Origin: a bacterium | GTDB lineage: Bacteria; Pseudomonadota; Alphaproteobacteria; Rs-D84; CACZYB01 | Assembly (NCBI GenBank): GCA_014803575.1 | Contig: JAAVBO010000022.1 | Span: 4,138-68,137, forward strand | DNA length: 64,000 nucleotides | Direction of reading: 5' to 3' | Shown: in pieces, positions 1-64,000 of the stretch | Numbering within the stretch: position 1 is the first letter of the stretch | Layout of the letters: each line of letters opens with the position of its first letter | Made by a program: the position numbers and the translations under genes | The notes under the pieces: model-generated | Databases searched by the model: none | What the model was told of the DNA's origin: nothing | Seen by the model: only the letters and a program-made list of their open reading frames with translations

Positions 1-1106
1 TTCATATTTTCGTACCACATTTTGCTTAGTTCCGATTTTACGGTTTCAAATGCCTTTGGTCGTGGTTCAAATACTTTTTCAACAAATATTAACATTACAT
101 TGTCGCCGTTATCAAGAACATCGCTTATGCCGTTTTCATCAAGTGCGAAGAAAGCAATGTCGCGATATTTTTGTGTGAAAGTTTTATCTTTGAAAAGATT
201 TCCATCTCGTTTTTTACCATCAACATTTAAGTCTGGAAGGTCGACTTTTTTTACATTGAAAGTTTTTGCAGTTTCGGTTATGTTTGCACCACCGTTTACT
301 TCATCTATGATATTTTCACCTATTTCAATCATAGTTTTATAGATTGCATCAGTGTCTTCTTTTTTTATGTTTTTGTATTTCAAAGCATCGTTTGCGCTTA
401 TAGTAATATAAGAAATTTTTCTGTATTCCGGTTGTGAAAATTTTGCAAGATTTAATTGGTAAAGTTCCTTTAATTCCTCTTCCTTTGGAGTAGAGGTGAT
501 TTTTTCGTTTGCGACTTTGAAACTTACAACATCGATAATTCTTTCTTCATTTTTTTGTTTGTAAAGGATTTCGGCAGTGTTGGTTGGGTCAATGTTGCTT
601 ACTATTGCATTTACCAAAATTTCTCTTGCAATAGAGTTTGCAATTTCATCTACGAAATTTTTTTCTGATACATTATTTGCCTCTAAAATATAAGCAAATT
701 TTTCCGGTGAGAAATTGCCCTTTTCATCCTGAAATTCCTTTGTGTTTTGAATGATTTCATAGATTTTTTCATCCGTTACGTAAATGCCTTGATTTTTTGC
801 TTCTGCATCAAGCAAAAGTCTGTAAATCATATTATTTATTACCTGATCAAGTAAACCCATTTGCACGGCTTGTTTATAATTAAAGTTGATATTGCCACCC
901 ATTGCGGATTGCATTTGTGCGATTTGTCTTTTGAATTCGTCTTCTAATTCCACAGAAGAGATATTTTTGCCTGCGACCTTTAATGCCACATCAGAGCCGG
1001 CCATATTTTGCCCGCTTATTCCCCAGAAGACGAAGCTGGCACCTATTATAAATAATAAAATTCTACTTACCCAGGTTTCAGAAGCATTTTGTAATTTTTT
1101 AAGCAT
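1..1106 (-). CDS. PpiD-like periplasmic chaperone (peptidyl-prolyl isomerase D family), N-terminal part; runs off window start
   Basis: Own minus-strand translation from ATG ~1106: MLKKLQNASETWVSRILLFIIGASFVFWGISG... N-terminal TM anchor then SurA/PpiD-like chaperone region; the + strand ORFs 22..342 and 886..1161 are antisense artefacts. Confidence 0.55.
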   Translation of the reverse strand, partial: MLKKLQNASETWVSRILLFIIGASFVFWGISGQNMAGSDVALKVAGKNISSVELEDEFKRQIAQMQSAMGGNINFNYKQAVQMGLLDQVINNMIYRLLLDAEAKNQGIYVTDEKIYEIIQNTKEFQDEKGNFSPEKFAYILEANNVSEKNFVDEIANSIAREILVNAIVSNIDPTNTAEILYKQKNEERIIDVVSFKVANEKITSTPKEEELKELYQLNLAKFSQPEYRKISYITISANDALKYKNIKKEDTDAIYKTMIEIGENIIDEVNGGANITETAKTFNVKKVDLPDLNVDGKKRDGNLFKDKTFTQKYRDIAFFALDENGISDVLDNGDNVMLIFVEKVFEPRPKAFETVKSELSKMWYENM

Positions 1107-1221
1107 TTTATATTCCTTTCGTAAAAATTTTTTTCACTTTTATATAGAAATAACAAAATAAATGTGTTAAAACAAGAAAAATATTAAATAATTTTTAAAT
1201 ATAAACAAAAAGGAGTAAAAA

Positions 1222-1980
1222 ATGGCTTTTTCAAAGAAAAAAATTATTGCCGGTAATTGGAAAATGAACGGTCTTAAACAGGACGGTTGGCAACTTACAA
1301 ACGATTTATTGAATAAATTTGAAAGTCCGGATGCAAATTTGGGGTTTGAAATGATTATTTGTCCGCCCGCAACTTTGCTTTCCGAAATTACCGCTATGGT
1401 GGAAGGTTCCCCAATTCAAACAGGTGCACAAAATTGTTCCGATAAATTAAATGGTGCTTATACCGGTGAAATTTCGCCTGTGATGATAAAGGATTCTGGT
1501 GCAAAGTTTGTAATACTCGGTCATTCCGAAAGAAGAAGTTATTATGGTGAAACAAGTGCTGTTGTGGCAGAGAAGGCCAAGGTTGCATTAGAGCAATCTT
1601 TGACACCGATTATTTGTGTAGGTGAATCTTTGGAGCAAAAAGAGTCCGGTGTTGCGGGTGCTGTTATAGAAGAGCAATTTTTAACTTCTGTTCCTGAAAA
1701 TGCGACTGTTGATAATATAATAATTGCATACGAGCCGGTTTGGGCAATCGGAACAGGAAGAGTTGCAACACTTCAAGATATTATTGATATACATTCAAAG
1801 ATTCGTGAAGTTGCAGAGAAAAAACTTGGTTCAAAGGATATTACAATCCTTTATGGTGGAAGCGTAAAACCATCAAATGCTAAGGAAGTTTTCTCTACCG
1901 AAGAGGTAAATGGTGTTCTTGTCGGTGGAGCTTCACTTAAAGCTGATGATTTTTGGAGTATTGCGGAAGCAAGTGTTTAA
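1222..1980 (+). CDS. tpiA: triose-phosphate isomerase
   Basis: IIAGNWKMNG..., ...GHSERR..., AYEPVWAIGTG, YGGSV motifs; RBS aaaggag upstream. Confidence 0.95.
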   Translation: MAFSKKKIIAGNWKMNGLKQDGWQLTNDLLNKFESPDANLGFEMIICPPATLLSEITAMVEGSPIQTGAQNCSDKLNGAYTGEISPVMIKDSGAKFVILGHSERRSYYGETSAVVAEKAKVALEQSLTPIICVGESLEQKESGVAGAVIEEQFLTSVPENATVDNIIIAYEPVWAIGTGRVATLQDIIDIHSKIREVAEKKLGSKDITILYGGSVKPSNAKEVFSTEEVNGVLVGGASLKADDFWSIAEASV

Positions 1981-2003
1981 TTTTATGATAAATATAAGAA
2001 AAG

Positions 2004-2028
2004 TCCTTCCAACCGGAGGGGCTTTTTA
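2004..2028. terminator. bidirectional Rho-independent terminator between tpiA and ankyrin gene
   Basis: ccttcc-aacc-ggaggg hairpin then T-run. Confidence 0.5.
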
Positions 2029-2032
2029 TATT

Positions 2033-2545
2033 TTATCTTGATTTTTCATTTATATTATTTAGTTGAATTTCTCTTTCTTTATTAATATTTATAGCAGTTT
2101 CTAATTTATTAATGATTTCAGCTATTTTAGGTTTTAATTCATCATGCTTGGTAAATGTATATTGTATTTTTGCAAGTTTAAGAGGAGCAATATTGTATTT
2201 ATTTTCTAAGTGTAAATCTGCATTATTTTTAATAAGGAAATCGACCATTTCTACATTTGTATTGATTGTTGCAATGAATAAAGGGGTTTCATTGAAAATA
2301 GTCAGAGAATTTATATCAACTCCCTCATTTAACAATTCTTTTGCTATTTCCGTATTATTGTGAAAGGCTGCATAATGAAGGTAAGTCCAATCAAGCGAAT
2401 CTTGTTCTTTACGGATTCCTTTTTCTTTTATTAAAGATTTGAAAGTTTCAATATCGTTGTATTGTATGCAATTTAGTGTAGATAAATTTTGTTCTTTTAT
2501 TTCATTGTTTAATGATTCTTTAGAATCTAAATCAATAATATTCAT
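2033..2545 (-). CDS. ankyrin-repeat protein
   Basis: Repeated ankyrin-like units (TYLHYAAFHNNTEIAKELLNEGVDIN..., TPLFIATINTNVEMVDFLIKNNADL). Confidence 0.8.
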   Translation of the reverse strand: MNIIDLDSKESLNNEIKEQNLSTLNCIQYNDIETFKSLIKEKGIRKEQDSLDWTYLHYAAFHNNTEIAKELLNEGVDINSLTIFNETPLFIATINTNVEMVDFLIKNNADLHLENKYNIAPLKLAKIQYTFTKHDELKPKIAEIINKLETAININKEREIQLNNINEKSR

Positions 2546-2722
2546 AGTAGTTTACCTCATATTTTTTAGACACTTGTAGCGTGTCTTTTTTTTAATTCTA
2601 TATCCATTATAAACAAAAAAAAATATAAGTCAAGAATAAAATAAAAAAGTGTGTAAAATGTTAATTTTTATTTGGAAAATAGCAAAAAATAATGTATAAT
2701 AAATTTTAAATAGGAGAGAAAT

Positions 2723-3475
2723 ATGAAAAAATATTTTATAAATTTTGTATTGATATGTTCTTGTTTGTTTCCAATAAGCAATGTAAATGCCGGTATTTGG
2801 GATTTATGGGCTGATGAAGATGAAGAAGCAAATATGAATGTCGGTTCCGGCAAAAGTTCTTATAATACTACTAAAACAGTGAATAACCAGCCTGCGACTT
2901 TGCAAACTTCTTTACGACAAACAACTGCCGTTCAGCCTACAAATGTTGTTATTCAACAACCAAGGTATGATGATACGGTCAATGTTGCTACTTATTCGAA
3001 TCCTATGCAGGGAAATAATGTTGTGATGAGGAATTCTTTGACAAGAGACAATAATGATAATTATAATATTATTGATTACGATACTATACAAGCAGAGCGT
3101 AATATAAAAGATGTTGAAGTTTTAAATTCCATTGATAAATGGCAACTTGGCTCAAAAAATGTGTATTGGGAAAATTATCGCGGAAATAATGTAAGAATTG
3201 AAGTTTTAAGAAATAATCGTGATTTGAAAGAAATGCGTCTTAAATTTGTTCAATCACAGGATATTATTTCTGATCCTGATGGCTCTATATCAGATATGCT
3301 TAACAAAGTTGCAGAGCAAGTAATGAAAAGAACTTGCGGTAAAAAGGCAAAACAATCAATTATCCTTTATGAACGTCCATCAATAGAATTGTTGAAAGAG
3401 ACTTCATACGATAATTATAAAATAGTTGCAAGAGGAACTTCTTTAAAAGAATATGGATTTAGATGTATTTATTAA
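2723..3475 (+). CDS. secreted hypothetical protein (signal peptide)
   Basis: N-terminal MKKYFINFVLICSCLFPISNVNA signal; RBS aggagag; no recognisable domain. Confidence 0.5.
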   Translation: MKKYFINFVLICSCLFPISNVNAGIWDLWADEDEEANMNVGSGKSSYNTTKTVNNQPATLQTSLRQTTAVQPTNVVIQQPRYDDTVNVATYSNPMQGNNVVMRNSLTRDNNDNYNIIDYDTIQAERNIKDVEVLNSIDKWQLGSKNVYWENYRGNNVRIEVLRNNRDLKEMRLKFVQSQDIISDPDGSISDMLNKVAEQVMKRTCGKKAKQSIILYERPSIELLKETSYDNYKIVARGTSLKEYGFRCIY

Positions 3476-3551
3476 AAATAAAAAAAATACTTGCATTTTC
3501 TTTTATTATATAGTTTAATATACTCTATCTTTTGAAGATAGTCCTTTAAGT

Positions 3552-3629
3552 GGGGGTGTAGCTCAGCTGGTTTAGAGCGCTTGCCTGTCACGCAAGAGGT
3601 CGAGGGTTCGAGCCCCTTCACTCCCGCCA
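3552..3629 (+). tRNA. tRNA-Asp (GTC)
   Basis: Cloverleaf folded by hand: acceptor gggggtg/cactccc, anticodon loop cuGUCac, T-loop ttcgagc, encoded CCA. Confidence 0.85.
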
Positions 3630-3658
3630 CTTAAAATATTATAGCTTAAAGGTAAAAA

Positions 3659-4639
3659 GTGAAAAAATCTAATTCGAAAAATAATATATCTTCTATCTTA
3701 AAGGTTTTAGGCATTACACCGCAAATAATAGTAATTTTTTTACTTATCACTCTTCTTATTGGTATTACAATAGGTTTAATTGTAAAAAGGCAGAATAGTG
3801 TGGAGCGAAAAAAAATTGTGGTTGAAAAGCCTGTGTCAGTTTCTTCTGAGGCGGAGATTGATTCGACTCCGTCGGATATAAAAGAGGATAACAATGAAAG
3901 CTTAATGAATATTCAAAAGGACAGTCCTTTTGAAAAGTATGCTTTATTAAGTGAAAAAACGGATAAGCCCGTAATTGCTCTTATTATTGATGATATGGGG
4001 GTTGATATGATAAGGACTAACAGAATCCTTAAATTCAATTATCCATTTACGGTTTCTTATTTAACTTATGCTCCGAATCTTCAATCTCAAATAAATTATG
4101 CTACAAAAACCGGACACGAGATACTTTTACATATTCCTATGCAGGCGTTAAATGATAATTATGATTATGGCGGGGAATATCTTTCTACCAATAATGGAAA
4201 GGCAAAAAATCTTGAAATTCTGACTTCTCAGCTTGATAAGGCCAGTGGTTATATTGGTGTGAATAATCATATGGGTAGCAGGTTTACATCGGATGAAGCT
4301 CAGATGAAAACCGTGATTGAGGAATTGGAAAAACGGGGGCTTGCATTTATTGATTCTAAGACTACATCTCTTTCAAAGGCGGATAATGTTGCTTATAATG
4401 CAAAAATTCCTTATGCAACGCGGGATATTTTCCTTGATGACAGTAATAGATTTGAGGATATAAGGAAGAGTTTGGCTCAGCTTGAAAATATTGCAAAAAA
4501 GCGAGGATTTGCTGTTGCAATAGGGCATCCCAGACCAAATACAATAAAGATGTTAAAGGAATGGTTTCCTTCTCTTCGTGCTAAGGGAATTGAACTTGTT
4601 CCTATATCATATATAATTAAAAATTATCCTAAATTTTAA
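3659..4639 (+). CDS. divergent polysaccharide deacetylase family protein (YibQ-like), GTG start
   Basis: N-terminal TM, conserved ALIIDDMG..., HIPMQ, NNHMGSRFT, GHPRPNTI motifs typical of the divergent polysaccharide deacetylase family. Confidence 0.65.
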   Translation: MKKSNSKNNISSILKVLGITPQIIVIFLLITLLIGITIGLIVKRQNSVERKKIVVEKPVSVSSEAEIDSTPSDIKEDNNESLMNIQKDSPFEKYALLSEKTDKPVIALIIDDMGVDMIRTNRILKFNYPFTVSYLTYAPNLQSQINYATKTGHEILLHIPMQALNDNYDYGGEYLSTNNGKAKNLEILTSQLDKASGYIGVNNHMGSRFTSDEAQMKTVIEELEKRGLAFIDSKTTSLSKADNVAYNAKIPYATRDIFLDDSNRFEDIRKSLAQLENIAKKRGFAVAIGHPRPNTIKMLKEWFPSLRAKGIELVPISYIIKNYPKF

Positions 4640-4705
4640 GATTTTGTTCTTCTGGTTAATCTCTTGAAATTATGCTATTCTTTTCTTATATGACAGGAGG
4701 AAAAA

Positions 4706-5311
4706 ATGGCAAATATTTTACTGGTTTACGGACATCCGAAAACACCAAAAAGTTTTAATTTTGATTTAAAGGAAAGATTGGTTGCGACATTGAAAAATTA
4801 TGGGCATAATGTTCTTGTTCGTGATTTATATGAAATAAGTTTTAATCCTTTGTTGTCGTCAAAGGATTTGGAGTTGATACATAATAAGCAAATTCCGGAT
4901 GATATTAAAAAAGAGCAAGATTTTATCCGCAATGCTGATGTGATAATTTTCATATATCCTATTTGGTGGGCGGGACAACCTGCTATTATTAAGGGTTATA
5001 TAGACAGAGTTTTTAGTTATGGTTTTGCATATATGTATAAGGGAGGTAAGGTGGTAGGTCTTCTTCCTGATAAAAAAGCAATTATTATAAATTCCAACGG
5101 TAATTCAACTGAGCTTTATGAACGTGAGGGTTTTTATGATGCGATGCGTTTAGTTGTGGATAAGGGAATTTTCGCGTTTTGTGGTTTTTCAAAGGTGAAG
5201 CATTTGTTTTATGGAAGTCAGTCGACAAAGACAGATGATGAGAAAAACAAAGATATAAATAATGCGATAGATGAAACGATAATTGAAATAGAAGCAACTG
5301 ATAAAAACTAA
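4706..5311 (+). CDS. flavodoxin-like fold NAD(P)H dehydrogenase (quinone) family protein
   Basis: MANILLVYGHPKTPKSFN..., IFIYPIWWAGQPAIIKGYIDRVF motif of the NQO1/MdaB-like flavodoxin fold. Confidence 0.65.
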   Translation: MANILLVYGHPKTPKSFNFDLKERLVATLKNYGHNVLVRDLYEISFNPLLSSKDLELIHNKQIPDDIKKEQDFIRNADVIIFIYPIWWAGQPAIIKGYIDRVFSYGFAYMYKGGKVVGLLPDKKAIIINSNGNSTELYEREGFYDAMRLVVDKGIFAFCGFSKVKHLFYGSQSTKTDDEKNKDINNAIDETIIEIEATDKN

Positions 5312-5316
5312 AAAAA

Positions 5317-5342
5317 GCCCCGTGATTGGGGCTTTGATTTTT
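5317..5342. terminator. bidirectional terminator (convergent genes)
   Basis: gccccgtgattggggc hairpin + T-run. Confidence 0.6.
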
Positions 5343-6750
5343 AATAGCCGGTTTTGATTTGTTCCACCAATTCCTTAACCGTCGGAATAAATGTTCCGTT
5401 TTTATAAAACGGGTCTGTTTTGAAACGATGAACAATTTGTCCTGCAAATAAAAGATTTCCTTCTACATCATCAGTATGAGAAATATTTTGTAATGATTTT
5501 TGAATACAAAAACTTCTTGGATCTGGTTGAATTACAACATTTTCTCTTTGTGTCCAGCCGGAGAACATACAGTTTGAAAGACAACCAACACAATTTTTCA
5601 TATCATCCATTATGGATTCATATTTTTCCTTTGATACGAAAATTAATGTGTTTGAAGGGGTTTTTAAAATGTAATCATAACCTGCATTTATAAACTGTGT
5701 AAATTTTTCCTTGTCATTTTCATTGATGAAAACAGTTTTTTTGTTTGCCGTTAATTCCACAGGAATGTTGAATTCTATATTTTCCTCATTATTTTCAACA
5801 TAGGAAATTTGACGGGTAAGTTGAGCTTCCAAATCCTTTAAAAATTCATTTTCAACTGCAGAGGAATAAAGTCCGGTAGGGCTGAAAGTTTGAAGTTTCA
5901 CACCGCCCTTATCTATGTTTAAAAGTTTGTGTTTTACACTGTCCTTTAATGGACTTTCCATTGTGACCATAGGGCGAGTTCCAAATTGAAATGCCACGGG
6001 TCCTATTTCATCATTATTAATATAGTCAAGCCATTCGGAAAGCCACCAAATACCGCCTGCAATTATTATAGGAACGGTTTTAAGACCGACTTCGTTCATA
6101 AACTTTCTTATTTCAATTAATCTTGCCATAGGTTTTTCCGGAGCAAAGGGATTATCGGAATTTGAAAGTCCGTTATGTCCGCCGGCAAGCCATGGGTCCT
6201 CATAAATAACGGCTCCAATCCATTCCTTGAAACGATAGTAAGAACGTTTCCAAAGAAGTTGTAAAACCCTTGCAGAAGATATAATAGGGTTAAAGAAAAC
6301 TTTATTTGCAGCACAAATATCGGCAAGTTTGAAAGGCATTCCTGCACCGCAAGAAATTGCCTTTATTGTGCCCTTTGCTTTTTCAAGAACATTTGAAAGA
6401 AGTTCCTGAGAACCGCCTTGTTCCCAAAGAATATTCATAAATACAAGTCCGTTTCCGCGTGATTCTTCGTGTGCAATAGAAGCTTGGTCAAGGCAACCTT
6501 TTATCCCGTATTCAATAAGTTCCTTTTGCTTTTCCTTACGATTTTTTCCTTTGAATAAAGGTTTTAAGAAATGTCCATTTTCATCATAGAAGTCAGGATT
6601 TACACCGGAAAAAGTTCCGGCACCGCCACAATTTGCCCATCTTCCGGATGTAAGTCCGGTCGATACATTTATACCCTTTCCACCCTCTATTAACGGTAAA
6701 ATTTCTTTGCCTGCAATACAAACGCTATTTAGAATCATTTTTCTTTCCAA
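5341..6750 (-). CDS. nitronate monooxygenase (NMO/2-nitropropane dioxygenase) family flavoprotein
   Basis: TIM-barrel FMN oxidoreductase motifs (PIIIAGGIWW..., GTRPMVTMESP); long 469 aa form. Confidence 0.6.
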   Translation of the reverse strand: MERKMILNSVCIAGKEILPLIEGGKGINVSTGLTSGRWANCGGAGTFSGVNPDFYDENGHFLKPLFKGKNRKEKQKELIEYGIKGCLDQASIAHEESRGNGLVFMNILWEQGGSQELLSNVLEKAKGTIKAISCGAGMPFKLADICAANKVFFNPIISSARVLQLLWKRSYYRFKEWIGAVIYEDPWLAGGHNGLSNSDNPFAPEKPMARLIEIRKFMNEVGLKTVPIIIAGGIWWLSEWLDYINNDEIGPVAFQFGTRPMVTMESPLKDSVKHKLLNIDKGGVKLQTFSPTGLYSSAVENEFLKDLEAQLTRQISYVENNEENIEFNIPVELTANKKTVFINENDKEKFTQFINAGYDYILKTPSNTLIFVSKEKYESIMDDMKNCVGCLSNCMFSGWTQRENVVIQPDPRSFCIQKSLQNISHTDDVEGNLLFAGQIVHRFKTDPFYKNGTFIPTVKELVEQIKTGY

Positions 6751-6886
6751 TACTTTTTATTTAATTTTAATTCTGTTATGTTAGCAAATAGTTATTCCAA
6801 AGTCAAAAAAAATAATTGGTAAGTTGCAAAATAAATTAATTATGATTATTATTAAATAAAAACAGAAAAAGGAAATAGGAATAAAT

Positions 6887-8368
6887 ATGATTTTTAATGA
6901 GATTTTACAGGCAAATGTTTTGCAAATAATGAATATAGCGTCCGTGATATTTGCATTTGAATTTATTGTTTTGTTGGCGATTCTTTTTTTTAAAAGGGTT
7001 AAGAATAAGAAATTATTTAAAAATGTTACGGAAAATTTGCGATATGAAATTACGGAAATTTTCAGTGTGTTTTTTTCGGGAGTATCAATTTCTGTATTAT
7101 ATATTCTTTATACTAATTATTTTGATAATTTAGATGTGATTCTTTCGTCTTTGTTAATAATAGCAGTTTTGATTTTGATAAATATAGTTTTAAAAATTAT
7201 AAATATGCTTGCAAGATATAATAAGGAATTTACCGAATTTTTATTTACTACTTTATTGAAAGGTATAGATGGAGTTTTTTTAGTAATAATTTTAACACAG
7301 ACTTGTGCTATATTAGCATCTCTTATTCCCATAGTTGATATAACAAGATTTTTTGGAACGGGTATAAAAAGGGCAACGCTTATAAACTTTCCATTTTTTA
7401 TAATGGTGTTGAATTTGCTTGTTTCAAATATAGGGTTGATTTTGCAATATTTTATAAGAAAGTTAGATGTCAAAGTTCGTCAATATATAAATGAATTTTT
7501 TGAAATATTCAGCTTTGTCGTTGTTGTCTTTTGGACCACGTTTTGTTTTTCAATAAGTTATAATATATTCTTGATTTTTATGGTTGGTATAATAGGAAGT
7601 TATATAATTATAAAATTATCTACTTATTTAAAAAATATAAAAATGAAAAATATAAATAAGTTATCAGATAATTTTAAATTACTTTATCCTATTTCCAATG
7701 CTGTTGCATCGACATTTTTAAGTGGTGTTGTTATGTGTTTGATGATATTTATTTCTCTCAGATTCGGAAATTTTTACGGAATTGCCGTTGCCGCACTTTC
7801 AATGATAAGTTTTCATTTTCTCAGTTATACAACAAATGTAATTTATAAAAATTCGGAAAGTTATAGGTATGTTGCAAAAACACTTAATAACTTGGTTTTA
7901 TTTTATGTTTTCTTTGAAACTTTGGAATTTGTTGTGAAAAAGCAGATAAGCATAAATATTTTTTCAGACAGTGTTATAATAGGTTTATTTTTAAGTATTA
8001 TTTTGGTGGTATTTAATCTTTTAAAAATAGTAAATCTTGCAAAATATGCGGAGATGAAAACCAAAAGAGTGTATTTGTTTTTAAGAAGTGCTTTGTATAT
8101 AGCATTGTTTTGTGTATGTTTTTATTTCTTATTTCCATATATAAATTATGAAATTTTGGCGTCTTTTGTATTTGGTTTAATAGTTCTTACTTCCTTTATA
8201 TCTTTAATTTGTATGAATGTTTCTGATATAATAGATAGTCTTTTCGGTTCAAAATTAAAAATTTGTGATGTTACGAAAAATACATTTATTCCTATTTTGA
8301 ATCAGATTACAACATTACTTATAATAATAACTATTTTATTATTGCCTATAATAAAAATAAGAATGTAA
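6887..8368 (+). CDS. polytopic membrane protein, hypothetical
   Basis: ~12 hydrophobic segments, no recognisable motif. Confidence 0.45.
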   Translation: MIFNEILQANVLQIMNIASVIFAFEFIVLLAILFFKRVKNKKLFKNVTENLRYEITEIFSVFFSGVSISVLYILYTNYFDNLDVILSSLLIIAVLILINIVLKIINMLARYNKEFTEFLFTTLLKGIDGVFLVIILTQTCAILASLIPIVDITRFFGTGIKRATLINFPFFIMVLNLLVSNIGLILQYFIRKLDVKVRQYINEFFEIFSFVVVVFWTTFCFSISYNIFLIFMVGIIGSYIIIKLSTYLKNIKMKNINKLSDNFKLLYPISNAVASTFLSGVVMCLMIFISLRFGNFYGIAVAALSMISFHFLSYTTNVIYKNSESYRYVAKTLNNLVLFYVFFETLEFVVKKQISINIFSDSVIIGLFLSIILVVFNLLKIVNLAKYAEMKTKRVYLFLRSALYIALFCVCFYFLFPYINYEILASFVFGLIVLTSFISLICMNVSDIIDSLFGSKLKICDVTKNTFIPILNQITTLLIIITILLLPIIKIRM

Positions 8369-8400
8369 AATGATGGTTAATAAAACTAAGGAGGTAAAAA

Positions 8401-9180
8401 ATGACAGTAACTATTTATAATGCTGCTGGTTTAATTGGCACAACTTATTCCGGACAAATGGCAAAATTTCAACAGTTTGATACAGTAAGACGCTTTTTTA
8501 ATCATAAATTGAAACATACTTTCGGAGTATCTTCGCTTATTCTTGATATTATGCTAAGTGAAAAAAGCATTGCTTCGTATATTACGGATGATGTTAAAAA
8601 GATGGTTGATATATCTGCAATACTTCACGATATAGGAAGGTTTTATCAATTTGATGAAAATGGCGAATTTATTCCAAACCATATTTTTCATCATGGGCAA
8701 AAGTCAGTTGATTTAATAAAGGATATGCCGGAGTTTAATAATCCTATGATACTTTTTGCAATAATTTCACACGATAATATTGCAATAGATTATACTTCTG
8801 AATATTATACGAATCTTTCTGATAATGATAAAAAAATTGCTGATATTATGGCAAAGCTTCTTCGTGATGCTGATAAACTTGAAAATATGCGAAATTTTGT
8901 TGTTAACGGAGCTCCTAAGTATAAAATATTAAAAACAGAACCTTTATCAGAAGATGTGAAACATTTTATAAGAAATAAAACTTTGGTGGACAGAAGGTTT
9001 GTAAAAACAAGTGCGGATATGATTGCAGATTTAATCCTTTGGGTAAACGATATAAACTTTAATGCAACAAAAGATATTATAAAAAGAATAAACTATTTAG
9101 AAGTTTCAATAAATGAATTTTCAAAATGTGGAGCAAGCAAAGAAGATGTGGAACTTGTTCGTGAAATGGTGACAATATAA
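8401..9180 (+). CDS. HD-domain phosphohydrolase
   Basis: LHDIGR...H...D HD motif; RBS aaggagg. Confidence 0.6.
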   Translation: MTVTIYNAAGLIGTTYSGQMAKFQQFDTVRRFFNHKLKHTFGVSSLILDIMLSEKSIASYITDDVKKMVDISAILHDIGRFYQFDENGEFIPNHIFHHGQKSVDLIKDMPEFNNPMILFAIISHDNIAIDYTSEYYTNLSDNDKKIADIMAKLLRDADKLENMRNFVVNGAPKYKILKTEPLSEDVKHFIRNKTLVDRRFVKTSADMIADLILWVNDINFNATKDIIKRINYLEVSINEFSKCGASKEDVELVREMVTI

Positions 9181-9866
9181 TGACTGACATAAAGCAGAAG
9201 ACATTTTTTGGACGTCGCCGTGGTAAGGGAATGAGCAAGGCAAAGGATGATTTAATTGCAACCCAAATGCCAAGGTATGAAATAAAACTTCCCAAAATCG
9301 GGAAAATAGATTTGAAATCTCTTTTTGATTTTAAACCGAAAAAATTTATTTTTGAAATTGGTTATGGGGATGGGGAACATCTTGTTCAAATGGCACTTTT
9401 GAATCCGGATGTTGCATTTATCGGAACGGAAGTTTTTGTGAACGGAAATGCCTCTGTTTTAAAAAAGATAATTGAAAATAATATAAAAAATATCAGGATT
9501 TTTCCTGATGATGTTAATTTATTATTTCCATATTTGGAGGAAGGTGTTTTTTCAAGGATTTTTGTTTTGTATCCTGATCCATGGCCGAAAAACAGAACTG
9601 AAAACAGGCGTATGATAAATAAAAATAATTTGCATATTTTTTATAATATTTTAGAGCCAGCCGGAAATTTGTTTGTGGCAAGTGATCATCCTGTATATAT
9701 TCCATGGACTTTGTTTTGTATAAATGAAACAAAATTATTTTTGTGGGATGCAAAAAAATCCGCTGATTTTGTAAATGCTCCATCAGATTGGATTACCACA
9801 AAATATGAACAAAAAGCACTTGCTGAAGGGCGAAAACCTATATACCTTTCATTTACAAAAAAATAA
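9180..9866 (+). CDS. trmB: tRNA (guanine46-N7)-methyltransferase
   Basis: EIGYGDGEH, LYPDPWPK motifs; ATG overlaps upstream stop (TAATG). Confidence 0.85.
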   Translation: MTDIKQKTFFGRRRGKGMSKAKDDLIATQMPRYEIKLPKIGKIDLKSLFDFKPKKFIFEIGYGDGEHLVQMALLNPDVAFIGTEVFVNGNASVLKKIIENNIKNIRIFPDDVNLLFPYLEEGVFSRIFVLYPDPWPKNRTENRRMINKNNLHIFYNILEPAGNLFVASDHPVYIPWTLFCINETKLFLWDAKKSADFVNAPSDWITTKYEQKALAEGRKPIYLSFTKK

Positions 9867-9951
9867 AAATTAAAATTTTGAAGAAAACTGTTGAAAATAA
9901 ATTAGGAATTGAGGTATTATAGATTATAATATAATTTTATGAGGGTTTAAA

Positions 9952-10899
9952 ATGAAATTAAAAATCAAAAATTGTTTATCTCTACCAATAATTATGCTTT
10001 TGGGTGTTGTTGGTTGTACTTCGTCTGATATAAATAATAATATTCCGGTTAATTCAAATGAACTTATTGATACAAATGTTATGTATAAAAGTGAAACCGT
10101 GAAGGTAGAAGTGGAAAATGCTCCCGTACATTCTTTGGATAAAAAAATTGAAGAGCATAATGAGGAAGATAAAAGCGATAATACAGTTAGAATAATTATT
10201 GCAGAGGAAGATGTTGAAACTTCTAAGACCGAGGAAAGTAGTTCAGAGAAACTTGATGATATGAAAGTGATTACTCCTCCTCCTGCAAATGAAGATGAGA
10301 CAGTTTCTTTTGTAAAATACTCTTATCAAGATGAAGATGCTTATATGCCAAATAGAGTTGAATCTGATTTTGACAAGGCTGTAAGGGAAGCGGAAGAAAA
10401 ACGCGGTATTAAATCCGAACCGAAACCTATGGCAGTTAGACCTTCACAAAAAAGACGTTTTTCCAATGTAAGCGAAGCGAAAAGTCATAAAAAGGAAACT
10501 GTGAAAAAGTTTAATTTGAAGGAAGTGGAAGCTCCTAAAAATATTACATTTTTAAGTGCAATTATTTATCATTCTAATGGAAGAGCCGATATTTCTTCTG
10601 CTGATATGAAAGCTATTAAATCTGTTGCTGATTTTGTAAATAAGAATAATGCAACACTTCGTATTATCGGAAACTCTTCAAGTCGTTCGAAAAATATGAA
10701 GGAAATTCAAAATAAATTAACGAATTTTGATTTGTCAATCCTTCGTGCCGAAAGGGTTCGTGATGCGTTAATTAAAAATGGCGTTTCTGCGGATAAAATA
10801 TTTATTGATGGCGTGGCTGATACTGAAAAGGTTGTTGAAGAAAATATGCCGATTAACGAAGCAATAAACAGAAGAACAGAAATTTATATAAATTATTAG
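9952..10899 (+). CDS. OmpA-family lipoprotein (C-terminal OmpA domain)
   Basis: Lipobox LLGVVGCTS; C-terminal ...LSILRAERVRDAL...NRRTEIYI OmpA-like motif. Confidence 0.7.
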   Translation: MKLKIKNCLSLPIIMLLGVVGCTSSDINNNIPVNSNELIDTNVMYKSETVKVEVENAPVHSLDKKIEEHNEEDKSDNTVRIIIAEEDVETSKTEESSSEKLDDMKVITPPPANEDETVSFVKYSYQDEDAYMPNRVESDFDKAVREAEEKRGIKSEPKPMAVRPSQKRRFSNVSEAKSHKKETVKKFNLKEVEAPKNITFLSAIIYHSNGRADISSADMKAIKSVADFVNKNNATLRIIGNSSSRSKNMKEIQNKLTNFDLSILRAERVRDALIKNGVSADKIFIDGVADTEKVVEENMPINEAINRRTEIYINY

Positions 10900-10912
10900 T
10901 GTTATATTAAAA

Positions 10913-10938
10913 GGCAGTTTTTCGATTCTGCCTTTTTT
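10913..10938 (+). terminator. Rho-independent terminator
   Basis: ggcag...ctgcc hairpin + T6. Confidence 0.6.
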
Positions 10939-10972
10939 AGATTATGGACATAGATTATAAAGGATTTTTAAT

Positions 10973-12769
10973 ATGGTTTCCGAGAGCGAGGAAAAAGAAT
11001 TTATGACTGATGAAAATTCTTCACTTAATGGTTTTAGGTGGAGATTATTCAATGCCGATGAACGATTTGTTCAAACGGTATGTCAAAAATATAATCTTCC
11101 TGATATTATTGCAAAGATTATAAATTCGCGAAAAATTACTTTTGAGCAAACGGAAACTTATATTTCTCCGCAAATAAAAAATTTACTTCCTTCGCCTTTT
11201 ATTTTAAAAGATATGGATAAGGCTGTGGAAAGAATAGTTCGTGCAATAGAGAGCGGTGAAGCAATAGGAATTTTTGGGGATTATGACGTTGATGGTGCTA
11301 CCTCTTCTGCGATATTATATAAATTTTTATATGATGTAGGTGTTAAGAATATTCAAATTTTCATTCCTGACAGACAGAATGACGGGTATGGATTAAATTC
11401 TGATGGATTAAAAAAGTTAATGAATGCAGGGTGTTCTTTGGTTGTTGCTGTTGATTGCGGTATTACCGGATTTGATGCCGTTGATATGGCAAATCAAATG
11501 GATTTGGATATTGTAATTGCCGATCATCATGAGGCAGAGGTTGGAGTTCCAAATGCGGTTGCTGTTGTTGATCCGAAAAGGGTTGATGACGATTCCGGAC
11601 TTACATATCTTGCTGCTTGCGGTGTAGTATTTTTGTTGACAGTTGCTATTAATAAAACTTTGCGAGAAAGAGGGTTTTATAAAAACAAGGGTATAGCAGA
11701 GCCTGATTTATTTTCTTATTTAGATTTAGTTGCACTTGGAACCGTGTGTGATGTTGTCCCTCTTGTCGGAGTTAATCGTGCGTTTGTTTCTGTTGGTATA
11801 AAGGTTATGGCACGCAGGCAGAATATCGGACTTAAATCACTTTGTGATGTGTCGGGGGTCAGTACTTCACCTTCTGTTTATCATTTGGGTTATGTTTTAG
11901 GTCCAAGAATAAATGCAGGTGGTCGTGTTGGAAATTCCAGTATTGCAGCACAACTTTTGACAACTCGTAATCCTTTGACTGCGGACAATCTTGCCCAAAA
12001 GTTAAATAATTTTAATTTGGAAAGGAAGGATATTGAGGCAACTGTTTTAGAAAAAGCTTTTTCAAAAGTCACAGCCGAAATAAAGCCTGATGATAATTTT
12101 ATATTTGTAAGCGGTAAAAATTGGCATACCGGTGTTATAGGAATTATTGCCGGAAGGTTAAAGGAACGATATAATCTTCCTACTTGTGTTGCGACAATTG
12201 ATGATAATGGTGTTGCAAATGGAAGTGGAAGAAGTATTCCGGAAATTGATTTGGGAAGTGCGATAATAAAGGCAAAAGAGCTTGGCATTTTAACAGAAGG
12301 CGGTGGGCATTCTATGGCTGCCGGTTTTACTCTTCGGGTTGAAAAAATCGATGAATTTAAAAAATTCCTTCATGATTACATTGAATCATCAACAAAATCT
12401 CAGAAGATAATTCCTGTGTTAAAAATAGATTCTGTAATTGATATTACTGGTATAAATGCCGATTTGATAAAAAAACTTCAAATTTTAGAACCTTTTGGAA
12501 CTGCGAATGAAGAGCCTAGGTTTGCGATACTTAATGCTAAACTTACCGGAAGTGATGCAATAGGTGGTGGAAATATCAGGTGTTATTTTTCTTCTGATAA
12601 CGGAAAAAGTATTTCCGCGATTTGTTATAAATCTGTTGATACTCCTGTTGGTGAAGTATTGTTATCTGAAGTAGGTGAGCGTTTCAAGTTAGCCGGAAAA
12701 ATAAGGGCTAACAGTTGGAACGGTAAAAACTATATTCAATTTATAATTGATGATATTGCAAAAATATAA
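10973..12769 (+). CDS. recJ: single-stranded-DNA-specific exonuclease RecJ
   Basis: DHH (IFGDYDVDGATS, VDCG, DHH) and DHHA1 (GGGHSMAAG) motifs. Confidence 0.9.
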   Translation: MVSESEEKEFMTDENSSLNGFRWRLFNADERFVQTVCQKYNLPDIIAKIINSRKITFEQTETYISPQIKNLLPSPFILKDMDKAVERIVRAIESGEAIGIFGDYDVDGATSSAILYKFLYDVGVKNIQIFIPDRQNDGYGLNSDGLKKLMNAGCSLVVAVDCGITGFDAVDMANQMDLDIVIADHHEAEVGVPNAVAVVDPKRVDDDSGLTYLAACGVVFLLTVAINKTLRERGFYKNKGIAEPDLFSYLDLVALGTVCDVVPLVGVNRAFVSVGIKVMARRQNIGLKSLCDVSGVSTSPSVYHLGYVLGPRINAGGRVGNSSIAAQLLTTRNPLTADNLAQKLNNFNLERKDIEATVLEKAFSKVTAEIKPDDNFIFVSGKNWHTGVIGIIAGRLKERYNLPTCVATIDDNGVANGSGRSIPEIDLGSAIIKAKELGILTEGGGHSMAAGFTLRVEKIDEFKKFLHDYIESSTKSQKIIPVLKIDSVIDITGINADLIKKLQILEPFGTANEEPRFAILNAKLTGSDAIGGGNIRCYFSSDNGKSISAICYKSVDTPVGEVLLSEVGERFKLAGKIRANSWNGKNYIQFIIDDIAKI

Positions 12770-12780
12770 AAGGGGTGGTT

Positions 12781-14097
12781 ATGAAAATTTTAAGTTTTAT
12801 TTTATTTTTTATTCTTTCAAATATGTCATTTGCTCAAAATGCTCCTGCGATAAAGGCGTTGGAAAATGCTGTTGAGGAAGTGGAAGTTTTTGATGATAGA
12901 GATTTTAAAAAATGGGTGGAAGATTTTAAGAAAACTGTTGTAAAAAAATATAAAATTTCACAAAAAACCGTTGATGAAGCATTCAAAAATATAAAGTATG
13001 AACCAAAGGTAATTGTATCAGACAGAAAACAGCCTGAATTTATGAAAACTTTTTGGAGTTATTATGATTCTGCATTAAAACCGGAACGTATTGCAGAGGG
13101 AAAAATTAAGTTAAAAAAATATTCTTCGTTATTTAATAAGGTTGCAAAGGAATATAATGTCCAACCACAAATTTTGATTGCATTTTGGGGAATGGAAACG
13201 AATTATGGAACCTATATAGGAAAATATAATGTAGTGCAAGTTCTTACAACTTTGGCATTTGATCCAAGGAGGTCAGAATTTTTTACAAATGAGCTTGTTA
13301 AGGCTTTGCAAATCATAGATAACGGACATATGAAAGTTTCTGATATGGTTGGTTCATGGGCAGGTGCGTTTGGTAATTTTCAATTTATGCCTTCGTCGTT
13401 TATGGCGTATGCAAAAGATGGTAATGGTGATGGAAAAATTGATGTGATAAATAATATTTATGATGCAGTTCATTCTGCTGCAAATTATTTATCAAAAATG
13501 GGTTGGAATGGAAAACAAAAATGGGGACGTCCGGTCCTTATTGATAAAAAGGATAAGAATTTATGGGAATATGTAAATTCGAACGAATGGAAGACTGTAA
13601 ATTTCTTTAAAAATTTAGGAGTAAAACAGTATAACGGTTCACCACTTCCAACATCAGATATAAATGCAAGTTTGATTGCTCCGAATGGCGTTGATGGCCC
13701 TGTTTTTCTTGTGTATGATAATTTTAAATATATTATGCGTTGGAATGCTTCTACAAATTATGCTTTGTCAGTCGGGCTTCTTTCTGATGCAATAGTGTCT
13801 AACTCTACACCTTTGTTTGACAGACCTGCAAATTGGAATAAAATTCAACCTATGACAACAGTGCAAATAAAGGAAATTCAAGAGGCATTAAAAAAACTTG
13901 GTATTTATGATACGACTGTATCGGGACTTTATGGAAAAAAGACTATGCAGGCAATTAAGAAATATCAAAAAATGTTATTAAATGGGGATAAGAAAGTATC
14001 GCCTAAAAAAGTTCCAATTACAGAATATAAATCGGGAAATCCTGTGGTTCAAGATGGGTATCCTTCGTTTGATTTATATGAAATGCTGGTAAAATAA
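12781..14097 (+). CDS. lytic murein transglycosylase (MltB-like) with C-terminal peptidoglycan-binding domain
   Basis: FWGMETNYG..., GSWAGAFGNFQFMPSS motifs; C-terminal PG-binding repeat; ORF track starts at GTG 12775, ATG 12781 with RBS preferred. Confidence 0.8.
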   Translation: MKILSFILFFILSNMSFAQNAPAIKALENAVEEVEVFDDRDFKKWVEDFKKTVVKKYKISQKTVDEAFKNIKYEPKVIVSDRKQPEFMKTFWSYYDSALKPERIAEGKIKLKKYSSLFNKVAKEYNVQPQILIAFWGMETNYGTYIGKYNVVQVLTTLAFDPRRSEFFTNELVKALQIIDNGHMKVSDMVGSWAGAFGNFQFMPSSFMAYAKDGNGDGKIDVINNIYDAVHSAANYLSKMGWNGKQKWGRPVLIDKKDKNLWEYVNSNEWKTVNFFKNLGVKQYNGSPLPTSDINASLIAPNGVDGPVFLVYDNFKYIMRWNASTNYALSVGLLSDAIVSNSTPLFDRPANWNKIQPMTTVQIKEIQEALKKLGIYDTTVSGLYGKKTMQAIKKYQKMLLNGDKKVSPKKVPITEYKSGNPVVQDGYPSFDLYEMLVK

Positions 14098-14123
14098 AGG
14101 GAGTCTAAGCTCCCCTTTTTTTA
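14098..14123. terminator. bidirectional terminator
   Basis: gggagtctaagctccc hairpin + T7. Confidence 0.6.
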
Positions 14124-15632
14124 ATCATAAAATCCGTCCGGAACAGGGCAATATAATAAATTATCATCACCGTCAAAATTATATAAAGTATTTTTATTTT
14201 GTTCGGAGTTATTTTCTTTTATTTCTTTTTCAAAGATAGTATTTAATTTTTGTTCTACAATCTCTGCCTCCGGTTCATCAAGGTTATTGATTGCGGAGAT
14301 AGTTTTTTCACCTATAACGCCATCAACTAATAATTCGTCATTATCATTTAAGAATTGGTTAGTAATAGTTTGGGTTGTTTTTGCAATCTTTACAGGGTCA
14401 TCTGTGATTACAGAAAGTTCAAATATATCGCTTGCAATTTCTTTGTGTTTTATTTCGGGAATGTTTTGCATATTGAAAATTTTTACTTCTTGTTTTATAT
14501 CAGAATCTGGTTTTTGTTCCTCAACTTTTTTATGAAGTTGTCTAAATAGTATTGCATCTTGCATAAGTTTTGCTTCTTTTTCTTTTGTTTTTATTGTGTC
14601 AGAATTGTCTGTAATATTACATTCTTTATTTTCATCACTGTATGCAAAATGAAAGAATTGAGAAACATCATCATTTACCTTTTTTGAATTAGGATTGTCA
14701 GAATTCCTATACCCTCTGTGCCTCATCACAATTTTTGCATTTTTAAGGCTGTCAATTTGAAAAGCTTCAGGAGATATATTTTCTGCATTTTTATCACCGA
14801 CAATTAATACTTGAAAAGGTATAACTTTTCTGCTTTGTTCAAGTTCTGGATTGAGTTCAATAAGTTCCTCTGGCGACATATTATTATCATCAGCGATTTT
14901 TTCCAAGCTGTCATTTGCTTTCACTTCATAGTAAAAAGATGATTGAGGATTTGTGATTATATTATCTTCATTTTTTTCAAATGGAACATCTGGGATTAAA
15001 TCTATTCTTTCATCATAAGGTAGGTTAAAATAATTAGTATCGGGTTCTTTTGATTCTGTTAAAGTAAGTTTTTCTTTACTCCATCTGTTTAATTTTTCCT
15101 TATTTTTAAATATTTCTTTTTCAAATTGTTCTTTGGTAAGGTTTGGACCGTATTTATCATATAATTCCATACCAAACTTTACAGCATTATTATCAGTATT
15201 GCTGTTGCTGAAAGCATTTATATGTCCTTTGAATGCGTCATGAAATTGAGCACCAAATTTTCTTCCCCAAACTTTATTTTTTTGTAAGGTATAGCCCCAA
15301 TGAATATTACTCCAAATATCATAGTCATAAATGAATTTATAATCGTTTGGAATGTTCGAACCGAATACAGTATGTCCTTTTTCATTTTTATATCTGTTTG
15401 CAATTTTTTTAAGTATAGGTTTAAAATCAAAAATATCAGAATTTGCTAGGTCATAGAGTTGCCAAAAACGTATCGCATCAAAATTAGGGTCATTTATTTT
15501 TGCAATCATTTCTTTGTAGATAGAATCGATAATTTGATTGTAAACAGGTTTACTTTTATCAATATTGAGAAAACCTTGTAATCTTTTTATTTTACTAACT
15601 TTTTGTTTTTTCATAGAAAATTCTCCTTTCAT
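14121..15632 (-). CDS. LysM-domain protein with uncharacterised N-terminal domain
   Basis: Central LysM-like YYEVKANDSLEKIADDNNMSPEELIELNP; N-terminal ~180 aa conserved-looking (DYDIWSNIHWGY...) unknown. Confidence 0.5.
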   Translation of the reverse strand: MKGEFSMKKQKVSKIKRLQGFLNIDKSKPVYNQIIDSIYKEMIAKINDPNFDAIRFWQLYDLANSDIFDFKPILKKIANRYKNEKGHTVFGSNIPNDYKFIYDYDIWSNIHWGYTLQKNKVWGRKFGAQFHDAFKGHINAFSNSNTDNNAVKFGMELYDKYGPNLTKEQFEKEIFKNKEKLNRWSKEKLTLTESKEPDTNYFNLPYDERIDLIPDVPFEKNEDNIITNPQSSFYYEVKANDSLEKIADDNNMSPEELIELNPELEQSRKVIPFQVLIVGDKNAENISPEAFQIDSLKNAKIVMRHRGYRNSDNPNSKKVNDDVSQFFHFAYSDENKECNITDNSDTIKTKEKEAKLMQDAILFRQLHKKVEEQKPDSDIKQEVKIFNMQNIPEIKHKEIASDIFELSVITDDPVKIAKTTQTITNQFLNDNDELLVDGVIGEKTISAINNLDEPEAEIVEQKLNTIFEKEIKENNSEQNKNTLYNFDGDDNLLYCPVPDGFYD

Positions 15633-15704
15633 ATTAAAAGTTATCGTTTTGTTCTATTTTATAATTGATTTATGAAATAATTCTCGTTATAATAGAATTG
15701 TTAA

Positions 15705-16112
15705 ATGGCAAAGAGGTGTAAAATGCAAAAACAAAAAAAAGATATAGTTGATGTTTTGTTCACTCATAAAACATTGTCTGTTGGTTATAAAATATTAAAG
15801 GCAATCATTGTTTTATATTTCAGTATATTTTTTACAATCCTCGATTTTCATTTCTTAAGATTACACATTAATCTTCAATATGGTGTTTGGTATGTTTATA
15901 TCTATATTCTGGCTTTTGCATTATATTTTTCTTTTATTTATTTTTTGATGGTAAAGGCATCAAAGGAATTTCTTGTCGGTTTAATTTTACTTGCATATTT
16001 TATTGGTAATTTATTATTTTTACCACCTACGTATAAGGAAATATTTTCAATCATTTCTTTATTGTTTTTTTTATATTATATCGTTTCCGTAAGTAATAAG
16101 GAGGAGAAATGA
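15705..16112 (+). CDS. small membrane protein, hypothetical (1 of 3 overlapping)
   Basis: 3-4 predicted TM helices; starts overlap next ORF (ATGA). Confidence 0.4.
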   Translation: MAKRCKMQKQKKDIVDVLFTHKTLSVGYKILKAIIVLYFSIFFTILDFHFLRLHINLQYGVWYVYIYILAFALYFSFIYFLMVKASKEFLVGLILLAYFIGNLLFLPPTYKEIFSIISLLFFLYYIVSVSNKEEK

Positions 16113-16429
16113 TAAATAAATACCATAAGGATATTATAAAGAAACTCAGCCATTATATAATAATGATTTGCTGTAATTCACTTATCTCCGCAATTTTTGG
16201 AACATTTTCTGCTCTCATATATTCTTTTATTTGTGAAGATTATGGGCACCCAAATGTCAGTGATATAGAGTTTATTCTCTTTACTGTAATTTCTTTTTTA
16301 ATATTTTTCTCATTATTCACCATTATGAATAATATTGTATTTACAAATGTGAAGAATATTTGGATAAGGGCATTTGCCTTTGCACTGTTTTATATCCTTC
16401 CTGTATATAATTATATTATTAACAGATGA
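16109..16429 (+). CDS. small membrane protein, hypothetical (2 of 3)
   Basis: hydrophobic; translationally coupled. Confidence 0.4.
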   Translation: MINKYHKDIIKKLSHYIIMICCNSLISAIFGTFSALIYSFICEDYGHPNVSDIEFILFTVISFLIFFSLFTIMNNIVFTNVKNIWIRAFAFALFYILPVYNYIINR

Positions 16430-16791
16430 GGTGTGATATGGCAGAAAGAAAAATTGATAATATTATAGATTTTATTGTTATACAGTTTTTCCCTTGGTTG
16501 TTTTTAATAGGGATAAACTTTATGTATTCCATATTTGTTATTATCGGTTTATTCGGTTTTGGTCCTAATGTAGAATATGATACATTTATATGGGACATTG
16601 TCAGATATTATGACAGCCCATACTTTGATGAATTTCAGTTGGGGCTGTTTGTTTCCTCATTTTTCCTTCTTATAACTACACAATTATTTGTATTCAGAAA
16701 TACAACAAAGCTGTCAACAAAGATATTTGCTTTTTGTGATTTCTATTTATTTGGAATAGTTATAGGTTTATTGATGTTGTTTGGTTCTTAA
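16426..16791 (+). CDS. small membrane protein, hypothetical (3 of 3)
   Basis: hydrophobic; translationally coupled. Confidence 0.4.
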   Translation: MRCDMAERKIDNIIDFIVIQFFPWLFLIGINFMYSIFVIIGLFGFGPNVEYDTFIWDIVRYYDSPYFDEFQLGLFVSSFFLLITTQLFVFRNTTKLSTKIFAFCDFYLFGIVIGLLMLFGS

Positions 16792-16979
16792 ATAATGGAT
16801 AGATTTAGTCCGTTAGCGAATTTTACTATATCATAATTTAGTTGGAAAGTCAAGAACAATTTTAGAACATTCATGTCATACCGTTTGCCATTCTTGTAAT
16901 CTCATAACTCAAACTAAGCTTTTTGATGTTGTCGTTTGTTGTTGATTTTTGAAGATAATTAAATGTTTTCATTTTGTTC

Positions 16980-17009
16980 TTGACTTTTTATAAAAAATAG
17001 TGTATAGTA
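16980..17009 (+). promoter_or_regulatory. sigma70-like promoter (TTGACT-18-TATAGT)
   Basis: Seen in sequence upstream of 17181 ORF. Confidence 0.4.
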
Positions 17010-17180
17010 GTTTTCAACTAATGGGATAAGTATACCCATTTTTTTTATAATCTGTAATCTTCATTTTTCTGTGAAGATTTTTTTATTGAGATTTTGTGAT
17101 GAATATTTGAATGGCTATCTTTTTTTAGATAGCTTATGAAATTTCCATATTTGTTATGGAATTCTAATGGAGGATAGTTT

Positions 17181-17621
17181 ATGAATTTTGTTGATGATAG
17201 AAATAAATTTATTAAGAAATCAAAACTTAATAATAGTATGAATAAATTAATATTGGCAAAAACTTTATTTAAAATTGCAGGCAGTGATGAATTGTTATTA
17301 AATGCTGTTGCAAATGTTATTTTAAATAGGTTTTTATATGAGTATGAAATTGATAATGAAATAACTTTTATAAAATGTATTACGGATATTTCTTTTTTGC
17401 CTTGTTGGAAAGATTTGAAATCTATGGATAATATTTGTATTGATAATAGTGTATTTAAAAAATGTTTTAATTTTGCGGGTTTTGTATTAAGTGGAAAATT
17501 AAAAGATGACACTTTTTCTTCTATCAGATTTCATAGAGTCGGAGAATTCCCATCTTGGGCAATAGGACTTAAATATATAAAAGATGTTTCCGGTTATCTT
17601 TTTTATAATAATTGTGATTGA
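17181..17621 (+). CDS. cell wall hydrolase, SleB/CwlJ (Hydrolase_2) family
   Basis: LLNAVANVILNRF matches the conserved (V)A(V)AAVILNR(V) core of SleB/CwlJ hydrolases. Confidence 0.55.
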   Translation: MNFVDDRNKFIKKSKLNNSMNKLILAKTLFKIAGSDELLLNAVANVILNRFLYEYEIDNEITFIKCITDISFLPCWKDLKSMDNICIDNSVFKKCFNFAGFVLSGKLKDDTFSSIRFHRVGEFPSWAIGLKYIKDVSGYLFYNNCD

Positions 17622-17647
17622 TAAAATAATTTGAAAGGGATTTTAGA

Positions 17648-18388
17648 ATGGATAATTTAAAAAATAATGAGTTAAAAAAAATTGTTCCTGATAATGGTAT
17701 TAAATCTGAGGTTGCAAATAAACCTTCTAATGTGCCGGAAAAATTTTGGAATAGTGAAACCGGAAGTTTAAGAGATGAAGAGCTTTTGAAATCTTATTTG
17801 GAATTAGAAAAAAAATTTAGTTCTTGTTCCAAAAAAAAAGGTGATGATAAAAATATTTTGGAACTTGCTCTTGAAACAGAAGGTCCTGCATCAGATTATA
17901 ATATTGTACTTCATCATAAGTTATTAGATATTGATGAGAATCTTAATAAGCGGTTAAAAAATGCCGGATTCACAAATGCTCAAGCTCAACTTGTTTATGA
18001 TTTAGGGGCTGAAATAGTTATGCCTTTGATTGAAAATATTGTTGAACAATTTCGTGCCTATCGTGAGCTTGAAAAGTTGGAAAAATATTTTGGTGGAGAG
18101 GAACGTTTTGATGAAATTTCAAGACAGATTTTGATGTGGGCTGAAAAAAATGTGCCGGAAGAAATTTATGAATCTCTTAATTCTTCTTATTATGGTGTTA
18201 TTGCTTTGTATAATATGATGACAAGTAACAATGAACCTTCTATGGTGAATATGAATGGTGAAGGAGAGAGTGTGTTAAGTGAAAAAAAATTAAGAAGTAT
18301 GATGAGTGATCCAAGATATTGGAGAGATGGTGATAAAGATTTTATAAAAAAAGTTGATGAAGGTTTTAAAAATTTATATGACAGATAA
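17648..18388 (+). CDS. T7 gp9-like capsid assembly (scaffolding) protein
   Basis: Acidic helical protein; GGEERFDEI ~ T7 gp9 GGRERFDAL and C-terminal MSDPRYWRDGDKDFIKKVDE ~ T7 gp9 MSDPRYRTDANYRRQVEQKV (from memory). Confidence 0.55.
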   Translation: MDNLKNNELKKIVPDNGIKSEVANKPSNVPEKFWNSETGSLRDEELLKSYLELEKKFSSCSKKKGDDKNILELALETEGPASDYNIVLHHKLLDIDENLNKRLKNAGFTNAQAQLVYDLGAEIVMPLIENIVEQFRAYRELEKLEKYFGGEERFDEISRQILMWAEKNVPEEIYESLNSSYYGVIALYNMMTSNNEPSMVNMNGEGESVLSEKKLRSMMSDPRYWRDGDKDFIKKVDEGFKNLYDR

Positions 18389-18480
18389 AATTTTTTAATA
18401 CTTTTTTGATATTTTTTATTGAAGTATGCTTTTGAATGTGATATACTGAAATTGTCTTTTGTTAAATAGGAGAGAGAAAT

Positions 18481-18813
18481 ATGTTTAAAAGTATAATTAA
18501 AAAAGCTAAACCTGCTTCTAAAAAAGTTGAAGCAAAAAAGGCTCCTGCTAAAAAAGCAGTACCAGCTAAAAAAGTTGCAGTTAAAAAAACTACAACAACA
18601 ACTGCTAAAAAAGTTGTTGCAAAGAAACCTGTTGTAGCAAAGAAAGTAACTGTAAAAAAGGCTCCTGCTAAAAAAGTAGCACCAGCTAAAAAAGTTGCAG
18701 TTAAAAAAGCACCTGCTAAAAAAGTAGTTGTTAAAAAGGCTGCTGTAAAAACTGCTTCTGTAAAAAAATCAGTTAAACCAGTTGCAAAAAAAAAAGTAGC
18801 AAAAAAGAAGTAG
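18481..18813 (+). CDS. histone H1-like lysine/alanine-rich DNA-binding protein
   Basis: Tandem AKKAxPAKKVAVKK repeats; antisense ORF 18462..18914 is an artefact of the same repeats. Confidence 0.8.
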   Translation: MFKSIIKKAKPASKKVEAKKAPAKKAVPAKKVAVKKTTTTTAKKVVAKKPVVAKKVTVKKAPAKKVAPAKKVAVKKAPAKKVVVKKAAVKTASVKKSVKPVAKKKVAKKK

Positions 18814-18824
18814 TTGATATTTCT

Positions 18825-19382
18825 TTGATGGTATCTAATCCCAATAAAAAGGGTAATGAGGTTAAGAAAAAAACTTCGTTTATCTCTTCTTTGTTGGGAT
18901 TTTTTTATAACCATACAAAAAAAATATTGTCAGTTTATCTTGCTCTTGTCGTTGTATTTTCTTTCGCATTTGCTTTCATAAGAGAGTTGGATGTTTATAA
19001 GCAAATAAGATTTTCAACTAATCCTGTGGAAATTATGTTTATTTCTATTGCATATTCCATATTTGATATTATCAAATATTTTGTGCCGGTTCTTATTATT
19101 GCTTTGATTGTAAAGTATATTATGATGAAGGCGAGAAAGATAAAATTAAAATTTGTTTTTAAAAGAAGTTTCAAAAGACAAACAATGATTGCGTTTACAA
19201 TTTCATTTGTTTTTGCAATTATATTTTATTTTGATGTTTTATTGGTGACCAATTATTCTCGTCAATTAGTAGAATCATCATTAGAGTTATTTATTTTGTT
19301 CTTTTTATCTGTATTATTTACATTGTCTTCAATGTATGGTTTGTTAAAGGGAATTTCTCCTGTATTTGAACAAAAAAAATAA
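18825..19382 (+). CDS. membrane protein, hypothetical
   Basis: 4 TM segments. Confidence 0.45.
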   Translation: MMVSNPNKKGNEVKKKTSFISSLLGFFYNHTKKILSVYLALVVVFSFAFAFIRELDVYKQIRFSTNPVEIMFISIAYSIFDIIKYFVPVLIIALIVKYIMMKARKIKLKFVFKRSFKRQTMIAFTISFVFAIIFYFDVLLVTNYSRQLVESSLELFILFFLSVLFTLSSMYGLLKGISPVFEQKK

Positions 19383-19556
19383 TAAAATTAATTTTAATTA
19401 TACTTTGTAAGATTTAAAATCCGCCGGTTTGTGCGGATTTTTAATTTTGCAAATAATATGCAGATAAAGTTTCGGGATAACATTTCTTTATGCCCCGTTT
19501 GGGTGTGCCTTTATTTTAAAGGCATTTTTTTAATTTAAAAAAAAGGAGATATAAAT

Positions 19557-20393
19557 ATGTCAATTTCTATTGATCAATCTTTTATAAAACAGTTTGAAGC
19601 CGAAGTGCATCTTGCTTTTCAACAAACAGGAACAAAACTTCGTTCTACTGTCAGAACAAAAAATGATGTAAGAGGTAGTTCTACAACTTTCCAAAAAGTA
19701 GGTAAGGGAACTGCTACAACAAAAGCAAGACACGGTCTTGTGCCAGTTATGAATTTGGATCATACACCTGTTGAATGTGTATTATCAGATTACTATGCCG
19801 GTGATTGGGTTGATGAGTTAGACGAGCTTAAAACAAATGTTGATGAAAGACGTGTTGTTGCATCTGCCGGTGCGTATGCATTGGGTCGTAAAAGTGATGA
19901 GCTTATTATTTCAGAACTTAATCTTGCTTCACAATCTGTTGAAATGGGAACAACCGGTCTTACAAAGGCGAAAATCCTTTCTGCTTTGGAAATACTTAAT
20001 AATAATGATGTGCCAGATGATGGTCAAAGATTTGCTGTTGTCGGTGTGCATCAATGGAATGAACTTTTAAATATGAAAGAATTCTCAAATGCTGATTATG
20101 TCGGTGATTCTTATCCTTTATTAAACGGAACGGAATCAAGAAAATGGCTTGGTATTAATTGGATTATGCATAATGCTTTGCCTTTTGATGAAGATAATTC
20201 TTCAAGAGCTTGTTTTATCTATCACAAAAATGCAATAGGTCATGCATCAGGTTGTGATGTTAAAACTGATATTACATGGCATGGTGAAAGAGCTGCGCAC
20301 TTTATTTCTAATTGTATGAGTCAAGGTGCAAAGCTTATTGATAACAGCGGTATTGTTAAAATTATGTGTAAAGATACTTCTGTGATTGGTTAA
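19557..20393 (+). CDS. T7-like (gp10-like) major capsid protein
   Basis: FQKVGKG...VPVMNLDHTPVE...DERRVVASAGAYALGRKSDELIISELN resembles T7 gp10 FPVLGRTQAAYLAPGENLDD...DVRSEYTSQLGESLAMAADGAVLAEIAGL (from memory); strong RBS aaaaaggagat. Confidence 0.75.
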   Translation: MSISIDQSFIKQFEAEVHLAFQQTGTKLRSTVRTKNDVRGSSTTFQKVGKGTATTKARHGLVPVMNLDHTPVECVLSDYYAGDWVDELDELKTNVDERRVVASAGAYALGRKSDELIISELNLASQSVEMGTTGLTKAKILSALEILNNNDVPDDGQRFAVVGVHQWNELLNMKEFSNADYVGDSYPLLNGTESRKWLGINWIMHNALPFDEDNSSRACFIYHKNAIGHASGCDVKTDITWHGERAAHFISNCMSQGAKLIDNSGIVKIMCKDTSVIG

Positions 20394-20419
20394 TAATAAA
20401 CAAAAAAAAGGAAATAAAA

Positions 20420-20674
20420 ATGTCAATGGATTCAAAAAATTTATCAGTTCTTGCTTATTCTAACGGTTTTACTTTGTGGCATTATAAAACAGATGATGCG
20501 AAAACTGTTGTCGGAGCAAGCGGATATTTCAATAAAGTGTCGAATATATTTAATGTAGGAGATGTTATTTTTGCATCTCTTGGAAATACCTCAAAAGAAA
20601 TGGTAATGTATACAGTTTCTTCTGTGGAAAGTGGTGTTGTTAGTGTGTCTGATGTAATGCCAACAAGTGTTTAA
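20420..20674 (+). CDS. small phage-module protein, hypothetical
   Basis: Sits between capsid and tail tubular A; own RBS and terminator. Confidence 0.4.
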   Translation: MSMDSKNLSVLAYSNGFTLWHYKTDDAKTVVGASGYFNKVSNIFNVGDVIFASLGNTSKEMVMYTVSSVESGVVSVSDVMPTSV

Positions 20675-20694
20675 TTTTAGTAATTTGGAATAAA

Positions 20695-20723
20695 ATCCCT
20701 GTTTTCGGACGGGGATTTTTTTA
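20695..20723 (+). terminator. Rho-independent terminator
   Basis: ccctgttttcggacggg hairpin + T7. Confidence 0.5.
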
Positions 20724-20733
20724 TGGGAGAAAT

Positions 20734-21297
20734 TTGATGAATAATTTTACAATGGTGGATTTGTGTTCTAAGGCTTTGAATAAAATAGGAGCAAGTGAAA
20801 TAGTTTCTTTTGACGAAGGAACACCAGAGGCGGAATTTTCAAGAAGTATATATCCTGTATTAAAGCATAAGTTATTATCATCATTTCCATGGAGTTTTGC
20901 AACGGAAATTAAAAGGCTTAATAAGATTGTTATTGAAGATGTGGAAGCAGAATTTTCTAATTGTTATTTGCTTCCGTCTGATTTTATAAGGGCAGTGAAA
21001 ATTTCATCAAAACTTCCATATAAGATTATTGGGGATAAATTATTTACCGATGCGACAGGTGTTATACTTACTTATATATCTGATGTTGATGAATGTAGGT
21101 TTTCATCTGCTTTTGTATCGGCATTTATTTATGCTATTGCAGCAGAATTATCGGTTTCGCTTTTGGATGATGTGACTAAATTTAATTTATTATACCGACT
21201 TTATACTTCTGAATTAAGGGAAGCAAGATTTTTAGACAGTATGCAGGAAAGTCCAAAAAAGTTTAATGACTTTTCTTTGATTGATGTGAGGTTTTAA
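20734..21297 (+). CDS. T7 gp11-like tail tubular protein A
   Basis: Size (187 aa), position after capsid, N-terminal ...KALNKIGASEIVSFDEG...WSF... resembles gp11 ...NDILASIGEPPVSTLEGD...WTF. Confidence 0.65.
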   Translation: MMNNFTMVDLCSKALNKIGASEIVSFDEGTPEAEFSRSIYPVLKHKLLSSFPWSFATEIKRLNKIVIEDVEAEFSNCYLLPSDFIRAVKISSKLPYKIIGDKLFTDATGVILTYISDVDECRFSSAFVSAFIYAIAAELSVSLLDDVTKFNLLYRLYTSELREARFLDSMQESPKKFNDFSLIDVRF

Positions 21298-21304
21298 GAG
21301 AGGA

Positions 21305-23218
21305 GTGAATATGTATAAACAAGTGATTTCTAATACTAACTTTTCCTATGGTGAAATTTCCCCTTATTTATTTGGAAGAGGAGATATTGAGGCATATAAA
21401 TCCGGAGCAATGACTATTTCGAATATGACAGTTATTCCTACCGGCGGAATAAAAAGAAGAGATGGAACTAAGTTTATATCTCAGTTGTCGGGTGTAGGAA
21501 AATTGTTGGTTTTTGAATATTCTTCGGACAAAGTATTTCTTTTGTGTTTTACTGATAAAATATTGTATATTTATGATAGCGATAATAATTTGGTCGCATC
21601 TTTGTATTCTCCGTTTAGTTTGGAACAACTTTCTAATATAAGATGGTCACAGAAAGGTAATCTTCTTTTTATTGTGCATAAGGATATTTTTCCTAAGATT
21701 TTAAAATATATTCCGTCTGGCAATATTTGGAAGTTTGAAGATTGGGTGTTTGATAAAAATCCGGAAACCGGAGCTTCGTATCAGCCGTTTGCAAAATTTG
21801 ATGATACAGAAGAAATTTCTCTTACTCCATCAAATTTGACCGGAGAGATAGAGTTGGAAGCTTCGGACGAATTTTTTGATGTTTCTTATGTCGGAACAAA
21901 AATTAAAATAAATGGTGGTGAAGTTTTGATTACAGAGTTTATTTCTTTTGTGAAAGTTAAGGCTTTGGTTATTATTGAATTAGAAGGTACGGAAGCTTCT
22001 TATTTTTGGCAAGAACAGGCATTTTCTTGCAGGCGAGGTTATCCTAAAACTATTACATTTCATCAAAACAGATTGGTTATAGGGGCATCAAAATCTTTAC
22101 CTAATAGATTGTGGTTTTCCAAAACTGGAAATTATTTTAATTTTGATTTAGGTGAAGGTCTTGATGATGAAGCGATAGAGTTTGATATGTTATCGGATAA
22201 AGTTAATGAAATTGTTTGTGTGTTTTCAGGACGGCATTTGCAGGTTTTTACATCTGATTCCGAATGGATGGTTTCCGGATTGCCTTTGACACCATCATCA
22301 TTATCCGTAAAACAACAAACAAAAATCGGTTCTGTTTCGGATAGATTTATCTCTCCTAAATTAATAGAAGGTTCAACTGTATTTGTTGCAAAAAATAATA
22401 AGGAAATCAGAGAATTTTTCTATGGTGATATTACTGAAAATTATTCATCCGAAGATTTGATTTTACTTTCTAACCATTTGATGAATAAACCGAAAGAATT
22501 GGATTATGATATTAAAAAAAGATTGCTTTATGTTTTACAAAGTGACGGAACTGTTTCTGTTTTACTTTTGAATAAAACAAGTGGTATTAATGCTTGGTTT
22601 AAATATGAAACTTGCGGAGAATTTATTTCTTTGTGTGTATTTTTAAATAATTTATATGTTATTGTAAAACGTGAAAATGACTATTTTTTAGAAGTATTTA
22701 CGGAAGATATTTTTACTGATAGTTCGTTGGTATTTAAATCTAAAAATAAAACAAATAAAATAGTTGGAATTTCCCATTTGAATAATAAAGTTGTCAGTGT
22801 TAATGCCGATAATTATGTTTTTGATGTAAAAGTTTTAAATGGGGAAATTAATTTACCGATTGAGGCGGAAAATATTTTTATCGGACTTCCTTATACACAT
22901 ATTTTGTGTCCGTTACCATTTTTGATAGGTGGTGTTAGGGCGCCTAAGGTTGTTAGGTTGTTTGATTTGTCTTTTCGTGTTATGGATACACCTTTATTGC
23001 AAATAGATACCGGTGATGGTTTAAGAAATATTACCTGTCGTAATTTTGACAGGGAAGATAATATTGATAATCCAATAAAAATTTTTAGCGGGGATGTTCA
23101 TATAAAGGCAAAAGGTTTGTTAAGAAATTTTAATGTTCCGTTATGGAAACTTCAAAGTTCAAAACCTTATAATGTTAATATTTTAAATGTTTCTGCTACT
23201 GTTGGTAGCGTAAAATAA
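21305..23218 (+). CDS. T7 gp12-like tail tubular protein B
   Basis: QNRLVIGASKSLPNRLWFSKTGNYFNFDLGEGLDDEAIEF ~ T7 gp12 FRNRLGFLSGENIILSRTAKYFNFYPASIANLSDDDPIDV; follows gp11-like gene. Confidence 0.75.
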   Translation: MNMYKQVISNTNFSYGEISPYLFGRGDIEAYKSGAMTISNMTVIPTGGIKRRDGTKFISQLSGVGKLLVFEYSSDKVFLLCFTDKILYIYDSDNNLVASLYSPFSLEQLSNIRWSQKGNLLFIVHKDIFPKILKYIPSGNIWKFEDWVFDKNPETGASYQPFAKFDDTEEISLTPSNLTGEIELEASDEFFDVSYVGTKIKINGGEVLITEFISFVKVKALVIIELEGTEASYFWQEQAFSCRRGYPKTITFHQNRLVIGASKSLPNRLWFSKTGNYFNFDLGEGLDDEAIEFDMLSDKVNEIVCVFSGRHLQVFTSDSEWMVSGLPLTPSSLSVKQQTKIGSVSDRFISPKLIEGSTVFVAKNNKEIREFFYGDITENYSSEDLILLSNHLMNKPKELDYDIKKRLLYVLQSDGTVSVLLLNKTSGINAWFKYETCGEFISLCVFLNNLYVIVKRENDYFLEVFTEDIFTDSSLVFKSKNKTNKIVGISHLNNKVVSVNADNYVFDVKVLNGEINLPIEAENIFIGLPYTHILCPLPFLIGGVRAPKVVRLFDLSFRVMDTPLLQIDTGDGLRNITCRNFDREDNIDNPIKIFSGDVHIKAKGLLRNFNVPLWKLQSSKPYNVNILNVSATVGSVK

Positions 23219-23236
23219 TATTGAAAGGAGTTTTAA

Positions 23237-23707
23237 ATGGGTAATGTTGCTAATACTGTGAGTGCTGTGACATCGGCAGTTGGAGTTGTTGATAATATTG
23301 TTAGCTATAAAAACAATAAAGATAAACAAAAGGAAGAAAATAGAATATTAGAAGAAGAAAAGCGAATAAAAGAAGAGCAGATTGATGTAAAAAAACAACA
23401 ATATAAAGAAGAAAAAACAAATTTGTTGAAGGTGAAGCTTGCTTCTCAAAGGGCTAAATTGGGTGCTAACGGAATTAATGCAACTTCCGGCTCTTCTGTG
23501 GCATATCTTTCTAATTTAGAAAAGAATGTTGATGAAGAAATTGCAAAAAATGATTATTTCGCTGATTTGAATCTGCAAAATGAAAATAATATTTATAATT
23601 ATAAAAAGAAAGTTAATTTATTAAATTCATCAAAAAATAATTATAATGTTTTTTCTGATACTTTGAAGTCAACTACACAGCTTTTTTCTTCGTTATGGAA
23701 AATTTAA
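23237..23707 (+). CDS. coiled-coil phage-module protein (possible gp13-like internal/assembly protein)
   Basis: Position after gp12-like gene, size 156 aa, charged coiled-coil; no motif-level match. Confidence 0.3.
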   Translation: MGNVANTVSAVTSAVGVVDNIVSYKNNKDKQKEENRILEEEKRIKEEQIDVKKQQYKEEKTNLLKVKLASQRAKLGANGINATSGSSVAYLSNLEKNVDEEIAKNDYFADLNLQNENNIYNYKKKVNLLNSSKNNYNVFSDTLKSTTQLFSSLWKI

Positions 23708-23718
23708 AAGGGTAATTT

Positions 23719-24441
23719 ATGATGAATGATATTATTGAATATTCCTATATTTGTGATGGGAAACAAACTGTTTTTGAATATTTATTTGAAACTTTTTCTG
23801 TTCCATTTGTGAAAATTTATCTTGATGGAGAATTGATTGAAAAAGGTTTTACAGTTTATCCGTTTAATGATAAATGTGGTGGAAAGGTTGTGTTTGAATA
23901 TCCTCCATTAGCCGGTAAAAAATTAACTGTTTTAAGAGAATTGAATTTTTCCAGAGTTTGTGATTTTCAAACTGGCGGTGTTTTTAGGGCAGAGGATTTA
24001 AATTATGAAATGAATTATAATATTGCTTGTCTTAATCAGTTAGATAAAATATTGAAGAAATCTATAAAACTTTCCCGCTTTGATAACAAAGAAGTAAATC
24101 CTGTTTTGCCTCCGGCAAAGGCAGGTCATGCAATTGTATGGAACGAGAAGGGAAATGGATTTTCGAATTTAGATATTAATATAACCGAACAAGTAAACTT
24201 TGTTGAAGATTGCTTGAATTCGGTGGAAAATTTATATAATGATTTGACTGAGATTATTACAAACAGTCTTGATGTCGGTATTTTGGGACTTTTTCATAAT
24301 TTGTTGGGTCTTATCAGAGGATATCATCCCGATGCCTTTGAAGATTTTAAGTTAATTTCATCTGATTCGGATAAAATTTTTGATTATGGTTTGGTTAGTG
24401 ATACTCAAAACATTAATGTGAAAAATAATGGTAAATTGTAA
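23719..24441 (+). CDS. T7 gp17-like tail fibre, N-terminal adaptor domain only
   Basis: EYSYICDGKQTVFEYLFETFSVPFVKIYLDG ~ gp17 TYQLDGSNRDFNIPFEYLARKFVVVTLIG; FRAEDLNYEMN ~ LRAYDLNVAQI; 240 aa vs ~550 aa fibre, no distal domain. Confidence 0.55.
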   Translation: MMNDIIEYSYICDGKQTVFEYLFETFSVPFVKIYLDGELIEKGFTVYPFNDKCGGKVVFEYPPLAGKKLTVLRELNFSRVCDFQTGGVFRAEDLNYEMNYNIACLNQLDKILKKSIKLSRFDNKEVNPVLPPAKAGHAIVWNEKGNGFSNLDINITEQVNFVEDCLNSVENLYNDLTEIITNSLDVGILGLFHNLLGLIRGYHPDAFEDFKLISSDSDKIFDYGLVSDTQNINVKNNGKL

Positions 24442-25042
24442 AAAAAATACAAAAGTCAGTTTTTTAGAATTTTTGAAAATATGGTGTGATGTGCAAGGTA
24501 TTTCTTTGCCTTTGCACCATAAAAAAATTGCTCAGTGGTTGGAAGAGATTTTTTATTCTGATAAAAAAAAGGGGTTGTTATTAGCGTTCAGAAGTAGTGG
24601 GAAGTCTACTGTCGTTGGACTTTTTTGTTCATGGCTTTTGTATATTAACCCGAATGTCAGGATTTTGGTTTTGGCGGCGGATACGGTGCTTGCAAAAAAA
24701 ATGGTGCGAAATATAAAAAGGATAGTGGAGATTCATCCTATGTTAGAGGATATTAAACCCAAGAAAAAGCAAGAGTGGGCTTCGGGAAGTTTTACTGTGG
24801 AGCGAGATTTGGCACTTCGTGATCCATCTGTGATGGCGGTTGGACTTCTTTGCAATTCGACTGGAAGCAGGGCAGATGTTATTATTTGCGATGATGTGGA
24901 GGTGCCGAAGAACTGTGATACTTATCAAAAACGGTGTGATTTGAGGGAAAAATTATTGGAGTTGAATTTTATTTTGGTGCCTAATGGAATGCAGATTTTT
25001 ATAGGGACACCACATACTTTTGATACCATTTACAAGGTTTAA
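24428..25042 (+). CDS. T7 gp19-like large terminase, N-terminal ATPase half (stand-alone ORF)
   Basis: Walker A LAFRSSGKST, GSRADVIICDDVEVP ~ T7 GSRADIIIADDVEIP, IGTPHTFDTIYKV ~ LGTPQTEMTLYK; stops immediately after this motif. Confidence 0.8.
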   Translation: MVNCKKNTKVSFLEFLKIWCDVQGISLPLHHKKIAQWLEEIFYSDKKKGLLLAFRSSGKSTVVGLFCSWLLYINPNVRILVLAADTVLAKKMVRNIKRIVEIHPMLEDIKPKKKQEWASGSFTVERDLALRDPSVMAVGLLCNSTGSRADVIICDDVEVPKNCDTYQKRCDLREKLLELNFILVPNGMQIFIGTPHTFDTIYKV

Positions 25043-25096
25043 ACAGTTGATTTTTTGCCCTCTTTTATACAGAAAATATTTTTTTTCAAATAATTA

Positions 25097-25124
25097 TTGA
25101 CAAAGTAAAATATGTTTGTATAAT
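25097..25124 (+). promoter_or_regulatory. consensus sigma70 promoter (TTGACA-16-TATAAT) driving repeat array
   Basis: Perfect -35 and -10 hexamers seen in sequence. Confidence 0.6.
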
Positions 25125-25197
25125 GGAGGTAGTTTAGTTAGTTAAAAAAGAATTTGCCGGGACGACCCCTCATTTCGGCAAATCTGGTGAAAGCCAG

Positions 25198-25500
25198 TAA
25201 ATTCCCCTAAGTCATTCCCTCCTTATTTTCTCTCTCCTCGACTTAGGGGATAAATTTTTACCGAGAATTCCGAGTAATCTCACAAAGGCGAACTAAAATT
25301 TTCTACTAACCCCGTAGAAAATTAAGTTCTTGTTTGTTCGGTTTCTCTCTCCTCGACTTAGGGGATAAATTTTTACCGAGAATTCCGAGTATAGCAAACC
25401 AGATATCCTAAACTTCTCGCTAAAACCGCTCGTCGTTAAGGATAACTTCGTTTGCTATTCTCTCTTCTCGACTTAGGGGATAAATTTTTATTGATATTTC
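25198..25500 (+). repeat. tandem array: 48-nt direct repeat x3 (third degenerate) with 66-67-nt structured spacers
   Basis: tctctctcctcgacttaggggataaatttttaccgagaattccgagta at 25229-25276, 25344-25391, degenerate at 25459-~25494; first repeat closes an 11-bp stem with 25203-25213 around a CT-rich loop. Confidence 0.8.
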
Positions 25501-25555
25501 TATCTTTATTTAATATTATTTGTAATAATTTAATACAAATAAGAAAGGTGAAAAA

Positions 25556-26215
25556 ATGAAACTCAGCACAGTTGAAAAAATCTATATTATTGAATTTTTG
25601 GGTAGGTATGTTTTGCCTGAATATATGCCTCAAGATTTAAAAAAACAAAGAAGACTCATAACTATGCAGGATGATCTTTCCGGAATTATTAAAGAAAAAA
25701 CCAAAGATAAAAATGAAATAAAGAGAATGATAAAAACTTATATTGAAGACTCTTTACGCTTTTATGTTGAAAGTTTTAATATATCAATGGAAGAGGTGTA
25801 TAATATAGATATAGATGGTGTATTTCCTTCTACTGAAAAAAACATTGTATCAGTAGAAAAAAGTGATTTAGGCAGATATGAAGTTTCAAGACATTTTGGT
25901 GTTATAACAACTGATGAAATAAAGGCTACTTATATTGGTGGCGCAGGAAACTTTTTATATAATGGTAAAAGGGGTATTAGTATTCCAAATTATGTATTTG
26001 ATGATATTAAGGAAGGAAAGAATAATAAATATTTTAAACTATATAATACGGAAGTATATAATCCACCTTATTATAGTCAACATTATTTAGTTGAACCATA
26101 TCGTATACCAAATAATGGATATGTTGAGTTGCCGATAGAGCCTATTCCTTATGATAAAAATTTTGTTGATAGGGAAGTTAATTTAATTTATAAAGCTCGT
26201 GAAAATCAAAGATAG
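25556..26215 (+). CDS. hypothetical protein (219 aa)
   Basis: RBS aaggtg; no recognisable motif; own terminator. Confidence 0.5.
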   Translation: MKLSTVEKIYIIEFLGRYVLPEYMPQDLKKQRRLITMQDDLSGIIKEKTKDKNEIKRMIKTYIEDSLRFYVESFNISMEEVYNIDIDGVFPSTEKNIVSVEKSDLGRYEVSRHFGVITTDEIKATYIGGAGNFLYNGKRGISIPNYVFDDIKEGKNNKYFKLYNTEVYNPPYYSQHYLVEPYRIPNNGYVELPIEPIPYDKNFVDREVNLIYKARENQR

Positions 26216-26221
26216 TAAAAT

Positions 26222-26246
26222 TCCCCTTGGTTTTAGGGGATTTTTT
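26222..26246 (+). terminator. Rho-independent terminator
   Basis: tcccc-ttggtttt-agggga hairpin + T6. Confidence 0.6.
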
Positions 26247-26575
26247 ATGGGAGATTAATTTTTTTGATTTTTTATTTGAAATTTTTGTTTTAAATTGCTA
26301 AAAATAAAACTGTATTTTAAAAGATTTGCGAATCGGTTTAATTTTTTTATAAAAAAGAATCGATTCTTTTGTGTTTTTTAAGATTTTATTGTTTAGACAA
26401 TCTAATTTTTAAAAAGAATCTTTAAAATTTTAATATGTTGTTTTTACAGCATTATTTTCTATTTTTGTGTACTTTAAAAGTTGTCAAAAAAAGAATCGCT
26501 TGACTTTTTTTGTCGAATGTTTTAAGAATCGTTGTATGAAGCGAATAGAAATTGTTTCTGTGAAACTTCAAACCT

Positions 26576-26818
26576 ATTCCCTGTTGCGTTCCTTTTCTCT
26601 CCTTTCCTCCTTCTCTCCTCGCAACGGGGAATTTTTTTGTGCTGATGGAATATTACGGACAGATAGCCTTCGTTAATGTCTAACTTACAGTTTTTTGGTG
26701 GAGATTTTGTGTCGGGTGGGCGTTGACCCAAACAAGCAATCCTAAGCTTCTCACTAATATCGTTCGTCGCTAAGGATAGCTGGGTTTGTGTTCTCCTCGC
26801 AACGGGGAATTTTTTTTG
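26576..26818 (+). repeat. paralogous structured-repeat array (two units) with long terminator-like hairpin
   Basis: 13-bp stem attccctgttgcg/cgcaacggggaat around 31-nt CT-rich loop + T7 (26576-26638); second unit 26732-26818 homologous to spacer-2/repeat-3 of first array. Confidence 0.75.
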
Positions 26819-27028
26819 TGCCTATGGGTATTGCTGACAGAGAGCTTTTAGATAGTAAAAATATTTATAAAGATTTATAAAAGTAGGTCCATATGTGCCC
26901 GCCCCAAGGGGGATAGACCAAAGAGTATCGGCTTTGATGACTGATGAAGGTGTGAAATTCAAAATAATCCTTGAAAGTTTTCTGTGTTTCAGTTTATACT
27001 TCAAAATATAAAAAACGAAAGGTCTATT

Positions 27029-27805
27029 ATGAATAATGTAAATGCGAATACCAATACTGAAAAAGAAGAAATTAAATATTTGACCCTTGATGATATAGAT
27101 AAAATGTATGAAGAGGCGGAACCTGCGGATTGGGGTTTCCCAGAGAACTATAGTGCTGTAGCTTCTAATAGATATCAAAATTTAACAACTTATGTAAAAC
27201 TTACTAAAATAGAGATAGAACGATTACCTGCTGATCATGCTAAGCTTCTTTTAGATTTTTATAATTTGTTTGATGAAAATGAACCTTATAAAGATAAGGA
27301 AGGTACTCCATATAGGGATAATTTATTAAATGATTTATATTATAATATATATGATGACGATTATGCACCTCTGTTTTCATCATCTAATGGAAAAAAAATC
27401 TATAGACACGATATTAAGTATGTAGAAAAGAACTGGAATAATCGTGTTGTAAAGGTTACTAAAATAGGAACAGAAGAAATACCAGTATTAGATAAAAATC
27501 AAAAGATAGAGAAATTGAAAAAATCCTTTGATATATTCAAAAGATTAAAAGAAAGGGATTTAGTTCTTGCCAGTATGTATGATAGAATAGTTAAGGAGGG
27601 GAGGGACTACTTGACATACCATGATTATCTTGGAAATTTTAATACACATTGTATGCTATTAGACGAAGGACGTTTACTTGATTATATAAGATATTTTTTT
27701 GCTAAAGCTAATTGGCGTGGTGCTTTATTTATACAGAACAAATTTCCAAATGTAAAAGTCACGGAAAATATGATGGCACAGTATTTGGAATATAAAGGAA
27801 GGTAA
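27029..27805 (+). CDS. hypothetical protein (258 aa)
   Basis: ATG 27029 with RBS gaaagg preferred over GTG 26984 of ORF track; no recognisable motif. Confidence 0.5.
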   Translation: MNNVNANTNTEKEEIKYLTLDDIDKMYEEAEPADWGFPENYSAVASNRYQNLTTYVKLTKIEIERLPADHAKLLLDFYNLFDENEPYKDKEGTPYRDNLLNDLYYNIYDDDYAPLFSSSNGKKIYRHDIKYVEKNWNNRVVKVTKIGTEEIPVLDKNQKIEKLKKSFDIFKRLKERDLVLASMYDRIVKEGRDYLTYHDYLGNFNTHCMLLDEGRLLDYIRYFFAKANWRGALFIQNKFPNVKVTENMMAQYLEYKGR

Positions 27806-27811
27806 TAAAAT

Positions 27812-27836
27812 CCCCTCTTTTGAGGGGTTGTTTTTT
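27812..27836 (+). terminator. Rho-independent terminator
   Basis: cccctc-tttt-gagggg hairpin + T-run. Confidence 0.55.
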
Positions 27837-27838
27837 AT

Positions 27839-28795
27839 ATGATATTTATGTATAATAATACTATGAATGAAGAGTATTTTAATATTGCCGGTTTTACAAA
27901 GTATCCAACGAATATATATAATTCGGAGCCGGAGAATGGTTATGCTCAAGGGGTGAATGAATGTAAGATTCCGGAGGCCTTGGTTTATTATGGCTTAGAT
28001 TCTGATACCCAATTTATGAAGTTATTTAATCCTGTATGGTATAGTGTTTTGAAGAGTTGTAAATTGCAGGCTGTTGTTTATAGTATATCAAATTATTTAT
28101 TTGATAACAGTCTTTCTCCTTTGTGGAATAAGTTTGAAAGAAATGTTGTTGATATGTTGCCGGCTGTGATAATTCTTTGCGGTTGGCAAAGGCATATTGA
28201 AAATATGAAAAAGAAAAAATTTGATATAACTCAGATTGAATTTAACAGGCAAGAGATACGAAATACTTTGACAAAGGGTATGCGAGTTTATGGGAAATCC
28301 GGTATGCTTATATCCGGAATGATATGGGCGAGTATATTATTGAATGCGAATCTTGTACAGTTAGGATGTTTACAATATGAAATAAAGAAAGCAAATAATC
28401 AATATGTGTGTGATGAAATATCTATTGGAGATATGATTGTTGCGATACATATTCCTGCCGGAGCTTTGTTTACTCCTGATGCAGTAGAGAAATCCATTAC
28501 AATGGCAAAGGAGTATTTTGGAGATAAGGTTTCGTTTATATGTAATTCTTGGTTATTGGGTGAACAGTTGGGTACTTGTCTAAAATCTGACAGTAATATT
28601 TTTAATTTTCGAAGGTATTTTAGTATAATTAAAACGGAAGATTCTGAATCTGTTTATAATTTTTTATTTAATAATGCGGATGATAATCCTAATATATCTG
28701 ATTTAGCGGAGGGAACATCTTTGCAAAAGTCAGTTAAAAAGGCTATGTTATCAGGTATTCATTTTTATGATGCGATTGGGATTTTGAAATGTTAA
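27839..28795 (+). CDS. hypothetical protein (318 aa)
   Basis: No recognisable motif; start uncertain. Confidence 0.45.
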   Translation: MIFMYNNTMNEEYFNIAGFTKYPTNIYNSEPENGYAQGVNECKIPEALVYYGLDSDTQFMKLFNPVWYSVLKSCKLQAVVYSISNYLFDNSLSPLWNKFERNVVDMLPAVIILCGWQRHIENMKKKKFDITQIEFNRQEIRNTLTKGMRVYGKSGMLISGMIWASILLNANLVQLGCLQYEIKKANNQYVCDEISIGDMIVAIHIPAGALFTPDAVEKSITMAKEYFGDKVSFICNSWLLGEQLGTCLKSDSNIFNFRRYFSIIKTEDSESVYNFLFNNADDNPNISDLAEGTSLQKSVKKAMLSGIHFYDAIGILKC

Positions 28796-28908
28796 GACTT
28801 ATATTTGGTTTAGATATAAAATAGGAGGCCGAAAAATATTTCTTTTTGCTTAAAATAAAAAAAAAGGTTGCCTTTTTGTAAAATATAGGTTATAAATCTA
28901 TCATCTTT

Positions 28909-28984
28909 GGCTAGGTAGCTCAGTCGGTAGAGCAAAGGACTGAAAATCCTTGTGTCGGCGGTTCGATTCCGCCCCTCGCCACCA
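28909..28984 (+). tRNA. tRNA-Phe (GAA)
   Basis: Cloverleaf by hand: anticodon loop cuGAAaa, T-arm ggcgg/ttcgatt/ccgcc, encoded CCA. Confidence 0.85.
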
Positions 28985-28995
28985 TAAAAGGTCAG

Positions 28996-29018
28996 ACTCT
29001 CGTTTTCGGGAGTTTTTT
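28996..29018 (+). terminator. terminator after tRNA-Phe
   Basis: actctcg-tttt-cgggagt hairpin + T6. Confidence 0.55.
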
Positions 29019-29020
29019 AT

Positions 29021-29246
29021 TTGTGTGTCGGCGGTTCGATTGTCCTCGGGCTTTGCCCTCGTTCGTCCCGTAAGGCTCAACTTCGGACTTTGTCCTCGTT
29101 TTGCCAACTATCGACTCGTCCTCGGGCTTTGCCCTCGTTCGTCCCGTAAGCTTAAAGCATCGCCTTTGGCTCGCGTTTAAGCAACTATCGACTCCCGCCC
29201 CTCGCCACCATAAAAGGTTGAACTCCCTATTTTGGGAGTTTTTTTA
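29021..29246 (+). other. second copy of tRNA-Phe 3' end (att-like direct repeat) split by a 153-bp GC-rich insert, followed by duplicated terminator
   Basis: gtgtcggcggttcgatt (29024-29041) ... ccgcccctcgccaccataaaagg (29195-29217) match the tRNA 3' end; insert 29042-29194 = two 76-nt units each starting with tcctcgggctttgccctcgttcgtcccgtaag and ending aactatcgactc. Confidence 0.7.
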
Positions 29247-29341
29247 TGTTTAAAGTTTTTTTTCTTAAAAATTTTCTTTATCTCTTAACATTTTGCTTTT
29301 TTTATGGTATAATGTCGGGGAATAAAGTAAGGAGAGATATT

Positions 29342-30958
29342 ATGATAGGAGAAGGAAACTTCGGCTATAATTCACAAAATGATGATGATATTCAAAATTT
29401 TATTCCACGAATCACCGTAATGGGAGTTGGTGGTGCCGGTTGTAATGCCGTGGGAAATATGATTTCTCAGGGTATTGACGGTGTTGATTTTGTTGTTGCA
29501 AATACAGATGCTCAGTCTTTGATGCAATCAAAAGCATCAAGGAAAATCCAACTTGGAAAGCAAACAACTCGCGGTTTTGGTGCCGGTTCTCGTCCGGAAG
29601 TAGGGCAAAGTGCGGCGGAAGAATCCTTAAATGAAATTACTGATGTTATTAAAAACTCTAATATATTATTTTTAACTGGCGGTATGGGTGGCGGAACTGG
29701 TAGTGGTGCTATGCCCGTGATTGCCTCGGTTGCAAAGGAAAAGGGGATTTTAACGGTTGCAATTATTACTACACCTTTTGATTTTGAAGGGGAAAAGAAA
29801 AAGCGTATTGCAAAAGAGGCTATTTCCAAACTTATCCCTAATGTGGATTGTGTAATAACACTTCCTAATCAGAATTTATTTAAGGTTGCGGATAAGCAAA
29901 TGTCGTTTATGAATGCCTTTAAGTTATCTGATAATGTCCTTTATGAAGGGGTTAGAAATATTACAGATTTAATTATGAAACCTGGACTTATTAACCTTGA
30001 TTTTGCCGATATAAGGGCGGTTATGGAAGGACAAGGTAAGACAATAATCGGGACTTCTGTTCAAAGTGGTGAAAATAGGGCTTTAAAGGCGGTGGAAGGT
30101 GCTCTTCTTAATCCTCTGCTTTCTAATGAAAGTATAAGTGGAGCAAAGGGTATTCTTGTAAATATTACCGGTAATGCGTCAAATCTTTCCTTGGAAGAAG
30201 TTGGGGAGATTATGAATACCATTAGAGCCGGAATAAATTCAGAAGATACGAATTTTGTATTTGGAACTTGCTTTGATGATTCTATGGGTGACAGTTTGAA
30301 AGTTGCAATTATTGCAACCGGAATTGATGGTGCAAACGTATCGCAAAAGCCGGTCCTCAGCAGTTTTGATAGTTTTACATCTGAGGTTGTAAAACCTACA
30401 CCTTATTCATTTGAGGAAGAAAAGAAAGTTGAAATTAAAATGGAAGAACCTGTTATCAAAGAAGATAATTTGAAAGTTAAACAGGAACCGATTGTAAATA
30501 CTGATAAACTTGATAGTTTTTTTGAAACCGGTGATGAAAAGGATATTCAAAGTTTTATTGATGAGGAAGCAGAAAAGCTTAACATTGCAAGTAATGTAAC
30601 AAATGAACTTTTTGCCGATAAATCAGATAAAATTTCATCTTCTGATGATGATGGTGATGATAATCCGGAACCACCAAAGGGAAAAAAGAAAAATCCTTTG
30701 TCATCATTTTTTGATATGATTGGAGAAAAAGGTAATGATGATACTTTCTTTGAAGATGTTGATTTGGGAAAGGATGATGATATTACTTTTAAGAAAGAAG
30801 AGCAAATTTCCGATAAAAAGGAAGAAGATAATGTCGTTTTTTTAGCAGGTAGTCTTGATACTAAAAATCAAGAGGATAAGCAAATTGATTTGATGGAAAT
30901 GATTAAAAAAATGGAGGAAACTTTGGAAATACCTGCAATATTTAAAAAAGGTTCTTAA
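29342..30958 (+). CDS. ftsZ: cell division GTPase FtsZ (long acidic C-terminal linker)
   Basis: GVGGAGCNAV, GGGTGSG tubulin signature; ATG 29342 with RBS aggagag preferred over ORF-track start 29246. Confidence 0.9.
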   Translation: MIGEGNFGYNSQNDDDIQNFIPRITVMGVGGAGCNAVGNMISQGIDGVDFVVANTDAQSLMQSKASRKIQLGKQTTRGFGAGSRPEVGQSAAEESLNEITDVIKNSNILFLTGGMGGGTGSGAMPVIASVAKEKGILTVAIITTPFDFEGEKKKRIAKEAISKLIPNVDCVITLPNQNLFKVADKQMSFMNAFKLSDNVLYEGVRNITDLIMKPGLINLDFADIRAVMEGQGKTIIGTSVQSGENRALKAVEGALLNPLLSNESISGAKGILVNITGNASNLSLEEVGEIMNTIRAGINSEDTNFVFGTCFDDSMGDSLKVAIIATGIDGANVSQKPVLSSFDSFTSEVVKPTPYSFEEEKKVEIKMEEPVIKEDNLKVKQEPIVNTDKLDSFFETGDEKDIQSFIDEEAEKLNIASNVTNELFADKSDKISSSDDDGDDNPEPPKGKKKNPLSSFFDMIGEKGNDDTFFEDVDLGKDDDITFKKEEQISDKKEEDNVVFLAGSLDTKNQEDKQIDLMEMIKKMEETLEIPAIFKKGS

Positions 30959-30979
30959 AAGTTTATTTTTGCTGTTTGT

Positions 30980-31010
30980 CCCTTTGATTTTTTTCAAAGG
31001 GATTTTTTTT
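30980..31010 (+). terminator. Rho-independent terminator after ftsZ
   Basis: ccctttga-tttttt-tcaaaggg hairpin + T8. Confidence 0.6.
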
Positions 31011-31033
31011 ATTTATAAATAAAGGAGTGAAAT

Positions 31034-32530
31034 ATGATAGAAACAAATATTACAGATAAAAATATGATAGACGGTATTTACGAAAGGTATATTAATGCCT
31101 TGGAAAAACGTGCCGTTTGGGAAAATTATTGGGAGGAATGTTATGAATATGCTTTGCCACAAAAAAGCGGGATTTTCAAAAATGATAATGGCAGTGTGAA
31201 AAAAAATTCGACTGTTTTTGATTCAACTGCGGAATCTGCAGTAGACAGACTTGCCAGTAGTCTTCTTTCTCAACTTACACCGCCTTGGTCAAAATGGTTC
31301 GGGCTTGAATTTGGAATTGATATAAGTGATGATGAGGAAAGGTCGGAAAAGGTTCTTCAACTTGAAAATATTGAAAAAATTTTGCAATCGCATTTTGACA
31401 GGTCTAATTTTTATGTGGAGGCACATCAATGCTATCTTGATTTGATAACTGTCGGAACGGCGGTTATGTTATTTGAAGAAAATGCGGTCGGTGAAAATTC
31501 TGCGTTTAAATTTACGGCCGTGCCTATGAATGAAATTGTTTTTGAAGATAGCGGAAATGGAAAATTGGATAGTGTGTTTAGGCGTTCTAATGTTTCTCTT
31601 TCCAATTTGAAATCAAGGTTTGTAAATAGTGTTTTTGATGAAAGACAACAAGATATTATTTCAAAAAATTCTGATAAAAAAGTTTATGTGATTGAGGTGG
31701 TAGTTCCTCGTATTACCTCAACCGGACAACAAGGATATAATTACTTTGCGTTTGTGGATGATGTTGATGGAATATTTGGCAGTGATGAAAGAATTGTCCT
31801 TAAAACCGGAGTATTTGCAAATTCTCCGTTTATTTGTTTCAGATGGCAGAAGGTAAGTTCCGAAATATATGGAAGATCGCCCGTGATGAAGGCACTTCCC
31901 GATATTAAAACTGCAAACAAGGTTGTAGAGCTTATCCTTAAAAATGCGTCTATTGCGGTAAGCGGTATTTGGCAGGCGGATGATGACGGGATTCTAAATC
32001 CTCAGAATATTACTCTTGCCCCCGGAACTATTATACCAAAGGCAGTTGGATCTGCCGGACTTACACCTATCAGAAGCGGTGCTGATTTTGATGTGTCGCA
32101 ACTTGTTCTTTCTGATTTAAGGGCCAATATCAACAGGTGCTTATTGGTGGATCAATTGACTGCTTCGTCCGGTGGTAAAATGACTGCTACGGAAGTGATA
32201 GAGCGAATAAATCAGATATCCCGTATTTTGGGTGCGACTTATGGCAGATTGCAATCGGAGTTTTTGACTCCTGTCATTATTCGTGCGGTTAGCATTTTGA
32301 AGCGTCGCGGGGAAATTTCTGATATAATGGTGAATGGGTATGAAGTTGATTTGAAGTATCAATCTCCACTTGCGCAAAATCAGATAGTTCGCGATGCCGA
32401 AAATGTTTTAAATTGGATAAAAACTTTGGCTGAATTTGGTGAAGATGCAATGAGTATTATTGATAAAAAGGCTGTCGCATTATGGCTTGGTAAAGTTTTT
32501 GGTGTGTCTGAAAAATTGATTATATCTTAG
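31034..32530 (+). CDS. T7 gp8-like portal (head-to-tail connector) protein
   Basis: EIYGRSPV ~ T7 gp8 ESYGRSYI; GGKMTATEVIERINQISRILGATYGRLQSEFLTPV ~ GERVTAEEIRYVASELEDTLGGVYSILSQELQLPL (from memory). Confidence 0.75.
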   Translation: MIETNITDKNMIDGIYERYINALEKRAVWENYWEECYEYALPQKSGIFKNDNGSVKKNSTVFDSTAESAVDRLASSLLSQLTPPWSKWFGLEFGIDISDDEERSEKVLQLENIEKILQSHFDRSNFYVEAHQCYLDLITVGTAVMLFEENAVGENSAFKFTAVPMNEIVFEDSGNGKLDSVFRRSNVSLSNLKSRFVNSVFDERQQDIISKNSDKKVYVIEVVVPRITSTGQQGYNYFAFVDDVDGIFGSDERIVLKTGVFANSPFICFRWQKVSSEIYGRSPVMKALPDIKTANKVVELILKNASIAVSGIWQADDDGILNPQNITLAPGTIIPKAVGSAGLTPIRSGADFDVSQLVLSDLRANINRCLLVDQLTASSGGKMTATEVIERINQISRILGATYGRLQSEFLTPVIIRAVSILKRRGEISDIMVNGYEVDLKYQSPLAQNQIVRDAENVLNWIKTLAEFGEDAMSIIDKKAVALWLGKVFGVSEKLIIS

Positions 32531-32545
32531 TTTAAAGAGGTTATT

Positions 32546-33427
32546 ATGGAAGAAGATTTGAGTAAGCCTTTTTTGGTCGGGTTTGATGTCCTTAAAATAC
32601 CTGTGATTGAAAATGGAAAACCTACTTGGGAAGAAAAGTTTCCGATTCAAAAAATAGAGGAGCTTAAGGCACGAGTTGGAATTAAAAAATTTTCTTCCCA
32701 AATGATGTTGATGCCTATTGATACAAATAAGGGTAGGTTCGATGTAAAAAAATTAAAATTTTATTCATCAGAACTTCTTATGGAAGAAAGAAACAGGCTT
32801 CTTAATTTTTCAATTAATGGGAATAAGGTTGTAAGTTGTTCTTGTTGGTGGGATCCGTCCTATGGGTCAAGAGGTGGTGACGGAAGTGTAATTTCTGTTG
32901 TTTTTATTGATGAAGTGGGGCGATATTATCTTCATGATGTAAAGTATTTATATCATTCTGATGGGAATGCAGAGGAAATTCAGTCTGCGGTTGACCAATG
33001 TAGGCAAGTGGGCGAATTTTTGCGGGAAAATCATATACCTTCTGTGTATGTGGAAAGTAATGGCATAGGCAAATTTTTGCCGGGGTTTTTAAGAGGAGAG
33101 CTTTCAAAAATGGGGGTAAATGCTACTGTTATTGAAAAAACATCCAGAATTTCAAAGAATTTGAGGATTTTAGATGCGTTTGATGTGATTATTTCCGCTG
33201 GGTATCTTTTTGTGAATGAAAAGGTTAAAGATACGCCTTGGATTGCAGAATTTTGTGATTGGGGTGTGGATACAAAATCGCATGATGACGGGCTTGACAG
33301 TGTTGCGGGGGCTATTTCTTCGCAACCGGTCAGACTTCCTTTGACTTTGTTTTCCGGTTTAAAGGGCAGGTATAGTTTGGCCGGAAAAACCTTTAAAATA
33401 AAGACTAATTTTGATATAGATTTTTAA
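32546..33427 (+). CDS. T7 gp19-like large terminase, C-terminal nuclease half (stand-alone ORF)
   Basis: FSSQMMLMP ~ FTLQFMLNP; WWDPSYGSRGGDGSVISVV ~ VIDPSGRGKDETGYAVLYT; HDDGLDSVAGAIS ~ HDDRLDALALGIE; own RBS aagagg 15 bp after portal stop. Confidence 0.8.
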   Translation: MEEDLSKPFLVGFDVLKIPVIENGKPTWEEKFPIQKIEELKARVGIKKFSSQMMLMPIDTNKGRFDVKKLKFYSSELLMEERNRLLNFSINGNKVVSCSCWWDPSYGSRGGDGSVISVVFIDEVGRYYLHDVKYLYHSDGNAEEIQSAVDQCRQVGEFLRENHIPSVYVESNGIGKFLPGFLRGELSKMGVNATVIEKTSRISKNLRILDAFDVIISAGYLFVNEKVKDTPWIAEFCDWGVDTKSHDDGLDSVAGAISSQPVRLPLTLFSGLKGRYSLAGKTFKIKTNFDIDF

Positions 33428-33442
33428 ATCGACAAATAATTA

Positions 33443-33471
33443 TTGACAAATCATATTTTTAAGTTTATATT
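33443..33471 (+). promoter_or_regulatory. sigma70-like promoter (TTGACA-17-TATATT)
   Basis: Seen in sequence; shares 18-nt caaataattattgacaaa with promoter at 25087-25104. Confidence 0.45.
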
Positions 33472-33501
33472 ATAACTATATTTTAATAAAAGAGGTATGA
33501 T

Positions 33502-34158
33502 ATGAATATGGATAATAAAAAATATTATATTGTATTTACAGGATTATTTTTAATCTTTGTAGGTTTCTTTGTTTATTTTATCGATTCGTCTAAAAAGGTA
33601 GAAAATAAAACAGTTAGTTTGACAAAACCTGTTTCTTATTCTGTGGAAACCGTGAAAGTGGTGAAAGTTGTTCAGGCGGAAAAACCAAAGGGATTGCCTC
33701 TTAATTATGTGTATGAAATTCCTAATTTTGAAAGAAGTATACCTTATTATTTAGGAACAAAGAGATTTATTGAAGAATTGGATAATTTTCAAATTATTTG
33801 CAGTGGAAAAAATTGCAACAGGCAGATTTTGACCGGCAAAAATGCAACAACTTCTAACTGTAATAGAAAAAATAATGTTAAAATTAAGGTTGTCAGAGGT
33901 GATGTGACTTTTTCAAAGAATAATTTGAAATATCTTAAAAGTAATACAAAGATAGTTGGTGATTTATATATTCGTGATATAAATTTCCTTAAAATTCCGA
34001 AAAATTTTGCTGTGATTGGAAATGTTTATGTTATAAATTCCGATGGACTTACTTTTATGGGTAAAAATTTTATTGATGGTCATATTTTTGTGAAGGGTAA
34101 GAGCAGTATCAGGGCTCTTCCATACGATGTAAAATTAACTGGTCAAATATTTATTTAA
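33502..34158 (+). CDS. membrane-anchored hypothetical protein
   Basis: N-terminal TM; repetitive beta-rich C-terminus; no motif. Confidence 0.4.
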   Translation: MNMDNKKYYIVFTGLFLIFVGFFVYFIDSSKKVENKTVSLTKPVSYSVETVKVVKVVQAEKPKGLPLNYVYEIPNFERSIPYYLGTKRFIEELDNFQIICSGKNCNRQILTGKNATTSNCNRKNNVKIKVVRGDVTFSKNNLKYLKSNTKIVGDLYIRDINFLKIPKNFAVIGNVYVINSDGLTFMGKNFIDGHIFVKGKSSIRALPYDVKLTGQIFI

Positions 34159-34181
34159 TTTTGTTTGTTTTTGATGATAAA

Positions 34182-34208
34182 GGGGTGGTTTTGCCACCTC
34201 TTTTTTTT
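34182..34208 (+). terminator. Rho-independent terminator
   Basis: ggggtgg-tttt-gccacctc hairpin + T8. Confidence 0.6.
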
Positions 34209-34223
34209 ATATAAGGAGGAAAT

Positions 34224-34463
34224 ATGGATGAAAATTTAGATGTATTATTAAAAGATAATAAAGAATATTTTGATAACATAGAGGTGGATTTTGTAAGAAC
34301 CTTTAATAGCCAGAGCGGTAAGAAGGTTTTGAAATATCTTATACTTTTAAGTCTTGGTAGATATTTGCCACCGAATGCGACTAATGAAGAACTTCATTAT
34401 TTAGAAGGGGAACGTTTTCTTGTATCCTTTATTTTAAATATGATAAAGAAGGGTAAGAATTAA
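34224..34463 (+). CDS. small hypothetical protein (79 aa)
   Basis: RBS aaggagg; no motif. Confidence 0.35.
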   Translation: MDENLDVLLKDNKEYFDNIEVDFVRTFNSQSGKKVLKYLILLSLGRYLPPNATNEELHYLEGERFLVSFILNMIKKGKN

Positions 34464-35323
34464 TTTTTGTTATTTATATTTTTAAGTGGTATGTTGATAG
34501 TATTTAATACTGTTAATAATTCGTTTTTGGCGGCGATGTGTGAAAGGGTGATTTCTTCTTTGCCTATTTCCATAAGGTCAAGTATTGTTAATCCCTTTAA
34601 AAACATTTCTCTGTATACTACTCGTTCGCCAATTCCCGATATGTAATTAAATCCTATTTGTTGTTGAAGCAGTCTTAGTATTTGGTCTACTTCACGTTTG
34701 TTTTTTGCATCAATGTGTGAAATTCTGTTTCTTAATACTATCCAACGGAGTTCAGGTTTACCAAGTTCTGCTCTTTTTTGTTGGATAAATCTTATATTGT
34801 TGGTGTATTGTGATTCTGATATAATGTTTTTTGTGTATGGATCTATGTTTGCGATTACATCAATATCTACTAAACTATCATTTACAGGAGTGATTAGTAT
34901 ATCTGCGTTTTTATGTCCGGCGGTTGAAAGATGATTGTATGTTCCGGGGGTATCAATTATGATTATATCGTATTCTTTTTTTAAATCCTTTATTTCTGCA
35001 TCAAGTTGTTGTTCGTCCTCGGAAGAGCTTTTTTTATTTGAAAATTGTGATGGAGTGACGACCAAATGTTCAGGCATAGGAAGAGTTATATGGTTATCGT
35101 TTGCATAACGAATTCTGTTTTCTATGTAATGGGTAAGGGTGCCTTGACGACCATCTAAATCTATGGTTGCAACCTTGTATCCTGCATATAGGTAGGCAAC
35201 TGCCAAATGTATTGACATAGTAGATTTTCCACTGCCTCCCTTTTCGTTTCCAACGACTATTACATACGAATTATCGCTCATTTCCTTTTCTCCGTTTGAT
35301 ATTATACTATTTTTTTTAGTCAA
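34460..35323 (-). CDS. ParA/MinD-family P-loop ATPase (MipZ-like)
   Basis: Deviant Walker [14 protein letters not shown]; size ~287 aa and sequence pattern like alphaproteobacterial MipZ. Confidence 0.65.
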
Positions 35324-35384
35324 AATAAAGAGATTTTATTAATTTTTTTGCAATTTTTGTTTTTTGTGTATATACTTTTTGTAT

Positions 35385-35461
35385 GCACCCATAGCTCAGC
35401 TGAATAGAGCGTTGGTTTCCGGAGCCAAAGGTCAGAGGTTTGAATCCTCTTGGGTGCACCA
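35385..35461 (+). tRNA. tRNA-Arg (CCG)
   Basis: Acceptor gcaccca/tgggtgc, anticodon loop uuCCGga, T-loop ttgaatc, encoded CCA. Confidence 0.8.
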
Positions 35462-35536
35462 AATAAATTGTTTGCAATATATAGGAAAATTTATTATAAT
35501 TTTATTTAGGATTAACAAATCAAGGAGTTTTTTATT

Positions 35537-36127
35537 ATGAGATTAGTAGGAATGGAAGATAAAGATAAAAACAAATATATTGATGTTGCTTTTAAGGTTT
35601 ATAAAAGTGTTCTTCCTGAGCTTAAAAATGCAAAGGCTGGTGAATATCCTATAAATAATGGATTTCGTCTTTTGCTTCAGGAATATATCACAAAAACTTT
35701 TAATGATGATTCTCAAATTGAATGGCACAGAAAAAATCATGATGTGTTTATAATTGTAGATGGTCATTATGAAACTGTTGCTGGTATAGGAAAAGGTGCC
35801 GAAGATTTTGATAATTATAAATTTGATGAAGATAAAGATGTTGGTTTTACATCTGCTGTTCCATATAAATATCTTTTATCTTTTTTTAAATTTCACAAAG
35901 ATGAAATTTTACATTTTGAACCAAATGATTTGCATATTTCTCAAATTGCGATGGATGTTGAATCAGCGAAAATTAAAAAATGTTGCTTTAAAATTGTTGA
36001 TGGACACGAATGTAATGTTTCATTGGAAGAAATTGAAAAGTTTAGAAAATCATTAGAAGCAAATAAAGTTGAAAAGCAAAAAGAGGTTGATATTAACAGC
36101 ATTAAAAATGCTCTTTTTGATAGATAA
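35537..36127 (+). CDS. hypothetical protein
   Basis: No motif. Confidence 0.4.
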   Translation: MRLVGMEDKDKNKYIDVAFKVYKSVLPELKNAKAGEYPINNGFRLLLQEYITKTFNDDSQIEWHRKNHDVFIIVDGHYETVAGIGKGAEDFDNYKFDEDKDVGFTSAVPYKYLLSFFKFHKDEILHFEPNDLHISQIAMDVESAKIKKCCFKIVDGHECNVSLEEIEKFRKSLEANKVEKQKEVDINSIKNALFDR

Positions 36128-36153
36128 AACTGTTGTTTATAAAAGTTTTTTTT

Positions 36154-36190
36154 GGAGTCCTTTTAAATATTTTAACGGACTCTTTTTTTT
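36154..36190 (+). terminator. Rho-independent terminator
   Basis: ggagtcc...ggactc hairpin + T8. Confidence 0.55.
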
Positions 36191-36376
36191 ATAGTAGATT
36201 CTTTGTCGTTTTTATGTAATTTAAAATTTTTATACTTTAAATATACGTGCTTAATTCTTTGATTCTTCTTAATTAAATTTTTTTGTTTAAAAAAATGAAA
36301 AAAAATTGTGGAAATTTCAAAAATATACTATATATTTGTTTTTTGTAAGATAAATTTTAAGTATAAGGAGTAAAAA

Positions 36377-37375
36377 ATGGAAGAAATTATTTTCCCTAAT
36401 AAAATAAGATTATTAAGAAAAATGGCTGGAAAGTCTATGCAAGATTTAGCAGATCAACTTGGGGTCAGTTTGTCTGCGATTTCCAAAATCGAAAAGGGAT
36501 ACAGAAAAATTGACCAAGAGCAAATGATGATTGTTGCAAATTTTTTGGGTTGTGCTATGACTGATATTTTCATTTCCGAAGATGAAGAAGATGAAGCTAT
36601 ACTTATGGCTTGGAAAAAGGAAATTGAAAGACGTGTTCAACTTAACCAAAATAACGGACTTAAAATTTTCGGTGCAGGATTAAGACTTATCCGTAGCAAT
36701 AAAGATATGACTTTGATGGAAGTGGCAGAAGCTGCTGGTCTTACTCTTTCTGTTTATCACAGAATTGAAATAGGTCAACGCGAAATCTATGAACAGGAAC
36801 TTTTCAATATTGCTCGTGCTTTGGGTATGACTACAAAGGAAGTTCTTACTAAAATTTATGAACTTAAAAAGGATGGAAGTCTTGACAGATTCTTAAATGC
36901 AAATAACAATCCGATTGATTCCATTGCAAAGATGAGTGATATACTTAAAACAACTGAAAATGTTTATACTCCTTCCGGTGTAGTGAAGTTTAATAAGGTT
37001 CTTGTATACTCAAAAACTTTGGAAAACGGTAATATGATTGTTGATAAAACAAATAAAGATTATATCGTTTATCCGGTAAGTGATAAAAAAGTTGAAAACA
37101 TTTATGCGTTGGAACTTTCAAGCCGTAGACTTGGTAATATAATTCCTATGCGTTCAATTCTTTTCGTGGATGGTAATCAAGCGGTTAGAAGCGGAGATAT
37201 TGCCGTTCAAGTTCTTAGAGATATGGAAGAAAAAATGGAAATTCGTTTTGTATCCGTAAGGGAGGATATTGACGGTAAATTCTATGGCGTTATGTTCAAT
37301 CCAGATGAAAAAGTTGAACTTAATTCAAACGAACTCAGCAAACTTCAAAGAGTTGTGCTTATTTCTATGAATTAG
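36377..37375 (+). CDS. XRE-family transcriptional regulator with two HTH domains and a C-terminal domain
   Basis: Two Cro/C1-type HTH segments (IRLLRKMAGKSMQDLADQLGVSLSAISKIEKG; LRLIRSNKDMTLMEVAEAAGLTLSVYHRIEIG). Confidence 0.65.
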   Translation: MEEIIFPNKIRLLRKMAGKSMQDLADQLGVSLSAISKIEKGYRKIDQEQMMIVANFLGCAMTDIFISEDEEDEAILMAWKKEIERRVQLNQNNGLKIFGAGLRLIRSNKDMTLMEVAEAAGLTLSVYHRIEIGQREIYEQELFNIARALGMTTKEVLTKIYELKKDGSLDRFLNANNNPIDSIAKMSDILKTTENVYTPSGVVKFNKVLVYSKTLENGNMIVDKTNKDYIVYPVSDKKVENIYALELSSRRLGNIIPMRSILFVDGNQAVRSGDIAVQVLRDMEEKMEIRFVSVREDIDGKFYGVMFNPDEKVELNSNELSKLQRVVLISMN

Positions 37376-37425
37376 TTTTGTTTTATTTTATTTGAGGGGG
37401 AGAGAAGTTGTGATATGCAATTTCT

Positions 37426-38244
37426 TTGGAATATATGGCAGAAAACGGAAAAAATAAAGTAAATTTTACTGAATTTCAGGCTAAGGAAAGGGCTATTGCA
37501 GTTGGAAAAAAGTATCTTAATCTTTTTCACCAACTTCATGTGATTACCGCTGGTTTGACTGTTTTGAATAAGGAGTTTATTGCTCTTCCTGATAATGTTG
37601 TGGAAATTTTACCGGAGCTTGCCGGTGGAGCAAAATTCAGACAGCATATACAGAATCTTAAAGACGGTATTACTCCTATTGATAAGATTGATTTTGATTT
37701 ACTTCCTTTTGGACCAGAGGTTTTTGAGGATAAAAAATTGCTTGAAAAGTATGTGCAATATGATACTCCGAGAAGAGAACAAGTTGTGCGTGAGGAAAAG
37801 CAAGTTTCACCTGTGAAAAAAGAGGAAGAGGTTGTTGTAAAGCAAGTTGTTGATGCCGATGTGGATAGTGATTTGGCAAATGATAATGCAAAGGTGATAT
37901 TTGACCTTCTTCGTAAATTTCAAAATAATCCTAAGGACTTAGAAGCCTTTAAATCAAAAGAAGAGGTGCGTGATTTCGGTCCGGAATGGAAATCAAAAAT
38001 TTCTGATTTGATTATGAAATCTGATGTGGCAGATAAGGCTAATTTGAAAAAGGTTTTTGATGGACTTTGTGTGTTTGATTATGCTTTGAATGTTTGGCAA
38101 GAGGCTGTCGGTTTGGTGAAAAATCCCAAATTGAAAAGCAAAGATGAAATTTCCTCTAAACTTCCCGAATATAAAAAGTATTTGAATATGTTTGGAGCAG
38201 GCGGAAAAAGTTTGTATGAAAAAATTGAAGCTTTAACAAAGTAG
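37426..38244 (+). CDS. hypothetical protein (272 aa), charged
   Basis: No motif. Confidence 0.4.
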   Translation: MEYMAENGKNKVNFTEFQAKERAIAVGKKYLNLFHQLHVITAGLTVLNKEFIALPDNVVEILPELAGGAKFRQHIQNLKDGITPIDKIDFDLLPFGPEVFEDKKLLEKYVQYDTPRREQVVREEKQVSPVKKEEEVVVKQVVDADVDSDLANDNAKVIFDLLRKFQNNPKDLEAFKSKEEVRDFGPEWKSKISDLIMKSDVADKANLKKVFDGLCVFDYALNVWQEAVGLVKNPKLKSKDEISSKLPEYKKYLNMFGAGGKSLYEKIEALTK

Positions 38245-38254
38245 GGAAATTACT

Positions 38255-39241
38255 ATGGGTTTCATGCAAAAGTTTATTAAGAAAAAAGTTAGTATTCAGG
38301 ATGTGTTATCAGCTTTGGAAAATTTTTCTAATGATATAAAATCCTTGAATGCAATTTCTCAAGTCGCTTCGTCGTTTTTTGGTGCAAATTGGAAGTTTAA
38401 TTTAGAACTTTATATAAGCACTATGGATAAGAAGGATAAAGAAAAGTATCTTCCAATAATCCGTAATGTTTTGACTTTTGATAAAGCAGTTTCTCTTTGG
38501 ATGGTGGCACAACAGGTATTAAAAGGTGCCAGACCAATGAATGCCGATATTATGAAAAATATTGATGAGTATGAGGAATATTTGCCTAAATTCGGAGTGG
38601 AAGGGGTAAGGCTTCTTGAAAAACTTAAAGAAAAATTCAATCTTTCCGGTGATAATGTTGTTTTGGAAAAAACGGTTGAGGAAGTTCCCGAAAGTAAACA
38701 AAATCCAGAAGAAGAGGATTATGGTGAAGAGGCAGAAGCAGTTGAAAATATTGAAGAAACTCCTAAATCCGATAAAATTTTAAAAAGAGTTTCGAGTAAG
38801 GAATTGGAAGAGGGAGTTTTTGTGAAACTTCCAAAAAAAGAAGAGCCGGTTGTGAGGGAAGAGGTAAAAGTTGAAAGTGTTACTCCCGTTGAAAAAGTTG
38901 AAAAAGTTTCTGGGAATGTTTCTTCTTGGGAGCTTTCGAATTTCGTGAAAGTTTATGGATTTGTATCGCAACTTCGTGAAGTTATGTCGGCGATTTCTTT
39001 ATTTAAGGGGGCGAATTCGTTGGAAGAATATCCTTACTATGGATTTGTCATTGATGTTATAGATTATCTTGTCTTTCAAGGAGAAAAAATCTTATCTGAC
39101 GAATCAGATGATGTCATACGTCAGTATTTAAAAGGCGGAAAGCAAGAATTAGAGGAGATTATAGTATTTTATAAAAAGCAAAAACAGGAAGAAGTTGTAA
39201 TTTCTGATAATAGTGAAAATACTAAAAACGAAGAAAAATAA
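38255..39241 (+). CDS. hypothetical protein (328 aa), acidic
   Basis: No motif. Confidence 0.4.
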   Translation: MGFMQKFIKKKVSIQDVLSALENFSNDIKSLNAISQVASSFFGANWKFNLELYISTMDKKDKEKYLPIIRNVLTFDKAVSLWMVAQQVLKGARPMNADIMKNIDEYEEYLPKFGVEGVRLLEKLKEKFNLSGDNVVLEKTVEEVPESKQNPEEEDYGEEAEAVENIEETPKSDKILKRVSSKELEEGVFVKLPKKEEPVVREEVKVESVTPVEKVEKVSGNVSSWELSNFVKVYGFVSQLREVMSAISLFKGANSLEEYPYYGFVIDVIDYLVFQGEKILSDESDDVIRQYLKGGKQELEEIIVFYKKQKQEEVVISDNSENTKNEEK

Positions 39242-39308
39242 AGGTGTTTAAATTTTTGCTGGTATTTATTGAAAATACAATATAAAATACTTTTTAAGTG
39301 AGGTAAAA

Positions 39309-40595
39309 GTGAAATTAAAAAAGTTTATATATATAGTCAGTTTAATTTTTATGTCTTCCTGTTCTGATGATTTTGGAAATAATGGAATGAATGTTCCTTA
39401 TGTGGTAGATAACACTTCATACGATATAAAAGTTAATGATTATGTTCCCGTGTTTGATAAGTTGCCATCAAGAACACTTGAAAATGTGGAAAAGTTTAAT
39501 TTGGAAACTCCGTTAAGATGTGAGGTTGATTGGGATTCCCAATCCATTATTTCTGTGCAACCTTTTGCAAGACGTGATTTTTTCTTGGAAAGGGTTGATA
39601 AGGGTGATAATCTTCCTGTTTTAAAAGTGGAAAATTTATCATTTGAAAAACAACCTGTTGATGAGGTATTAAGAACTCTTCTTAAAAATACAGGAATACA
39701 GGTGTATGCAACCGATGGTTTTTATAAGAAAATATCGCAAAGTGAGATCAGCGGTGATTTAACAAAGGTTGTTGATTTGATTACCTCCCTTGGTAATGTT
39801 TATTATTCCTATGATAATAGGATAAAGCGTCTTACACTTCGTAAATATGCAAAGTGGAATTTGCATGTGCCACTTTCGACGGATGTTATTCTTGCAATGG
39901 AAGATTCTCTTCGCGGTGCGGATATTGATGACATAGTTGTTGATTGGGAAGACAAGGTTATTATATTTGAAGGAGATGTCGTTGTCGAAGATAAGGTCAG
40001 AAATATAGTTAATAAGTTTTCAATAGAAAATTATCTTCTTGCATTTGATATTGATGTATATCGTGTTTATCCAAGGGCTTTGGATAATTCGATTATTTGG
40101 ATGAATATATTGGAAGCGTTTAATACCGGTTCAATAAAACTTTCTCAAAAGGGGGTAATCGGACGTGCTCTTGTCGTTTCATCAAACTTTAATCGTGACA
40201 GTTTGTATGAGTTTTTGAAACCTCAGGCAAATACTGTGTTGGTTTCAAGTGGAACTTTTATTACTCCTGATAGATGGCAGGGCAGGTTTGATATTGGCAG
40301 ATGCGGTAGAGAAGTGCGTCTTGAAACGGATCTTAATATTTTGACTCAGGCACAGTTCTATCCAAATGATAAAAATGTCGGAAAAATTGATTCTACTATT
40401 GTACTTAGAACTTCTAACGGTGATATTGCGAAATATACCGTGCCAAGCAGACTTGGTGATAATATTTTGATTATTGGTATTCCAACGCAATATTTTGTGG
40501 ATGGAAAGGAAACTATTATTCCGCCTAATGCCGAATTGGTTGTGTTGGTAAGTCCCAGAATTATAAAAATTGTTCATCCTTTGGAAGATAAGTAA
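39309..40595 (+). CDS. putative lipoprotein, hypothetical
   Basis: Lipobox IFMSSCSDD; no motif. Confidence 0.4.
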   Translation: MKLKKFIYIVSLIFMSSCSDDFGNNGMNVPYVVDNTSYDIKVNDYVPVFDKLPSRTLENVEKFNLETPLRCEVDWDSQSIISVQPFARRDFFLERVDKGDNLPVLKVENLSFEKQPVDEVLRTLLKNTGIQVYATDGFYKKISQSEISGDLTKVVDLITSLGNVYYSYDNRIKRLTLRKYAKWNLHVPLSTDVILAMEDSLRGADIDDIVVDWEDKVIIFEGDVVVEDKVRNIVNKFSIENYLLAFDIDVYRVYPRALDNSIIWMNILEAFNTGSIKLSQKGVIGRALVVSSNFNRDSLYEFLKPQANTVLVSSGTFITPDRWQGRFDIGRCGREVRLETDLNILTQAQFYPNDKNVGKIDSTIVLRTSNGDIAKYTVPSRLGDNILIIGIPTQYFVDGKETIIPPNAELVVLVSPRIIKIVHPLEDK

Positions 40596-40605
40596 AGGTT
40601 TTTTT

Positions 40606-41886
40606 ATGTTTATTAAGTATTTTGAGTTTTTGATTGCTTGGCGATATTTAAAATCGAAAAGAAAAGATGGTTTTATTTCTGTAATTTCCTGGCTTTCTCT
40701 TATCGGTATTACTTTGGGAGTGGCTACTCTTGTCATAGTTATGTCTGTTATGAATGGGTTTAGGGAAGAAATGCTTTCTAAAATCCTTGGCATAAATGGT
40801 CATGTTACCGTGATGTCTTCGTTTGTGCGGGAATTTGAAAATCCGGACAGGGTTATTGGGAAAATTACTTCCTCTGATTTATCTTCGTATATAAAAGATG
40901 GGAATTTTATTATTCCTATTATTGAAGATCAAGTTATGATGTCATCCGAAGGTGTTTCAATGGGTGGAATGTTAAGGGCTATGAGTGTTGATGATATGGC
41001 GAAGTTATCTCCTGCATTTAAAAGTGTGTATGGACTTGATATGGAGGGTAATGAGTTCCCTAGATTGGAACGTGGTGATGTGGTTATCGGGTATCAGCTT
41101 GCAAATAAACTTGGTGTTGATATTGGTGATGAAATTACCTTGACTACGGCAAGGGGGAATATTACGGCATTTGGAACCGTGCCACGGATTAAATCTTATC
41201 GTGTGGGGGCCGTGTTTAATACTGGGATGTCTATTTATGATTCCGGATTTGTGTTTATGCAACTTGATGATGCACAATTATTTTTTGATTTGGAAAATAA
41301 AGTTTCTCATATAGAAATATTTTTAAATAATCCTGATGATTCCGTTGTTTTTGTGGAAAGGGCGAAGAGTGTGATTACTCCTGCATTTAGGGCTTATACA
41401 TGGCAAAGTCAAAATTCTTCGTTTGTGTCGGCACTTAATGTAGAAAGAAATGTTATGTTTTTGATTTTGACACTGATTATTTTGGTTGCTTCATTCAATA
41501 TAATTTCTTCGCTTGTGATGTTGGTGAAGGAAAAATCCCATGATATTGCTGTGTTCAGGACTATTGGTGCAAGTCGTGGTGAAGTTATGCGAATCTTTTT
41601 TATAGCTGGAAGTTTTATTGGTGTAGTTGGAACATTTTGCGGGGTGATGCTTGGACTCCTTATCAGCTTTAATATTGAATGGGTAAGACAGGCTTTTCAA
41701 ACATTGACAGGAACAAAGTTATTTCCTGATGATGTATATTTTTTAACTGAGCTTCCTTCTAAGGTTGAGTATAATGAAGTATTATGGGTTGTTGTGATGG
41801 CTCTTGCCATTTCATTTTTGGCGACACTTTATCCTTCACGAAAAGCGGCAAAGCAAGAACCGATTGATGTATTAAGGTATGAATAA
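40606..41886 (+). CDS. lipoprotein-releasing system permease LolC/LolE family
   Basis: FtsX-like permease, MFIKYFEFLIAWRYLKSKRK N-terminus typical of LolC/E; ATG 40606 preferred over track start 40570. Confidence 0.8.
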   Translation: MFIKYFEFLIAWRYLKSKRKDGFISVISWLSLIGITLGVATLVIVMSVMNGFREEMLSKILGINGHVTVMSSFVREFENPDRVIGKITSSDLSSYIKDGNFIIPIIEDQVMMSSEGVSMGGMLRAMSVDDMAKLSPAFKSVYGLDMEGNEFPRLERGDVVIGYQLANKLGVDIGDEITLTTARGNITAFGTVPRIKSYRVGAVFNTGMSIYDSGFVFMQLDDAQLFFDLENKVSHIEIFLNNPDDSVVFVERAKSVITPAFRAYTWQSQNSSFVSALNVERNVMFLILTLIILVASFNIISSLVMLVKEKSHDIAVFRTIGASRGEVMRIFFIAGSFIGVVGTFCGVMLGLLISFNIEWVRQAFQTLTGTKLFPDDVYFLTELPSKVEYNEVLWVVVMALAISFLATLYPSRKAAKQEPIDVLRYE

Positions 41887-42639
41887 ATGGCAGATAAAAT
41901 TGTTTTGGAATTAAAAGGACTTAACAAATCTTTCAATCAAGGCGAAAGCAAGATTGTCATACTTAATGATGCTTCTTTTTCAATTAAAAAAGGTGAAATT
42001 GTTGCACTTATCGGTCCATCGGGAACCGGAAAATCCACACTTCTTTATACCGCCGGACTTCTTGATAAAGCGGACAGTGGGGATGTTATTATTGATGGAA
42101 AAATGACATCAAAATTAAGTGATAATCAAAAAACTAAGCTAAGGTGTAAAAAGATTGGTTTTGTGTATCAGCAACATAATTTATTTGCTGATTTTACCGC
42201 AGGGGAAAATGTGATGTTGCCTTTGTTGATTAATGGTGTAAAGAGGGAGCGTGCGTTGGAAATTGCAAAATCTCATTTGGATAAAATGGGGTTGATTAAC
42301 AGAATTAATCACAGACCGATGGAGATGTCTGGCGGTGAACAGCAAAGAGTTGCGATTGCAAGAGCTCTTGCAAATTCACCTATGTTATTATTGGCTGATG
42401 AACCAACGGGGAATCTTGATCCATATAATTCCGAGGTTGTTTTTGAAAATTTGTTATTGCGTGTAAGAAATGATAATATGACTGCATTTATTGCAACACA
42501 TAATCCTATTCTTGCAAAAAAAATGGATAGGAAAATTGCTCTTGTCGACGGGAAGTTGGTTGATATTGATTTAAAAGAAAATATGCAAGTCCTTGAAAAT
42601 TCATCTATGGGTAGGAAAATTTTGGAAGCCTTTAAATAA
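41887..42639 (+). CDS. lolD: lipoprotein-releasing system ATP-binding protein LolD
   Basis: ABC ATPase Walker [10 protein letters not shown], signature [15 protein letters not shown], adjacent to LolC/E. Confidence 0.85.
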
Positions 42640-42703
42640 TACTTGACTGAAAAATATTTTGGTTTATTATTTCATATAACAGTTAACTTGTGGGGCTATT
42701 ATT

Positions 42704-43132
42704 ATGATTAAGAATCGCATTTATGCAAAAGATGACGTAATCAAATACAATAATGCTTTTTCCAAATTAGGTTACATACCTATATTTGAACCTGCAAATG
42801 AATTTACTTCCAGATTTTTTCACTTTAAAGGTGTGTTAAGAAAATTATCTGATGAAGATGTTCCTGTTATTAATTTTTTTAAGGGAAAATTATTTAAACC
42901 CGAATCTTTAAAAAATGTTGAAGATAAATTAAAGGGGTATAGATATGTTATTTCTCATACCAATATTTTAGATAAAAGTAGGGATTTATTGAGTGTGAGG
43001 TTGTTGAGTAAGAGAATTAGTTTAAGTGAAAAATCTTTGGAAGATTTATTTAAACGAGTAGAAGAATTTAATACAAAGAAAAATTTCAATTTATTAAAAG
43101 AAACGGCTGAATCAAAAAGACAGAATCGTTGA
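42704..43132 (+). CDS. hypothetical protein
   Basis: No motif. Confidence 0.35.
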   Translation: MIKNRIYAKDDVIKYNNAFSKLGYIPIFEPANEFTSRFFHFKGVLRKLSDEDVPVINFFKGKLFKPESLKNVEDKLKGYRYVISHTNILDKSRDLLSVRLLSKRISLSEKSLEDLFKRVEEFNTKKNFNLLKETAESKRQNR

Positions 43133-43169
43133 TTTTAATTATATTAACTTTAATAATGGAGATATATTT

Positions 43170-43475
43170 ATGAATACAATTTTTAGAAATGAATATTTAA
43201 AAAAAGAATATAAAGAAATTAAACCTATGTCAAAAACGGAATATCTTGAAATGCTTTTTTTGATAAGTAAGTATTATGATGTTTCTAATGCCGATTATCA
43301 AGCAATTCTTTTTTGGCCTAATTTGAATGCTCATGTGCCTTCTGTTATTAATCCATTTAAAAATCCAGAAAGTAATGCTCCATCTGATCCTAAGGCAAGA
43401 GCGGTAGTTATTAAAGAATTGTCCCTTAAATTCGTTAATGAAAAATTGTCCTTTAAAGTTGGTAATGAAAGATAG
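43170..43475 (+). CDS. hypothetical protein
   Basis: No motif. Confidence 0.3.
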   Translation: MNTIFRNEYLKKEYKEIKPMSKTEYLEMLFLISKYYDVSNADYQAILFWPNLNAHVPSVINPFKNPESNAPSDPKARAVVIKELSLKFVNEKLSFKVGNER

Positions 43476-43478
43476 ATT

Positions 43479-44084
43479 TTATTTAGTTAAATCGAAAATT
43501 TCACCACGAATTTCATCAAGACCAGTTCCGTTTTCGGAGCTGGTTGCTATTATTATAGGGTGCATTGCCGGATGTTCGTTGTATATAAGTTGAGTTTTTT
43601 CCTTTATATTATCTAATTCTTTTGCTGAAATTTTATCTGTTTTTGTAAGGATTATTTGATAGTTAACTGCGGCTATGTCAAGCATTTTCATCATATCAGT
43701 ATCGACAGCCTTTACACCCTGTCGCGAATCTATTAATAAGAATACACGGCGAAGTTGGGCACGTCCCTTTAAATAAGTATTTACATTATTGTTCCAGTTT
43801 TTGACAATTTCCTTTGGTGCCTTTGCAAAGCCGTATCCTGGTAAGTCAACAATCATTATTGTGTCTGTTATATTAAAGAAATTGAGTGTTTGTGTGCGTC
43901 CAGGTGTTGATGATGTTTTTGCAAGATTTGGGGTTGAAAAAATTGCGTTTATAAGTGATGATTTTCCAACGTTGGAGCGACCTATAAATGCAATTTCCGG
44001 AAGACAGGTTGCCGGAATATCAAAAACGTTTGGAAAACTTCCTATAAAGGTAGGTTTATTTTTTAAAAATTCTTTTAGTTTCAT
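43479..44084 (-). CDS. engB: ribosome biogenesis GTP-binding protein EngB/YihA
   Basis: GRSNVGKSSLINA G1 motif, DLPGYG G3. Confidence 0.85.
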   Translation of the reverse strand: MKLKEFLKNKPTFIGSFPNVFDIPATCLPEIAFIGRSNVGKSSLINAIFSTPNLAKTSSTPGRTQTLNFFNITDTIMIVDLPGYGFAKAPKEIVKNWNNNVNTYLKGRAQLRRVFLLIDSRQGVKAVDTDMMKMLDIAAVNYQIILTKTDKISAKELDNIKEKTQLIYNEHPAMHPIIIATSSENGTGLDEIRGEIFDLTK

Positions 44085-44091
44085 ATTATGC

Positions 44092-45756
44092 CTATCTTAT
44101 ATATTTTTGTTGTATGATGCTTAGGATATTATTTACAGTCCAATATAAAATCAAACCGCTTGGAAGTCCTGCAAACATAACAGTAAAAATCAGCGGTAAG
44201 AATTTCATAATTTTTGCCTGTGTCGGGTCTGATGCCATTGCCGGTTGTAATGTCTGTTGAATATACATTGTTATTCCCATAATTACCGGCAAAACACCTA
44301 TGTGTGGAAGCCATACCCATGGTTCAAACGGAAGAAGACCAAAAAGGTTGAATATTGTTGTTGGATCCGGTGCCGATAAATCCTGTATCCATCCGAAAAA
44401 TGGAGCTTGTCTCATTTCTATGGAGATGACAAGGGATTTATAAAGGGCTAAAAATACAGGAATTTGTAAAAGTAATGGAAGACAACCTGATAATGGGTTT
44501 ACACCGCTTTTTTTGTAAAGCATTGCAAGTTCTATATTCATTTGTTGTTTATTGTTTGCGTATAGGGTTTGAATGCGTTTCATTTCTGGTTGCATCTTTT
44601 TCATTTTTTCCATACTTTTGAATGATTTTTGTGCGATAGGGAAAAGTATTGCACGAATCATTATTGTGAAAAGTATGATTGCCAAGCCGAAGTTACCGGT
44701 TAATTTATCAAGCCATTTAAGGATTATTGTGAATGGTTTTGAAAGGATATAGAAATATCCGTAGTCAATTACCAAATCGAATTTTGGAATTGAAAATTTT
44801 TCTTCGTATTTGGAAATTATTGATGAAACTTTTGCACCAATATATATTTGAGAGGTGATTTCTTCTGACTTGTCGTGTTCAATTGTAATTATATCACGGA
44901 CGTAGTCTGCTTGGAATTGTTTGTAATTGGTTTTTGATTGCGGGGTTGGAATTTCTGATTCTTGAAGTTCTAATACACGTGCGGTGAATGAGTTATTTTG
45001 GTTTGGGATTAAGATTGTCATAAAGTAATCGGAACCGAAACCCAGCCAGCCGTTTTTTGATGAAAATTCGGCCGTTTTTTCTTTTGATATTTTGTTGTAG
45101 GTGTGTTCCTCTAATGCCCCGTCCAAAAATCCTACGAATCCTATGTGTGATGATTTTGGAGCTTCATACATATTGTGTGACTGAACGACTCTTGCATAGG
45201 GGAAAATTTCAAAATTTTCTTTTGAATTATTTGTTATTTTATCCTTTATCGTCAGCATATAGTTTTCATCAAATGATAAATCGCGGATAAAGTTAACACC
45301 GTTTTTATTGGTCCAGGAAAGAGATATGCCGTTATCTGTTTGTGATAATACTTTCCATTTTGTTTCTTCTGTTGGGATAAGATTTTCGTCAGGTTCGTTT
45401 GATAAAAATCCGAATTCTATGTAAGAAGATTTTTCATCTGATTTCGTTTCATCGCTTATATATTTTAATAATTCTATGTTTTGAGAGTTGGGATTTATAG
45501 TTTGTTTGTATTTTTTTAATATTACATCATCAATTCTTAAACCTATGCTGTTAAAATTACCTTTTAGACTTTCTGTTTCAAATGGAATAAGGTTTCTTTC
45601 AATAACTTTTTGTTTTGTTTTCGGGATGGATATGCTTTTATTTTCTTCTTTTTTATTTCCGAAAAGAAGTTGAAGTATTATGAATACGAAAAGCACATAT
45701 ATGAATGTTTTAAAAAAGCTTGGTTTTTGTTTTGTCGGTGTTATATTTTTTTCCAT
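44092..45756 (-). CDS. yidC: membrane protein insertase YidC
   Basis: 60-kDa inner membrane protein motifs (GCLPLLLQIPVF, ...). Confidence 0.9.
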   Translation of the reverse strand: MEKNITPTKQKPSFFKTFIYVLFVFIILQLLFGNKKEENKSISIPKTKQKVIERNLIPFETESLKGNFNSIGLRIDDVILKKYKQTINPNSQNIELLKYISDETKSDEKSSYIEFGFLSNEPDENLIPTEETKWKVLSQTDNGISLSWTNKNGVNFIRDLSFDENYMLTIKDKITNNSKENFEIFPYARVVQSHNMYEAPKSSHIGFVGFLDGALEEHTYNKISKEKTAEFSSKNGWLGFGSDYFMTILIPNQNNSFTARVLELQESEIPTPQSKTNYKQFQADYVRDIITIEHDKSEEITSQIYIGAKVSSIISKYEEKFSIPKFDLVIDYGYFYILSKPFTIILKWLDKLTGNFGLAIILFTIMIRAILFPIAQKSFKSMEKMKKMQPEMKRIQTLYANNKQQMNIELAMLYKKSGVNPLSGCLPLLLQIPVFLALYKSLVISIEMRQAPFFGWIQDLSAPDPTTIFNLFGLLPFEPWVWLPHIGVLPVIMGITMYIQQTLQPAMASDPTQAKIMKFLPLIFTVMFAGLPSGLILYWTVNNILSIIQQKYIR

Positions 45757-46005
45757 TTATTTCTCCTTTGATTTTTGTGGTGGAAGATCAAGTCCTCCCT
45801 TTGAAAATGGATTACATTTTAAAATTCGTTTTATTGTTAAACAGCTTCCCTTTAATATACCAAAATTTTTTAAAACTTCAATAGAATAATCTGAACAGCG
45901 CGGGTGAAATTTGCAATGGTATCTTCCGCCTATTATTGGTGAGATGAATGTTTGGTAAATTCTTATTAAAAAAATTGCAAAATATGTCAGTATTTTATTT
46001 ATCAT
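45757..46005 (-). CDS. yidD: membrane protein insertion efficiency factor YidD
   Basis: ISPIIGGRYHCKFHPRCSDYS conserved YidD motif. Confidence 0.8.
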   Translation of the reverse strand: MINKILTYFAIFLIRIYQTFISPIIGGRYHCKFHPRCSDYSIEVLKNFGILKGSCLTIKRILKCNPFSKGGLDLPPQKSKEK

Positions 46006-46035
46006 ATATATAAATGTAATAATTAAAATTGCATT

Positions 46036-46281
46036 TTACAAGTAGTTATTTTTCTTTTCTGCCTCTTTTAAAATATCAGATAATTTTAGGTTTAGAGCTT
46101 CTGCTATTTTAAGGCAAAGAAATAGAGTAGGCTTTGTGATTTTTGCCTCTAAATGACCGATAGATGTTCTGTGGACGCCAGCGAGTATAGCAAGTTTTTC
46201 GTGAGAGATTCCTCTTGCTATTCGTTCGCGTTTTAAAATATCTATAACGCTGTTTAATATTTTTTCTGTATTCTTTATCAT
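46036..46281 (-). CDS. small XRE-family HTH regulator
   Basis: ISHEKLAILAGVHRTSIGHLE HTH. Confidence 0.55.
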   Translation of the reverse strand: MIKNTEKILNSVIDILKRERIARGISHEKLAILAGVHRTSIGHLEAKITKPTLFLCLKIAEALNLKLSDILKEAEKKNNYL

Positions 46282-46358
46282 ATTTATAATATAGAAAAGA
46301 TTTGACTTATTATATAGGATATAATAATATCAGATATTATTATATCATAGGAGAATAA

Positions 46359-46607
46359 GTGCCTATTATGAGAAGACCAGTATTATTTATTATTGTTGGG
46401 GGATTTTTGGCTTCCTGTATAGAAATTTCCCCAACGCCAAAGTTTAAAGTTGTTACTTTTGAACAAATGAAGTGTGTTTCTGCTTATGAAACTTTTTTAA
46501 TAAAGAAGTGTAATTATGAGCAAAATAAAAGATTGTGTTATCAGGATTATTTAGCAAGTATGAAAAATTCAATTTATGAACATTGCGGTGTTGATATTAC
46601 AAATTGA
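46359..46607 (+). CDS. small putative lipoprotein, hypothetical
   Basis: GGFLASC lipobox. Confidence 0.35.
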   Translation: MPIMRRPVLFIIVGGFLASCIEISPTPKFKVVTFEQMKCVSAYETFLIKKCNYEQNKRLCYQDYLASMKNSIYEHCGVDITN

Positions 46608-47409
46608 TTTTTTCTATTTTTATAGGTTCTCCAAATATTGAGTATGCCTGTTGTTTATAACTTTCGGTTATATCCGTGATACCGAAAAATCTTTTACCGT
46701 CTTTTGATAAATTTGTTTCAATTTCCGGATGATTTTGTAGGTATGTGATTATTTTTTTAGGGATTATTTCATCCTGAGAAATTATATCAATTTTTCTTTG
46801 AAGAATTTTTTCTGCCTCTGTTTTTATAATATTTTTGTAATGTGGATAGTGGGTGCAACCAAGTATTATTGCCTCTATGTTTTTATTTTCAAATGTTTTG
46901 ATATAGTCTTGGATTATCGGACGAGCATATTTATCACCATTATTTTCAATTAATGGCACAAGGAGAGGAGCCGGCGTTGAATATAGTTGAATATCCTTGC
47001 TCAACTTTTTTAATTCTTGATTGAAAACATTGGAGGCGACGGTGCCATTTGTTGCAAGAAGACCTATTGATTTGTAATTGTTTTCTATTACAGTTTCAAG
47101 GGTTGGGATTACAACACCCAAAATTCGTCTGTTTGGAAAATTTTCCTTTAAATATTCTTGTTGAAGGCGTCTTAGGCTTGCTATACTTGCAGTGTTGCAA
47201 GCAATTATTATCAGTTCACAGTTTTGATTTTTGAAAAGGTAGTCGACGCAGTTTTTTGTGAAGTTGTAAATGGTTTCTTTGGAGCGGGAGCCGTAGGGAA
47301 CATGGGCTGTGTCACCTATGTATGAGAAGTTATATTCTGGTATAGATTCAATTATTGATTTTGTTATTATAAGTCCACCAAGTCCGCTGTCAAATAAACC
47401 TATGTTCAT
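46597..47409 (-). CDS. murI: glutamate racemase
   Basis: GLFDSGLGGL, ACNTAS, GCTHYP motifs. Confidence 0.85.
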   Translation of the reverse strand: MNIGLFDSGLGGLIITKSIIESIPEYNFSYIGDTAHVPYGSRSKETIYNFTKNCVDYLFKNQNCELIIIACNTASIASLRRLQQEYLKENFPNRRILGVVIPTLETVIENNYKSIGLLATNGTVASNVFNQELKKLSKDIQLYSTPAPLLVPLIENNGDKYARPIIQDYIKTFENKNIEAIILGCTHYPHYKNIIKTEAEKILQRKIDIISQDEIIPKKIITYLQNHPEIETNLSKDGKRFFGITDITESYKQQAYSIFGEPIKIEKINL

Positions 47410-47456
47410 TTTTTCCCTTTTTTTATTTTTTTAAGGGAGGTTAAAGCCTCCCTTTT

Positions 47457-49655
47457 TTATTTTTCGGTTTTTTCTTTTCTTTTTGTTTTAGGTTTGCTTT
47501 CTTTTTTTGCTTTTGTTTCAGTCTTTGTTTCGGCTTTTGTTTCACCGTTGTCTTTCTTTTTTGCCTGCTTTATAGAAAGTCTGTTTTTGCCGTCTTTTAT
47601 TTCTGTTAAAAGAACGCGAACCTTTTGACCGACCTTTAATACATCTTCTATCTTTGATGGCTTTTCATCTTGGATTTCGGTTATATGAACCATACCATCG
47701 TTGTTGCCGAGGAATGTCACAACGGCACCGAAGTCCATTATTTTTGAAACTGTTCCATCATAGATTTGACCAACTTCCGGTTCAATACAGATTTCGTTTA
47801 TTATATCGATTGCGGTTTGGATTTCTTCTTGGGTTGTTCCTGCGATTTTTACAAGACCGTTATCTTCTATTTCAATTTTGGTATTGGATTTTTCGCAGAT
47901 ACCTCTTATCACATTACCACCGCTTCCGATAATATCACGAATTTTTTTAGGATTTACATGTATTTCTACTATGGTTGGTGCGTATTTTGAAAGCTCTGTA
48001 CGTGGAGAGGTGATTGCCTCTGCCATTTTGCCGAGGATATGTTCTCTTCCGGTATGGGCTTGAGAAAGAGCTTGTTTCATAATTTCAAATGTGATTGAAG
48101 TTATTTTTATATCCATTTGAAGGGCAGTGATACCATTTTTTGTTCCGGCAACTTTGAAATCCATATCGCCAAGATGATCTTCGTCACCCATAATATCAGA
48201 AAGGATTGCGAATTTGTCGCCTTCTTTGATTAAGCCCATTGCGATACCGGCAACAGGAGCCTTAACCGGTATACCGGCATCCATCATAGCCAAACTTGCA
48301 CCGCAGGTTGTTGCCATAGATGAGGAACCGTTTGATTCTGTGATATCAGATACTACACGGATTGTGTATGGGAATTCTGCCTCTGTTGGAAGCATTGCAT
48401 GGTTTGCACGCCATGCGAGTTTTCCGTGTCCAATTTCACGGCGACCAGGAGAACCCAGTTTTCCGGTTTCACCAACTGAGAATGGAGGGAAGTTATAGTG
48501 AAGCATAAATCTTTCCCCGCGAACACCGTTTAGGTCATCTTCTAATTGTTCATCATCTTTGATACCTATTGTTGCGGATACCAAGGCTTGGGTTTCACCG
48601 CGTGTGAATAGGGCGGATCCGTGATTTCTTCCAAGGATACCTACTTCACATTCGATAGGGCGGATTGTTGTTGTATCACGACCGTCAATTCTTGGTTCAC
48701 CCTTTAAGATTGCAGTTCTCATAATTTCAGCTTCTAAATCAGAAAAAACGCTTGGTGCAATTTTTAGTGATACTTCGTCATCTTCATTGATAGATGCGAT
48801 AGCTTTTTCTTTTATTTCTGTAATTTTTTCGGCACGTTCCTGTTTTGCCTTTATTGTATAGGCTTTCTTTAATTCCTTGCCTATTAATGATTTGAATGAT
48901 TCCATTAATGTTTCGTATTCTGTTGGACGTGCAGGGATTTCCCATTTTTCGTTTCCAACTTCTTTTGCCATAGTTTTTATAAGCTTGATTATAGGTTGGA
49001 ATGATTTGAAACCGGCTTCTACGGCACCGAGCATAACTTCTTCCGATAATTCGTTTGCTTCTGATTCTACCATAAGAACGCCTTCGCTTGTTCCGGCAAC
49101 AACCAAATCAAGTTTTGAATTTTCCATTTGTTTAAGTGTTGGATTGATTACATATTTATCCTTTATATATGCAACACGAGCAGAGCCTATTGGTCCCATA
49201 AATGGTATACCGGAAACAGCAAGGGCTGCAGATGATGCAATCATTGCGACTATATCAGGATTGTTTTCCTTGTCATAATTAAATACTGTTGCGATTACTT
49301 GCACTTCGTTTTTAAAAGTTTCAGGGAAAAGTGGGCGGATAGGGCGGTCAATCAATCGTGAAACCAAAGTTTCGTGTGTTGATGGACGTCCTTCACGACG
49401 ATTGAATGAACCTGGGATTTTACCGCTTGATGCGAATTTTTCCTGATAATTAACGGTAAGTGGGAAGAAATCTTGATCTTCTTTTGGTTGTTTTTCGGCA
49501 ACTACTGTTGCAAGAACCATTGTTTCGCCATAGGTTGCCATTATTGCACCGGTTGCTTGACGTGCGATTTTTCCGGTTTGAAGGGTAAGTTTTTTGCCCT
49601 CCCACATTATTTCTTTTTCAACTATGTTGAACATACTTTTTTTCTTTCCGAACAT
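47457..49655 (-). CDS. pnp: polyribonucleotide nucleotidyltransferase (PNPase)
   Basis: Two RNase PH domains, KH and S1 domains; lysine-rich tail. Confidence 0.95.
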
Positions 49656-49804
49656 AATAAATTCCTTTCATTTTCTTTTTTATTATTTAACAAAGGAAGG
49701 AAAGCGACTGTTCATAGTCAGAAAATACAATCCAAGTTATTTTTTATTGGATTCTATATTCTGACTTTTCCACCTTTGTCTTATTTACTATATACCAAAT
49801 TGAG

Positions 49805-49830
49805 GTAAAAGGGAAGTAATTTTACTTCCC
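49805..49830 (-). promoter_or_regulatory. rpsO-pnp intergenic hairpin (rpsO terminator / pnp leader processing site)
   Basis: gggaagtaattttacttccc perfect hairpin between rpsO stop and pnp start. Confidence 0.5.
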
Positions 49831-49842
49831 CTGCCTTAAAAT

Positions 49843-50112
49843 TTATTTTCTTATGTTTAATTTTTTAATTGTTTCTTCATAAGATTTTGGGTTAGTTCTT
49901 TTTAAATAGCTTAACAATTTTTTTCTGTTGTTCACCATTTTTGTTAAACCCATTTTTGAAGCATTATCTTTTTTATTTGTTTTGAAGTGTTCTGTTAAAT
50001 TGTTAATTCTTTCGGTAAGAATTGCAATTTGAACAACACTTGATCCGGTATCTTTTTCATTGATTTTAAAATCTTTGATAAGAGCTTGTTTTTTTTCTTT
50101 TGTTATTGACAT
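49843..50112 (-). CDS. rpsO: 30S ribosomal protein S15
   Basis: [21 protein letters not shown].. Confidence 0.9.
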
Positions 50113-50122
50113 TTTGTCCCTT

Positions 50123-51043
50123 TCATAAGTTAAAAATTCGTATAATTTTTAGTTTATTGTTTATGTTTTTAACTATCGCTTGAAGGGTTTGATTGTAATG
50201 GACTTGATAAAGGGTGTTATCCCTTAGATTATTGAAAAGTGAGGAAGAAAGGGCAATGCCGTTTCTTAACTTTTCATTTTGTTCCTTTGATATATCAAGA
50301 ACCAAGATGTCGTTTAGTCCGTATGATACAGGATACAAAAAATCGCCAATACAATTTCGCACATCCAACGATTTGTTTGTATTTTGCATTATTTTTTCCA
50401 GTTTGTCAAGAGATATCGAATCGTTTATGGTGAATTTGCCGTTTTGTGTGCGGTGCAGGTAAGAAATATGTCCGCAAGAGCCGAGGGCGGTTGCTATATC
50501 TCTTCCGATTGAGCGGACATAGAAGCCTTTGTTTGCAGTGACGGTGAATTGAAATTCTGTGTCTGATATTTGCGAGAGGAGTTTTAGGTCGTGTATAAAG
50601 TTTGGGCGAGGTTGTATTTCGAAATCTTTTCCGTCTCTTGCTAGTGTATAGGCACGTTTGCCGTTTATTTTGATTGCGGAATATTTTGGGGGAGTTTGTT
50701 CTATCGCTCCTGAAAAAGAAGGGAGGATTTTTTCAATTTCTTCTTTTGTCGGGATATGGGAGGAGGTGTCTATAATCTCGCCTTCCTTATCATCTGTTGT
50801 TGTAGATGAGCCAAATGTTATATTAAATATATAAGTTTTTTTACCGTCCATTTGGAATTGGATTGTTTTTGTGGCTTCGCCTAAAGCAATGGGAAGGACT
50901 CCGGTTGCAAGAGGGTCAAGTGTGCCTGTGTGACCTATTTTTACCTTGCCAAATATGGGAAAGAGTATTCTTTTTACCTTGAATACTACATCATTGGAAG
51001 TTATTCCTAAGTCTTTATTTATATTTATAAAACCGTTTAGCAT
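50123..51043 (-). CDS. truB: tRNA pseudouridine(55) synthase TruB
   Basis: [15 protein letters not shown] catalytic motif. Confidence 0.9.
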
Positions 51044-51102
51044 AAATTTGCCTTTTTTTTATTTTATTATTATATATTTTTTATTTTTTACAATAAAAAT
51101 TA

Positions 51103-51130
51103 TTGACAAGACAGGGTTTGCGTGTATAAA
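51103..51130 (+). promoter_or_regulatory. sigma70-like promoter (TTGACA-16-TATAAA)
   Basis: Seen in sequence upstream of 51159 ORF. Confidence 0.4.
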
Positions 51131-51158
51131 TAATGTTTTTTAATTTAATATACGGGGT

Positions 51159-51503
51159 GTGATTATGAACAGTTCTGATTTCTTTTTGCCGATAAGTTTT
51201 ATTTCTAATGAAAAGGAAAAAAAATTATTTGATGAGAGAAATAAAAAATTTAAATCCATTGAAGAACTTTTGGGGGATAAGGAGCTTATTCGTGCGATGG
51301 CTTTTGTTAATATTATGAGAAAGGATAGATATTTAATAGATATTATCGCAAGCATTGTGAATAAAATTGCAGTTAAGGCGAAACTTAATGTCAGGATGAA
51401 TGATTTTGCAAATAATGTTAAACTTGATATTGAAATTGCAAAATTAAGAAAAAATTATCATTTAAGACAAAGAAAATTGTTGAATAAAAATCGTTCACGT
51501 TAA
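51159..51503 (+). CDS. small hypothetical protein (114 aa)
   Basis: No motif; convergent with mutS. Confidence 0.35.
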   Translation: MIMNSSDFFLPISFISNEKEKKLFDERNKKFKSIEELLGDKELIRAMAFVNIMRKDRYLIDIIASIVNKIAVKAKLNVRMNDFANNVKLDIEIAKLRKNYHLRQRKLLNKNRSR

Positions 51504-54190
51504 TTTATAAGATTTTTTATTTCATATAAAATTTCAAGTGCGGATTTAGGAGTAAGTTCGTCAGGGTTTAATTCTTTTAATTTTTTTTCAAGTATTTCTG
51601 AATTTTTATTTGTTTTTGTTGGGTTTGTTTTTGTGTTGTATGAAAATAAATCCATTTCGTTTATTTTCTTTATTGCATTTTTTGTTTTTGCAAGGTTTTC
51701 ATCGGATTCAAAATTATTTAGGATTTGTGTCGCCCTTTGGATAACACTGTTTGGAATACCAGCAATTTTTGCAACATGTATTCCGTATGATTTATCAGCA
51801 ATGCCACATATTACTTTGTGAAGGAAGATTATGTCGCCTTCGTATTCCTTTATTTCCATTGTGTGGGTGCTTACGTTTGAAAGTTTTGAAATGCTTTCGG
51901 TTAATTCGTGGTAGTGGGTTGCAAAAAGCCCGCGACATCTGTTTATATTGTTTAGGTATTCAAGAACGGCCCAAGCAATTGACAGACCGTCGAATGTGGC
52001 GGTGCCTCTTCCTATTTCATCAAGTATTACGAATGAGTGTTCGTCTGCTTGGTTCAGGATGGTTGCGGTTTCGCTCATTTCCACCATAAAAGTTGATTGC
52101 CCGCGGGCGAGGTTATCGGATGCTCCGACACGGCTGAATAATTTGTTTACAACACCTATGTGTGCGGAAGTTGCCGGAACGAAAGAGCCAATTTGTGCCA
52201 TTATTATTATGATTGCATTTTGGCGAAGGAATGTTGATTTTCCGGCCATATTAGGACCGGTTAAAATCCACAGTTTGCTTGAGTCCTTTGTATTTTCTAA
52301 AATACAATCGTTTGGTATAAATGTTGCATTTTGTTTTTTGATATTTGCTTCGACTACCGGATGTCGACCATCAATTATTTCAAATGCCAGACTGTTATCA
52401 ACTAATGGTTTTGTATAGTTATTTTCAATTGCGATTAATGCCAGATTTGTGAATACATCAAGGTTTGCAATGCTTTCTGCAAATTTTTCTATATCATTTG
52501 TTTGATTTAAAATATCGGTGCAAAGTTCCTTGAACAATGATAATTCCAATGATACATATTTTTCATTTGCAACAAGGATTTTTTGTTCGATTTCTGTTAA
52601 TTCGTTGGTGGAAAATCTTACATTATTGACAAGGGTTTGTCTGTGGGTGTAAGTTTTATTTCCCATAAGGGATGTTGCCTGTTTAAGTGGGACTTCTAAG
52701 AAATAACCGACAATATTGTTGTATTTTATTTTAAGATTGCTTATGCCGGTATCAAGAATGTATTTTGATTGTAAATCAAGTATTATTTGTTTTGTATTTT
52801 GTTGTATGTTTTTGTATTCATCAAGTGTAACGTTGAACCCTTCCTTTATAAATCCGGCATCCTTTGTGGTAAGCGGTGCGTCGTCAATTATCGCATTTTT
52901 CAGTTTTTTTGAAAGGTTTGTAAAATCCTTTAATCCGTCAAGTATTTGTGTCAGCGGATTTGTAATAGTTTTTTTAAGTTCGTCTTCCAATTCATCTTTT
53001 AAATACAATGATAGTTGTAGGGAGTTTGCAAGATTTTGTAAATCCTTTGGTCCGGCACGATTTAATGTGATACGACTTATTATTCTTTGAATATCAGAAA
53101 TTAAGATTAGTTCCGCTCTTATTTGCGAAAGCAGTTCGGAATGTTCGGTGAAAAATTCGACTATGTTTAAGCGGTCGTTTATTTTTTTTGTGTTTGCAAG
53201 CGGTGTGCTTAGAATTTTACGTAAAAGTCGGCGACCAAGGGATGTTTCTGTTTTATCCAGTATTTCAAAAAGGCTTGAATCTTTTATATTTTCATCATTT
53301 ATATTATTAAAGATTTCAAGATTTTTTATGGAGAATGCGTCGATTTGTAAAAAATCAGAATTTTTTTCCTTGGTTGGGTATTTTAGGTTTGGTTTTGTGC
53401 CTATTTGTGTGATTTGTATGTAATTCAGTATTGCACCACAGCAAGATATTTCTTCGTTTGTGAAATTTCCGATGGAAGCAAGGGTGGAAATTTCGAATTG
53501 TTCGCATAGATTTTTTTGTGCATTTATTGTATCAAAAAAGCTTTCCGGTTTAATTACCAATTTTTGTTTGTGTTCGCTTATTATTTCTTCGAATTGTTTA
53601 TTGTTTAACAGTTTTTCGGATATGATGATTTCAACCGGATTTTTTATAAGTAAAAATGATTGAAGTTCGGAAATTGAATTAGTATCCCAGTTTTGCAGTG
53701 TAAATTCACCGGTTGAAATGTCGGCGATAGCGATAGTTATGTGTGGTTCCAAACCATCCTTTACATAAACAGAGCAGAGGTAGTTATTTAATGAGCTGTT
53801 AAGTAAATTATCCTCGGTTAATGTGCCGGCGGTGATAATTCTTGATACTTCCCTTTTTATAACAGCCTTATTTCCACCACGAAGTTTTGCTTCCTCCGGA
53901 GTTTCTGTTTGGTCGCAAATTGCAACTTTGTATCCTTGTTTTATCAGTTTTGGCATATATGATGAAAAGGCATGATGTGGAACGCCACACATAGGAATAG
54001 GTTTACCGTAGTAGGTTCCCCTGTGTGTGAGGGCTATGTCCAAAGCCTTTGATGCTATTTCTGCATCCTCAAAAAATAGTTCGTAAAAATCACCCATACG
54101 ATACATAAGAAGGTAGTCCTTATGCTTTTCCTTTACTTCTAAATATTGAAGCATCATAGGGGTTGGTTTAGTATTATTTTCTGTGGTCAT
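51500..54190 (-). CDS. mutS: DNA mismatch repair protein MutS
   Basis: GPNMAGKST Walker A, MutS domains I-V. Confidence 0.95.
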   Translation of the reverse strand: MTTENNTKPTPMMLQYLEVKEKHKDYLLMYRMGDFYELFFEDAEIASKALDIALTHRGTYYGKPIPMCGVPHHAFSSYMPKLIKQGYKVAICDQTETPEEAKLRGGNKAVIKREVSRIITAGTLTEDNLLNSSLNNYLCSVYVKDGLEPHITIAIADISTGEFTLQNWDTNSISELQSFLLIKNPVEIIISEKLLNNKQFEEIISEHKQKLVIKPESFFDTINAQKNLCEQFEISTLASIGNFTNEEISCCGAILNYIQITQIGTKPNLKYPTKEKNSDFLQIDAFSIKNLEIFNNINDENIKDSSLFEILDKTETSLGRRLLRKILSTPLANTKKINDRLNIVEFFTEHSELLSQIRAELILISDIQRIISRITLNRAGPKDLQNLANSLQLSLYLKDELEDELKKTITNPLTQILDGLKDFTNLSKKLKNAIIDDAPLTTKDAGFIKEGFNVTLDEYKNIQQNTKQIILDLQSKYILDTGISNLKIKYNNIVGYFLEVPLKQATSLMGNKTYTHRQTLVNNVRFSTNELTEIEQKILVANEKYVSLELSLFKELCTDILNQTNDIEKFAESIANLDVFTNLALIAIENNYTKPLVDNSLAFEIIDGRHPVVEANIKKQNATFIPNDCILENTKDSSKLWILTGPNMAGKSTFLRQNAIIIIMAQIGSFVPATSAHIGVVNKLFSRVGASDNLARGQSTFMVEMSETATILNQADEHSFVILDEIGRGTATFDGLSIAWAVLEYLNNINRCRGLFATHYHELTESISKLSNVSTHTMEIKEYEGDIIFLHKVICGIADKSYGIHVAKIAGIPNSVIQRATQILNNFESDENLAKTKNAIKKINEMDLFSYNTKTNPTKTNKNSEILEKKLKELNPDELTPKSALEILYEIKNLIN

Positions 54191-54202
54191 AATTTATGCT
54201 TA

Positions 54203-54337
54203 TTATTTTTGAATTGGTTTTAAATCCTCTGGAATAACAAGTGGATTATTTTCAGGTAAGTATTCATTATATTTGCAATTGCAGGTGCAATTTGCAAGTG
54301 TTAAAGATAGTATACAAAGACTTAATAATTTATACAT
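54203..54337 (-). CDS. very small putative lipoprotein (44 aa)
   Basis: Internal ATG with RBS gaggtg; LTLANC lipobox; the longer 93-aa ORF-track frame overlaps the upstream transporter gene. Confidence 0.3.
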   Translation of the reverse strand: MYKLLSLCILSLTLANCTCNCKYNEYLPENNPLVIPEDLKPIQK

Positions 54338-54348
54338 TTTACACCTCG

Positions 54349-55389
54349 TTAAATAGTTTCGCCGTCGTGAGTTAAAAGCACGGCAATTTTTTTTGTTTGT
54401 GGAATTTCGTGAAGAATTATTGTTAATATTATCATTATCGGAACAGAAAGGAACATTCCCATAATTCCCCAAATATGTCCCCAAATTACAAGTGATAAGA
54501 TTAAAACCAAAGGGCTTAGGTTTAAGCTGTTTCCTGTTAATTTCGGGTCAATGATATTTCCTATTACAAGTTGTGTTATGATTATTCCTGTGGTTATTAT
54601 TGTAAAAGGAAGTAATGTGTCGTTAAATTGAAGTAATGACAAAAGTATTGGAAAAATTGATGCAACAATTGAACCGAATGTTGGGATAAAGTTTAATAAA
54701 AACATTAAAATTGCCCAGAATAAAGAGAAGTCAAGGTTTACGCTTTTCATTATTATGTATGATATTATTGCGGTAAGAAAACTTGTGAAAAATTTTACAA
54801 GCATATATGTGCGAATCTTTGAAAATATTTTTGTGAAGATATTTTTTACGGTTTTTAAATTCTTTTTTTCCTTGAATAAAAGAGGAAGTTTATTTATCAA
54901 ACTTTTTTCTTCTAATATTAAAAATAGTATGTATACAAGGACCATAGCGGTGCTACTTACGAATCCGGCAAAATTTTGAACGACATAGTTTATCAGCTTT
55001 GGTATGTTTATATTTTGTATTATTGTTTTTGAATTTAATGATGTTATATGAAAATATGTCATTATTTTATCAACTAAAAGTGTGAAGTTTTGTTGATATG
55101 AACTAAAAGTTTTTGATACGTCGTTTATATTTGTTTTTATACCTATTACTATAAAATAAACTATACTTGTAATTGTTATTATGGCAAGGAGTTTTGTTGT
55201 ATGGGTTGTCCATTGAGGGAAATTTAATTTCTTTATAAATAAATCCTTAAATGATCTGTCTATTATATAAATAATACACCAAAAAAATAAGGCAATTACA
55301 AAAGGCAAAAATATATTTTGTGTAGTTTTTAATACATATAAAATCAGAAATAACAGTATTATGTTTAATGATATATTTTTTCTGTGCAT
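54349..55389 (-). CDS. AI-2E family transporter (PerM-like) membrane protein
   Basis: 8 TM topology and conserved C-terminal GxxG...P motifs of AI-2E/UPF0118. Confidence 0.7.
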   Translation of the reverse strand: MHRKNISLNIILLFLILYVLKTTQNIFLPFVIALFFWCIIYIIDRSFKDLFIKKLNFPQWTTHTTKLLAIITITSIVYFIVIGIKTNINDVSKTFSSYQQNFTLLVDKIMTYFHITSLNSKTIIQNINIPKLINYVVQNFAGFVSSTAMVLVYILFLILEEKSLINKLPLLFKEKKNLKTVKNIFTKIFSKIRTYMLVKFFTSFLTAIISYIIMKSVNLDFSLFWAILMFLLNFIPTFGSIVASIFPILLSLLQFNDTLLPFTIITTGIIITQLVIGNIIDPKLTGNSLNLSPLVLILSLVIWGHIWGIMGMFLSVPIMIILTIILHEIPQTKKIAVLLTHDGETI

Positions 55390-55503
55390 TTTTAATCCTC
55401 AGTGTTTTTTAGAATAAATTTATGATAACATATAAAAAAAAATTCTTCAATAAAAAAGGACTTTGAAAAAAACAAAGTCCCTTAAAAAATATTTATAATT
55501 TTA

Positions 55504-56310
55504 TTAGTTTGGCATATATTGTATTGCTTGAAGCATTGCCATTAAGATATATGTTGAATATACCAATACTGTGATACCTATGACAAGGAAAGTATATCCG
55601 AAGAAAGATAATACCTTTACGATAGGTGCATAATATTTTTTCAACCAATTAGAATCTAGTATTATTATTTGAATTATGTTGAAACCTGCTATACAAATTA
55701 TGAATGCAATTATGCTTTTAATGGCTTCTGCACTTGATTGTTGTGTTGAAATTCTTGAATATGGAATTAATGCAATGATTGCGATTAAAACTATATACAA
55801 GAATTGTCTTCCTGTTGTCTTTCCGAAAAATGCACCTAGCTTTTTTGTTCTTGTGAATGATGGTGCATATTGAGAATCGTTTGCTTTGTCTTCGGTTGGT
55901 TTAAAGAATGTGAAGAAAGGTTTGCATATAACAGTTCCGACTATTGAATAAAAGCCACTGATTCCTAATGAATGAGCACGTTTATATCCGATTGAAATTC
56001 CCATTAATGCGATTAATAACATTATTATTCCGTATACCAAATCAAGTGTAGGATGTAATGTTATGTTTGAAATAACAGAAAATATTAAATCTATTACCAA
56101 TGAAGTGATGGTTAATATAAATGTGGAACCTAAGAATAATTCCTTTGATATATTACCATTAAATGAAAATAGGAAGTTTAACAATCCTTTTTTATTCTTT
56201 GTTGAAGTTGTTGTTTTTGTAGCAACAGTTTTTACAGGTGCTGTATGAACCTTTTTTGCTGTTGCAGGTGTTTTTTTTGTTGGTTTTGTAGTTTTTTTTG
56301 ATACAACCAT
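55504..56310 (-). CDS. membrane protein with K/T-rich N-terminal tail, hypothetical
   Basis: N-terminal KKTTKPTKKTPATAKK then 5-6 TM. Confidence 0.45.
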   Translation of the reverse strand: MVVSKKTTKPTKKTPATAKKVHTAPVKTVATKTTTSTKNKKGLLNFLFSFNGNISKELFLGSTFILTITSLVIDLIFSVISNITLHPTLDLVYGIIMLLIALMGISIGYKRAHSLGISGFYSIVGTVICKPFFTFFKPTEDKANDSQYAPSFTRTKKLGAFFGKTTGRQFLYIVLIAIIALIPYSRISTQQSSAEAIKSIIAFIICIAGFNIIQIIILDSNWLKKYYAPIVKVLSFFGYTFLVIGITVLVYSTYILMAMLQAIQYMPN

Positions 56311-56466
56311 TTTTAACTCTCCTTAGTTGTTAGTTTTACTTTTTTAGTATACAAGCATATTTTGTAAAATACCAGCAAAAATATTTTTGTTATGTTTTTT
56401 TATTTAATTGATTTCGTTTCTTTATTGTTATAAAGTATGAAAAAAAATAAACAACAGGAAATTATT

Positions 56467-57576
56467 ATGGGACTTAAATGTGGTATTGTCGGTCTTCCGA
56501 ATGTTGGAAAATCTACTTTGTTTAATGCGCTTACTCAAACTATACAGGCTGAATGTGCGAATTATCCGTTTTGTACGATAGAGCCGAATTCCGGTGTTGT
56601 GAGTGTTCCCGATGAAAGACTTGTTAAGCTTTCTGAGGTGGCGAAATCAAAGGAAATACTTCCTACAAAGCTTGAATTTGTGGATATTGCCGGACTTGTG
56701 AAAGGAGCAAGCAAAGGTGAGGGTTTAGGTAATCAATTTTTAGCGAATATTCGTGAGGTTGATGCGATTATTCACGTTGTTCGTTGTTTTGAAGACGGGA
56801 ATATCATTCATGTTGAAAATGATGTTAATCCTATTCGTGATATAGAAATTATAAATACGGAATTGATGCTTTCCGATATGGAATCGCTTCAAAAACGTTT
56901 GCCTTTGCAGGAAAAAAAGGCGAAAAGCGGTGATAAGGAGGCGGTGTTGATGGCGGATATGATAAAAACCGTATTGTCGGCTTTGGAAAATGGAAAGCCT
57001 GCTTTGACTGTGAAACCCCTTAAATCAGAGCCGGAGAAGTTGCGGGTGTATAATATGTTGCAACTTTTGACTTCTAAACCTGTGCTTTATGTTTGTAATG
57101 TTGATGAGGAAAGTGCGGGAGTGGGTAATGATTTTTCAAAAAAGGTATTTGAGTTTGCTTCCTCTGAGGGGAATGTTGCGACGGTTATTTCCGCGAAGAT
57201 AGAGCAGGAGATTGCTTCCCTTTCAAATGAAGAGGAAAAAAAGGAGTTCTTGGAAACTCTTGGGATAAGTGAAACTGGGCTTTCCAAAATTATAAAGGAA
57301 GGGTATAAGCTTTTAAACCTTATTACATTTTTTACAATAGGTCCGAAAGAGGCGCATGCGTGGACGGTTGAAAACGGTGCAAAGGCGCCGGAGGCTGCGG
57401 GTGTGATACATTCTGATTTCCAGAAGGGTTTTATCAGGGCGGAAGCTATATCAACAGAGGATTATTTGAAATTCGGCGGTGAAGCCGGTGCAAGGGAAAA
57501 TGGAAAACTTCGTACAGAGGGAAAAGAGTATACGGTTCAAGACGGAGATATTTTCCATTTCTTATTTAATACATAG
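56467..57576 (+). CDS. ychF: redox-regulated ATPase YchF
   Basis: GIVGLPNVGKST, C-terminal TGS domain; ATG 56467 with RBS preferred. Confidence 0.9.
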   Translation: MGLKCGIVGLPNVGKSTLFNALTQTIQAECANYPFCTIEPNSGVVSVPDERLVKLSEVAKSKEILPTKLEFVDIAGLVKGASKGEGLGNQFLANIREVDAIIHVVRCFEDGNIIHVENDVNPIRDIEIINTELMLSDMESLQKRLPLQEKKAKSGDKEAVLMADMIKTVLSALENGKPALTVKPLKSEPEKLRVYNMLQLLTSKPVLYVCNVDEESAGVGNDFSKKVFEFASSEGNVATVISAKIEQEIASLSNEEEKKEFLETLGISETGLSKIIKEGYKLLNLITFFTIGPKEAHAWTVENGAKAPEAAGVIHSDFQKGFIRAEAISTEDYLKFGGEAGARENGKLRTEGKEYTVQDGDIFHFLFNT

Positions 57577-57579
57577 TTT

Positions 57580-59340
57580 TTGGAGGGGATGTTGCCTATC
57601 AGAGTTTTATCGCAGAATTTAATAAATCAAATTGCCGCTGGGGAAGTGATTGAGAGACCTTCGTCCGTGATAAAGGAGTTGGTGGAAAATGCTTTGGATG
57701 CCGGTGCAACAAAGATTGATGTTAGTGTTAGGCAAGCCGGAAAATCATATATATGTGTTGCGGATAACGGAAGTGGGATGAGCAAGGCTGATTTGGAAGT
57801 TTGCATCCTTCGGCATGCGACATCGAAACTTCCAACCGATGATTTGATGAATATAAATTTCCTCGGGTTCCGTGGGGAGGCGTTGCCTTCTATTGCCTCG
57901 GTTTCTAAAATGATAATTACCACTAATAACGGTGTGGAGTGTTGGGCTTTGCATATAGATGGTGGTGAGGTCAAAAAAATTGTGCCTGCGTCCTATGTCA
58001 AGGGAACGAAAATAGAGGTGATGGATTTATTTTACAATGTGCCGGCTCGTCTGTCGTTTCTTAAAACCGACAGGGGGGAGATGTCGGCGATTATTGATGT
58101 GGTGGAGCGAATCGCACTTTGCCATCCGGACAAGGATTTTACTCTTAATGACACTTTGCGTTTAAAGGCTACTGATAAAACTTCTCGCGTGTGTGATGTG
58201 TTGGGTCGTGATTTCAAAGAAAATCTTATTGAAATAGATGCGGTGAAACACAATCTTAAAATCAGCGGGTTTATAAGCAGACCTACTTATAATAAGGGCA
58301 GTTCGGCTACACAATATTTTTATGTGAACGGAAGGGCATTGAAAGATAAACTTCTTCTTGGTTCTTTGAAGGCCTCCTATATGGATGTGATTGAGAAGGG
58401 AAAATTTCCGGTATGTGTTTTGTGGATTGAAATTCCTGTCTTTGATATTGATGTGAATGTTCATCCGCAAAAGGCGGAGATTCGTTTTAAGGAGCCGGCG
58501 AATGTTCGCGGATGTATAATTTCGCTTATCCGCAGTTATCTTTCAAATGTGGAAGTAAAAGCGAATGTGATTGATTTAAAAAATACCTTTGAAGACAGGG
58601 GAAAAATAACATCGAATATTTTGGAATTTTCGAATGAGTTGCAACGTCCGCTTAATGTTTCCGAATCGGTGCAAAGGGGATTTGGTGATAATATTTTGCC
58701 CATGAGTGTGAATAGTGAAACAGTGGCGATGGATGAAGTTTCGTCCGATGATGAAAGACTTGATTATCCGTTGGGGGTGGCACGTGGACAACTTCACAAT
58801 ACCTATATTATTTCGCAGGTTGCAGACGGGATTATTATTTTGGATCAGCATGCTTGTCATGAGCGAATCGTTTATGAAAAGATTAAGCGAGAGATTGCTT
58901 CGGGTGGTATAAAAAAACAAATAATGCTTATTCCTGAGATAGTTGAGCTTGGTGAAAAAAAGGCGGGTATGCTTTTGGAAGTGAAGGATGAGCTTTCTTC
59001 CTTTGGTTTGGAGATAGAGGAGTTTGGTGGTGGTGCGGTGATTGTTCGTGAAATGCCGGCTATACTTGGAGATTGTGATTTGCAAGCATTTATCAAAAAT
59101 ATTGCTGATGATATTGATGAGCTTAATAAAGCACAAATTTTAGAGGATAAAATGGCGATGATTTCAAAAACTTTTGCGTGTCATACTTCGATTAGGGCGG
59201 GGAAAACTTTGACTGTGGAGGAGATGAACGAACTTCTTCGTCAGGTGGAGAGTTGTGAAAATGCGGGGCAGTGTAATCACGGAAGACGCAGTTATGTGAA
59301 GATAAGTTTGTCGGATTTGGGAAAACTTTTTGACAGGTAA
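57580..59340 (+). CDS. mutL: DNA mismatch repair protein MutL
   Basis: GHKL ATPase motifs (ELVENALDAGAT, DNGSGM). Confidence 0.9.
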   Translation: MEGMLPIRVLSQNLINQIAAGEVIERPSSVIKELVENALDAGATKIDVSVRQAGKSYICVADNGSGMSKADLEVCILRHATSKLPTDDLMNINFLGFRGEALPSIASVSKMIITTNNGVECWALHIDGGEVKKIVPASYVKGTKIEVMDLFYNVPARLSFLKTDRGEMSAIIDVVERIALCHPDKDFTLNDTLRLKATDKTSRVCDVLGRDFKENLIEIDAVKHNLKISGFISRPTYNKGSSATQYFYVNGRALKDKLLLGSLKASYMDVIEKGKFPVCVLWIEIPVFDIDVNVHPQKAEIRFKEPANVRGCIISLIRSYLSNVEVKANVIDLKNTFEDRGKITSNILEFSNELQRPLNVSESVQRGFGDNILPMSVNSETVAMDEVSSDDERLDYPLGVARGQLHNTYIISQVADGIIILDQHACHERIVYEKIKREIASGGIKKQIMLIPEIVELGEKKAGMLLEVKDELSSFGLEIEEFGGGAVIVREMPAILGDCDLQAFIKNIADDIDELNKAQILEDKMAMISKTFACHTSIRAGKTLTVEEMNELLRQVESCENAGQCNHGRRSYVKISLSDLGKLFDR

Positions 59341-59348
59341 AAAAATAA

Positions 59349-59371
59349 CCTCCAACAGGAGGCTTTTTTTT
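59349..59371. terminator. bidirectional terminator between mutL and exonuclease gene
   Basis: cctccaacaggagg hairpin + T8. Confidence 0.6.
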
Positions 59372-60044
59372 AATGTTGAAATATATCTTCGTCCCCCCAG
59401 CCTTGTAAATCCATTTCGTATCGGTATGGTAGAAATTCAAAGCATTTTTGTGCAAGTTCTAATCTTCCTTCACGTTTTAATTTTTCGGTTAGAATTTCCT
59501 TTATTTGATGAAGGTATAAAACATCGCCTGCGGCATATTCAATTTGTTTGTCGGAGAGTGTTTCAACTGCCCAATCGGATGTTTGTTCTTCCTTATTTAA
59601 ATCAACATTGAAAAATTCCTTTACCAATGCTTTAAGAGAGTGTCTGTCGGTTGATGTTCTGGAAAGTTTTGATGCAATTTTTGTGCAGAATACCGGTGTT
59701 GCATTTATTCCCAAACATTTTTTTATCATTGCAAGGTCCGCACGTGCGAAGTGGAAAATTTTTTCAATGTTCGAATTAGATAAAAGTTTTTTAAGATTCG
59801 GACAATCGTATGGAGGTTTAATGTGGACCACATAAATATTTCCTGTGCCGTCCGTTAATTGAACAACGCAAAGACGGTCGCGTAAAAGTGAAAGTCCTGT
59901 CATTTCTGTATCTACTGCAATTGGGCTTTTGAATTTAAGATTGTCGGTTAAATCGTCCTTTAAGTATATGATTTTATTTTCCATTTTTAAATCCTTTTTA
60001 TTTAAGTTTGGTTTTATTATATTATGAATTTGCTGGAATCGCAA
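59370..60044 (-). CDS. short RNase D-like 3'-5' exonuclease (DEDDy domain only)
   Basis: IAVDTEMTGL (Exo I) ... YAAGDV (Exo III); 224 aa, no HRDC domain. Confidence 0.65.
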   Translation of the reverse strand: MRFQQIHNIIKPNLNKKDLKMENKIIYLKDDLTDNLKFKSPIAVDTEMTGLSLLRDRLCVVQLTDGTGNIYVVHIKPPYDCPNLKKLLSNSNIEKIFHFARADLAMIKKCLGINATPVFCTKIASKLSRTSTDRHSLKALVKEFFNVDLNKEEQTSDWAVETLSDKQIEYAAGDVLYLHQIKEILTEKLKREGRLELAQKCFEFLPYRYEMDLQGWGDEDIFQH

Positions 60045-60369
60045 GAGGTATATTTCCGATTCTTTCCCAGAAAAGTGCGACTTGTAAAAAATAAAAAGAA
60101 TCTTTGAAAACTTTTGTGTGCTTTAACTTATTGAATCATCGCTGTTTTTTAAGTGATTTTTGCTGAGAATAATTTCTTTTTTTATTAAGAGTCAATAAAA
60201 GAAAGTGTCAAGAAATAAAAAAAAATTTTAGACTTTATTTTTTGTTTTTTAATTTCTAATATAACCCTGTATCGTGATTGATTATTAAATTAAAAAATTA
60301 TGATACGGTTGTTTTGAGAAAGCAACCTTAATGAGAGAAAAGGGTAAAAGAGAAGGAGTTCTTTTTAAA

Positions 60370-61719
60370 ATGCAAAGTTGGAAACAAATTCAAGAGACTG
60401 TTCAAAAAAGTATTTGTGCTTCTGCTTACAGCACTTGGATTGCGCCACTTGATTTTGACAAGATTGATCTTGATACATTATATATTGTTTCGCCAACAAG
60501 ATTTATTGCAGATTGGGTAAGAAGGAACTTCTTCTCGGAGATTTTGGTTGCTGTGCAAGCTGTTAATCCTTCTGTTAAAAATATTATTATTTCTGTCGGT
60601 GTTAAAAAAGTTGAACCTGTGGTTATTAAAGAAGAAATTCAAAAGGCAGAGCAAAAAGTTGTAAGTGTTGAAAGTGCGAATCCCGTTTTAAATGTCGGGG
60701 CGAAGGTTTCACAAAAATTTACTTTTGATAATTTTGTAAAGGGTGCATCAAATAATTTAGCAGTTGCAAGTATTCAAAGGGTTATGAGTGATGATTTTGT
60801 TTCATTTAATCCTTTGTTTATACATTCACCGTCCGGATTTGGAAAAACTCATTTGCTTAATGCTTTTGTAAATGAAATGGAGAAAATTAATCCACATAAA
60901 AGTATTATTTATATTTCGGCTGATAAATTTATGTATTCTTTTGTTAAGGCGTTAAAGGAAAATGATACTTATCGTTTTAAACAAAGTTTTAAAAGTGCGG
61001 ATATTCTTATCATTGATGATTTGCATTTTATTGTTGGTAAGGAATCTACTGCAAAGGAATTATTCCATATAATTGAGGATTATATTACAAATGGAAAGCA
61101 AGTAATTATGGCTTCGAATTCTTCTCCGTTTATGATGGAGGGGTTGAATGATAATTTGAAATCAAGAATTTCAAGCGGTTTGGTTGTGGATATAAAACCT
61201 GCTGATTTTGCTCTTCGTTCAGAGATTGTGAAAGTAAAGGCAAAATCTTTGGATTTATCGTTGGCTGACGGAATTGGTGATTTTATTGCAAGCAAGATTA
61301 CAACTTCTATTCGTGAAATTGAAGGTGCGCTTAACAGAATTTCTGCACACACTATTTTGATGAATGAGGTGCCTACACTTTCAAATATAAGGAAAATTTT
61401 GGCTGATATTTTGGCGGTTAATTCCAAACCTTTGACTATTGACGATATTAAAAAGGTTGTGGCTGAAAAGTGGGCTGTTTCCGTTTCTGATATTGATTCT
61501 GAAAGAAAGCAAAAGGAGATAGTTATTCCGCGTCAGGTTGCAATGTATATTGCAAAGAATTTGACCTCGAAAAGTTTGCCGGAGATTGGAAAATCTTTTG
61601 GTGGAAGAGATCATGCGACTGTGATTTATGCGGTAAAAAAAGTACGTGAATTGATGACTGTTAATCCGAAAATGGAACTTTTTATCAACGAAGTTGAACG
61701 TGAGTGCAGTGCATTATAA
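60370..61719 (+). CDS. dnaA: chromosomal replication initiator DnaA
   Basis: AAA+ Walker A SPSGFGKTHL, C-terminal DnaA-box binding helix (GGRDHATVIYA); ATG 60370 preferred. Confidence 0.9.
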   Translation: MQSWKQIQETVQKSICASAYSTWIAPLDFDKIDLDTLYIVSPTRFIADWVRRNFFSEILVAVQAVNPSVKNIIISVGVKKVEPVVIKEEIQKAEQKVVSVESANPVLNVGAKVSQKFTFDNFVKGASNNLAVASIQRVMSDDFVSFNPLFIHSPSGFGKTHLLNAFVNEMEKINPHKSIIYISADKFMYSFVKALKENDTYRFKQSFKSADILIIDDLHFIVGKESTAKELFHIIEDYITNGKQVIMASNSSPFMMEGLNDNLKSRISSGLVVDIKPADFALRSEIVKVKAKSLDLSLADGIGDFIASKITTSIREIEGALNRISAHTILMNEVPTLSNIRKILADILAVNSKPLTIDDIKKVVAEKWAVSVSDIDSERKQKEIVIPRQVAMYIAKNLTSKSLPEIGKSFGGRDHATVIYAVKKVRELMTVNPKMELFINEVERECSAL

Positions 61720-61803
61720 TTTTAAAGTTTGGGGAGAGAGAAATAAATAAAAATCCTTAGTTTGAGAGAGCTAAGGATTTTTTGTGTTAATTTTGAATGT
61801 GTT

Positions 61804-63975
61804 TTATTTTTTTCTGTCTTCCTTACACATATTCGGATAACTTTCTTTTGTTATAATTATTTCACCCTTTTCACCTGTTTTTATATAACAATTATTTGTT
61901 GTTACCATACCATACATTGTCATTGTGTTTGAAGTAGAACATTCGATTGTTGCATTTCCTGTATATTTTGAACAATATTTTGTTTTAAATTCAGAAGCAG
62001 TTACAGTTGATGCACCGGTAGGTGTTTGTATAGTTATGAAAGCCGGTTGAATATCTATGATATATGAACTTGTTGCTCCATTATTATCTTTGTTTTTCAA
62101 GGCTTTGTTTAAACGATTTGCCAAATCTGTTGAACATTGTCTTGCTGTTGTTGTGTTTGTAGCAAGTCTTTCTCGTTGATTGGATGAATTTGTTATATCT
62201 TCTTTGCAACACTTATGATTGTTATTGTCTCCTTTAATACTTCCATCACATTGAGCCTTAGATATGTAAGTTGATGAGTTAAGTAATTCTAATGCAACGT
62301 AAACGGATTTATTAAATTCACCTAATACATAGTCATAATTTGCATCCCTGTAAACAGCTTCATCCGGATATTGGGAAAGGACTTGTAATTGTTCGCCAAG
62401 TGTTGATTTTATACAATTTATATATTGTTCCGTATCTAATGCATATTTTATGCAGGAGTTTATGATTGCGTAGTTTGCGGTTGTGCTTCCAAAGTTGCCG
62501 GTTGCGGCGGCAATTTCGGTTTCGACTAATGCTCTGTCTGCGGTAAGGACTGCTTTTGTGACGCGTTTTGTAAGGTCAGCTATTTGTTGATTGATATTTG
62601 ATGCGAATGGGGAAGATATTCCGCCGGAAAGTATTCCAATAATATCATTTGAGTTTGATGAGGTTTCAAAATCTTTGCAAGAATAATCGCTGTTTGTTTG
62701 TTCATCCACTATAAGTCCGTTTTCATCTAATTTGATTTCACTTGTTGTGAAGGAGAAGGCGGAGACGCCGGCACATCTTGTTTCGCAAGAAGTTTTTAAT
62801 TCATTTGTTTCCGATTCAATAGTGTTTATTGTTTCGGTAAGTTTGTTTTGTACTTCGTAAAGGGTGTTTATTTTATCGTCGGAGATAGTGCCTGATACTT
62901 CATCATCGGCATTTATTGCTTCCAGTTCGGAAATGGAATCCATCAATGTGTCACGGCTTGATGTTAAAACATTAAGAGCATTTAAAAGTTCGGTTTTTAT
63001 ATAGGATTCTTTTGTATCTTTTGTGCATATAAAATCAGTAGTTGTTTTATATTTACTTGCATTTATGTAAGATTTTGCCTTGGCGTCGGCACCGGTACTG
63101 CTTATTGCATAAACAGTTACTATTTGAGGAGTTTTATCAAGTGTATTTTTTTGTTTTGAGCTGTTAAATTTTTCAATACCCAGAATATTGAAGGCCTTTG
63201 AAGTATGATTTTTCGCAGTAGCTATATCTTTTTTAACGGCATTTAAAATGTTATTATATTTTACATTTGGTTTATTGTTGCGGGCGTCAATTTCTGCTTG
63301 TTTTTGACGTGCAAGTTCGGCTTGTTTTGCCTGTTCTTCCAGTTGTGCCTGTAATTTTTGTTGTTCAAGTTTGTTTTGTGCCTCTATCTGTGCCTGTTTT
63401 GCCTTTGCATCAGCCTCTGCCTGTGCGGCCTTTACCTTAGCATCGGCGGCGGCCTTATCAGCGGCTGCCTTGTCAGCAGCGATTTTTGCTTCCTGTTGTT
63501 TAAGGGCTGTTTCGTGAGCACGTTCCTTTGCATCAAGTGTGGCTTGAACCTCATCAGCTTTGTTTCGTGCAAGACTTGAAATATAACTTGCGCAAGTGTA
63601 AGGTAGGTATGCCCCGTTTGATTTTAGGCAACCGTAGGCTAGGCTTCTGTTCGCGATTTCATCTGCACAACTTCCTTCAACAGTGCAATTGACGGCAAAG
63701 CAATCGTTTATTATTCCTTCGCATTTTGCCGTTGATGTAGATTTGTTACAACGGGCAAGGGTGGAAGGACATTTTTCCGCACGTGTTGTGAATGTTAGGG
63801 TTTCCGGTGAAAAGTCGTTAAGACAGGTTAGGCAATTTGCAGGAATGCCCTTTTTTTGATTTTTGCTTTTTGCCGGTGCGGCAAAAATGTGTGTGGAAAT
63901 ACAAAGGCAGGTGATTGCCAATAATGAAAATTCAACAATTTGTGTATAAAACTTTTTCAATTTTTCCCTCTTCAT
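61804..63975 (-). CDS. secreted Cys-rich / coiled-coil (A-K-Q repeat) surface protein, hypothetical
   Basis: Signal peptide, Cys-rich N-region, ~100-aa AKxAAD/QAxxEA coiled coil, Cys-containing C-terminus. Confidence 0.5.
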   Translation of the reverse strand: MKREKLKKFYTQIVEFSLLAITCLCISTHIFAAPAKSKNQKKGIPANCLTCLNDFSPETLTFTTRAEKCPSTLARCNKSTSTAKCEGIINDCFAVNCTVEGSCADEIANRSLAYGCLKSNGAYLPYTCASYISSLARNKADEVQATLDAKERAHETALKQQEAKIAADKAAADKAAADAKVKAAQAEADAKAKQAQIEAQNKLEQQKLQAQLEEQAKQAELARQKQAEIDARNNKPNVKYNNILNAVKKDIATAKNHTSKAFNILGIEKFNSSKQKNTLDKTPQIVTVYAISSTGADAKAKSYINASKYKTTTDFICTKDTKESYIKTELLNALNVLTSSRDTLMDSISELEAINADDEVSGTISDDKINTLYEVQNKLTETINTIESETNELKTSCETRCAGVSAFSFTTSEIKLDENGLIVDEQTNSDYSCKDFETSSNSNDIIGILSGGISSPFASNINQQIADLTKRVTKAVLTADRALVETEIAAATGNFGSTTANYAIINSCIKYALDTEQYINCIKSTLGEQLQVLSQYPDEAVYRDANYDYVLGEFNKSVYVALELLNSSTYISKAQCDGSIKGDNNNHKCCKEDITNSSNQRERLATNTTTARQCSTDLANRLNKALKNKDNNGATSSYIIDIQPAFITIQTPTGASTVTASEFKTKYCSKYTGNATIECSTSNTMTMYGMVTTNNCYIKTGEKGEIIITKESYPNMCKEDRKK

Positions 63976-64000
63976 ATTTATATAGTATACTATATTTTTT

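Follow-up and report, generated by a model that had tools for sequence, protein, structure and literature searches.

The window analyzed in this study is a 64-kb stretch (64,000 nucleotides) of a metagenome-assembled contig from an uncultured gut alphaproteobacterium. Profile searches showed that the phage genes claimed for it by a sequence-only reading of the same DNA are intact ORFs, all on the plus strand like the other protein genes of the module listed below. Scaffold, capsid, gp11- and gp12-like proteins, fiber N-terminus, portal, SleB-family protein, and both halves of the large terminase (TerL) were found where that reading had placed them and were identified as homologues of phage structural proteins; two further phage-derived genes have to be added to its list. 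Housekeeping genes occupy both flanks of the module.

Gene content of the module

The first gene encodes a homologue of the SleB family of cell-wall hydrolases (17181-17621), which gave no Pfam match of its own and whose orthologues carry PF07486. An iterated profile linked it to canonical SleB-like genes adjoining the TerL and portal genes in 29 loci and to a gene of pelagiphage EXVC031P (E = 6e-54). In the alignment, the YGEARGE motif of SleB is changed to FK-IAG(S/D) across the whole window clade, and because this motif is lost, the window contains no recognizable lysis enzyme whose active site is intact. A T7 gp9-type scaffolding (capsid assembly) protein follows (17648-18388; PF05396, E = 5e-11), homologues of which were found in 77 loci by an iterated profile search. 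The major capsid protein (19557-20393) matched PF19821 (E = 5e-78), phrog_3437 (E = 3e-78), and the phage major capsid protein of PDB 9eg4 (E = 1e-28). The gene 3′ of it, one of the two additions, encodes a small conserved phage protein of 84 amino acids (p84; 20420-20674; phrog_18004, E = 2e-13), and its position is kept in 59 loci and in the pelagiphage.

The tail genes comprise a gp11-like tail tubular protein A, or adaptor (20734-21297; phrog_394, E = 6e-37), which also matched PDB chain 9efk_T (12 copies in the structure; E = 2e-6), and a gp12-like tail tubular protein B, or nozzle (21305-23218; phrog_376, E = 4e-110; PF25675, 25.8 bits), which matched the tail nozzle of PDB 8ck1 (E = 1e-41). 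The next gene encodes a small internal-virion-protein-like protein (23237-23707; phrog_418, E = 4e-7). It starts with MG, has a coiled-coil region, and carries the conserved motif R-A-x-x-G-x-x-G-S; its homologues lie 3′ of the gp12 gene in 45 loci. The short tail fiber (23719-24441) consists of a gp17-type N-terminal adaptor and about 130 more residues, with a weak match to PF03906 (E = 5e-4), matches to phrog_28871 and phrog_1640, and a match to the pelagiphage fiber by iterated profile (E = 2e-65). It is 240 amino acids long in the window, compared with 541 amino acids for the full fiber of locus L087, from free-living relatives, and the fiber gene is absent from the cluster in a compact gut form of the module.

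The ATPase half of TerL is a gene of its own (24428-25042; 204 amino acids; phrog_38 positions 264-458, E = 2e-38). As the sequence-only reading had noted, tRNA-Phe (28909-28984) and ftsZ (29246-30958) lie inside the module. Beyond them are the genes for a portal of the T7 gp8 family (31034-32530; PF12236, E = 8e-123; T7 portal structures 3j4a and 6r21, E = 2e-15), for the nuclease half of TerL (32546-33427; 293 amino acids; phrog_38 positions 468-701, E = 2e-34; weak match to PF22530), and for a Bbp19-like small phage protein (34224-34463; PF25181, E = 2e-5), which is the other addition. Homologues of the last were found in 82 loci and in the pelagiphage, and in other lineages its gene adjoins the portal gene.

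Searches with Pfam and PHROG profiles found no RNA polymerase, replication, integrase, or recognizable small-terminase gene in the 64-kb window, in agreement with the sequence-only reading. The module likewise lacks gp15 and gp16, the large proteins of the internal core, but the core itself, which had been taken as wholly missing, is counted as reduced rather than absent because of the phrog_418-like gene. The proposal of a terminator for each gene held in part: terminator-like hairpins (at 19416, 26222, 27812, 28994, 29220, 30978, and 34179) follow some genes only, whereas a hairpin search from the capsid gene to the TerL ATPase gene found none, and the genes there overlap or abut in an operon-like manner. 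Codon usage of the module in the window correlated with that of host genes (r = 0.88).

Three further genes interrupt the series. The ORF described as histone-like (18481-18813) is indeed rich in Lys and Ala, but its histone-H1/HC2-like match (PF07382) scored 28 bits, under the Pfam cut-off of 40. KA-rich ORFs occupy the same interval between scaffold and capsid in loci L090 and L091, in which the module begins at the SleB-family gene, immediately 3′ of unrelated host genes; the ORF is a clade-specific insert whose membership of the module is uncertain. The neighboring gene (18825-19382) encodes a hydrophobic protein of 185 amino acids with several apparent membrane-spanning stretches and no Pfam or PHROG match, sharing 64% identity with the product of the same-position gene of L091 and 53% with that of L002; this clade-specific insert is possibly a holin-like lysis or release factor. 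A membrane-anchored protein with a beta-rich C-terminus (33502-34158) has homologues in the window clade only, between the TerL nuclease and Bbp19-like genes. Its AF2 model contains a TM helix and short-strand repeats (mean pLDDT of 53), and the protein is clade-specific and travels with the module.

Distribution and gene order

A portal-relative search of species-representative genomes yielded at least 585 matching stretches, which means roughly 300 or more species since two peptide patterns were used. The best 80 of these stretches came from Magnetospirillum, Azospirillum, Terasakiella, Caenispirillum, Haematospirillum, Thalassospiraceae, Magnetovibrio, and gut or rumen metagenome-assembled genomes. 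The recurrent gene order is TerL, SleB, portal, Bbp19, scaffold, capsid, p84, gp11, gp12, and internal protein. In its compact form (L033), the module spans 11.4 kb with host genes on either side, and the modules of L002, L004, L086, L087, L090, and L091 are likewise flanked directly by host genes. None of these seven annotated loci contained an integrase, a replication gene, or an att-like context.

A CI-like repressor (HTH and S24-peptidase) and the small ORFs s113, s137, and s74 each occurred in 64-72 of 87 loci. The compact form of about 11.4 kb, with the divergent CI-like repressor ahead of TerL, is the ancestral-looking type; the window lineage lacks the repressor module and the small upstream genes. 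No enrichment of CtrA boxes was found. The synteny of the module with ftsZ and mipZ is kept across deep divergence, and the junctions ftsZ-portal, Bbp19-mipZ, and TerL ATPase gene-sRNA-tRNA-Phe-ftsZ reappear in assemblies made independently for different species and samples, including contigs of 270 and 365 kb. That phage and bacterial contigs were joined into a chimera, for which the metagenomic origin of the window might speak, is barely conceivable given these recurring junctions.

Selection and inheritance

In about 80 other species, the ORFs were intact for portal (79/79), scaffold (70/71), capsid (53/54), gp11 (48/49), and gp12 (47/47). The dN/dS values, which are approximate because dS was near saturation (0.6-1.9) in most comparisons, were 0.070 for portal, 0.121 for the TerL nuclease, and 0.085 for Bbp19 between the window and L088, next to 0.094 for FtsZ and 0.073 for MipZ; they were 0.10-0.18 for the TerL ATPase half, 0.11 for capsid and 0.26 for scaffold against L002, and 0.14 for the membrane-anchored protein at 33502-34158. 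Judged by these estimates, purifying selection acts as strongly on the module genes as on FtsZ and MipZ. The capsid protein is 89% identical between the window and L002, genomes in which FtsZ is 74% identical.

The identities of portal and adjacent FtsZ drop together (91/90, 87/84, 77/74, 71/59, 68/53, and 53/40%), and the GC contents of module and flanks correlated with r = 0.99 in 82 loci of 29-73% GC. A quickly built NJ tree covering the best 80 of the at least 585 portal matches showed the bacterial portals as monophyletic with respect to the nearest phage, in clusters that followed host taxon; some horizontal transfer may have occurred as well.

Split terminase

TerL is a single ORF of 490-530 amino acids in most loci and is split in the window clade only, where the two genes lie 7.5 kb apart in the window. 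The split is clean: the ATPase half keeps Walker A (AFRSSGKST), Walker B (ADVIICDDVE), and the GTPH motif, and the nuclease half conserves CWWDPSYG, ESNGIGKF, and HDDGLDSVAG, so that every catalytic motif is kept. TerL appears to have been cut at the inter-domain linker, and separate ATPase and nuclease subunits would have to reassemble in trans.

Comparison with known phages and particle systems

By gene order and protein identity, the closest true phages are the HTVC010P-type pelagiphages. Nine genes of EXVC031P occur in the same order (SleB-like, portal, Bbp19, scaffold, capsid, p84, gp11, gp12, and fiber N-terminus), with 47% identity to the window protein for capsid and 35% for portal. 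These pelagiphages are autonomous, with genomes of about 34 kb, early and replication regions, internal proteins of 783 and 1247 amino acids, and another TerL lineage, whereas the bacterial element has 11-17 genes, neither early nor replication regions, no large internal proteins, and a TerL that, alone among the module genes, is nearest to Autographiviridae. The description of the module as T7-like is therefore right for the protein families, as portal, scaffold, tail-tube A and B, fiber adaptor, and large terminase are shared with T7 and Autographiviridae, but the structural genes are nearer to the pelagiphages. Compared with T7, the element lacks RNA polymerase, DNA polymerase/primase, gp15, gp16, and a recognized gp18; its capsid protein belongs to PF19821, outside the T7 gp10 family matches, and identity to T7 proteins is about 30%.

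RcGTA-type gene transfer agents (GTAs) occur in Rhodobacter capsulatus, Caulobacter, and Dinoroseobacter. The window-type element shares with them a makeup of chromosomal phage-derived head, tail, and terminase genes without replication or integration functions, apparent vertical inheritance, purifying selection, a possible dispersal over several loci, and an occurrence across whole alphaproteobacterial orders. The ancestries are unrelated. RcGTA, of the HK97/siphovirus type, has a long tail and a prohead protease; in the window-type element, portal and scaffold are of the T7 gp8/gp9 type, TerL is of the T7 type, and the tail is a gp11/gp12 stub. The element occurs mainly in Rhodospirillales-like and gut lineages (among the best 80 of at least 585 matches). 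The candidate regulator also differs, being a CI-like S24 repressor here and CtrA/GafYZ in RcGTA.

PBSX of Bacillus packages host DNA and kills sensitive cells without replication. It resembles the window-type element as a chromosomally fixed, repressor-controlled set of particle genes that is SOS-inducible (as is suggested for the window-type element), but it is myovirus-like with a contractile tail, is confined to Bacillus, and has no sequence relationship to the element.

We found no description of the element in the searchable literature, and it does not seem to have been reported before, which is consistent with the earlier statement that it is not a described class; the caveat is FpGTA, a podovirus-like GTA-like element of Faecalibacterium reported in 2026, for which packaging of 8.4-8.9 kb fragments was shown experimentally (PMC12946183). 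By description, both are small chromosomal podovirus-type structural operons in gut bacteria, although the host of FpGTA belongs to Firmicutes (PMC12946183). Packaging and transfer have been demonstrated for RcGTA and packaging has been seen for FpGTA (PMC12946183), whereas for the window-type element packaging is predicted from its genes.

Nature of the element

We consider it probable that the module in the window is the copy that one lineage has kept of a domesticated podovirus element, and that this element is widespread in Alphaproteobacteria, is inherited vertically, and encodes a GTA-like or PBSX-like DNA-packaging particle system. Intactness, purifying selection, host-matched GC, host-gene flanks, and the grouping of portals by host taxonomy all fit domestication, which the sequence-only reading had offered beside a decaying prophage. 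A functionless T7-like or HTVC010P-like remnant in neutral decay could explain the lack of replication, transcription, integration, and most internal-core genes, the interruption of the module by host genes, and the degenerate SleB motif of the window clade. Such decay is nevertheless highly improbable, given ORFs without disruption in the window and, with few exceptions, across about 80 further species, GC like that of the host, approximate dN/dS values of 0.07-0.12 for portal, TerL, and Bbp19 at the level of FtsZ and MipZ, a capsid more conserved than FtsZ, and full catalytic motifs in both terminase halves despite the split. The relatives have conserved presence of the genes under purifying selection and no frameshifted copies beside a complete prophage. 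An active mobile element with its remaining functions encoded elsewhere or supplied by a helper (a temperate phage, a capsid-forming satellite, or a cf-PICI-like island) also appears improbable. In IMG/VR, related regions of 15-25 kb are entered as predicted proviruses, a 5-kb fragment from human feces was deposited as 'Bacteriophage sp.' (MT838907.1), and temperate elements typically carry a CI-like repressor. However, the annotated loci are free of integrase, replication gene, and att-like context, no complete phage with a genome of about 35 kb reached >50% portal identity in comparisons with phages and IMG/VR, the element has fully adopted the GC and codon usage of hosts that range from 29 to 73% GC, the ftsZ/mipZ synteny is deeply conserved, and the element encodes its own tail, whereas satellites depend on the tails of helper phages.

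More weight, although still on the unlikely side, may be given to a domesticated particle with another purpose, such as a PBSX-like phibacin killer, programmed lysis with eDNA release, or protein delivery. The evidence from selection and intactness fits it equally, and the reduced delivery equipment (no gp15 or gp16, a window fiber cut to 240 amino acids, none in the compact gut form) argues against efficient DNA injection. The strictly conserved portal and ATPase and nuclease motifs of TerL show that DNA packaging itself is selected; PBSX packages DNA too, so that sequence alone cannot separate transfer from non-transfer functions. Any particles built by the element would most likely be GTA-like. 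The tailocin-like derivative proposed in the sequence-only reading does not fit, since the conserved genes include those for capsid and portal as well as a catalytically intact terminase.

For the preferred domesticated packaging system, the host gene set covers a procapsid (portal, gp9-type scaffold, and capsid), a T7-type packaging motor, a stub tail (gp11 adaptor, gp12 nozzle, and short fiber), and a few small virion proteins. The cell would assemble podovirus-like particles, and the terminase would load the heads with DNA, most likely from the host chromosome because there is no replicating phage genome. The CI-like HTH and S24-peptidase repressor upstream in most lineages suggests induction triggered by RecA/SOS. 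Particles may be released by lysis and would then either deliver DNA to neighboring cells, as GTAs do, or act without productive transfer, as PBSX does. In T7, gp15 and gp16 serve DNA ejection, and their absence makes DNA delivery into a recipient doubtful. In the window clade, the element has been rebuilt as two blocks flanking tRNA-Phe and ftsZ, and the KA-rich DNA-binding-like protein and the two membrane proteins would have joined the module as genes of the clade's own.

Gene content of the element

Pfam and PHROG scans of the window ORFs, together with sequence searches against solved structures in the Protein Data Bank (PDB), identified podovirus-type structural and packaging genes on the + strand between 17181 and 34463, and this gene set agrees with that described by an earlier, sequence-only reading. 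The SleB-like gene (17181–17621), which comes first, has no Pfam match of its own and is named after its orthologues, which carry PF07486 (SleB cell-wall hydrolase family). It is followed by a T7 gp9-type scaffold gene (17648–18388; PF05396), a Lys/Ala-rich HC2-like gene (18481–18813), a gene for a clade-specific hydrophobic protein of 185 residues (x185; 18825–19382), and the capsid gene (19557–20393; PF19821, E = 5e-78). From the capsid gene onward, an unbroken run of overlapping genes encodes an 84-residue protein (p84; 20420–20674; phrog_18004), a gp11-like adaptor (20734–21297; phrog_394), a gp12-like nozzle (21305–23218; phrog_376, E = 4e-110), a 156-residue internal-virion-protein-like protein (23237–23707; phrog_418), a fibre N-terminal adaptor (23719–24441; weak match to PF03906), and the ATPase half of the large terminase, TerL (24428–25042; phrog_38 positions 264–458). 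Beyond tRNA-Phe (28909–28984) and ftsZ (29246–30958) lie the portal gene (31034–32530; PF12236, E = 8e-123), the nuclease half of TerL (32546–33427; phrog_38 positions 468–701), the gene for a membrane-anchored protein (x218; 33502–34158), and a Bbp19-like gene (34224–34463). Among PDB sequences, the portal matched T7 portals (E = 2e-15), the nozzle matched 8ck1 (E = 1e-41), and the capsid matched 9eg4 (E = 1e-28).

The sequence-only reading had correctly placed FtsZ, tRNA-Phe, and a histone-like gene inside the module, the last being the HC2-like gene, whose score is under the Pfam cut-off. It had missed three phage-derived genes, namely, those at 23237–23707, 20420–20674, and 34224–34463. 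Its statement that the internal core (gp14–16) is absent holds for the large core proteins and fails for the small internal-virion-protein-like gene, and terminator-like hairpins follow only some genes, not each of them as it had proposed. The remaining window is ordinary chromosome, with genes for triosephosphate isomerase, RecJ, an MltB-type transglycosylase, MipZ, an FtsX/ABC transporter pair (LolCDE-like), YidC, PNPase, TruB, MutS, and YchF.

Distribution and gene order in other genomes

Chromosome-sized contigs from Magnetospirillum, Rhodospirillales, and ‘Rickettsiales’ MAGs carry portal homologues with 50–55% identity. One genome per species was then scanned with the portal alignment and two peptide patterns, which gave at least 585 confirmed stretches and therefore, as two patterns were used, roughly 300 or more species, a count that is a lower bound inferred from pattern matches. 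The best 80 of these stretches were from Magnetospirillum, Paramagnetospirillum, Azospirillum, Terasakiella, Telmatospirillum, Caenispirillum, Haematospirillum, Thalassospiraceae, Magnetovibrio, and many gut and rumen Alphaproteobacteria. Mapping the window proteins on the loci showed a recurrent order of TerL, SleB-like protein, portal, Bbp19, scaffold, capsid, p84, gp11, gp12, and internal protein, sometimes closed by a fibre gene. The element has 11–17 genes with host genes on both sides, and no integrase or replication gene was present in any annotated locus (L033, L090, L091, and other relatives). Gut Alphaproteobacteria have a compact gene set; in L033 it occupies 11.4 kb (5237–16588), opens with a divergent CI-like repressor (HTH and S24-peptidase) together with two small ORFs, closes with the gene for the internal protein, and is flanked by YhdP and a hexapeptide transferase on one side and an esterase, a solute-binding protein, MlaC, and an M23 peptidase on the other. 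The blocks of the element in Rhodospirillales are 0.2–5 kb apart, with unrelated genes in the gaps. The CI-like repressor and s113, s137, and s74, which are small accompanying ORFs, were found in 64–72 of 87 loci.

Searches of phage sequences and IMG/VR found no complete phage with >50% portal identity, and IMG/VR carries related regions as predicted proviruses of 15–25 kb. Virus-prediction pipelines and GenBank list such regions as proviruses or phages, and prophage counts in Alphaproteobacteria are inflated as a result. A GenBank entry from human faeces, MT838907.1 (‘Bacteriophage sp.’, 5084 bp), corresponds to part of the element in its gut-alphaproteobacterial form (capsid 65% and portal 50% identical), and represents either misclassified host DNA or element DNA that reaches virus-like-particle fractions.

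Evidence for domestication of the element

ORFs were intact at nearly all of the 80 genome loci compared: portal in 79 of 79, scaffold in 70 of 71, capsid in 53 of 54, gp11 in 48 of 49, and gp12 in 47 of 47. The Nei–Gojobori dN/dS values between the window and its closest relative, L088, were 0.070 (portal), 0.121 (TerL nuclease), and 0.085 (Bbp19), next to 0.094 and 0.073 for the adjacent host genes FtsZ and MipZ; against a second relative, L002, they were 0.11 for the capsid and 0.25–0.36 for the tail genes. These values are rough because dS is high and near saturation, yet the contrast with neutrality is large. Comparisons with L086 gave an impossible pS > 1, arising from extreme GC difference and saturation, and were discarded. 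The portal and the neighbouring FtsZ fall in identity in step, from 91/90% down to 53/40%. The GC content of the module is the same as that of its flanks (r = 0.99 over 82 loci spanning 29 to 73% GC), and codon usage of the window module correlates with that of housekeeping genes (r = 0.88). A quick neighbor-joining tree of the top 80 portal matches placed all bacterial copies together, apart from phage, and grouped them by host taxon.

Intactness, dN/dS, co-divergence, GC and codon amelioration, and portal phylogeny all point the same way: the element is domesticated and not decaying. The comparison of synteny and dN/dS in related genomes that the sequence-only reading had suggested thus found conserved presence and purifying selection. 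Of the two origins offered there, the domesticated particle system is supported by all these lines, and the decaying prophage is contradicted by the intact copies, the low dN/dS, and the host-like GC. Of the features by which GTAs are classed, particle genes fixed in the chromosome, no replication or excision, vertical inheritance, and purifying selection were found for this element. An assembly chimera was ruled out because independent assemblies reproduce the junctions of the window.

Two blocks and a split terminase

Relatives of the window (L002/L005, L006, L007, L008, L086, L088, L089, L090, and L091; portal identity 61–93%), which together with it are hereafter called the window clade, all have the element in two blocks. 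Block 1 comprises the SleB-like protein, scaffold, KA-rich protein, membrane protein, capsid, p84, gp11, gp12, internal protein, fibre, and TerL-ATPase, and block 2 comprises the portal, TerL-nuclease, x218, and Bbp19. The two blocks are separated by small RNA-like elements, tRNA-Phe, and ftsZ, and mipZ, in convergent orientation, borders the far end. A single-sequence AF2 model of x218 had low confidence (mean pLDDT 53).

About 35 other loci encode TerL in one ORF of 490–530 amino acids, whereas the window clade has it in two genes of 199–205 and 283–293 amino acids, cut in the variable ATPase–nuclease linker. The window proteins retain the ATPase motifs (Walker A, AFRSSGKST; Walker B, ADVIICDDVE; and the GTPH motif) and the nuclease motifs (CWWDPSYG, ESNGIGKF, and HDDGLDSVAG). 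The deeper-branching relative L010 (345–2400) has the two halves as ORFs still adjacent, about 380 nt apart, and looks like an intermediate between the single-gene and the dispersed two-gene arrangement. The window lineage is a natural experiment in viral motor design, in which a split ATPase/nuclease terminase has been kept over long evolutionary time.

The catalytic glutamate of SleB enzymes lies in the motif YGEARGE, which is replaced by FK-IAG(S/D) in every window-clade member, although conservation of the protein is still 54–81%. The fibre has 240 amino acids in the window compared with 541 in free-living relatives. Five kilobases upstream of the module, L090 encodes a 399-residue Mtd_N-domain protein and a 100-residue partner (3273–4785); this domain is the N-terminus of the tropism determinant of Bordetella phage BPP-1, and the protein could be a detached receptor-binding protein. 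No homologue of it was found in the window.

Relation to phages and other particle systems

The structural genes are closest to those of HTVC010P-type pelagiphages; the capsid and portal are 47% and 35% identical to those of EXVC031P, with which nine genes are shared in the same order. Unlike the element, EXVC031P has a 34-kb genome, internal proteins of 783 and 1247 amino acids, and a different TerL, and phages of this type carry an early/replication region on an autonomous genome of ~34 kb, and the temperate ones also an integrase, all of which the element lacks. The TerL of the element is nearest to gp19 of Autographiviridae (YeP4, 30% identity over the full length; T7, 31% over the N-terminal half). 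A T7-like prophage would account for the gp8, gp9, gp11, gp12, gp17 (weak), and gp19 families. It was rejected for the lack of RNA polymerase, replication, and large core genes: the ORFs of the 64-kb window and the annotated flanks of relatives contain no single-subunit phage RNA polymerase, DNA polymerase, or primase–helicase, in agreement with the sequence-only reading of the module, and neither the window nor the compact L033 element encodes large internal core or ejection proteins.

The idea of a tailocin-like derivative did not hold, because the element has conserved capsid, scaffold, portal, and terminase genes, which a tail-only particle lacks. A phage satellite or capsid-forming PICI was likewise rejected, as the annotated loci lack integrase and replication genes and the element has its own tail-tube genes, where a satellite would depend on the tails of a helper phage. 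Membership in the RcGTA-like family would fit a fixed alphaproteobacterial particle cluster, but RcGTA has an HK97-type capsid with a prohead protease and a siphovirus tail, whereas the matches of the element are all of podovirus/T7 type; Pfam and PHROG scans of the window found no prohead protease, tape measure, or RcGTA-type domain, and no homology to the RcGTA head–tail cluster was seen. Judged by its genes, the element is unrelated in ancestry to RcGTA and PBSX and derived from an HTVC010P/T7-like podovirus; RcGTA-type agents and PBSX would be its closest functional analogues. It was tempting to regard the element as the source of the mitomycin-inducible particles of Azospirillum, which carries its portal (L079 and L082), but we did not do so because these particles are reportedly siphovirus-like and are ascribed to RcGTA-like genes. 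They carry random 10-kb host DNA (PMC3899980).

No description of the element was found in the searchable literature, whose coverage is incomplete, in keeping with the earlier remark that it is not a described class; the phrase ‘split terL’ occurred only in jumbo-phage papers within the searchable portion of the texts. Since no description was found and the T7-prophage, tailocin, and satellite tests failed, we class the element as a new family within the known domesticated GTA-like phage elements, with the split terminase as an additional unusual feature.

Proposed function

The intact, selected gene set covers procapsid assembly, a packaging motor with the motifs of both catalytic centres, a portal, a gp11/gp12 stub tail, and a short fibre. 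We infer that the cell builds podovirus-like particles and that the window-clade terminase, reconstituted from two polypeptides, would fill them with available DNA. The packaged DNA should be host DNA because there is no phage replicon, and the conservation of TerL and portal with no phage genome to package hints at this. Release would occur via lysis, with the SleB-like protein (catalytically doubtful in the window clade) and x185 as candidates. The particles may transfer genes as a GTA, in which case the packaged DNA should be essentially random, in pieces shorter than the complete gene set of the element, and should recombine in recipient cells; with the ejection proteins gp15 and gp16 absent and the fibre reduced, delivery is doubtful and this role calls for caution. 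They may alternatively act as PBSX-like killer or lysis particles.

A further-reaching reading, which we advance tentatively and regard as somewhat less likely than not, is that an HTVC010P/T7-like podovirus was captured once, in the distant past, and became a functional podovirus-type GTA under host control, inherited across Rhodospirillales-like and gut-associated Alphaproteobacteria, and lying next to ftsZ/mipZ with a two-gene (ATPase and nuclease) TerL in the host-associated lineage of the window. If true, it would be a counterpart of RcGTA in a part of the class mostly without RcGTA. If particles are made, several large groups, namely, Magnetospirillum, Azospirillum, marine Rhodospirillales, and the abundant uncultured Alphaproteobacteria of gut and rumen, would join those with GTA-like DNA exchange or PBSX-like killing, and this would be a second, independent, and morphologically different domestication in the class where GTAs were discovered. 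The hypothesis is directly testable because tractable carriers exist (M. gryphiswaldense and Azospirillum).

Regulation and a small-terminase candidate

The CI-like S24 repressor suggests SOS induction of the element in most lineages. Profiles of this repressor and of the small ORFs s113, s137, s105, s95, s126, and s74 from other lineages detected nothing in the window and its close relatives, except for a weak HTH match at 36377–37375 (E about 1e-3). CtrA control as in RcGTA was rejected, as TTAA-N7-TTAA was counted 6 times where 13 were expected, and none of these sites lay in a promoter of the module. The s113, s137, and s105 profiles had no significant matches to PDB sequences. s105 is a conserved ORF of ~105 amino acids with an acidic tail (phrog_31793, function unknown; L033 6896–7213, with equivalents in 34 loci) and was absent from the window clade in the profile search. 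Every single-gene TerL is directly preceded, with an overlap, by s105, whose position makes it the best small-terminase candidate of the element.

Module boundaries, neighbouring genes, and small RNA-like elements

The 5' boundary of the module is 17181. Three consecutive overlapping small ORFs upstream (135, 106, and 121 amino acids; 15705–16791) matched nothing in Pfam, PHROG, or the fetched loci, and close relatives differ in what precedes the module (L090 has accBC, and L091 has rpsP-rimM-trmD-rplS); these ORFs were therefore judged to lie outside it. Only the window has the stretch 25043–28800, with x219, x273, and a GNAT_C-domain gene. ftsZ is not beside ftsA or ftsQ but is flanked by tRNA-Phe and the phage portal gene; the ftsZ–portal adjacency is kept down to 40–53% FtsZ identity (L007, L008, and L010), and mipZ (34460–35323) is convergent, 3.5 kb downstream of ftsZ. 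An ankyrin-repeat protein is encoded at 2033–2545 and a LysM protein, weakly matching a polymorphic toxin (Ntox44), at 14121–15632; both are consistent with a host-associated lifestyle of this 32%-GC uncultured alphaproteobacterium.

An Rfam scan of the window matched tRNAs only. ARAGORN reported a 92-nt tRNA-Asp with the unusual anticodon ATC at 50142–50233, on the opposite strand within the truB coding region, which is probably a false positive because it lacks Rfam support. Directly 3' of the TerL ATPase gene (25097–25510), a consensus sigma-70 promoter (TTGACA-16-TATAAT) precedes an RNA unit of ~125 nt with three hairpins (MFE −37 kcal/mol, z = −3.6) and no Rfam match. Its third hairpin has a 26-nt CU-rich, anti-Shine-Dalgarno-like loop, and its 50-nt 3' part occurs in three copies at 115-nt spacing. 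The same unit is present in L002 (7345–7660) and L091 (18005–18271), with promoter and RNA nearly invariant and one compensatory pair change; the region resembles an array of tandem sRNAs. Two further CU-rich hairpins, identical to each other and followed by a T-run, lie 178 nt apart at 26614–26638 and 26792–26816. They are kept in L002 (8040–8100), shortly before tRNA-Phe and ftsZ, and probably represent another small RNA or a terminator.

Follow-up and report, generated by a model that had tools for sequence, protein, structure and literature searches.

In all phages studied so far, to our knowledge, the large terminase (TerL) consists of one polypeptide. In the window analysed here, a 64,000-nucleotide stretch of the chromosome of a low-GC alphaproteobacterium, it is encoded by two stand-alone genes 7.5 kb apart, and no paper describing a two-gene terminase of this kind was found in the literature. 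The locus raises the question of how the gene came to be divided and whether its two products can still act as one terminase.

Chromosomal setting of the T7-like cluster

The window carries a T7-like (podovirus-type) structural and packaging cluster (Table 1). The DNA is not a phage genome; since ftsZ, tRNA-Phe and mipZ are interleaved with the phage-like genes, the setting of the split terL is a bacterial chromosome. Together with recJ, these host genes are interleaved with or flank a cluster that holds T7-like structural genes only, and no match to integrase or replication families was obtained among the flanking ORFs scanned. Upstream of TerL-N the genes are arranged in the order scaffold, capsid, tubular A, nozzle (tubular B), small internal virion protein and T7 tail-fibre N-domain protein, the last of which overlaps the start of TerL-N by 14 nt at its 3' end. 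This order is that of T7, as predicted, although the large T7 core proteins gp15 and gp16 are missing. No small terminase subunit was identified, and the 218-aa protein encoded after TerL-C is without a family match in Pfam or PHROG.

Assemblies made independently from several samples (L001-L003, L009) showed the same layout, so the split is not an assembly artefact. Relatives of the cluster were found in at least 597 species genomes (about 600 alphaproteobacterial species), and in the unsplit family the host genes beside the cluster differ between genera, with no conserved flank. We infer domestication of the entire cluster in the window, although the variable flanks make this less certain for the whole family.

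Table 1. Features of the T7-like cluster and of the gap between the terminase genes (positions in the window)
Feature	Coordinates	Strand	Evidence
T7-type scaffold (capsid assembly) protein	17648..18388	+	PF05396 on identical L001 product; orthologs in all related loci
Major capsid protein, 278 aa	19557..20393	+	phrog_3437 major head protein, E 3e-78; PF19821 on identical product (L001)
Tail tubular protein A	20734..21297	+	phrog_394 tail protein, E 6e-37
Nozzle / tail tubular protein B	21305..23218	+	phrog_376, E 4e-110; PF25675 Phage_nozzle, E 4e-6
Small internal virion protein	23237..23707	+	phrog_418, E 4e-7
T7 tail-fibre N-terminal (tail-attachment) domain protein	23719..24441	+	PF03906, E 5e-4, under Pfam cut-off; L011 ortholog has PF03906
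TerL-N, ATPase core of large terminase, 204 aa	24428..25042	+	phrog_38 positions 264-458, E 2e-38
Candidate small-RNA gene directly 3' of TerL-N	25097..25506	+	promoter, hairpins, terminator
Variable cargo: 219-aa and 273-aa ORFs, GNAT_C-domain protein (27839-28795)	25556..28795	+	
Candidate small RNA	26500..26639	+	promoter, hairpin with loop UUCCUUUUCUCUCCUUUCCUCCUUCUCUCC, T-run
tRNA-Phe (GAA), host gene in gap	28909..28984	+	
ftsZ, host cell-division gene in gap	29246..30958	+	PF00091, E 2e-45; PF12327, E 3e-23
T7-type portal (head-to-tail connector)	31034..32530	+	PF12236, E 8e-123
TerL-C, lid/linker, nuclease and C-terminal tail, 293 aa	32546..33427	+	phrog_38 positions 468-701, E 1.6e-34
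218-aa protein after TerL-C	33502..34158	+	same place in window, L013 and L014

The two terminase genes and the position of the break

The clean split of terL was confirmed, with both ORFs lying exactly where they had been predicted. TerL-N contains Walker A (GKS, residues 58-60), Walker B (DDVE, 155-158) and motif III (GTPH, 193-196) and ends in ...IGTPHTFDTIYKV-stop. TerL-C comprises a lid/linker segment (residues ~1-65), an RNase H-like nuclease with the catalytic residues D103, E170 and D247/D248/D251, and a conserved C-terminal tail; its match to PF22530 (E 3.6e-4) is under the cut-off. As foreseen, it has its own ATG with a ribosome-binding site (AAGAGG, 6 nt upstream) and begins 15 nt after the end of the portal gene. 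TerL-N likewise possesses a separate start codon.

The phrog_38 matches of the two halves are adjacent and do not overlap within the 760 positions of that family. In BLASTP searches against P0181, the unsplit 499-aa TerL of Terasakiella sp. SH-1, TerL-N residues 8-202 corresponded to residues 3-197 and TerL-C residues 2-292 to residues 204-498; only about six residues, in a variable loop, lie between the matched parts. No internal TerL segment is missing in this comparison, which bears out the claim that nothing was lost, and neither half carries extra sequence at its new terminus. No decayed duplicate terL fragments were present within the window. The proposed T7 equivalences held as well: ...GTPHTYYTIYAE of P0181 aligned to ...GTPQTEMTLYKE of T7 gp19 (at about residue 212), placing the end of the N ORF past the counterpart of the T7 GTPQTEMTLYK motif, and FESQMML of P0181 aligned with FTLQFML of gp19. 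TerL-N ends 5-7 residues past Y197, and TerL-C starts a few residues ahead of the conserved PFL motif.

The break had been attributed to the linker between ATPase and nuclease. Pfam limits and AF2 models place it instead in a variable surface loop just past ATPase motif III. In the P0181 model (pLDDT 88) it falls within the coil 189-215, after the motif III strand and before strand 216-220 and helices 237-255, and one strand and two helices lie between the break and the nuclease fold in the model of the unsplit homolog. Pfam Terminase_6C starts at residue ~304 of the unsplit protein, equal to residue 98 of a C half (~95 residues in), while Terminase_6N has reached only model positions 110-128 of 215 at residues 156-174, and about 65-90 positions of the ATPase model are left at the break. 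By these models, the C half includes about 65-95 residues that are structurally part of the ATPase. When TerL-C was modelled alone, its residues 1-60 had a pLDDT of 42-73 (nuclease domain about 80-95), whereas inside the fused AF2 model the same segment reached 87-96. These residues are conserved, with F9, L10, L16, I18, P19, G24 and W28 invariant.

No disabling mutations were found in catalytic residues: of the 72 positions at which 83 unsplit homologs are invariant, the window halves keep 71, including all ATPase and nuclease motifs (GKS, DDVE, GTPH and D306/E374/D451/D452/D455 in P0181 numbering). The dN/dS values, rough because dS is saturated (> 1) in all usable pairs, were 0.10-0.16 (TerN) and 0.14-0.28 (TerC); the portal gave 0.13-0.19, the capsid 0.13-0.18 and the 218-aa protein 0.31-0.47. 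Both halves are intact, and the purifying selection on them is comparable to that on the portal and capsid genes. Since the N-half and C-half trees are congruent and identity ranks run parallel, the halves derive from one terminase lineage and not from different ones.

Layouts in relatives and origin of the split

An unsplit gene was sought and found in relatives, terL being fused in 74 of the 84 loci with both halves scorable. The unsplit proteins of Rhodospirillales-type Alphaproteobacteria (Terasakiella, Magnetospirillum, Thalassospira and others) are direct homologs from the same structural-genes-only cluster, with 53-60% identity to the N half and 43-47% to the C half, but they are encoded by a single ORF of ~499 aa instead of two genes. 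About 30 stand-alone C halves (276-310 aa) were found, and 76 of 120 N-half homolog clusters end 0-6 residues from the same position. On contigs long enough to show the pair, both halves always co-occur.

The order TerN, ftsZ, portal-TerC recurs in L011, L013, L014, L073 and L093, reaching down to 57-61% N-half identity, and the core clade with this layout has an NJ bootstrap of 86%. Within the window's clade the halves are separated by 3.0-8.1 kb, with varying gap contents; in L094 the order is reversed, the C half lying upstream of the N half. Splits in place also occur. In L176/L177 the stop and start overlap (ATGGGTGA, with a GGAGGA ribosome-binding site) and the TerN-TerC pair has no other structural gene inside 8 kb, and in L020 the same loop is split with the halves 270 nt apart. 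Deep phylogeny is weakly supported, the bootstrap joining L020 to the window's clade being 2% and that of the L095 type 17%.

The gap in the window holds variable cargo ORFs, two of which (219 and 273 aa) are without a family match. Between strains that share 99-100% identity in the flanking genes, the cargo ORFs share 81-97%, and they are missing from L011 and L013. Directly behind TerL-N, the first candidate small RNA has a promoter that matches the sigma-70 consensus perfectly, two hairpins, and a terminator hairpin whose loop is CU-rich; three 50-nt direct repeats follow at an exact spacing of 115 nt. This candidate has no Rfam match, and its promoter and first unit are kept after TerN in L013, L014 and L015. 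The second candidate shows compensatory changes in its stems. The window, L013, L014, L093 and L020 carry an exact copy of its 20-nt loop core, which is absent from the other 168 loci (2.5 Mb of loci), even with 3 mismatches allowed; in L020, a candidate small RNA with this loop is the only feature in the 270-nt gap. Terminator-like hairpins stand after tRNA-Phe and after ftsZ; the latter, ahead of the portal gene, has just 30 nt to spare.

Taken jointly, we consider it probable that terL underwent fission in a domesticated T7-like cluster, beginning in place and followed by separation, and that both products are functional and reassemble as a heterodimer. The gene would have been divided in the variable loop just after motif III, most likely giving two adjacent ORFs as in L176/L177 and L020; later rearrangement of the chromosome, together with insertions, would have moved the halves apart and brought small-RNA genes, cargo ORFs, tRNA-Phe, ftsZ and portal between them, leaving TerL-N last in the scaffold-to-fibre operon and TerL-C behind the portal gene. 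Because of the in-place splits, a single translocation is not needed for the split and is probably not its cause, contrary to the original prediction of one translocation or insertion event. L020 is not joined to the window's clade by bootstrap and may therefore represent a separate fission and not the ancestral arrangement; the in-place-first order for this clade would then depend on the shared small RNA alone.

One rearrangement with its breakpoint inside terL, moving either the scaffold-to-TerN or the ftsZ-portal block, could also have made the split, but this seems unlikely. It would agree with the earliest reconstructable layout of the core clade (L011, L093, L013, L014 and the window), which already has ftsZ-portal between the halves, with the lack of adjacent halves in any member of the 86%-supported clade, and with the failure of the TerL tree to link L020 to it. 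It is harder to reconcile with the in-place splits of the same loop, with the exact small-RNA gene common to L020 (directly after TerN) and the window's clade, with the variable length and content of the gap and the reversed order in L094, and with the absence of remnant fragments from the window. A random breakpoint is moreover unlikely to hit one permissive loop with a clean start and stop unless selected from many failures.

Known packaging systems and the proposed two-chain terminase

T7 gp19 and the PhiV-1 large terminase (PDB 4bij, 8dgc) have Walker A, Walker B, GTPxT...Y, FxxQxML and HDDxLD motifs in common with the chromosomal TerL, as well as the fold (Foldseek E 3.6e-28, unsplit-homolog model against 8dgc_E), and the portal, scaffold and tubular proteins are likewise T7-type. 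At 586 aa in a single chain, T7 gp19 is about 87 residues longer than the chromosomal TerL family in general, whereas the window encodes two chains of 204 and 293 aa. The nearest TerL of an isolated phage is less than 30% identical.

The products could also work separately, TerL-N as a stand-alone packaging ATPase and TerL-C as a portal-associated nuclease, or the host could have recruited one or both; we regard this as decidedly improbable. A precedent exists in phi29 gp16, a stand-alone ASCE packaging ATPase whose chain bears no nuclease domain and which can nevertheless package DNA, and the halves do lie in different operons, TerN following the fibre gene and TerC the portal gene, or, in L176/L177, as a pair apart from other structural genes. 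However, phi29 is not known to have any terminase nuclease and uses pRNA, whereas in the window the nuclease is kept on a second chain that also appears to bear part of the ATPase domain. The constant co-occurrence of the halves on sufficiently long contigs and their parallel rates of evolution also argue against separate roles, and TerL-C residues 1-60, conserved yet confidently predicted only when fused, fit a docking segment.

A dead T7-like prophage decaying into fragments is a very improbable source of the two ORFs. The element is without replication, integration and large core-protein genes, and the terL of one relative (L012) is shortened by a premature stop or frameshift; dN/dS far under 1, the retained invariant residues, the stop position shared by 76 sequence clusters and homology-identified module genes that are intact across species down to 57% N-half identity speak strongly against decay. 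In Jug and crAss-like phages, terL with group I introns or inteins is likewise annotated as two or three ORFs, but those pieces are adjacent, co-transcribed and rejoined by splicing, as RNA reads confirmed for Jug phages (PMC12880540). Restoration by this known route (group I/II intron, intein, trans-splicing or split intein) is scarcely conceivable here, as Rfam returned only tRNAs and no intron family for the window at gathering scores, a threshold relaxed to E up to 1 gave no intron family either after TerN or within the L020 gap, the half termini are too close to Y197 and PFL to leave room for intein halves, the essential host genes in the gap (tRNA-Phe and ftsZ) each have a terminator-like hairpin behind, and the C half precedes the N half in L094.

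A non-covalent two-chain terminase is the most likely mechanism. As suggested by the single-chain models, TerL-N and TerL-C would reassemble without a covalent link, the first ~65 residues of TerL-C docking on TerL-N and completing the ATPase domain. Phage structural genes under purifying selection are also found in alphaproteobacterial chromosomes, including reduced endosymbiont genomes, as RcGTA-type gene transfer agents, sometimes dispersed among several loci, the terminase lying apart from the main cluster (PMC9254644). The window resembles these in the retention of such genes, but RcGTA is siphovirus/HK97-type with a prohead protease, tail tube and single-chain TerL, while the cluster described here is T7/podovirus-type. 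The heterodimer would replace the normal TerL protomer on the portal in DNA packaging and cutting, and the putative packaged particle would be phage-like and probably gene-transfer-agent-like.

The terminase halves and the element that carries them

The large terminase is encoded here as two genes within a T7-like element, an N half (TerL-N) and a C half (TerL-C). Both predicted open reading frames were found on the plus strand, and they match adjacent, non-overlapping parts of the profile of one PHROG large-terminase family.

Coordinates of the terminase halves and of other features in the window
Feature	Position	Strand	Description
TerL-N	24428-25042	+	204 aa; phrog_38 profile positions 264-458, E 2e-38
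Candidate tandem small-RNA array	25097-25506		promoter, structured unit, repeats
Variable ORFs	25556-28795		219 aa, 273 aa, GNAT_C-domain protein
Candidate small RNA	26500-26639		hairpin with loop UUCCUUUUCUCUCCUUUCCUCCUUCUCUCC
Second copy of 3' stem and T-run	26790-26810		from the candidate small RNA
Repeat of 3' part of tRNA-Phe	29020-29215		gtcggcggttcgatt ... cccgcccctcgccaccataaaagg
ftsZ ORF, opening stretch	29246-29340		~32 hydrophobic residues
TerL-C	32546-33427	+	293 aa; phrog_38 profile positions 468-701, E 1.6e-34
HTH protein	36377-37375		332 aa; two HTH_3 domains
tRNA-Asp call (ARAGORN)	50142-50233		92 nt; anticodon ATC

Aligned to P0181, the unsplit 499-aa TerL of Terasakiella sp. 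SH-1, TerL-N corresponds to residues 3-197 and TerL-C to residues 204-498, and seven further unsplit homologs gave the same picture. What separates the halves is only about 6 residues from a loop that is variable and acidic, so that the original prediction was right that nothing had been lost; the equivalences it had drawn to motifs of T7 gp19 also hold in the alignment. The ATPase motifs of TerL-N (GKS 58-60, DDVE 155-158, GTPH 193-196) are invariant columns in 83 unsplit homologs, and the nuclease residues D103, E170 and D247/D248/D251 are kept in TerL-C. Altogether 71 of the 72 invariant residues of these homologs are retained, including Walker A, Walker B/Glu, motif III and the nuclease acidics; the single lost one is located within the disordered C-terminal tail, and no disabling mutation of catalytic residues was found. 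TerL-C stays below the gathering score of PF22530 (21.2 vs 27 bits), and its homologs pass the cut-off of PF17289.

The ATPase and the nuclease are not joined on one polypeptide, as the two ORFs are 7.5 kb apart and the first stops after ...TIYKV. The start of TerL-N overlaps the end of a tail-fibre-domain gene by 14 nt. TerL-C has the ribosome-binding site of its own that had been predicted (AAGAGG), and, likewise as predicted, 15 nt separate it from the end of the portal gene (PF12236, E 8e-123). Pairwise dN/dS (NG86), which is rough because dS is saturated, was 0.10-0.16 for TerN, 0.14-0.28 for TerC, 0.13-0.19 for the portal and 0.13-0.18 for the capsid. Trees and identity matrices of the N and C halves were congruent, which places both in a single lineage, in agreement with the prediction that both belong to one terminase. 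Judged from these comparisons, TerL-N and TerL-C are functional genes, and packaging and cleavage on the portal are predicted for them from genomic association.

The window does not represent a phage genome, having a GC content of ~32% and carrying tRNAs, recJ, a lytic transglycosylase, ftsZ, mipZ/parA and ABC transporters. The T7-type module encodes scaffold, capsid, tubular A, nozzle, a small internal virion protein, a fibre N-domain protein, TerL-N, portal and TerL-C. The large T7 core proteins are absent from it, no small-terminase candidate was present among the small ORFs upstream of the scaffold gene, and the flanking ORFs scanned gave no match to integrase, polymerase or replication families. 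This is the gene content of the gene transfer agent (GTA) class: phage genes for head, tail and packaging lie in the chromosome, with no modules for replication or integration. Host genes (recJ, an mltB-like gene, ftsZ, tRNA-Phe and mipZ) flank or interrupt the cluster; gene order relative to ftsZ and mipZ is conserved within the split clade, with dN/dS of 0.1-0.4 (dS saturated). In the unsplit family the neighbouring genes vary from genus to genus, those in common being just two small ORFs plus a Hydrolase_2 gene downstream of terL, and therefore no conserved chromosomal site is claimed for it. A decaying prophage remnant is made very unlikely by the intact motifs, low dN/dS, shared stop site and conserved gene set, and an assembly artefact is ruled out by the same arrangement in independent metagenome assemblies. 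Membership of the RcGTA-like family, whose head-tail cluster includes an HK97-type capsid with prohead protease and a tail tube, can also be dismissed, since all identifiable genes are of T7/podovirus type (PF12236 portal, PF05396 scaffold, nozzle, tubular A). The T7-like element has probably been domesticated.

Downstream of TerL-C, the HTH protein is homologous over its full length, at 36% identity (E 1e-64), to the HTH gene situated between TerN and TerC in loci of the L095 type described below, and it could be a regulator tied to the element. The tRNA-Asp call is probably false, because Rfam did not report it at gathering score.

Distribution of the split forms and position of the break

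N-half relatives were found in at least 597 genomes in a scan of one genome per species. The majority belong to Rhodospirillales-type Alphaproteobacteria (Terasakiella, Magnetospirillum, Thalassospira, Caenispirillum) or to gut and rumen alphaproteobacterial MAGs. The closest TerL of an isolated phage shows less than 30% identity, and in IMG/VR these clusters are stored as "viral" contigs, roughly 4-20 kb long and in many cases truncated. The unsplit gene exists in relatives: of the 84 loci in which both halves could be scored, 74 carry terL as one ORF of ~499 aa within a similar cluster. In one locus (L012, on an 803-kb contig) a terL of the same family at 10001-11420 is shortened by a premature stop or frameshift to a 313-aa product; ~3.4 kb downstream of it, beyond a Hydrolase_2 gene, a GTA_holin_3TM-domain gene is located at 14342-14734.

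The arrangement of the window, scaffold to fibre and TerN, an interval of 0.06-4.7 kb, then ftsZ, portal and TerC, recurs in five loci (L011, L013, L014, L073 and L093) and persists down to 57-61% N-half identity. A second arrangement, the L095 type, accounts for 19 of 80 IMG/VR loci; here TerN is followed after ~3.35 kb, in L095 holding dnaB and two other minus-strand genes, by TerC and portal. In locus L094 the order is reversed, TerN coming 7.7 kb after the portal-TerC pair, and an ORF considered as ftsZ upstream of its portal proved not to be ftsZ. Two more PHROG families, 4758 with 243 profile positions and 5573 with 250, may be stand-alone halves that come from other viruses or proviruses.

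The break itself was predicted to be at the ATPase-nuclease linker. It falls earlier, after the strand of motif III, according to AF2 modelling, Pfam boundaries and Foldseek. In the AF2 model of unsplit P0181 (pLDDT 88) the break residues 198-203 form a coil following the motif III strand (178-188); beyond them come a strand (216-220) and two helices (237-247 and 249-255), and the RNase H-like fold starts only from ~275. The Pfam nuclease model begins at residue 304 of P0194, another unsplit homolog, equal to residue 98 of a stand-alone C half, while of the 215 positions of the Pfam ATPase model only 110-128 are reached, by residues 156-174. With Foldseek, ATPase-only crystal constructs (~255 aa) align over ~270 columns and nuclease-only constructs over ~220. 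When TerL-C was modelled alone, residues 1-60 had a pLDDT of 42-73 and the nuclease domain ~80-95; the segment equivalent to those 60 residues scores 87-96 in the fused model. On these four lines of evidence, residues 1 to ~65 of TerL-C are read as the lid/linker subdomain of the ATPase, which we take to correspond to N-subdomain II of T4 gp17, the lid of P74-26 and the linker domain of Sf6. Among the 120 best N-half clusters, 76 end 0-6 residues from the same position, and ~30 stand-alone C halves of 276-310 aa were found. The fission site is recurrent and lies inside the ATPase domain.

Origin of the split and content of the interval

A terL in pieces is known from interruption by introns or inteins, where splicing restores the gene (PMC12880540). 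The gene of the window differs in that neither was found. Rfam finds only tRNAs in the window, with no self-splicing intron, and at E up to 1 nothing in 25040-25560 or in the gap of L020, a locus with closely spaced halves; no intein or split-intein sequence is present at the junction, where both new termini stay within a few residues of the unsplit protein, with no additional domain. An interrupted, spliced terL is ruled out on these grounds.

An NJ tree of concatenated TerL (486 columns, 51 sequences, 200 bootstrap replicates) recovered a core clade of the window, L013, L014, L011, L093 and L094 with 86% bootstrap. The other split lineages were not joined to it, the bootstrap values being 17% (L095 type), 2% (L020) and 0% (all nine split lineages together). 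An earlier midpoint-rooted tree with few outgroups had pointed to one clade of split forms; a single origin is unsupported given the nine-lineage value and the grouping of L176 with unsplit proteins. From this topology, fission at the loop after motif III has occurred at least twice, and there may have been four or five such events.

In two lineages the break is found in place. L176 and L177, two strains 98.6% identical with a 39-nt indel in the linker, carry a distantly related TerN/TerC pair (8001-9480, in a 1.47-Mb chromosome contig) with a stop/start overlap ATGGGTGA and a GGAGGA site; no other T7-like structural gene was found within 8 kb of it. Their linker contains a PKFPE repeat that is longer in one strain than in the other. 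In L020, TerN and TerC are 270 nt apart, and nothing but a small-RNA gene, which has a promoter and a terminator of its own, lies between them.

The interval in the window holds two candidate small-RNA genes, three strain-variable ORFs, tRNA-Phe, ftsZ and the portal gene. The variable ORFs show 81-97% identity between strains, against 99-100% for the flanking structural genes, and sister species lack them, so that the gap acts as a site for variable cargo. At 55 nt past the TerL-N stop a perfect sigma-70 consensus promoter (TTGACA, 16 nt, TATAAT) precedes a structured unit of ~110 nt, made up of two hairpins plus a terminator hairpin whose loop is CU-rich, and kept in L013, L014 and locus L015. 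Three 50-nt direct repeats follow at an exact spacing of 115 nt, their spacers unlike each other. The region looks like a tandem small-RNA array; its unit had no match in Rfam.

The second candidate small RNA, whose hairpin loop looks like an anti-Shine-Dalgarno sequence, has counterparts in L013 (~11270-11400), L014 (~11040-11150, minus strand), L093 (~11290-11415) and L020 (~10690-10840). Its 20-nt loop core is exact after TerN in the window, L013, L014 and L093 and in the L020 gap, and absent from the other 168 loci (2.5 Mb) with 3 mismatches allowed; in the loci examined this RNA occurs only beside split terL-N genes. The stems differ between lineages, with compensatory changes, and the TerL-N proteins of the carriers are only 57-61% identical. 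The restriction of the exact loop to these loci argues that one TerN-small RNA junction was inherited by L020 and the clade of the window, a grouping not recovered in the TerL tree. The split in this clade may have started with insertion of the small-RNA gene into the coding sequence.

Tandem duplication with random loss, as a cause of the block swap, is ruled out by fission in place elsewhere and by tblastn, which at E up to 1 detected no decayed copies of any element gene in the window. The original prediction had read the gene order as a single translocation or insertion; such a rearrangement having created the split in the core clade is improbable beside the in-place fissions of L176/L177 and L020 and the lack of decayed duplicates. 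We rather favour, with some reserve, in-place fission first and dispersal of the halves later. The original observation is confirmed and its interpretation partly supported.

Within the interval, the 3' stem and T-run of the second small RNA are duplicated nearby. Just behind tRNA-Phe and the terminator that follows it comes a copy of the 3' part of the tRNA, together with a second terminator; this copy is interrupted by ~165 nt holding a ~50-nt internal direct repeat (beginning gtcctcgggctttgccctcgttcgtcccgtaag). The arrangement may be a scar left when DNA inserted into the tRNA gene. The true ftsZ start codon is probably further downstream than listed, since the hydrophobic opening stretch is missing in orthologs and alignments to L011 and L093 begin near residue 47.

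A putative two-chain motor and its significance

In the proposed mechanism TerL-N would be translated at the end of the tail operon and TerL-C together with the portal. The lid/linker segment would have to dock on TerL-N and would complete its ATPase fold, which makes reassembly from two chains plausible; in the pentameric motor on the portal, this heterodimer would take the place of the usual protomer. TerL-C ends in a conserved tail (consensus F-R-I-K-T-x-F-x-I), which may be the portal-binding end by analogy with T3/T7 gp19.

Capsid, scaffold, portal and both terminase activities appear to be kept under selection, whereas the element has no replication genes and is interleaved with essential host genes. 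A host-encoded DNA-packaging particle of GTA type would explain this most economically. Scattered phage genes under purifying selection have a precedent in RcGTA-type elements of reduced endosymbionts (PMC9254644). Those elements derive from a different phage type and have a single-chain TerL, whereas the present one is of T7/podovirus type and two-chain.

Literature on T7-like GTAs, split terminases and conserved T7-like prophages (Rhodospirillales/Rickettsiales) yielded nothing on this element, which is weak evidence as coverage was incomplete. No description of a permanently split TerL was found, the sole "split terL" match being intron-split genes. We advance only tentatively the full proposal of an undescribed T7-derived GTA-type particle system in at least ~600 alphaproteobacterial species, with a motor repeatedly split at one permissive loop after motif III, as the first natural two-chain large terminases.

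Current packaging-motor models have force passing between the ATPase core, lid/linker subdomain and nuclease domain of a single TerL chain. A terminase long kept as two chains, broken between ATPase core and lid, is a natural experiment on this model, as it tells which covalent link the motor can do without. For mechanistic or engineering work, it also points to about residues 210-216 of T7 gp19 as a place to split model terminases. For annotation, stand-alone "N-terminal" or "C-terminal" terminase ORFs are not automatically pseudogenes. Alphaproteobacteria already supply the model gene transfer agents; here a T7-type structural module resides in bacterial chromosomes, interleaved in this clade with ftsZ or dnaB, and if particles are made, it would constitute a class of domesticated phage element that is both new and widespread.

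Follow-up and report, generated by a model that had tools for sequence, protein, structure and literature searches.

The RNA1 locus and its surroundings

The window, which is the whole stretch of 64,000 nucleotides that was analyzed, is part of a bacterial chromosome, as it encodes MipZ, FtsZ (TIGR00065 equivalog), YidC, RecJ and an MltB-like transglycosylase, and the related records are MAGs of uncultured gut Alphaproteobacteria. Among these core genes we observe a set of T7-like head and tail genes (15705-34158) that comprises scaffold, capsid, tail tubular A, nozzle, internal virion protein, fibre N-domain, portal and a terminase in two ORFs, and in which no RNA polymerase, DNA polymerase or integrase was found. 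This set encloses ftsZ, and mipZ comes directly after it. The order of the set is conserved in five other species (L006-L010), with capsid proteins that are 82-90% identical, and locus L012 has a compact cluster with an unsplit terminase and host genes on its flanks. The set resembles a podovirus module that has been domesticated and is possibly GTA-like.

The subject of this work, an RNA array that we call RNA1, directly follows the stop codon of the N-terminal half of the T7-like large terminase (24428-25042), the C-terminal half of which lies 7.5 kb downstream (32546-33427). It is followed by an open reading frame, ORF219 (25556-26215), by a second array, RNA2 (approximately 26500-26816), and by a segment (26984-28795) encoding ORF273, which has no family match, and then a GNAT_C-domain protein. 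The last two genes lie between RNA2 and tRNA-Phe in the window and in loci L002 and L003, and are absent from L006 and L007. Compared with the minimal layout, seen in L007 (N-terminal terminase half, RNA1, intergenic DNA, RNA2, tRNA-Phe, ftsZ, portal, C-terminal terminase half), ORF219, ORF273 and the GNAT_C gene of the window are lineage-specific insertions. A phage origin of the array was rejected, as blastn against 50,697 phage records gave no match and three exact-pattern scans of viral contigs came back empty. With respect to the tRNA genes of the window, copies of the 3' half of tRNA-Phe (region 28909-29244) recur at 29024-29041 and 29195-29244 and enclose a 76-nt tandem repeat (29042-29194), and these repeats may be the scar of an integration or excision at the tRNA gene. 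Elsewhere, ARAGORN calls a 92-nt tRNA-Asp with anticodon ATC (50142-50233) that the Rfam tRNA model does not report at the gathering threshold; the call is possibly spurious, or the tRNA an unusual one.

RNA1 is preceded on the forward strand by a perfect promoter match, TTGACA-16-TATAAT (25097-25124), which is the only 12/12 match in a promoter scan of 24000-29500 (5.5 kb); the original prediction was thus correct about this site, and it is also conserved, since both hexamers and the 16-nt spacing are constant in all related loci in which the region is present, while the letters of the spacer vary. Predicted folding and alignment delimit a core small RNA of approximately 130 nt with three hairpins (25131-25262, forward strand), namely hairpin 1 (25152-25183), hairpin 2 (25184-25197) and hairpin 3 (25203-25250), with a U-tail (25251-25260) 3' of the last. 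Hairpin 3 is an 11-bp stem, CCCCUAAGUC.../...GACUUAGGGG, around a 26-nt CU-rich loop (25214-25239; CCCUCCUU...UCUCUCUCCUC, pyrimidine-rich loop sequence CAUUCCCUCCUUAUUUUCUCUCUCCUC), and this stem, already proposed from the sequence, is indeed part of the minimum-free-energy fold. With the U-tail next to it, hairpin 3 is also a terminator-like hairpin. The predicted fold of the whole 370-nt transcript is considerably more stable than that of shuffled sequences (z = −6.55).

Downstream of the promoter, a direct repeat of approximately 50 nt occurs three times (25227-25276, 25342-25391 and 25457-25506) with a period of exactly 115 nt. The three copies had been recognized before, with a repeat length of 48 instead of 50 nt and spacers of 66-67 instead of 65 nt. 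Copies 1 and 2 are identical at 50/50 positions, and copy 3 is 78% identical; it had been described as degenerate, and its divergence is in fact limited to the part beyond the first 34, near-identical nucleotides, beginning only where the linker of a next module would be expected to start. A 24-nt core of the repeat has three occurrences in the window (0.00 expected), and within each repeat we observe a small terminator-like hairpin, UCUCCU-CGACUU-AGGGGA, followed by UAAAUUUUU. A search of the window found the repeat core and the hairpin motif confined to the two arrays, and a dispersed repeat family was rejected on these grounds.

The segments between the repeats are accessory modules, each built from a linker (CCGAG...CGAG), a hairpin of approximately 65 nt, a CU tract, a small hairpin and a U-tail. 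Their hairpins belong to two subtypes, H1 (spacer 1 of the original prediction) and H2 (spacer 2), and the stems described for these spacers (ttctac/gtagaa, agcaaac/gtttgct and atcct/aggat) are present. In module 2 (25261-25375, forward strand), the linker CCGAGAAUUCCGAG leads to an H1-type hairpin, which is followed by the CU tract UUUCUCUCUCCUC and by the small hairpin UCUCCU-CGACUU-AGGGGA with its U-tail; the module has a terminator-like site at 25348-25365 and a fold z-score of −4.67. In module 3 (25376-25490, forward strand; z = −3.77), the hairpin after the linker is of the H2 type, and a CU tract, the 3' arm GACUUAGGGG and a U-tail come next. The spacers had been taken to be unique, which they are not: a paralogue of spacer 2, 80% identical to it, lies 1.3 kb downstream at 26730-26790, and both types recur in other species, with module 2 types found in L005, L006 and L034 and H2-type modules in L007 (two copies), L009, L036, L042 and the second array of the window.

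This second array, RNA2, begins with a promoter-like site on the forward strand, TTGACT-18-AAGAAT (26500-26529; 9/12 match), flanked by AAGAATC motifs, and its promoter region (AAGAATCGCTTGACTTTTTTTGTCGA...TAAGAATCG) is conserved in L006-L010. The RNA2 core (26530-26640, forward strand; z = −4.58) has a 5' hairpin, a 13-bp stem (26576-26588 with 26620-26632) that closes a 31-nt CU-rich loop (26589-26619), and a U-tail. An accessory module on the same strand (26641-26816) contains an H2-type hairpin (approximately 26722-26790) and a second terminator segment (26792-26816), and a 25-nt repeat at 26614 and 26792 indicates that the terminator segment of RNA2 is duplicated 178 nt later. As a side observation, four of the seven plus-strand copies of AAGAATC in the 64-kb window cluster at 26355-26530, flanking the RNA2 promoter; the motif contains GANTC, the CcrM methylation site of Alphaproteobacteria, and its context is conserved in L006-L010.

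RNA1 has no counterpart in Rfam: at the gathering threshold, Rfam 15 reports only tRNAs in the whole window, and scans of 24900-27100 and 25120-25500 at E ≤ 10 returned no relevant match, ar14 included. In addition, tmRNA, SRP RNA, 6S RNA, retron, bridge RNA and omega-RNA were discarded as candidates because neither Rfam nor ARAGORN supports them, and neither reverse transcriptase nor transposase domains were found among the neighbouring genes scanned.

Conservation and covariation in related genomes

Scanning a genome collection with the N-terminal half of the terminase returned 30 species-level loci, and a scan of metagenomes with the loop sequence added nine further contigs. Loci L005-L010 have a split terminase followed by the same promoter and RNA1, and L004 retains the promoter and the 5' end of the RNA, as its contig stops inside hairpin 1. 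The terminase is unsplit and the RNA absent in L012-L033, and in L011 the portal gene directly follows the terminase. A covariance model of RNA1 scores 132-165 bits in 17 loci; its weak matches in L017 and L019 were dismissed as false positives, since they consist of an ordinary promoter and terminator and have no CU loop. The same model detects RNA2 in the window (E = 9e-5) and in every RNA1-bearing locus (E = 1e-5 to 3e-4), and both RNAs are present in every related locus that has ftsZ and tRNA-Phe between the halves of a split T7-like terminase.

Between species, the RNA1 core is 86-94% identical, compared to 72-79% for the adjoining coding DNA. Across the 13 distinct RNA1 sequences that make up the core alignment, the loop of hairpin 3 (26-28 nt) and the promoter hexamers are 100% invariant, as are both stem and loop of hairpin 1 (13/13 sequences), and the 31-nt loop of RNA2 is invariant in 10 sequences. 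An invariant hairpin 1 fits a protein-binding site as well as a base-pairing RNA. With respect to pairing, 98.7% of the cells of the core alignment are paired, and eight base pairs are changed on both sides (2.5 ± 1.2 in shuffles, with 0/500 shuffles as high, and ≤2 double-changed pairs in slid controls). The covarying hairpins are 2 and 3, the stem of the latter occurring as CCCCUAAGUC/GACUUAGGGG, CCCUUAAGUC/GACUUAAGGG, CCCCAAGUC/GACUUGGGG and CCCCAGGUC/GACCUGGGG. Covariation is also strong in the accessory modules, where an alignment of nine modules from six species has changes on both sides at 14/24 pairs (7.8 ± 1.5 in shuffles; slid controls ≤5). Covariation in these alignments thus supports the predicted folds of RNA1, and the array, which had been expected to encode a structured RNA, stands up both in the stability of its transcript and in the conservation and covariation of its homologues.

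The U-tail 3' of hairpin 3 is present in 12 of the 13 sequences. It is missing in L035, where hairpin 3 is nevertheless retained through compensatory changes, indicating that hairpin 3 is selected for more than termination.

Furthermore, the orientation of the two RNAs relative to each other is variable, with RNA2 inverted and convergent with RNA1 in L008, L036, L038, L040 and L042. After RNA1 of L009 and L010 there is no ORF, just intergenic, AT-rich DNA up to and including the promoter of RNA2. Going by this arrangement, RNA1 and RNA2 are standalone genes rather than leaders. RNA1 shows features expected of a gene for a trans-acting, base-pairing small RNA, namely independence of flanking ORFs, a conserved promoter of its own, a U-tail terminator of its own and variable orientation with respect to its neighbours.

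Modular growth and rival readings of the array

The number of accessory modules after the RNA1 core differs between species (0-2), with none in L009, L010 and L035 and one or two elsewhere. The 115-nt period arises from the appending of these modules. What repeats is the terminator segment of the core, with which every module ends again, together with the linker that leads into the following module, and the third repeat copy looks degenerate because no module follows it. The repeat-spacer appearance of the locus is therefore explained by modular growth of RNA1. The original prediction had called the locus CRISPR-like, and CRISPR arrays do share with it a regular repeat-spacer periodicity 3' of a promoter. 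The difference is that the place of the "spacers" is taken here by homologous, covarying hairpins, which are found again in other species and in a second locus. Since the spacers are conserved in this manner and no cas gene or Cas domain was found among the flanking ORFs scanned, the CRISPR-like reading was rejected.

The layout had also been likened to a type III toxin-antitoxin locus, in which case ORF219 would encode an endoribonuclease toxin, and the 115-nt units would be the antitoxin RNAs that this toxin cleaves and binds. Published loci of this type are recognized by short tandem repeats and a terminator ahead of the gene for a ToxN-like toxin (PMC3401426), and toxIN, cptIN and tenpIN loci resemble the present one in the order of promoter, tandem RNA repeats, terminator-like hairpin and ORF: the promoter at 25097-25124 precedes the repeats, and U-tract hairpins in each repeat precede ORF219. 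The authors of PMC3401426 moreover expect undiscovered families. However, ORF219 is not inherited together with the RNA; it is found with it only within the species of the window and is absent from other species that have the RNA, including L006-L010, all of which retain both RNA1 and RNA2. It is also an orphan, with no match in Pfam, PHROGs, PADLOC or NCBIfam, only insignificant matches to PDB sequences (best E = 0.11), only itself and one partial match (E = 1e-4) in a phmmer search of 1.8 billion representatives, and orphan status among 5.8 billion clusters as well; there is no homologue of ToxN/AbiQ, CptN or TenpN by sequence, and its AF2 model has a pLDDT of 40. In addition, the tandem repeats of toxIN and cptIN are 31-62 nt long (PMC3401426), so that the units here are, as had been pointed out, longer than known ones, and whereas the known repeats are short, near-identical and form antitoxic pseudoknots, these "repeats" are heterogeneous modules that share only approximately 50 nt, the remainder being different hairpin subtypes. 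We therefore reject the toxin-antitoxin reading as extremely improbable. Aside from this question, ORF219 is a divergence hotspot between the strain of the window and strain L002 (88% nucleotide and 81% amino acid identity; 41 nonsynonymous and 21 synonymous codon differences), while its flanks are approximately 99.5% identical.

Three further readings leave ORF219 aside as a toxin. One takes the array for a cis-acting leader or attenuator in which the single 5' arm CCCCUAAGUC pairs alternatively with any of three identical 3' arms, each followed by a U-tract, to control the downstream gene, and the minimum-free-energy fold of the full-length transcript does join the 5' arm to the last 3' arm. 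Against this reading stand a downstream gene that varies (it is ORF219 in the window, and L009 and L010 have none), an RNA2 that faces RNA1 in five loci and is hence upstream of no ORF, and a second 3' arm that no longer matches the 5' arm in L007, L036 and L042, and we regard attenuation as very unlikely. Another holds that the core of approximately 130 nt is functional alone, modules 2 and 3 being tandem duplications or insertions of small terminator-associated elements that are kept alike by recombination or gene conversion. Terminator copies are identical within one array and different between arrays and species (e.g., GACTTAGGGG vs CGCAACGGGG), a U-tail stands ahead of every module, and the scan of 24000-29500 found no internal promoter for modules 2 and 3, so that efficient termination at hairpin 3, if it occurs, would leave them rarely transcribed. 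Given the copy number of 0-2 and the truncated or disrupted module copies in L007 and L008, the extra modules may be dispensable. Neutral DNA would nevertheless not keep the strong compensatory covariation that the module hairpins show across species, and array 1 is almost unchanged in strain L002 (approximately 98.5% identical overall) while the adjacent ORF219 has diverged to 88%; a role for the core alone is, on balance, unlikely.

According to the third reading, the RNA sequesters a protein, with single-stranded CU tracts and hairpin 1 titrating an RNA-binding protein as CsrB/RsmZ do with CsrA, and modules adding binding sites. The several near-identical CU tracts per transcript, the invariant stem and loop of hairpin 1, the very strong (consensus) promoter and a module copy number that differs between species would all suit such a sponge. 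Set against this, no candidate gene for a pyrimidine-tract-binding protein adjoins the RNAs in any locus, RNA1 of L009 and L010 has a single CU loop, and the motif matches the anti-Shine-Dalgarno sequence, for which pairing is the simpler explanation. Sequestration of a protein is thus a possibility to which we attach little weight.

Predicted mode of action and candidate targets

The reading that we prefer, at a probability of roughly 0.6, is that an uncultured gut alphaproteobacterium carries RNA1 as a small-RNA gene in its own right, with a strong predicted promoter and CU stretches that pair with ribosome-binding sites. The invariant loops carry CCCUCCUU and UCCUCCUU, which we take to resemble the anti-Shine-Dalgarno end of 16S rRNA, and the loop had been described as anti-Shine-Dalgarno-like before, a description that our results support. 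By pairing with ribosome-binding sites that are rich in purines, the CU-rich stretches would repress the translation of mRNAs or change how stable these are. Read-through of weak terminators would yield longer isoforms, possibly with subsequent cutting in AU-rich linkers. The suggestion of a processed array of small RNAs, raised earlier as an alternative, comes close to the modular small-RNA gene that we describe here, with the processing itself as a proposed step.

Among known systems, the closest comparison is with the cuckoo/CcsR RNAs (RSs0680, ar14), which are modular alphaproteobacterial small RNAs, often present in several or tandem copies per genome, with two to four adjacent hairpins whose loops carry CCUCCUCCC (PMC4615179). 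They resemble RNA1 and RNA2 in their host class, in adjacent hairpins with C/U-rich, anti-Shine-Dalgarno-like motifs in large loops (the published model permits loops of 9-27 nt), in variable module number and multiple or tandem copies, and in a terminal terminator-like hairpin (PMC4615179). They differ in several respects. The defining motif CCUCCUCCC is absent from the array, and CCTCCTCCC is absent from 25097-26816, where the loops carry CCCUCCUU and CCUCCUUC instead; the C/U-rich motif here lies in a loop only in the core hairpin, the CU tracts of the modules lying between hairpins; and the loop of 26-31 nt is situated within the terminator hairpin itself. As RNA1 in addition matches no covariance model in Rfam at E ≤ 10, that of ar14 included, we rejected membership in the cuckoo/ar14/CcsR group. 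The best reading of this comparison is that RNA1 and RNA2 represent a new family that would work in the manner of cuckoo/CcsR RNAs, for which anti-Shine-Dalgarno-like pairing is the most likely mechanism.

The candidate targets are ftsZ and possibly mipZ, both of which are syntenic with the RNA genes and have exceptionally purine-rich ribosome-binding regions. The longest ORF of ftsZ starts at 29246; an ATG at 29342 is preceded by TTAACA-17-TATAAT (29285-29313) and by AAGGAGAGA, and the true start appears to be 29342 on the basis of conservation, the promoter-like site and the AAGGAGAGA ribosome-binding site. By duplex energy, the ribosome-binding region of ftsZ ranks 1-2 among 17-54 ORFs with both loops in five of six species, and that of mipZ is among the top three in L006 and L007. 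Shuffled loops (40 each) rank ftsZ first just as readily, in 12/40 cases for loop 1 and 22/40 for loop 2, and the ftsZ leader is the most purine-rich translation-initiation region of the window. The ranking therefore reflects the GA-rich composition of the leader and is no evidence of specific complementarity; ftsZ was rejected as a specific target and retained as a lead only.

A related case is DicF, a small RNA of a defective prophage that is reported to repress ftsZ in E. coli (PMC5069750). The two situations are alike in that a small RNA lies in degenerate phage-derived DNA, with the RNA genes here syntenic with ftsZ and with the ribosome-binding region of this gene as their best predicted partner for pairing in the neighbourhood; they differ in that sequence and structure are dissimilar and the predicted ftsZ pairing is composition-driven here. 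A DicF-like role for RNA1 and RNA2 is a speculative lead and an improbable one. Improbable, too, is the wider proposal that RNA1 and RNA2 are a regulatory link from the domesticated T7-like particle genes to cell division, with the CU loops stopping translation of ftsZ and mipZ. If it were true, DicF-like arrest would be coupled to particle production in gut Alphaproteobacteria, and RNA1 and RNA2 would be expressed from very strong promoters inside a split terminase gene.

These results add a well-supported pair of paralogous small RNAs, uncatalogued in Rfam, to the poorly studied, uncultured gut Alphaproteobacteria. They also illustrate that a core small RNA can grow by 3' modules that reuse its own terminator, and that such modular growth gives a locus the look of repeats and spacers, which invites confusion with CRISPR arrays and with toxin-antitoxin loci of type III. 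Finally, the fixed position of the pair, between the halves of a split phage terminase and close by ftsZ and tRNA-Phe, offers a handle on the regulation of both the phage-derived gene set and cell division in these bacteria.

Follow-up and report, generated by a model that had tools for sequence, protein, structure and literature searches.

The three open reading frames (ORFs) lying on the plus strand between the two halves of a T7-type large terminase gene (TerL) in the window, the whole stretch of 64,000 nucleotides analyzed here, are on balance probably independent, lineage-restricted accessory cassettes inserted in a conserved, mostly non-coding host stretch. From the sRNA-A array, this stretch continues through an AT-rich spacer, the sRNA-B array, and tRNA-Phe to ftsZ. 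Cassettes are gained, lost, and swapped between its slots, and alleles of ORF1 and ORF2 are exchanged by homologous recombination, which makes these two genes strongly hypervariable among strains that are otherwise ~99% identical. Repeated terminator modules, together with a neighboring tRNA gene, may make the interval a hotspot for recombination and insertion. A sequence-only reading of this DNA had reported ORFs of 219, 258, and 318 amino acids (aa), which are indeed present on the plus strand, and had proposed for them phage moron, defense, or toxin-antitoxin (TA) functions, for none of which we find evidence. By themselves, the three ORFs are of minor importance: ORF3 is distantly related to acyltransferases of a family already known, and ORF1 and ORF2 are orphans confined to one uncultured lineage. 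The main value lies in their context, a T7-like cluster under selection with a two-gene terminase and an embedded ftsZ, tRNA-Phe, and two sRNAs. The picture also changes in that the "arrays" appear to be conserved CU-rich sRNA genes, the "interruption" is an ancient, selected arrangement, and the ORFs mark a recombination hotspot at which cassettes are exchanged between strains.

Host genes between the terminase halves

The N-terminal half of TerL (TerL-N, 24428 to 25042, plus strand) carries Walker A, Walker B, and GTPHT motifs and ends in TIYKV directly before its stop codon. It corresponds to positions 1 to 189 of the 500 positions of NF033889 (E = 2e-72) and also matches phrog_38 (positions 264 to 458 of 760). 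The C-terminal half (TerL-C, 32546 to 33427, plus strand) corresponds to positions 232 to 500 of the same NF033889 profile, and its start, MEEDLSKPFLVGFDVLKIP..., continues an intact TerL exactly when compared with the 487-aa TerL of L017; the terminase halves recognized earlier are thus real. The stop position of TerL-N is identical in L011 to L015, with a dN/dS of about 0.1, and TerL-C displays a dN/dS of 0.12 to 0.2 across species. The split is clean and under purifying selection (ω about 0.1, dS > 1).

In addition to the ORFs, the 7.5-kb segment between the halves contains, all on the plus strand, a tRNA-Phe gene (GAA; 28909 to 28984), ftsZ (29246 to 30958), and a T7-type portal (head-tail connector) gene (31034 to 32530; PF12236, E = 8e-123). 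The ftsZ gene has a long linker of alphaproteobacterial type and matches TIGR00065 (E = 1e-104) as well as Pfam Tubulin and FtsZ_C. Between tRNA-Phe and ftsZ lies a duplicate of the 3' half of the tRNA gene (29024 to 29247), split by a 153-nt repeat-containing insert and followed by a terminator; it comprises repeat families D2, D3, and D13 and is present as three tandem copies in L011 and in none in L012. The order TerL-N, gap, ftsZ-portal-TerL-C is common to L011 to L015, and both sRNAs and tRNA-Phe were found in every gap of the clade, whose organisms are uncultured MAGs. The comparison set comprised 30 loci, 25 of them labeled Alphaproteobacteria.

We observe synteny of the T7-like cluster in six gut alphaproteobacterial species, with dN/dS of 0.08 to 0.34 and dS > 0.5. 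Its flanks encode host proteins such as RecJ, MltB, and MipZ (E = 5e-91), and no replication or lysogeny genes were found near it in the window. The segment between the terminase halves appears to be a conserved host stretch in an anciently rearranged, domesticated T7-like cluster. An interrupting segment had been described before and does exist, but mobile cargo or an insertion into a phage is rejected here, since sRNAs, tRNA-Phe, and ftsZ are conserved between the TerL halves.

The cluster resembles gene transfer agents (GTAs) such as RcGTA in that its genes are limited to head, tail, and packaging functions, a replication or lysogeny module being absent, and in that it is inherited vertically and kept by purifying selection in different genera of Alphaproteobacteria. 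RcGTA is HK97/siphovirus-like, whereas this cluster is T7-like (podovirus) and has its terminase encoded by two genes separated by 7.5 kb that include ftsZ and the portal gene. Should this cluster make particles, it would be a domesticated phage element of a new type.

Small-RNA genes and repeat arrays

In the putative sRNA gene A (25097 to 25259, plus strand), a promoter, TTGACA-16-TATAAT, that matches the consensus at 12 of 12 positions (25097 to 25124) is followed by a pair of hairpins and by a terminator hairpin whose CU-rich loop is invariant. The gene was found in six species, with compensatory changes in the terminator stem of the consensus fold, and has no Rfam match. Two further repeat units of array A follow on the same strand (25260 to 25490), each with a different hairpin and then a shared CU-rich/terminator module consisting of TCTCCTCGACTTAGGGGA and a T-run. 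Array A equals repeat family D1 (three copies, each of 50 nt, spaced 115 nt apart from 25227 onward), a motif search returned 6 matches against 0.02 expected, and homologous units are also present in L011, L012, and L014.

Ahead of ORF2, sRNA gene B (promoter at 26500 to 26529) and one extra hairpin/terminator unit together occupy 26500 to 26820 on the plus strand, giving two array copies at 26614 and 26792, 178 nt apart. The terminator hairpin of sRNA B has a 31-nt CU-rich loop that is invariant wherever a species has this sRNA, and the copy number of the extra unit differs among the window, L003, L005, and L007. The AT-rich spacer that precedes sRNA B (26247 to 26499) is conserved across species (L011, L012, L014, L015, and L040) and forms the densest GANTC cluster of the window, where 300 nt contain 6 sites and the mean is 0.63.

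Repeats thus stand before ORF1 and ORF2 as the sequence-only reading had noted, but they appear to be independent sRNA genes with predicted promoters and terminators of their own and not leaders of the ORFs. Arrays are present without any ORF in L011 and L012, and ORF2-like genes are present without arrays in L008 and L041; arrays and ORFs therefore do not form one functional unit.

The ORF1 and ORF2 cassettes

All three ORFs are real genes and not chance ORFs: the frame of ORF1 is intact in every strain copy, the indels of ORF2 are in-frame, and dN/dS lies below 1 in all three. Their layout is repeated in independent assemblies, they are slightly richer in AT than their neighbors, and their products are predicted to be soluble and cytoplasmic, with no signal peptide in any.

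ORF1 (25556 to 26215, plus strand; 219 aa, pI 6.2) sits in a cassette spanning 25491 to 26246, in which a consensus scan identified a promoter-like TTGATA-17-TATTAT (25491 to 25519, a consensus match only), the Shine-Dalgarno sequence AAGGTG, and a predicted terminator hairpin 3' of the gene (26222 to 26240). The ORF2 cassette (26960 to 27836, plus strand) is built alike, with a promoter-like TTGAAA-18-TATACT (26971 to 27000, again a consensus match only), a Shine-Dalgarno sequence, the 258-aa ORF2 (27029 to 27805, starting at ATG; pI 5.7), and a predicted terminator hairpin (27812 to 27827) that separates it from ORF3. The mechanical ORF call begins earlier, at GTG 26984. Both genes would accordingly be read as monocistronic units by these predicted signals. 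The strong terminators claimed for the segment are borne out by the hairpins after ORF1 and ORF2, but a terminator scan found none after ORF3.

ORF1 is intact in all six strain copies, each of 219 aa and without a frameshift. We observe two alleles with 81% aa identity, plus mosaic recombinants, and a dS of 0.23 compared with 0.01 to 0.03 in the flanks, a roughly tenfold rise. Mismatches between strains amount to 31 to 36 per 200 nt within the gene and 0 to 3 in the flanks. ORF1 is restricted to one species-level lineage, being absent from L011 to L015 and contained in only two protein clusters among 5.8 billion. ORF2 is limited to a handful of close relatives, with only six clusters in the same collection, profile search included. 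Seven aligned ORF2 homologues are 69 to 90% identical with long invariant blocks, and all their indels are in-frame. Neither gene has a match in Pfam, NCBIfam, PHROGs, PADLOC, or PDB, so that the earlier statement of no recognizable motifs holds for these two. AlphaFold2 models of both (pLDDT 38 to 40) were too poor for use, and Foldseek searches with them returned nothing.

The ORF2 cassette (approximately 26960 to 27810) recurs at other positions in L039, L040, L041, and L008. An ORF2-like gene occupies the ORF1 slot in L040, slot 2 directly before tRNA-Phe and without ORF3 in L039, and a place after MltA in L008; in L008 and L041, such genes reside at unrelated chromosomal, non-phage loci with no array upstream. 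The promoter-like site, Shine-Dalgarno sequence, and terminator move together with ORF2 to these new positions.

Could ORF1 and ORF2 instead be ORFs of recent origin or in decay that do little or nothing, tolerated as lineage-specific "junk" in a non-essential intergenic hotspot? We consider this unlikely. Their narrow distribution and their absence from sister species would fit, as would the lack of a confident AlphaFold fold and dN/dS values (0.47 for ORF1, 0.48 to 0.68 for ORF2) far above those of neighboring genes (<0.1); values of 0.5 to 0.7 are also compatible with very weak constraint. However, frames of 219 to 271 aa stay open in every copy at 27 to 29% GC with in-frame indels only, the dN/dS of ORF1 is significantly below 1 (p = 0.006), and both the long invariant blocks of ORF2 and the signals that travel with its cassette argue for maintained genes.

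ORF3 is a predicted acyltransferase

ORF3 (27839 to 28795, plus strand; 318 aa) departs from the earlier finding of no recognizable motifs. Its residues 172 to 316 span all 142 positions of the Pfam GNAT_C profile (PF18164) at 110.3 bits, with a cutoff of 22.8 (E = 9e-32). The protein matches PDB entry 4mfz (Dbv8) at E = 3.2e-8 and 4q36, 4mfj, and 6iix at E = 5e-4 to 3e-3, the alignments to these solved enzymes covering residues 148 to 317. It is 26 to 32% identical to proteins of Firmicutes and Actinobacteria annotated as "acyltransferase domain-containing protein." These similarities place it as a predicted member of the Dbv8/Orf11* (GNAT_C) family of acyl-CoA N-acyltransferases, which would move an acyl group from acyl-CoA to the amino group of a sugar, another small molecule, or an envelope component.

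The closest known system is Dbv8/Orf11* (tcp24) of A40926/teicoplanin biosynthesis. ORF3 shares with it a C-terminal GNAT-like domain well over the Pfam cutoff and a similar length (318 aa versus 338 to 345 aa). It differs in being only ~25 to 32% identical to any characterized or plasmid-borne member and in standing alone in a gut alphaproteobacterium, outside a glycopeptide or any other biosynthetic cluster. Dbv8-type enzymes have a helical N-terminal domain ahead of GNAT_C. No match to such a domain is recognizable in ORF3, residues 1 to 170 matching no Pfam family even at E ≤ 10; one plasmid homologue aligns from residue 69 on. ORF3 has a dN/dS of 0.32 to 0.37 and varies between strains only mildly, at its start, and its translation may in fact begin at Met9 (27863), where the 310-aa variants start.

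Particle, conflict, and defense functions

Another explanation makes the ORFs accessories of a T7-like particle, with receptor-binding, decoration, or host-range roles, and their hypervariability a result of diversifying selection on targeting. ORF1 does lie just downstream of a fiber-adaptor-like gene and TerL-N, no genes in their nearly identical background vary more than ORF1 and ORF2, and the ORFs lack signal peptides, as virion proteins would. In addition, ORF1 residues 98 to 170 weakly resemble a repeat unit of a 1297-aa MBG-repeat protein (E = 1.2e-4 among 1.84 billion representatives). This likeness is weak, however, with an hhalign probability of 12.9% against the MBG repeats of that protein and no match to MBG (PF17883) or any other Pfam family at E ≤ 10, and ORF1 variation is confined to the N-terminal two thirds and spares the C-terminal tip. 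L011 and L012 have the conserved cluster and no ORFs in the gap, sRNA genes with three terminators stand between the ORFs and the structural genes, ORF2-like genes occupy unrelated chromosomal sites (L008, L041), and the ORFs have no PHROG or phage-database homologues. We therefore regard a particle role as quite unlikely. Under the cassette explanation that we prefer, ORF1 and ORF2 would be dispensable, fast-evolving niche or conflict-related proteins and not components of a phage-like particle.

A further, more speculative version, which we hold to be very unlikely, sees ORF1 and ORF2 as swappable same-slot cassettes forming a module for conflict or host range that has not been described before and is functionally linked with a domesticated T7-like particle, that is, a podovirus-type GTA with a two-gene terminase. 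ORF2 might then be an Rx4H (HEPN-like) nuclease, or ORF1 an MBG-like adhesion protein that sets particle or cell specificity. The motif in question, R65-x4-H70, is invariant within the most conserved block of ORF2 and presumably recalls HEPN RNases, such a motif being expected by chance in about one quarter of proteins.

The same motif, the orphan and fast-evolving nature of the genes, and a variable hotspot beside a tRNA could also speak for defense or TA genes, in the form of a type III TA system with the arrays, a GNAT toxin (ORF3) paired with ORF2, or a novel single-gene defense system. We judge this highly improbable. PADLOC-DB 2.0 gave no match to ORF1 to ORF3 at E ≤ 0.1, and the hotspot cargo of sister species shows no defense signatures, with PADLOC yielding nothing beyond coiled-coil noise; the suggested association with defense islands in relatives was thus not recovered. 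The ORF3 family consists of biosynthetic acyltransferases and not of small TacT/AtaT-type toxins, and a terminator stands between ORF2 and ORF3. ORF2 relatives occur without arrays and without ORF3.

In type III TA systems, short tandem RNA repeats of ~34 to 45 nt directly precede the toxin gene, both belonging to one transcription unit with a single terminator between. The order of promoter, RNA repeats, and terminator ahead of an ORF of ~200 to 260 aa gives a superficial likeness to ToxIN, CptIN, and TenpIN. The repeat units here, however, measure 115 to 178 nt instead of ~36 nt, three to five times longer, and each has its own terminator. The first array unit constitutes a conserved sRNA and has a promoter of its own, and ORF1 and ORF2 show no homology to ToxN, AbiQ, CptN, or TenpN in Pfam, PADLOC, or PDB. 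Moreover, sister species without the ORFs still have arrays, and this disfavors the type III TA reading; we reject it on repeat size, per-unit terminators, missing co-occurrence, and missing toxin homology.

Phage morons are reportedly autonomous promoter-ORF-terminator units inserted between prophage genes, and ORF1 to ORF3 resemble them in lying between genes of phage origin, in their absence from close relatives, in their slightly higher AT content, and, as far as consensus scans show it for ORF1 and ORF2, in having a promoter-like site and a terminator each (ORF3 has no terminator). The moron reading nevertheless finds no support: searches of 50,697 phage records and of IMG/VR gave no phage or viral homologues of the ORFs, their immediate neighbors are host sRNA, tRNA, and ftsZ genes, the surrounding element is no prophage but vertically inherited structural genes with embedded host genes and no replication or lysogeny genes, and the ORF2 family also resides at non-phage loci.

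Turnover in the tRNA-adjacent interval

ORF1 to ORF3 are absent from the homologous gap in five of five sister species, and gap cargo differs by species: L011 and L012 have none, L013 to L015 have secreted Ser-rich proteins, and the three ORFs are present here. Together with the hypervariability of ORF1 and ORF2, this upholds the earlier description of the ORFs as cargo, which proves lineage-specific and placed at a variable spot. The interval also shows presence/absence and positional polymorphism among strains. In adjoining tRNA-Phe and in having a different content in every species, it resembles tRNA-adjacent islets. Unlike in these, no integrase, att or target-site duplication, terminal repeats, or mobility genes were found around the ORFs, and they lie upstream of the tRNA gene and not at its 3' end; turnover here appears to run through the repeated sRNA terminator modules.

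A conserved T7-like cluster with a split terminase

The gene for the N-terminal half of the T7-type terminase large subunit (TerL-N; 24428-25042, + strand; NF033889 positions 1-189/500, E=2e-72) follows T7-like scaffold, capsid, tubular-tail, nozzle, internal-virion, and fiber-adaptor genes (17648-24441). Downstream are tRNA-Phe (28909-28984, +), ftsZ (29246-30958, +; TIGR00065, E=1e-104), a T7-type portal gene (31034-32530, +; PF12236, E=8e-123), and the gene for the C-terminal half (TerL-C; 32546-33427, +; NF033889 positions 232-500/500), with the T7-like cluster covering 15705-24441, 24428-25042, and 31034-34158. A MipZ match in the window (E=5e-91) and an FtsZ with a long linker identify the host as an alphaproteobacterium.

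A TerL-N search with one genome per species returned 30 loci, all from MAGs and 25 of them titled Alphaproteobacteria, and mapping the window proteins onto these loci gave two layouts. The distant relatives (L017-L038) show the canonical order portal-scaffold-capsid-tail-TerL, with TerL encoded by a single unbroken gene (product of 487 aa in L017). The rearranged order of fiber, TerL-N, gap, ftsZ, portal, and TerL-C is common to the window's clade (sister species L011-L015), within which FtsZ identity is 56-75%. Across the break, intact TerL reads ...GTPHTKETIYN-TNNDGFLKGFQTFRLPILNEKG..., while the window TerL-N ends in ...GTPHTFDTIYKV and a stop, and TerL-C starts with MEEDLSKPFLVGFDVLKIPVIENGK. 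Judged from this alignment the split is clean, the break falling exactly after ...TIYKV, and the halves are 7.5 kb apart. Across species, TerL-N, TerL-C, portal, and capsid have dN/dS values of 0.08-0.2, with dS ranging from ~0.5 (capsid) to >1, and substitution patterns indicate that both TerL halves are under purifying selection (dN/dS ~0.1, dS>1). The flanks of the cluster lack genes for replication, lysogeny, or RNA polymerase and encode RecJ, MltB, MipZ, and similar host-type proteins.

The sequence-only reading described an interrupted phage module carrying cargo. The terminase halves and the segment between them are indeed present, but the clade-wide order, the dN/dS values, and the host-gene flanks argue for a long-standing arrangement, kept by selection, of a domesticated T7-like structural cluster, and we reject a recent cargo insertion, the order being common to L011-L015. 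At least 30 gut alphaproteobacterial species (loci mostly titled Alphaproteobacteria) conserve the structural cluster, which has no genes for replication or lysogeny and is a candidate for a podovirus-type gene transfer agent or another kind of domesticated particle. We found no account of such a split-terminase T7-like cluster in the literature searched, and regard this conserved cluster with its embedded small RNAs (sRNAs) as more notable than the ORFs themselves.

In the more distant MAG L016 (9971-12047), TerL-N is 208 aa and truncated at the same point, the portal gene follows directly without host DNA between, and no TerL-C occurs within 10 kb. Because of this arrangement, the sRNA-tRNA-ftsZ stretch may have been inserted after the TerL-N/portal junction had formed. 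The T7-like cluster is immediately preceded by a gene of opposite orientation (14121-15632, -) for a 503-aa protein that has a LysM domain and, below threshold, matches Ntox44 (bacterial toxin 44).

Three genes between the terminase halves

As claimed from the sequence, three ORFs of 219, 258, and 318 aa lie on the + strand: ORF1 at 25556-26215 (NCBI hypothetical protein HDR60_05355), ORF2 at 27029-27805 (258 aa from ATG, the mechanical ORF starting from GTG 26984; hypothetical protein HDR60_05360), and ORF3 at 27839-28795 (NCBI hypothetical protein HDR60_05365). Independent assemblies give the same layout, which rules out an assembly artifact, and paralogy was rejected, since a paralog search found no similarity of the three to each other or to other window genes. 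The 219-codon frame of ORF1 is open in 6 of 6 strain copies (in sequence of 27-32% GC), and the indels among seven ORF2 homologs (69-90% identity), which have long invariant blocks in common, are all in-frame. Values of dN/dS are 0.47 for ORF1 (53 nonsynonymous and 25 synonymous changes; p=0.006 versus neutrality), 0.48-0.68 for ORF2, and 0.32-0.37 for ORF3. These open frames, in-frame indels, and dN/dS values indicate that all three are true genes. Their predicted products are mildly acidic and soluble, without a hydrophobic segment. The strong terminators ascribed to the ORFs are found as hairpins 3' of ORF1 (26222-26240) and ORF2 (27812-27827), but the hairpin scan gave none 3' of ORF3.

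The absence of recognizable motifs holds for ORF1 and ORF2, for which profile, PDB, and Foldseek searches came back empty, but not for ORF3, the one of the three with a clear family by profile match. Pfam GNAT_C (PF18164) matches its residues 172-316 with 110 bits against a cutoff of 22.8, and residues 148-317 align to the acyl-CoA N-acyltransferase Dbv8 (PDB 4mfz, E=3e-8) as well as to the solved Orf11*/tcp24 (4q36, 4mfj). Searches of phage, viral-contig, and plasmid collections with ORF3 recovered distant acyltransferases only, the nearest plasmid-borne relatives being "acyltransferase domain-containing proteins" of Firmicutes/Actinobacteria (26-32% identity). ORF3 is thus most likely an acyl-CoA-dependent acyltransferase.

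ORF1 and ORF2 have no match in Pfam (even at E<=10), NCBIfam, PHROGs, or PADLOC, none in PDB by phmmer or by profile, and no homolog in phage, viral-contig, and plasmid collections. Among 5.8 billion clusters they account for two and six, respectively, and a profile built from the seven ORF2 homologs recruited zero new members. In a full HMMER pass over 1.84 billion representatives, the sole ORF1 match was a weak one to a 1297-aa MBG-repeat protein (E=1.2e-4), aligned to ORF1 residues 98-170 with an hhalign probability of only 12.9%. AlphaFold2 models from shallow alignments were unusable (pLDDT 39.9 for ORF1 and 37.6 for ORF2), and Foldseek with these low-pLDDT models gave no PDB match at E<1. 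ORF2 carries an Rx4H motif that may be HEPN-like, a lead and not a finding. ORF1 and ORF2 are both most likely fast-evolving cytoplasmic proteins.

Putative sRNA genes in the gap

Repeat arrays do precede the first two ORFs, as had been noted: array A, upstream of ORF1, has three 50-nt copies at 115-nt spacing from 25227, and array B, upstream of ORF2, has two copies, at 26614 and 26792. Their shared motif occurs 6 times versus 0.02 expected, and no Rfam family matches the arrays. In all six species, the gap from TerL-N to ftsZ contains tRNA-Phe and two conserved units, sRNA-A and sRNA-B. The former has a promoter with a perfect TTGACA-16-TATAAT match (25097-25124, +) and two hairpins, followed by a terminator hairpin with an invariant CU-rich loop and a covarying stem (CCCCTAAGTC / CCCTTAAGTC / CCCCAAGTC). 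The latter has a promoter at 26500-26529 (+) and a terminator hairpin whose 31-nt CU-rich loop does not vary among the species that have it. Extra array units reuse the CU-rich/terminator module behind different hairpins, their number varying between strains. Both arrays are present in L011 and L012, where the gap has no protein gene, and so can exist without ORF1 or ORF2. From their architecture and distribution, the arrays are independent putative sRNA genes to which the ORFs are not tied.

The sRNA loops (25097-25490, 26500-26820, and the L011-L015 gaps) are CU-rich and anti-Shine-Dalgarno-like, and these sRNAs are functionally reminiscent of the alphaproteobacterial CCUCCUCCC-loop sRNAs (CcsR/cuckoo). 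Upstream of sRNA-B, an AT-rich spacer (26240-26540) containing the palindrome GAATCGATTC has the highest density of GANTC (CcrM-type methylation site) in the 64-kb window, with 6 in 300 nt versus a mean of 0.63; this spacer is kept across species and is close to ftsZ and mipZ.

Probable accessory cassettes at a tRNA-Phe hotspot

The sequence-only observation is partly confirmed, and its interpretation of the ORFs as cargo, of a kind typical of morons, defense, or toxin-antitoxin functions, is partly supported. Their status as lineage-specific cargo is borne out, as no homolog of any of the three occurs in the five sister species, whether in the gap itself or up to 10 kb away. A toxin-antitoxin system of type III does not fit, since the window arrays differ from its definition in unit size, in having their own promoters and terminators, and in occurring independently of the ORFs. 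A GNAT toxin pair of ORF2 and ORF3 was also rejected, as the two are separated by a terminator and ORF2-like genes are also present where ORF3 is not; ORF3 itself belongs to a biosynthetic acyltransferase family, not to GNAT toxins. The defense reading found no PADLOC match for the ORFs or for the cargo of relatives; in L014, a secreted protein with coiled coils matches JetC/LmuB, which is noise. A phage moron is disfavored, since a search of 50,697 phage records and IMG/VR recovered no relative and the immediate neighbors are host genes. The ORFs are thus not demonstrably phage, defense, or toxin-antitoxin genes, and ORF1 and ORF2 are, by their predicted signals, autonomous units.

Most likely, three independent accessory cassettes sit in a recombination hotspot, which repeated sRNA terminator modules adjoining tRNA-Phe would create. 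When strains of the window's species (L003-L007) are compared, the 19-kb region surrounding the ORFs shows 0-3 mismatches per 200 nt, rising to 31-36 at ORF1 and 7-19 at ORF2. Two haplotypes of ORF1 (81% aa identity) occur along with mosaic recombinants, and the gene's synonymous divergence of 0.23, ~10x that of its flanks, points to alleles imported by recombination, rather than to mutation alone. Targeted hypermutation resembling that of diversity-generating retroelements (DGRs) was rejected, given the equally raised synonymous divergence and the two discrete haplotypes with mosaic recombinants; no reverse transcriptase was found among the ORFs scanned. The ORF2 cassette (~26960-27810), comprising a promoter-like site, Shine-Dalgarno sequence, ORF, and terminator, recurs at several places in relatives: between array A and the spacer, the slot of ORF1 (L040); between array B and tRNA-Phe, with ORF3 missing (L039); next to a different 5' neighbor (L041); and after MltA in an unrelated locus (L008). 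Integron-type cassettes were rejected, a nonexhaustive look recognizing no integrase or attC-like sites.

In L013-L015 the gap contains an unrelated pair of secreted proteins (L013 13106-15276, L014 11629-13921, L015 11471-14066), one of 553-636 aa with a Ser-rich N terminus and one of 150-232 aa; the pairs are homologous to one another and without a Pfam family. In L013, tRNA-Phe and sRNA-B are inverted. Short GC-rich hairpin-forming segments, e.g., GTGCCCGCCCCAAGGGGGATAGACC...TATCGGCTTTGATGA, flank ORF2-type cassettes in this ~30% GC genome (window 26880-26960; L039 1157-1500; L040 29-260). These are related between loci, have no further copies in the window, and may represent a further small RNA or what the insertion mechanism left behind. 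Downstream of tRNA-Phe, its 3' half is duplicated (29024-29247), with a terminator of its own behind the copy and a 153-nt insert of 33-nt repeats splitting the copy at the T-loop position. Possible origins of this copy are an att relic, a tRNA-derived RNA, or a small mobile insert. In L007 an 85-nt indel affects the duplicated region, and tandem copies of the 3' half number none in L012 and three in L011 (11775-12085).
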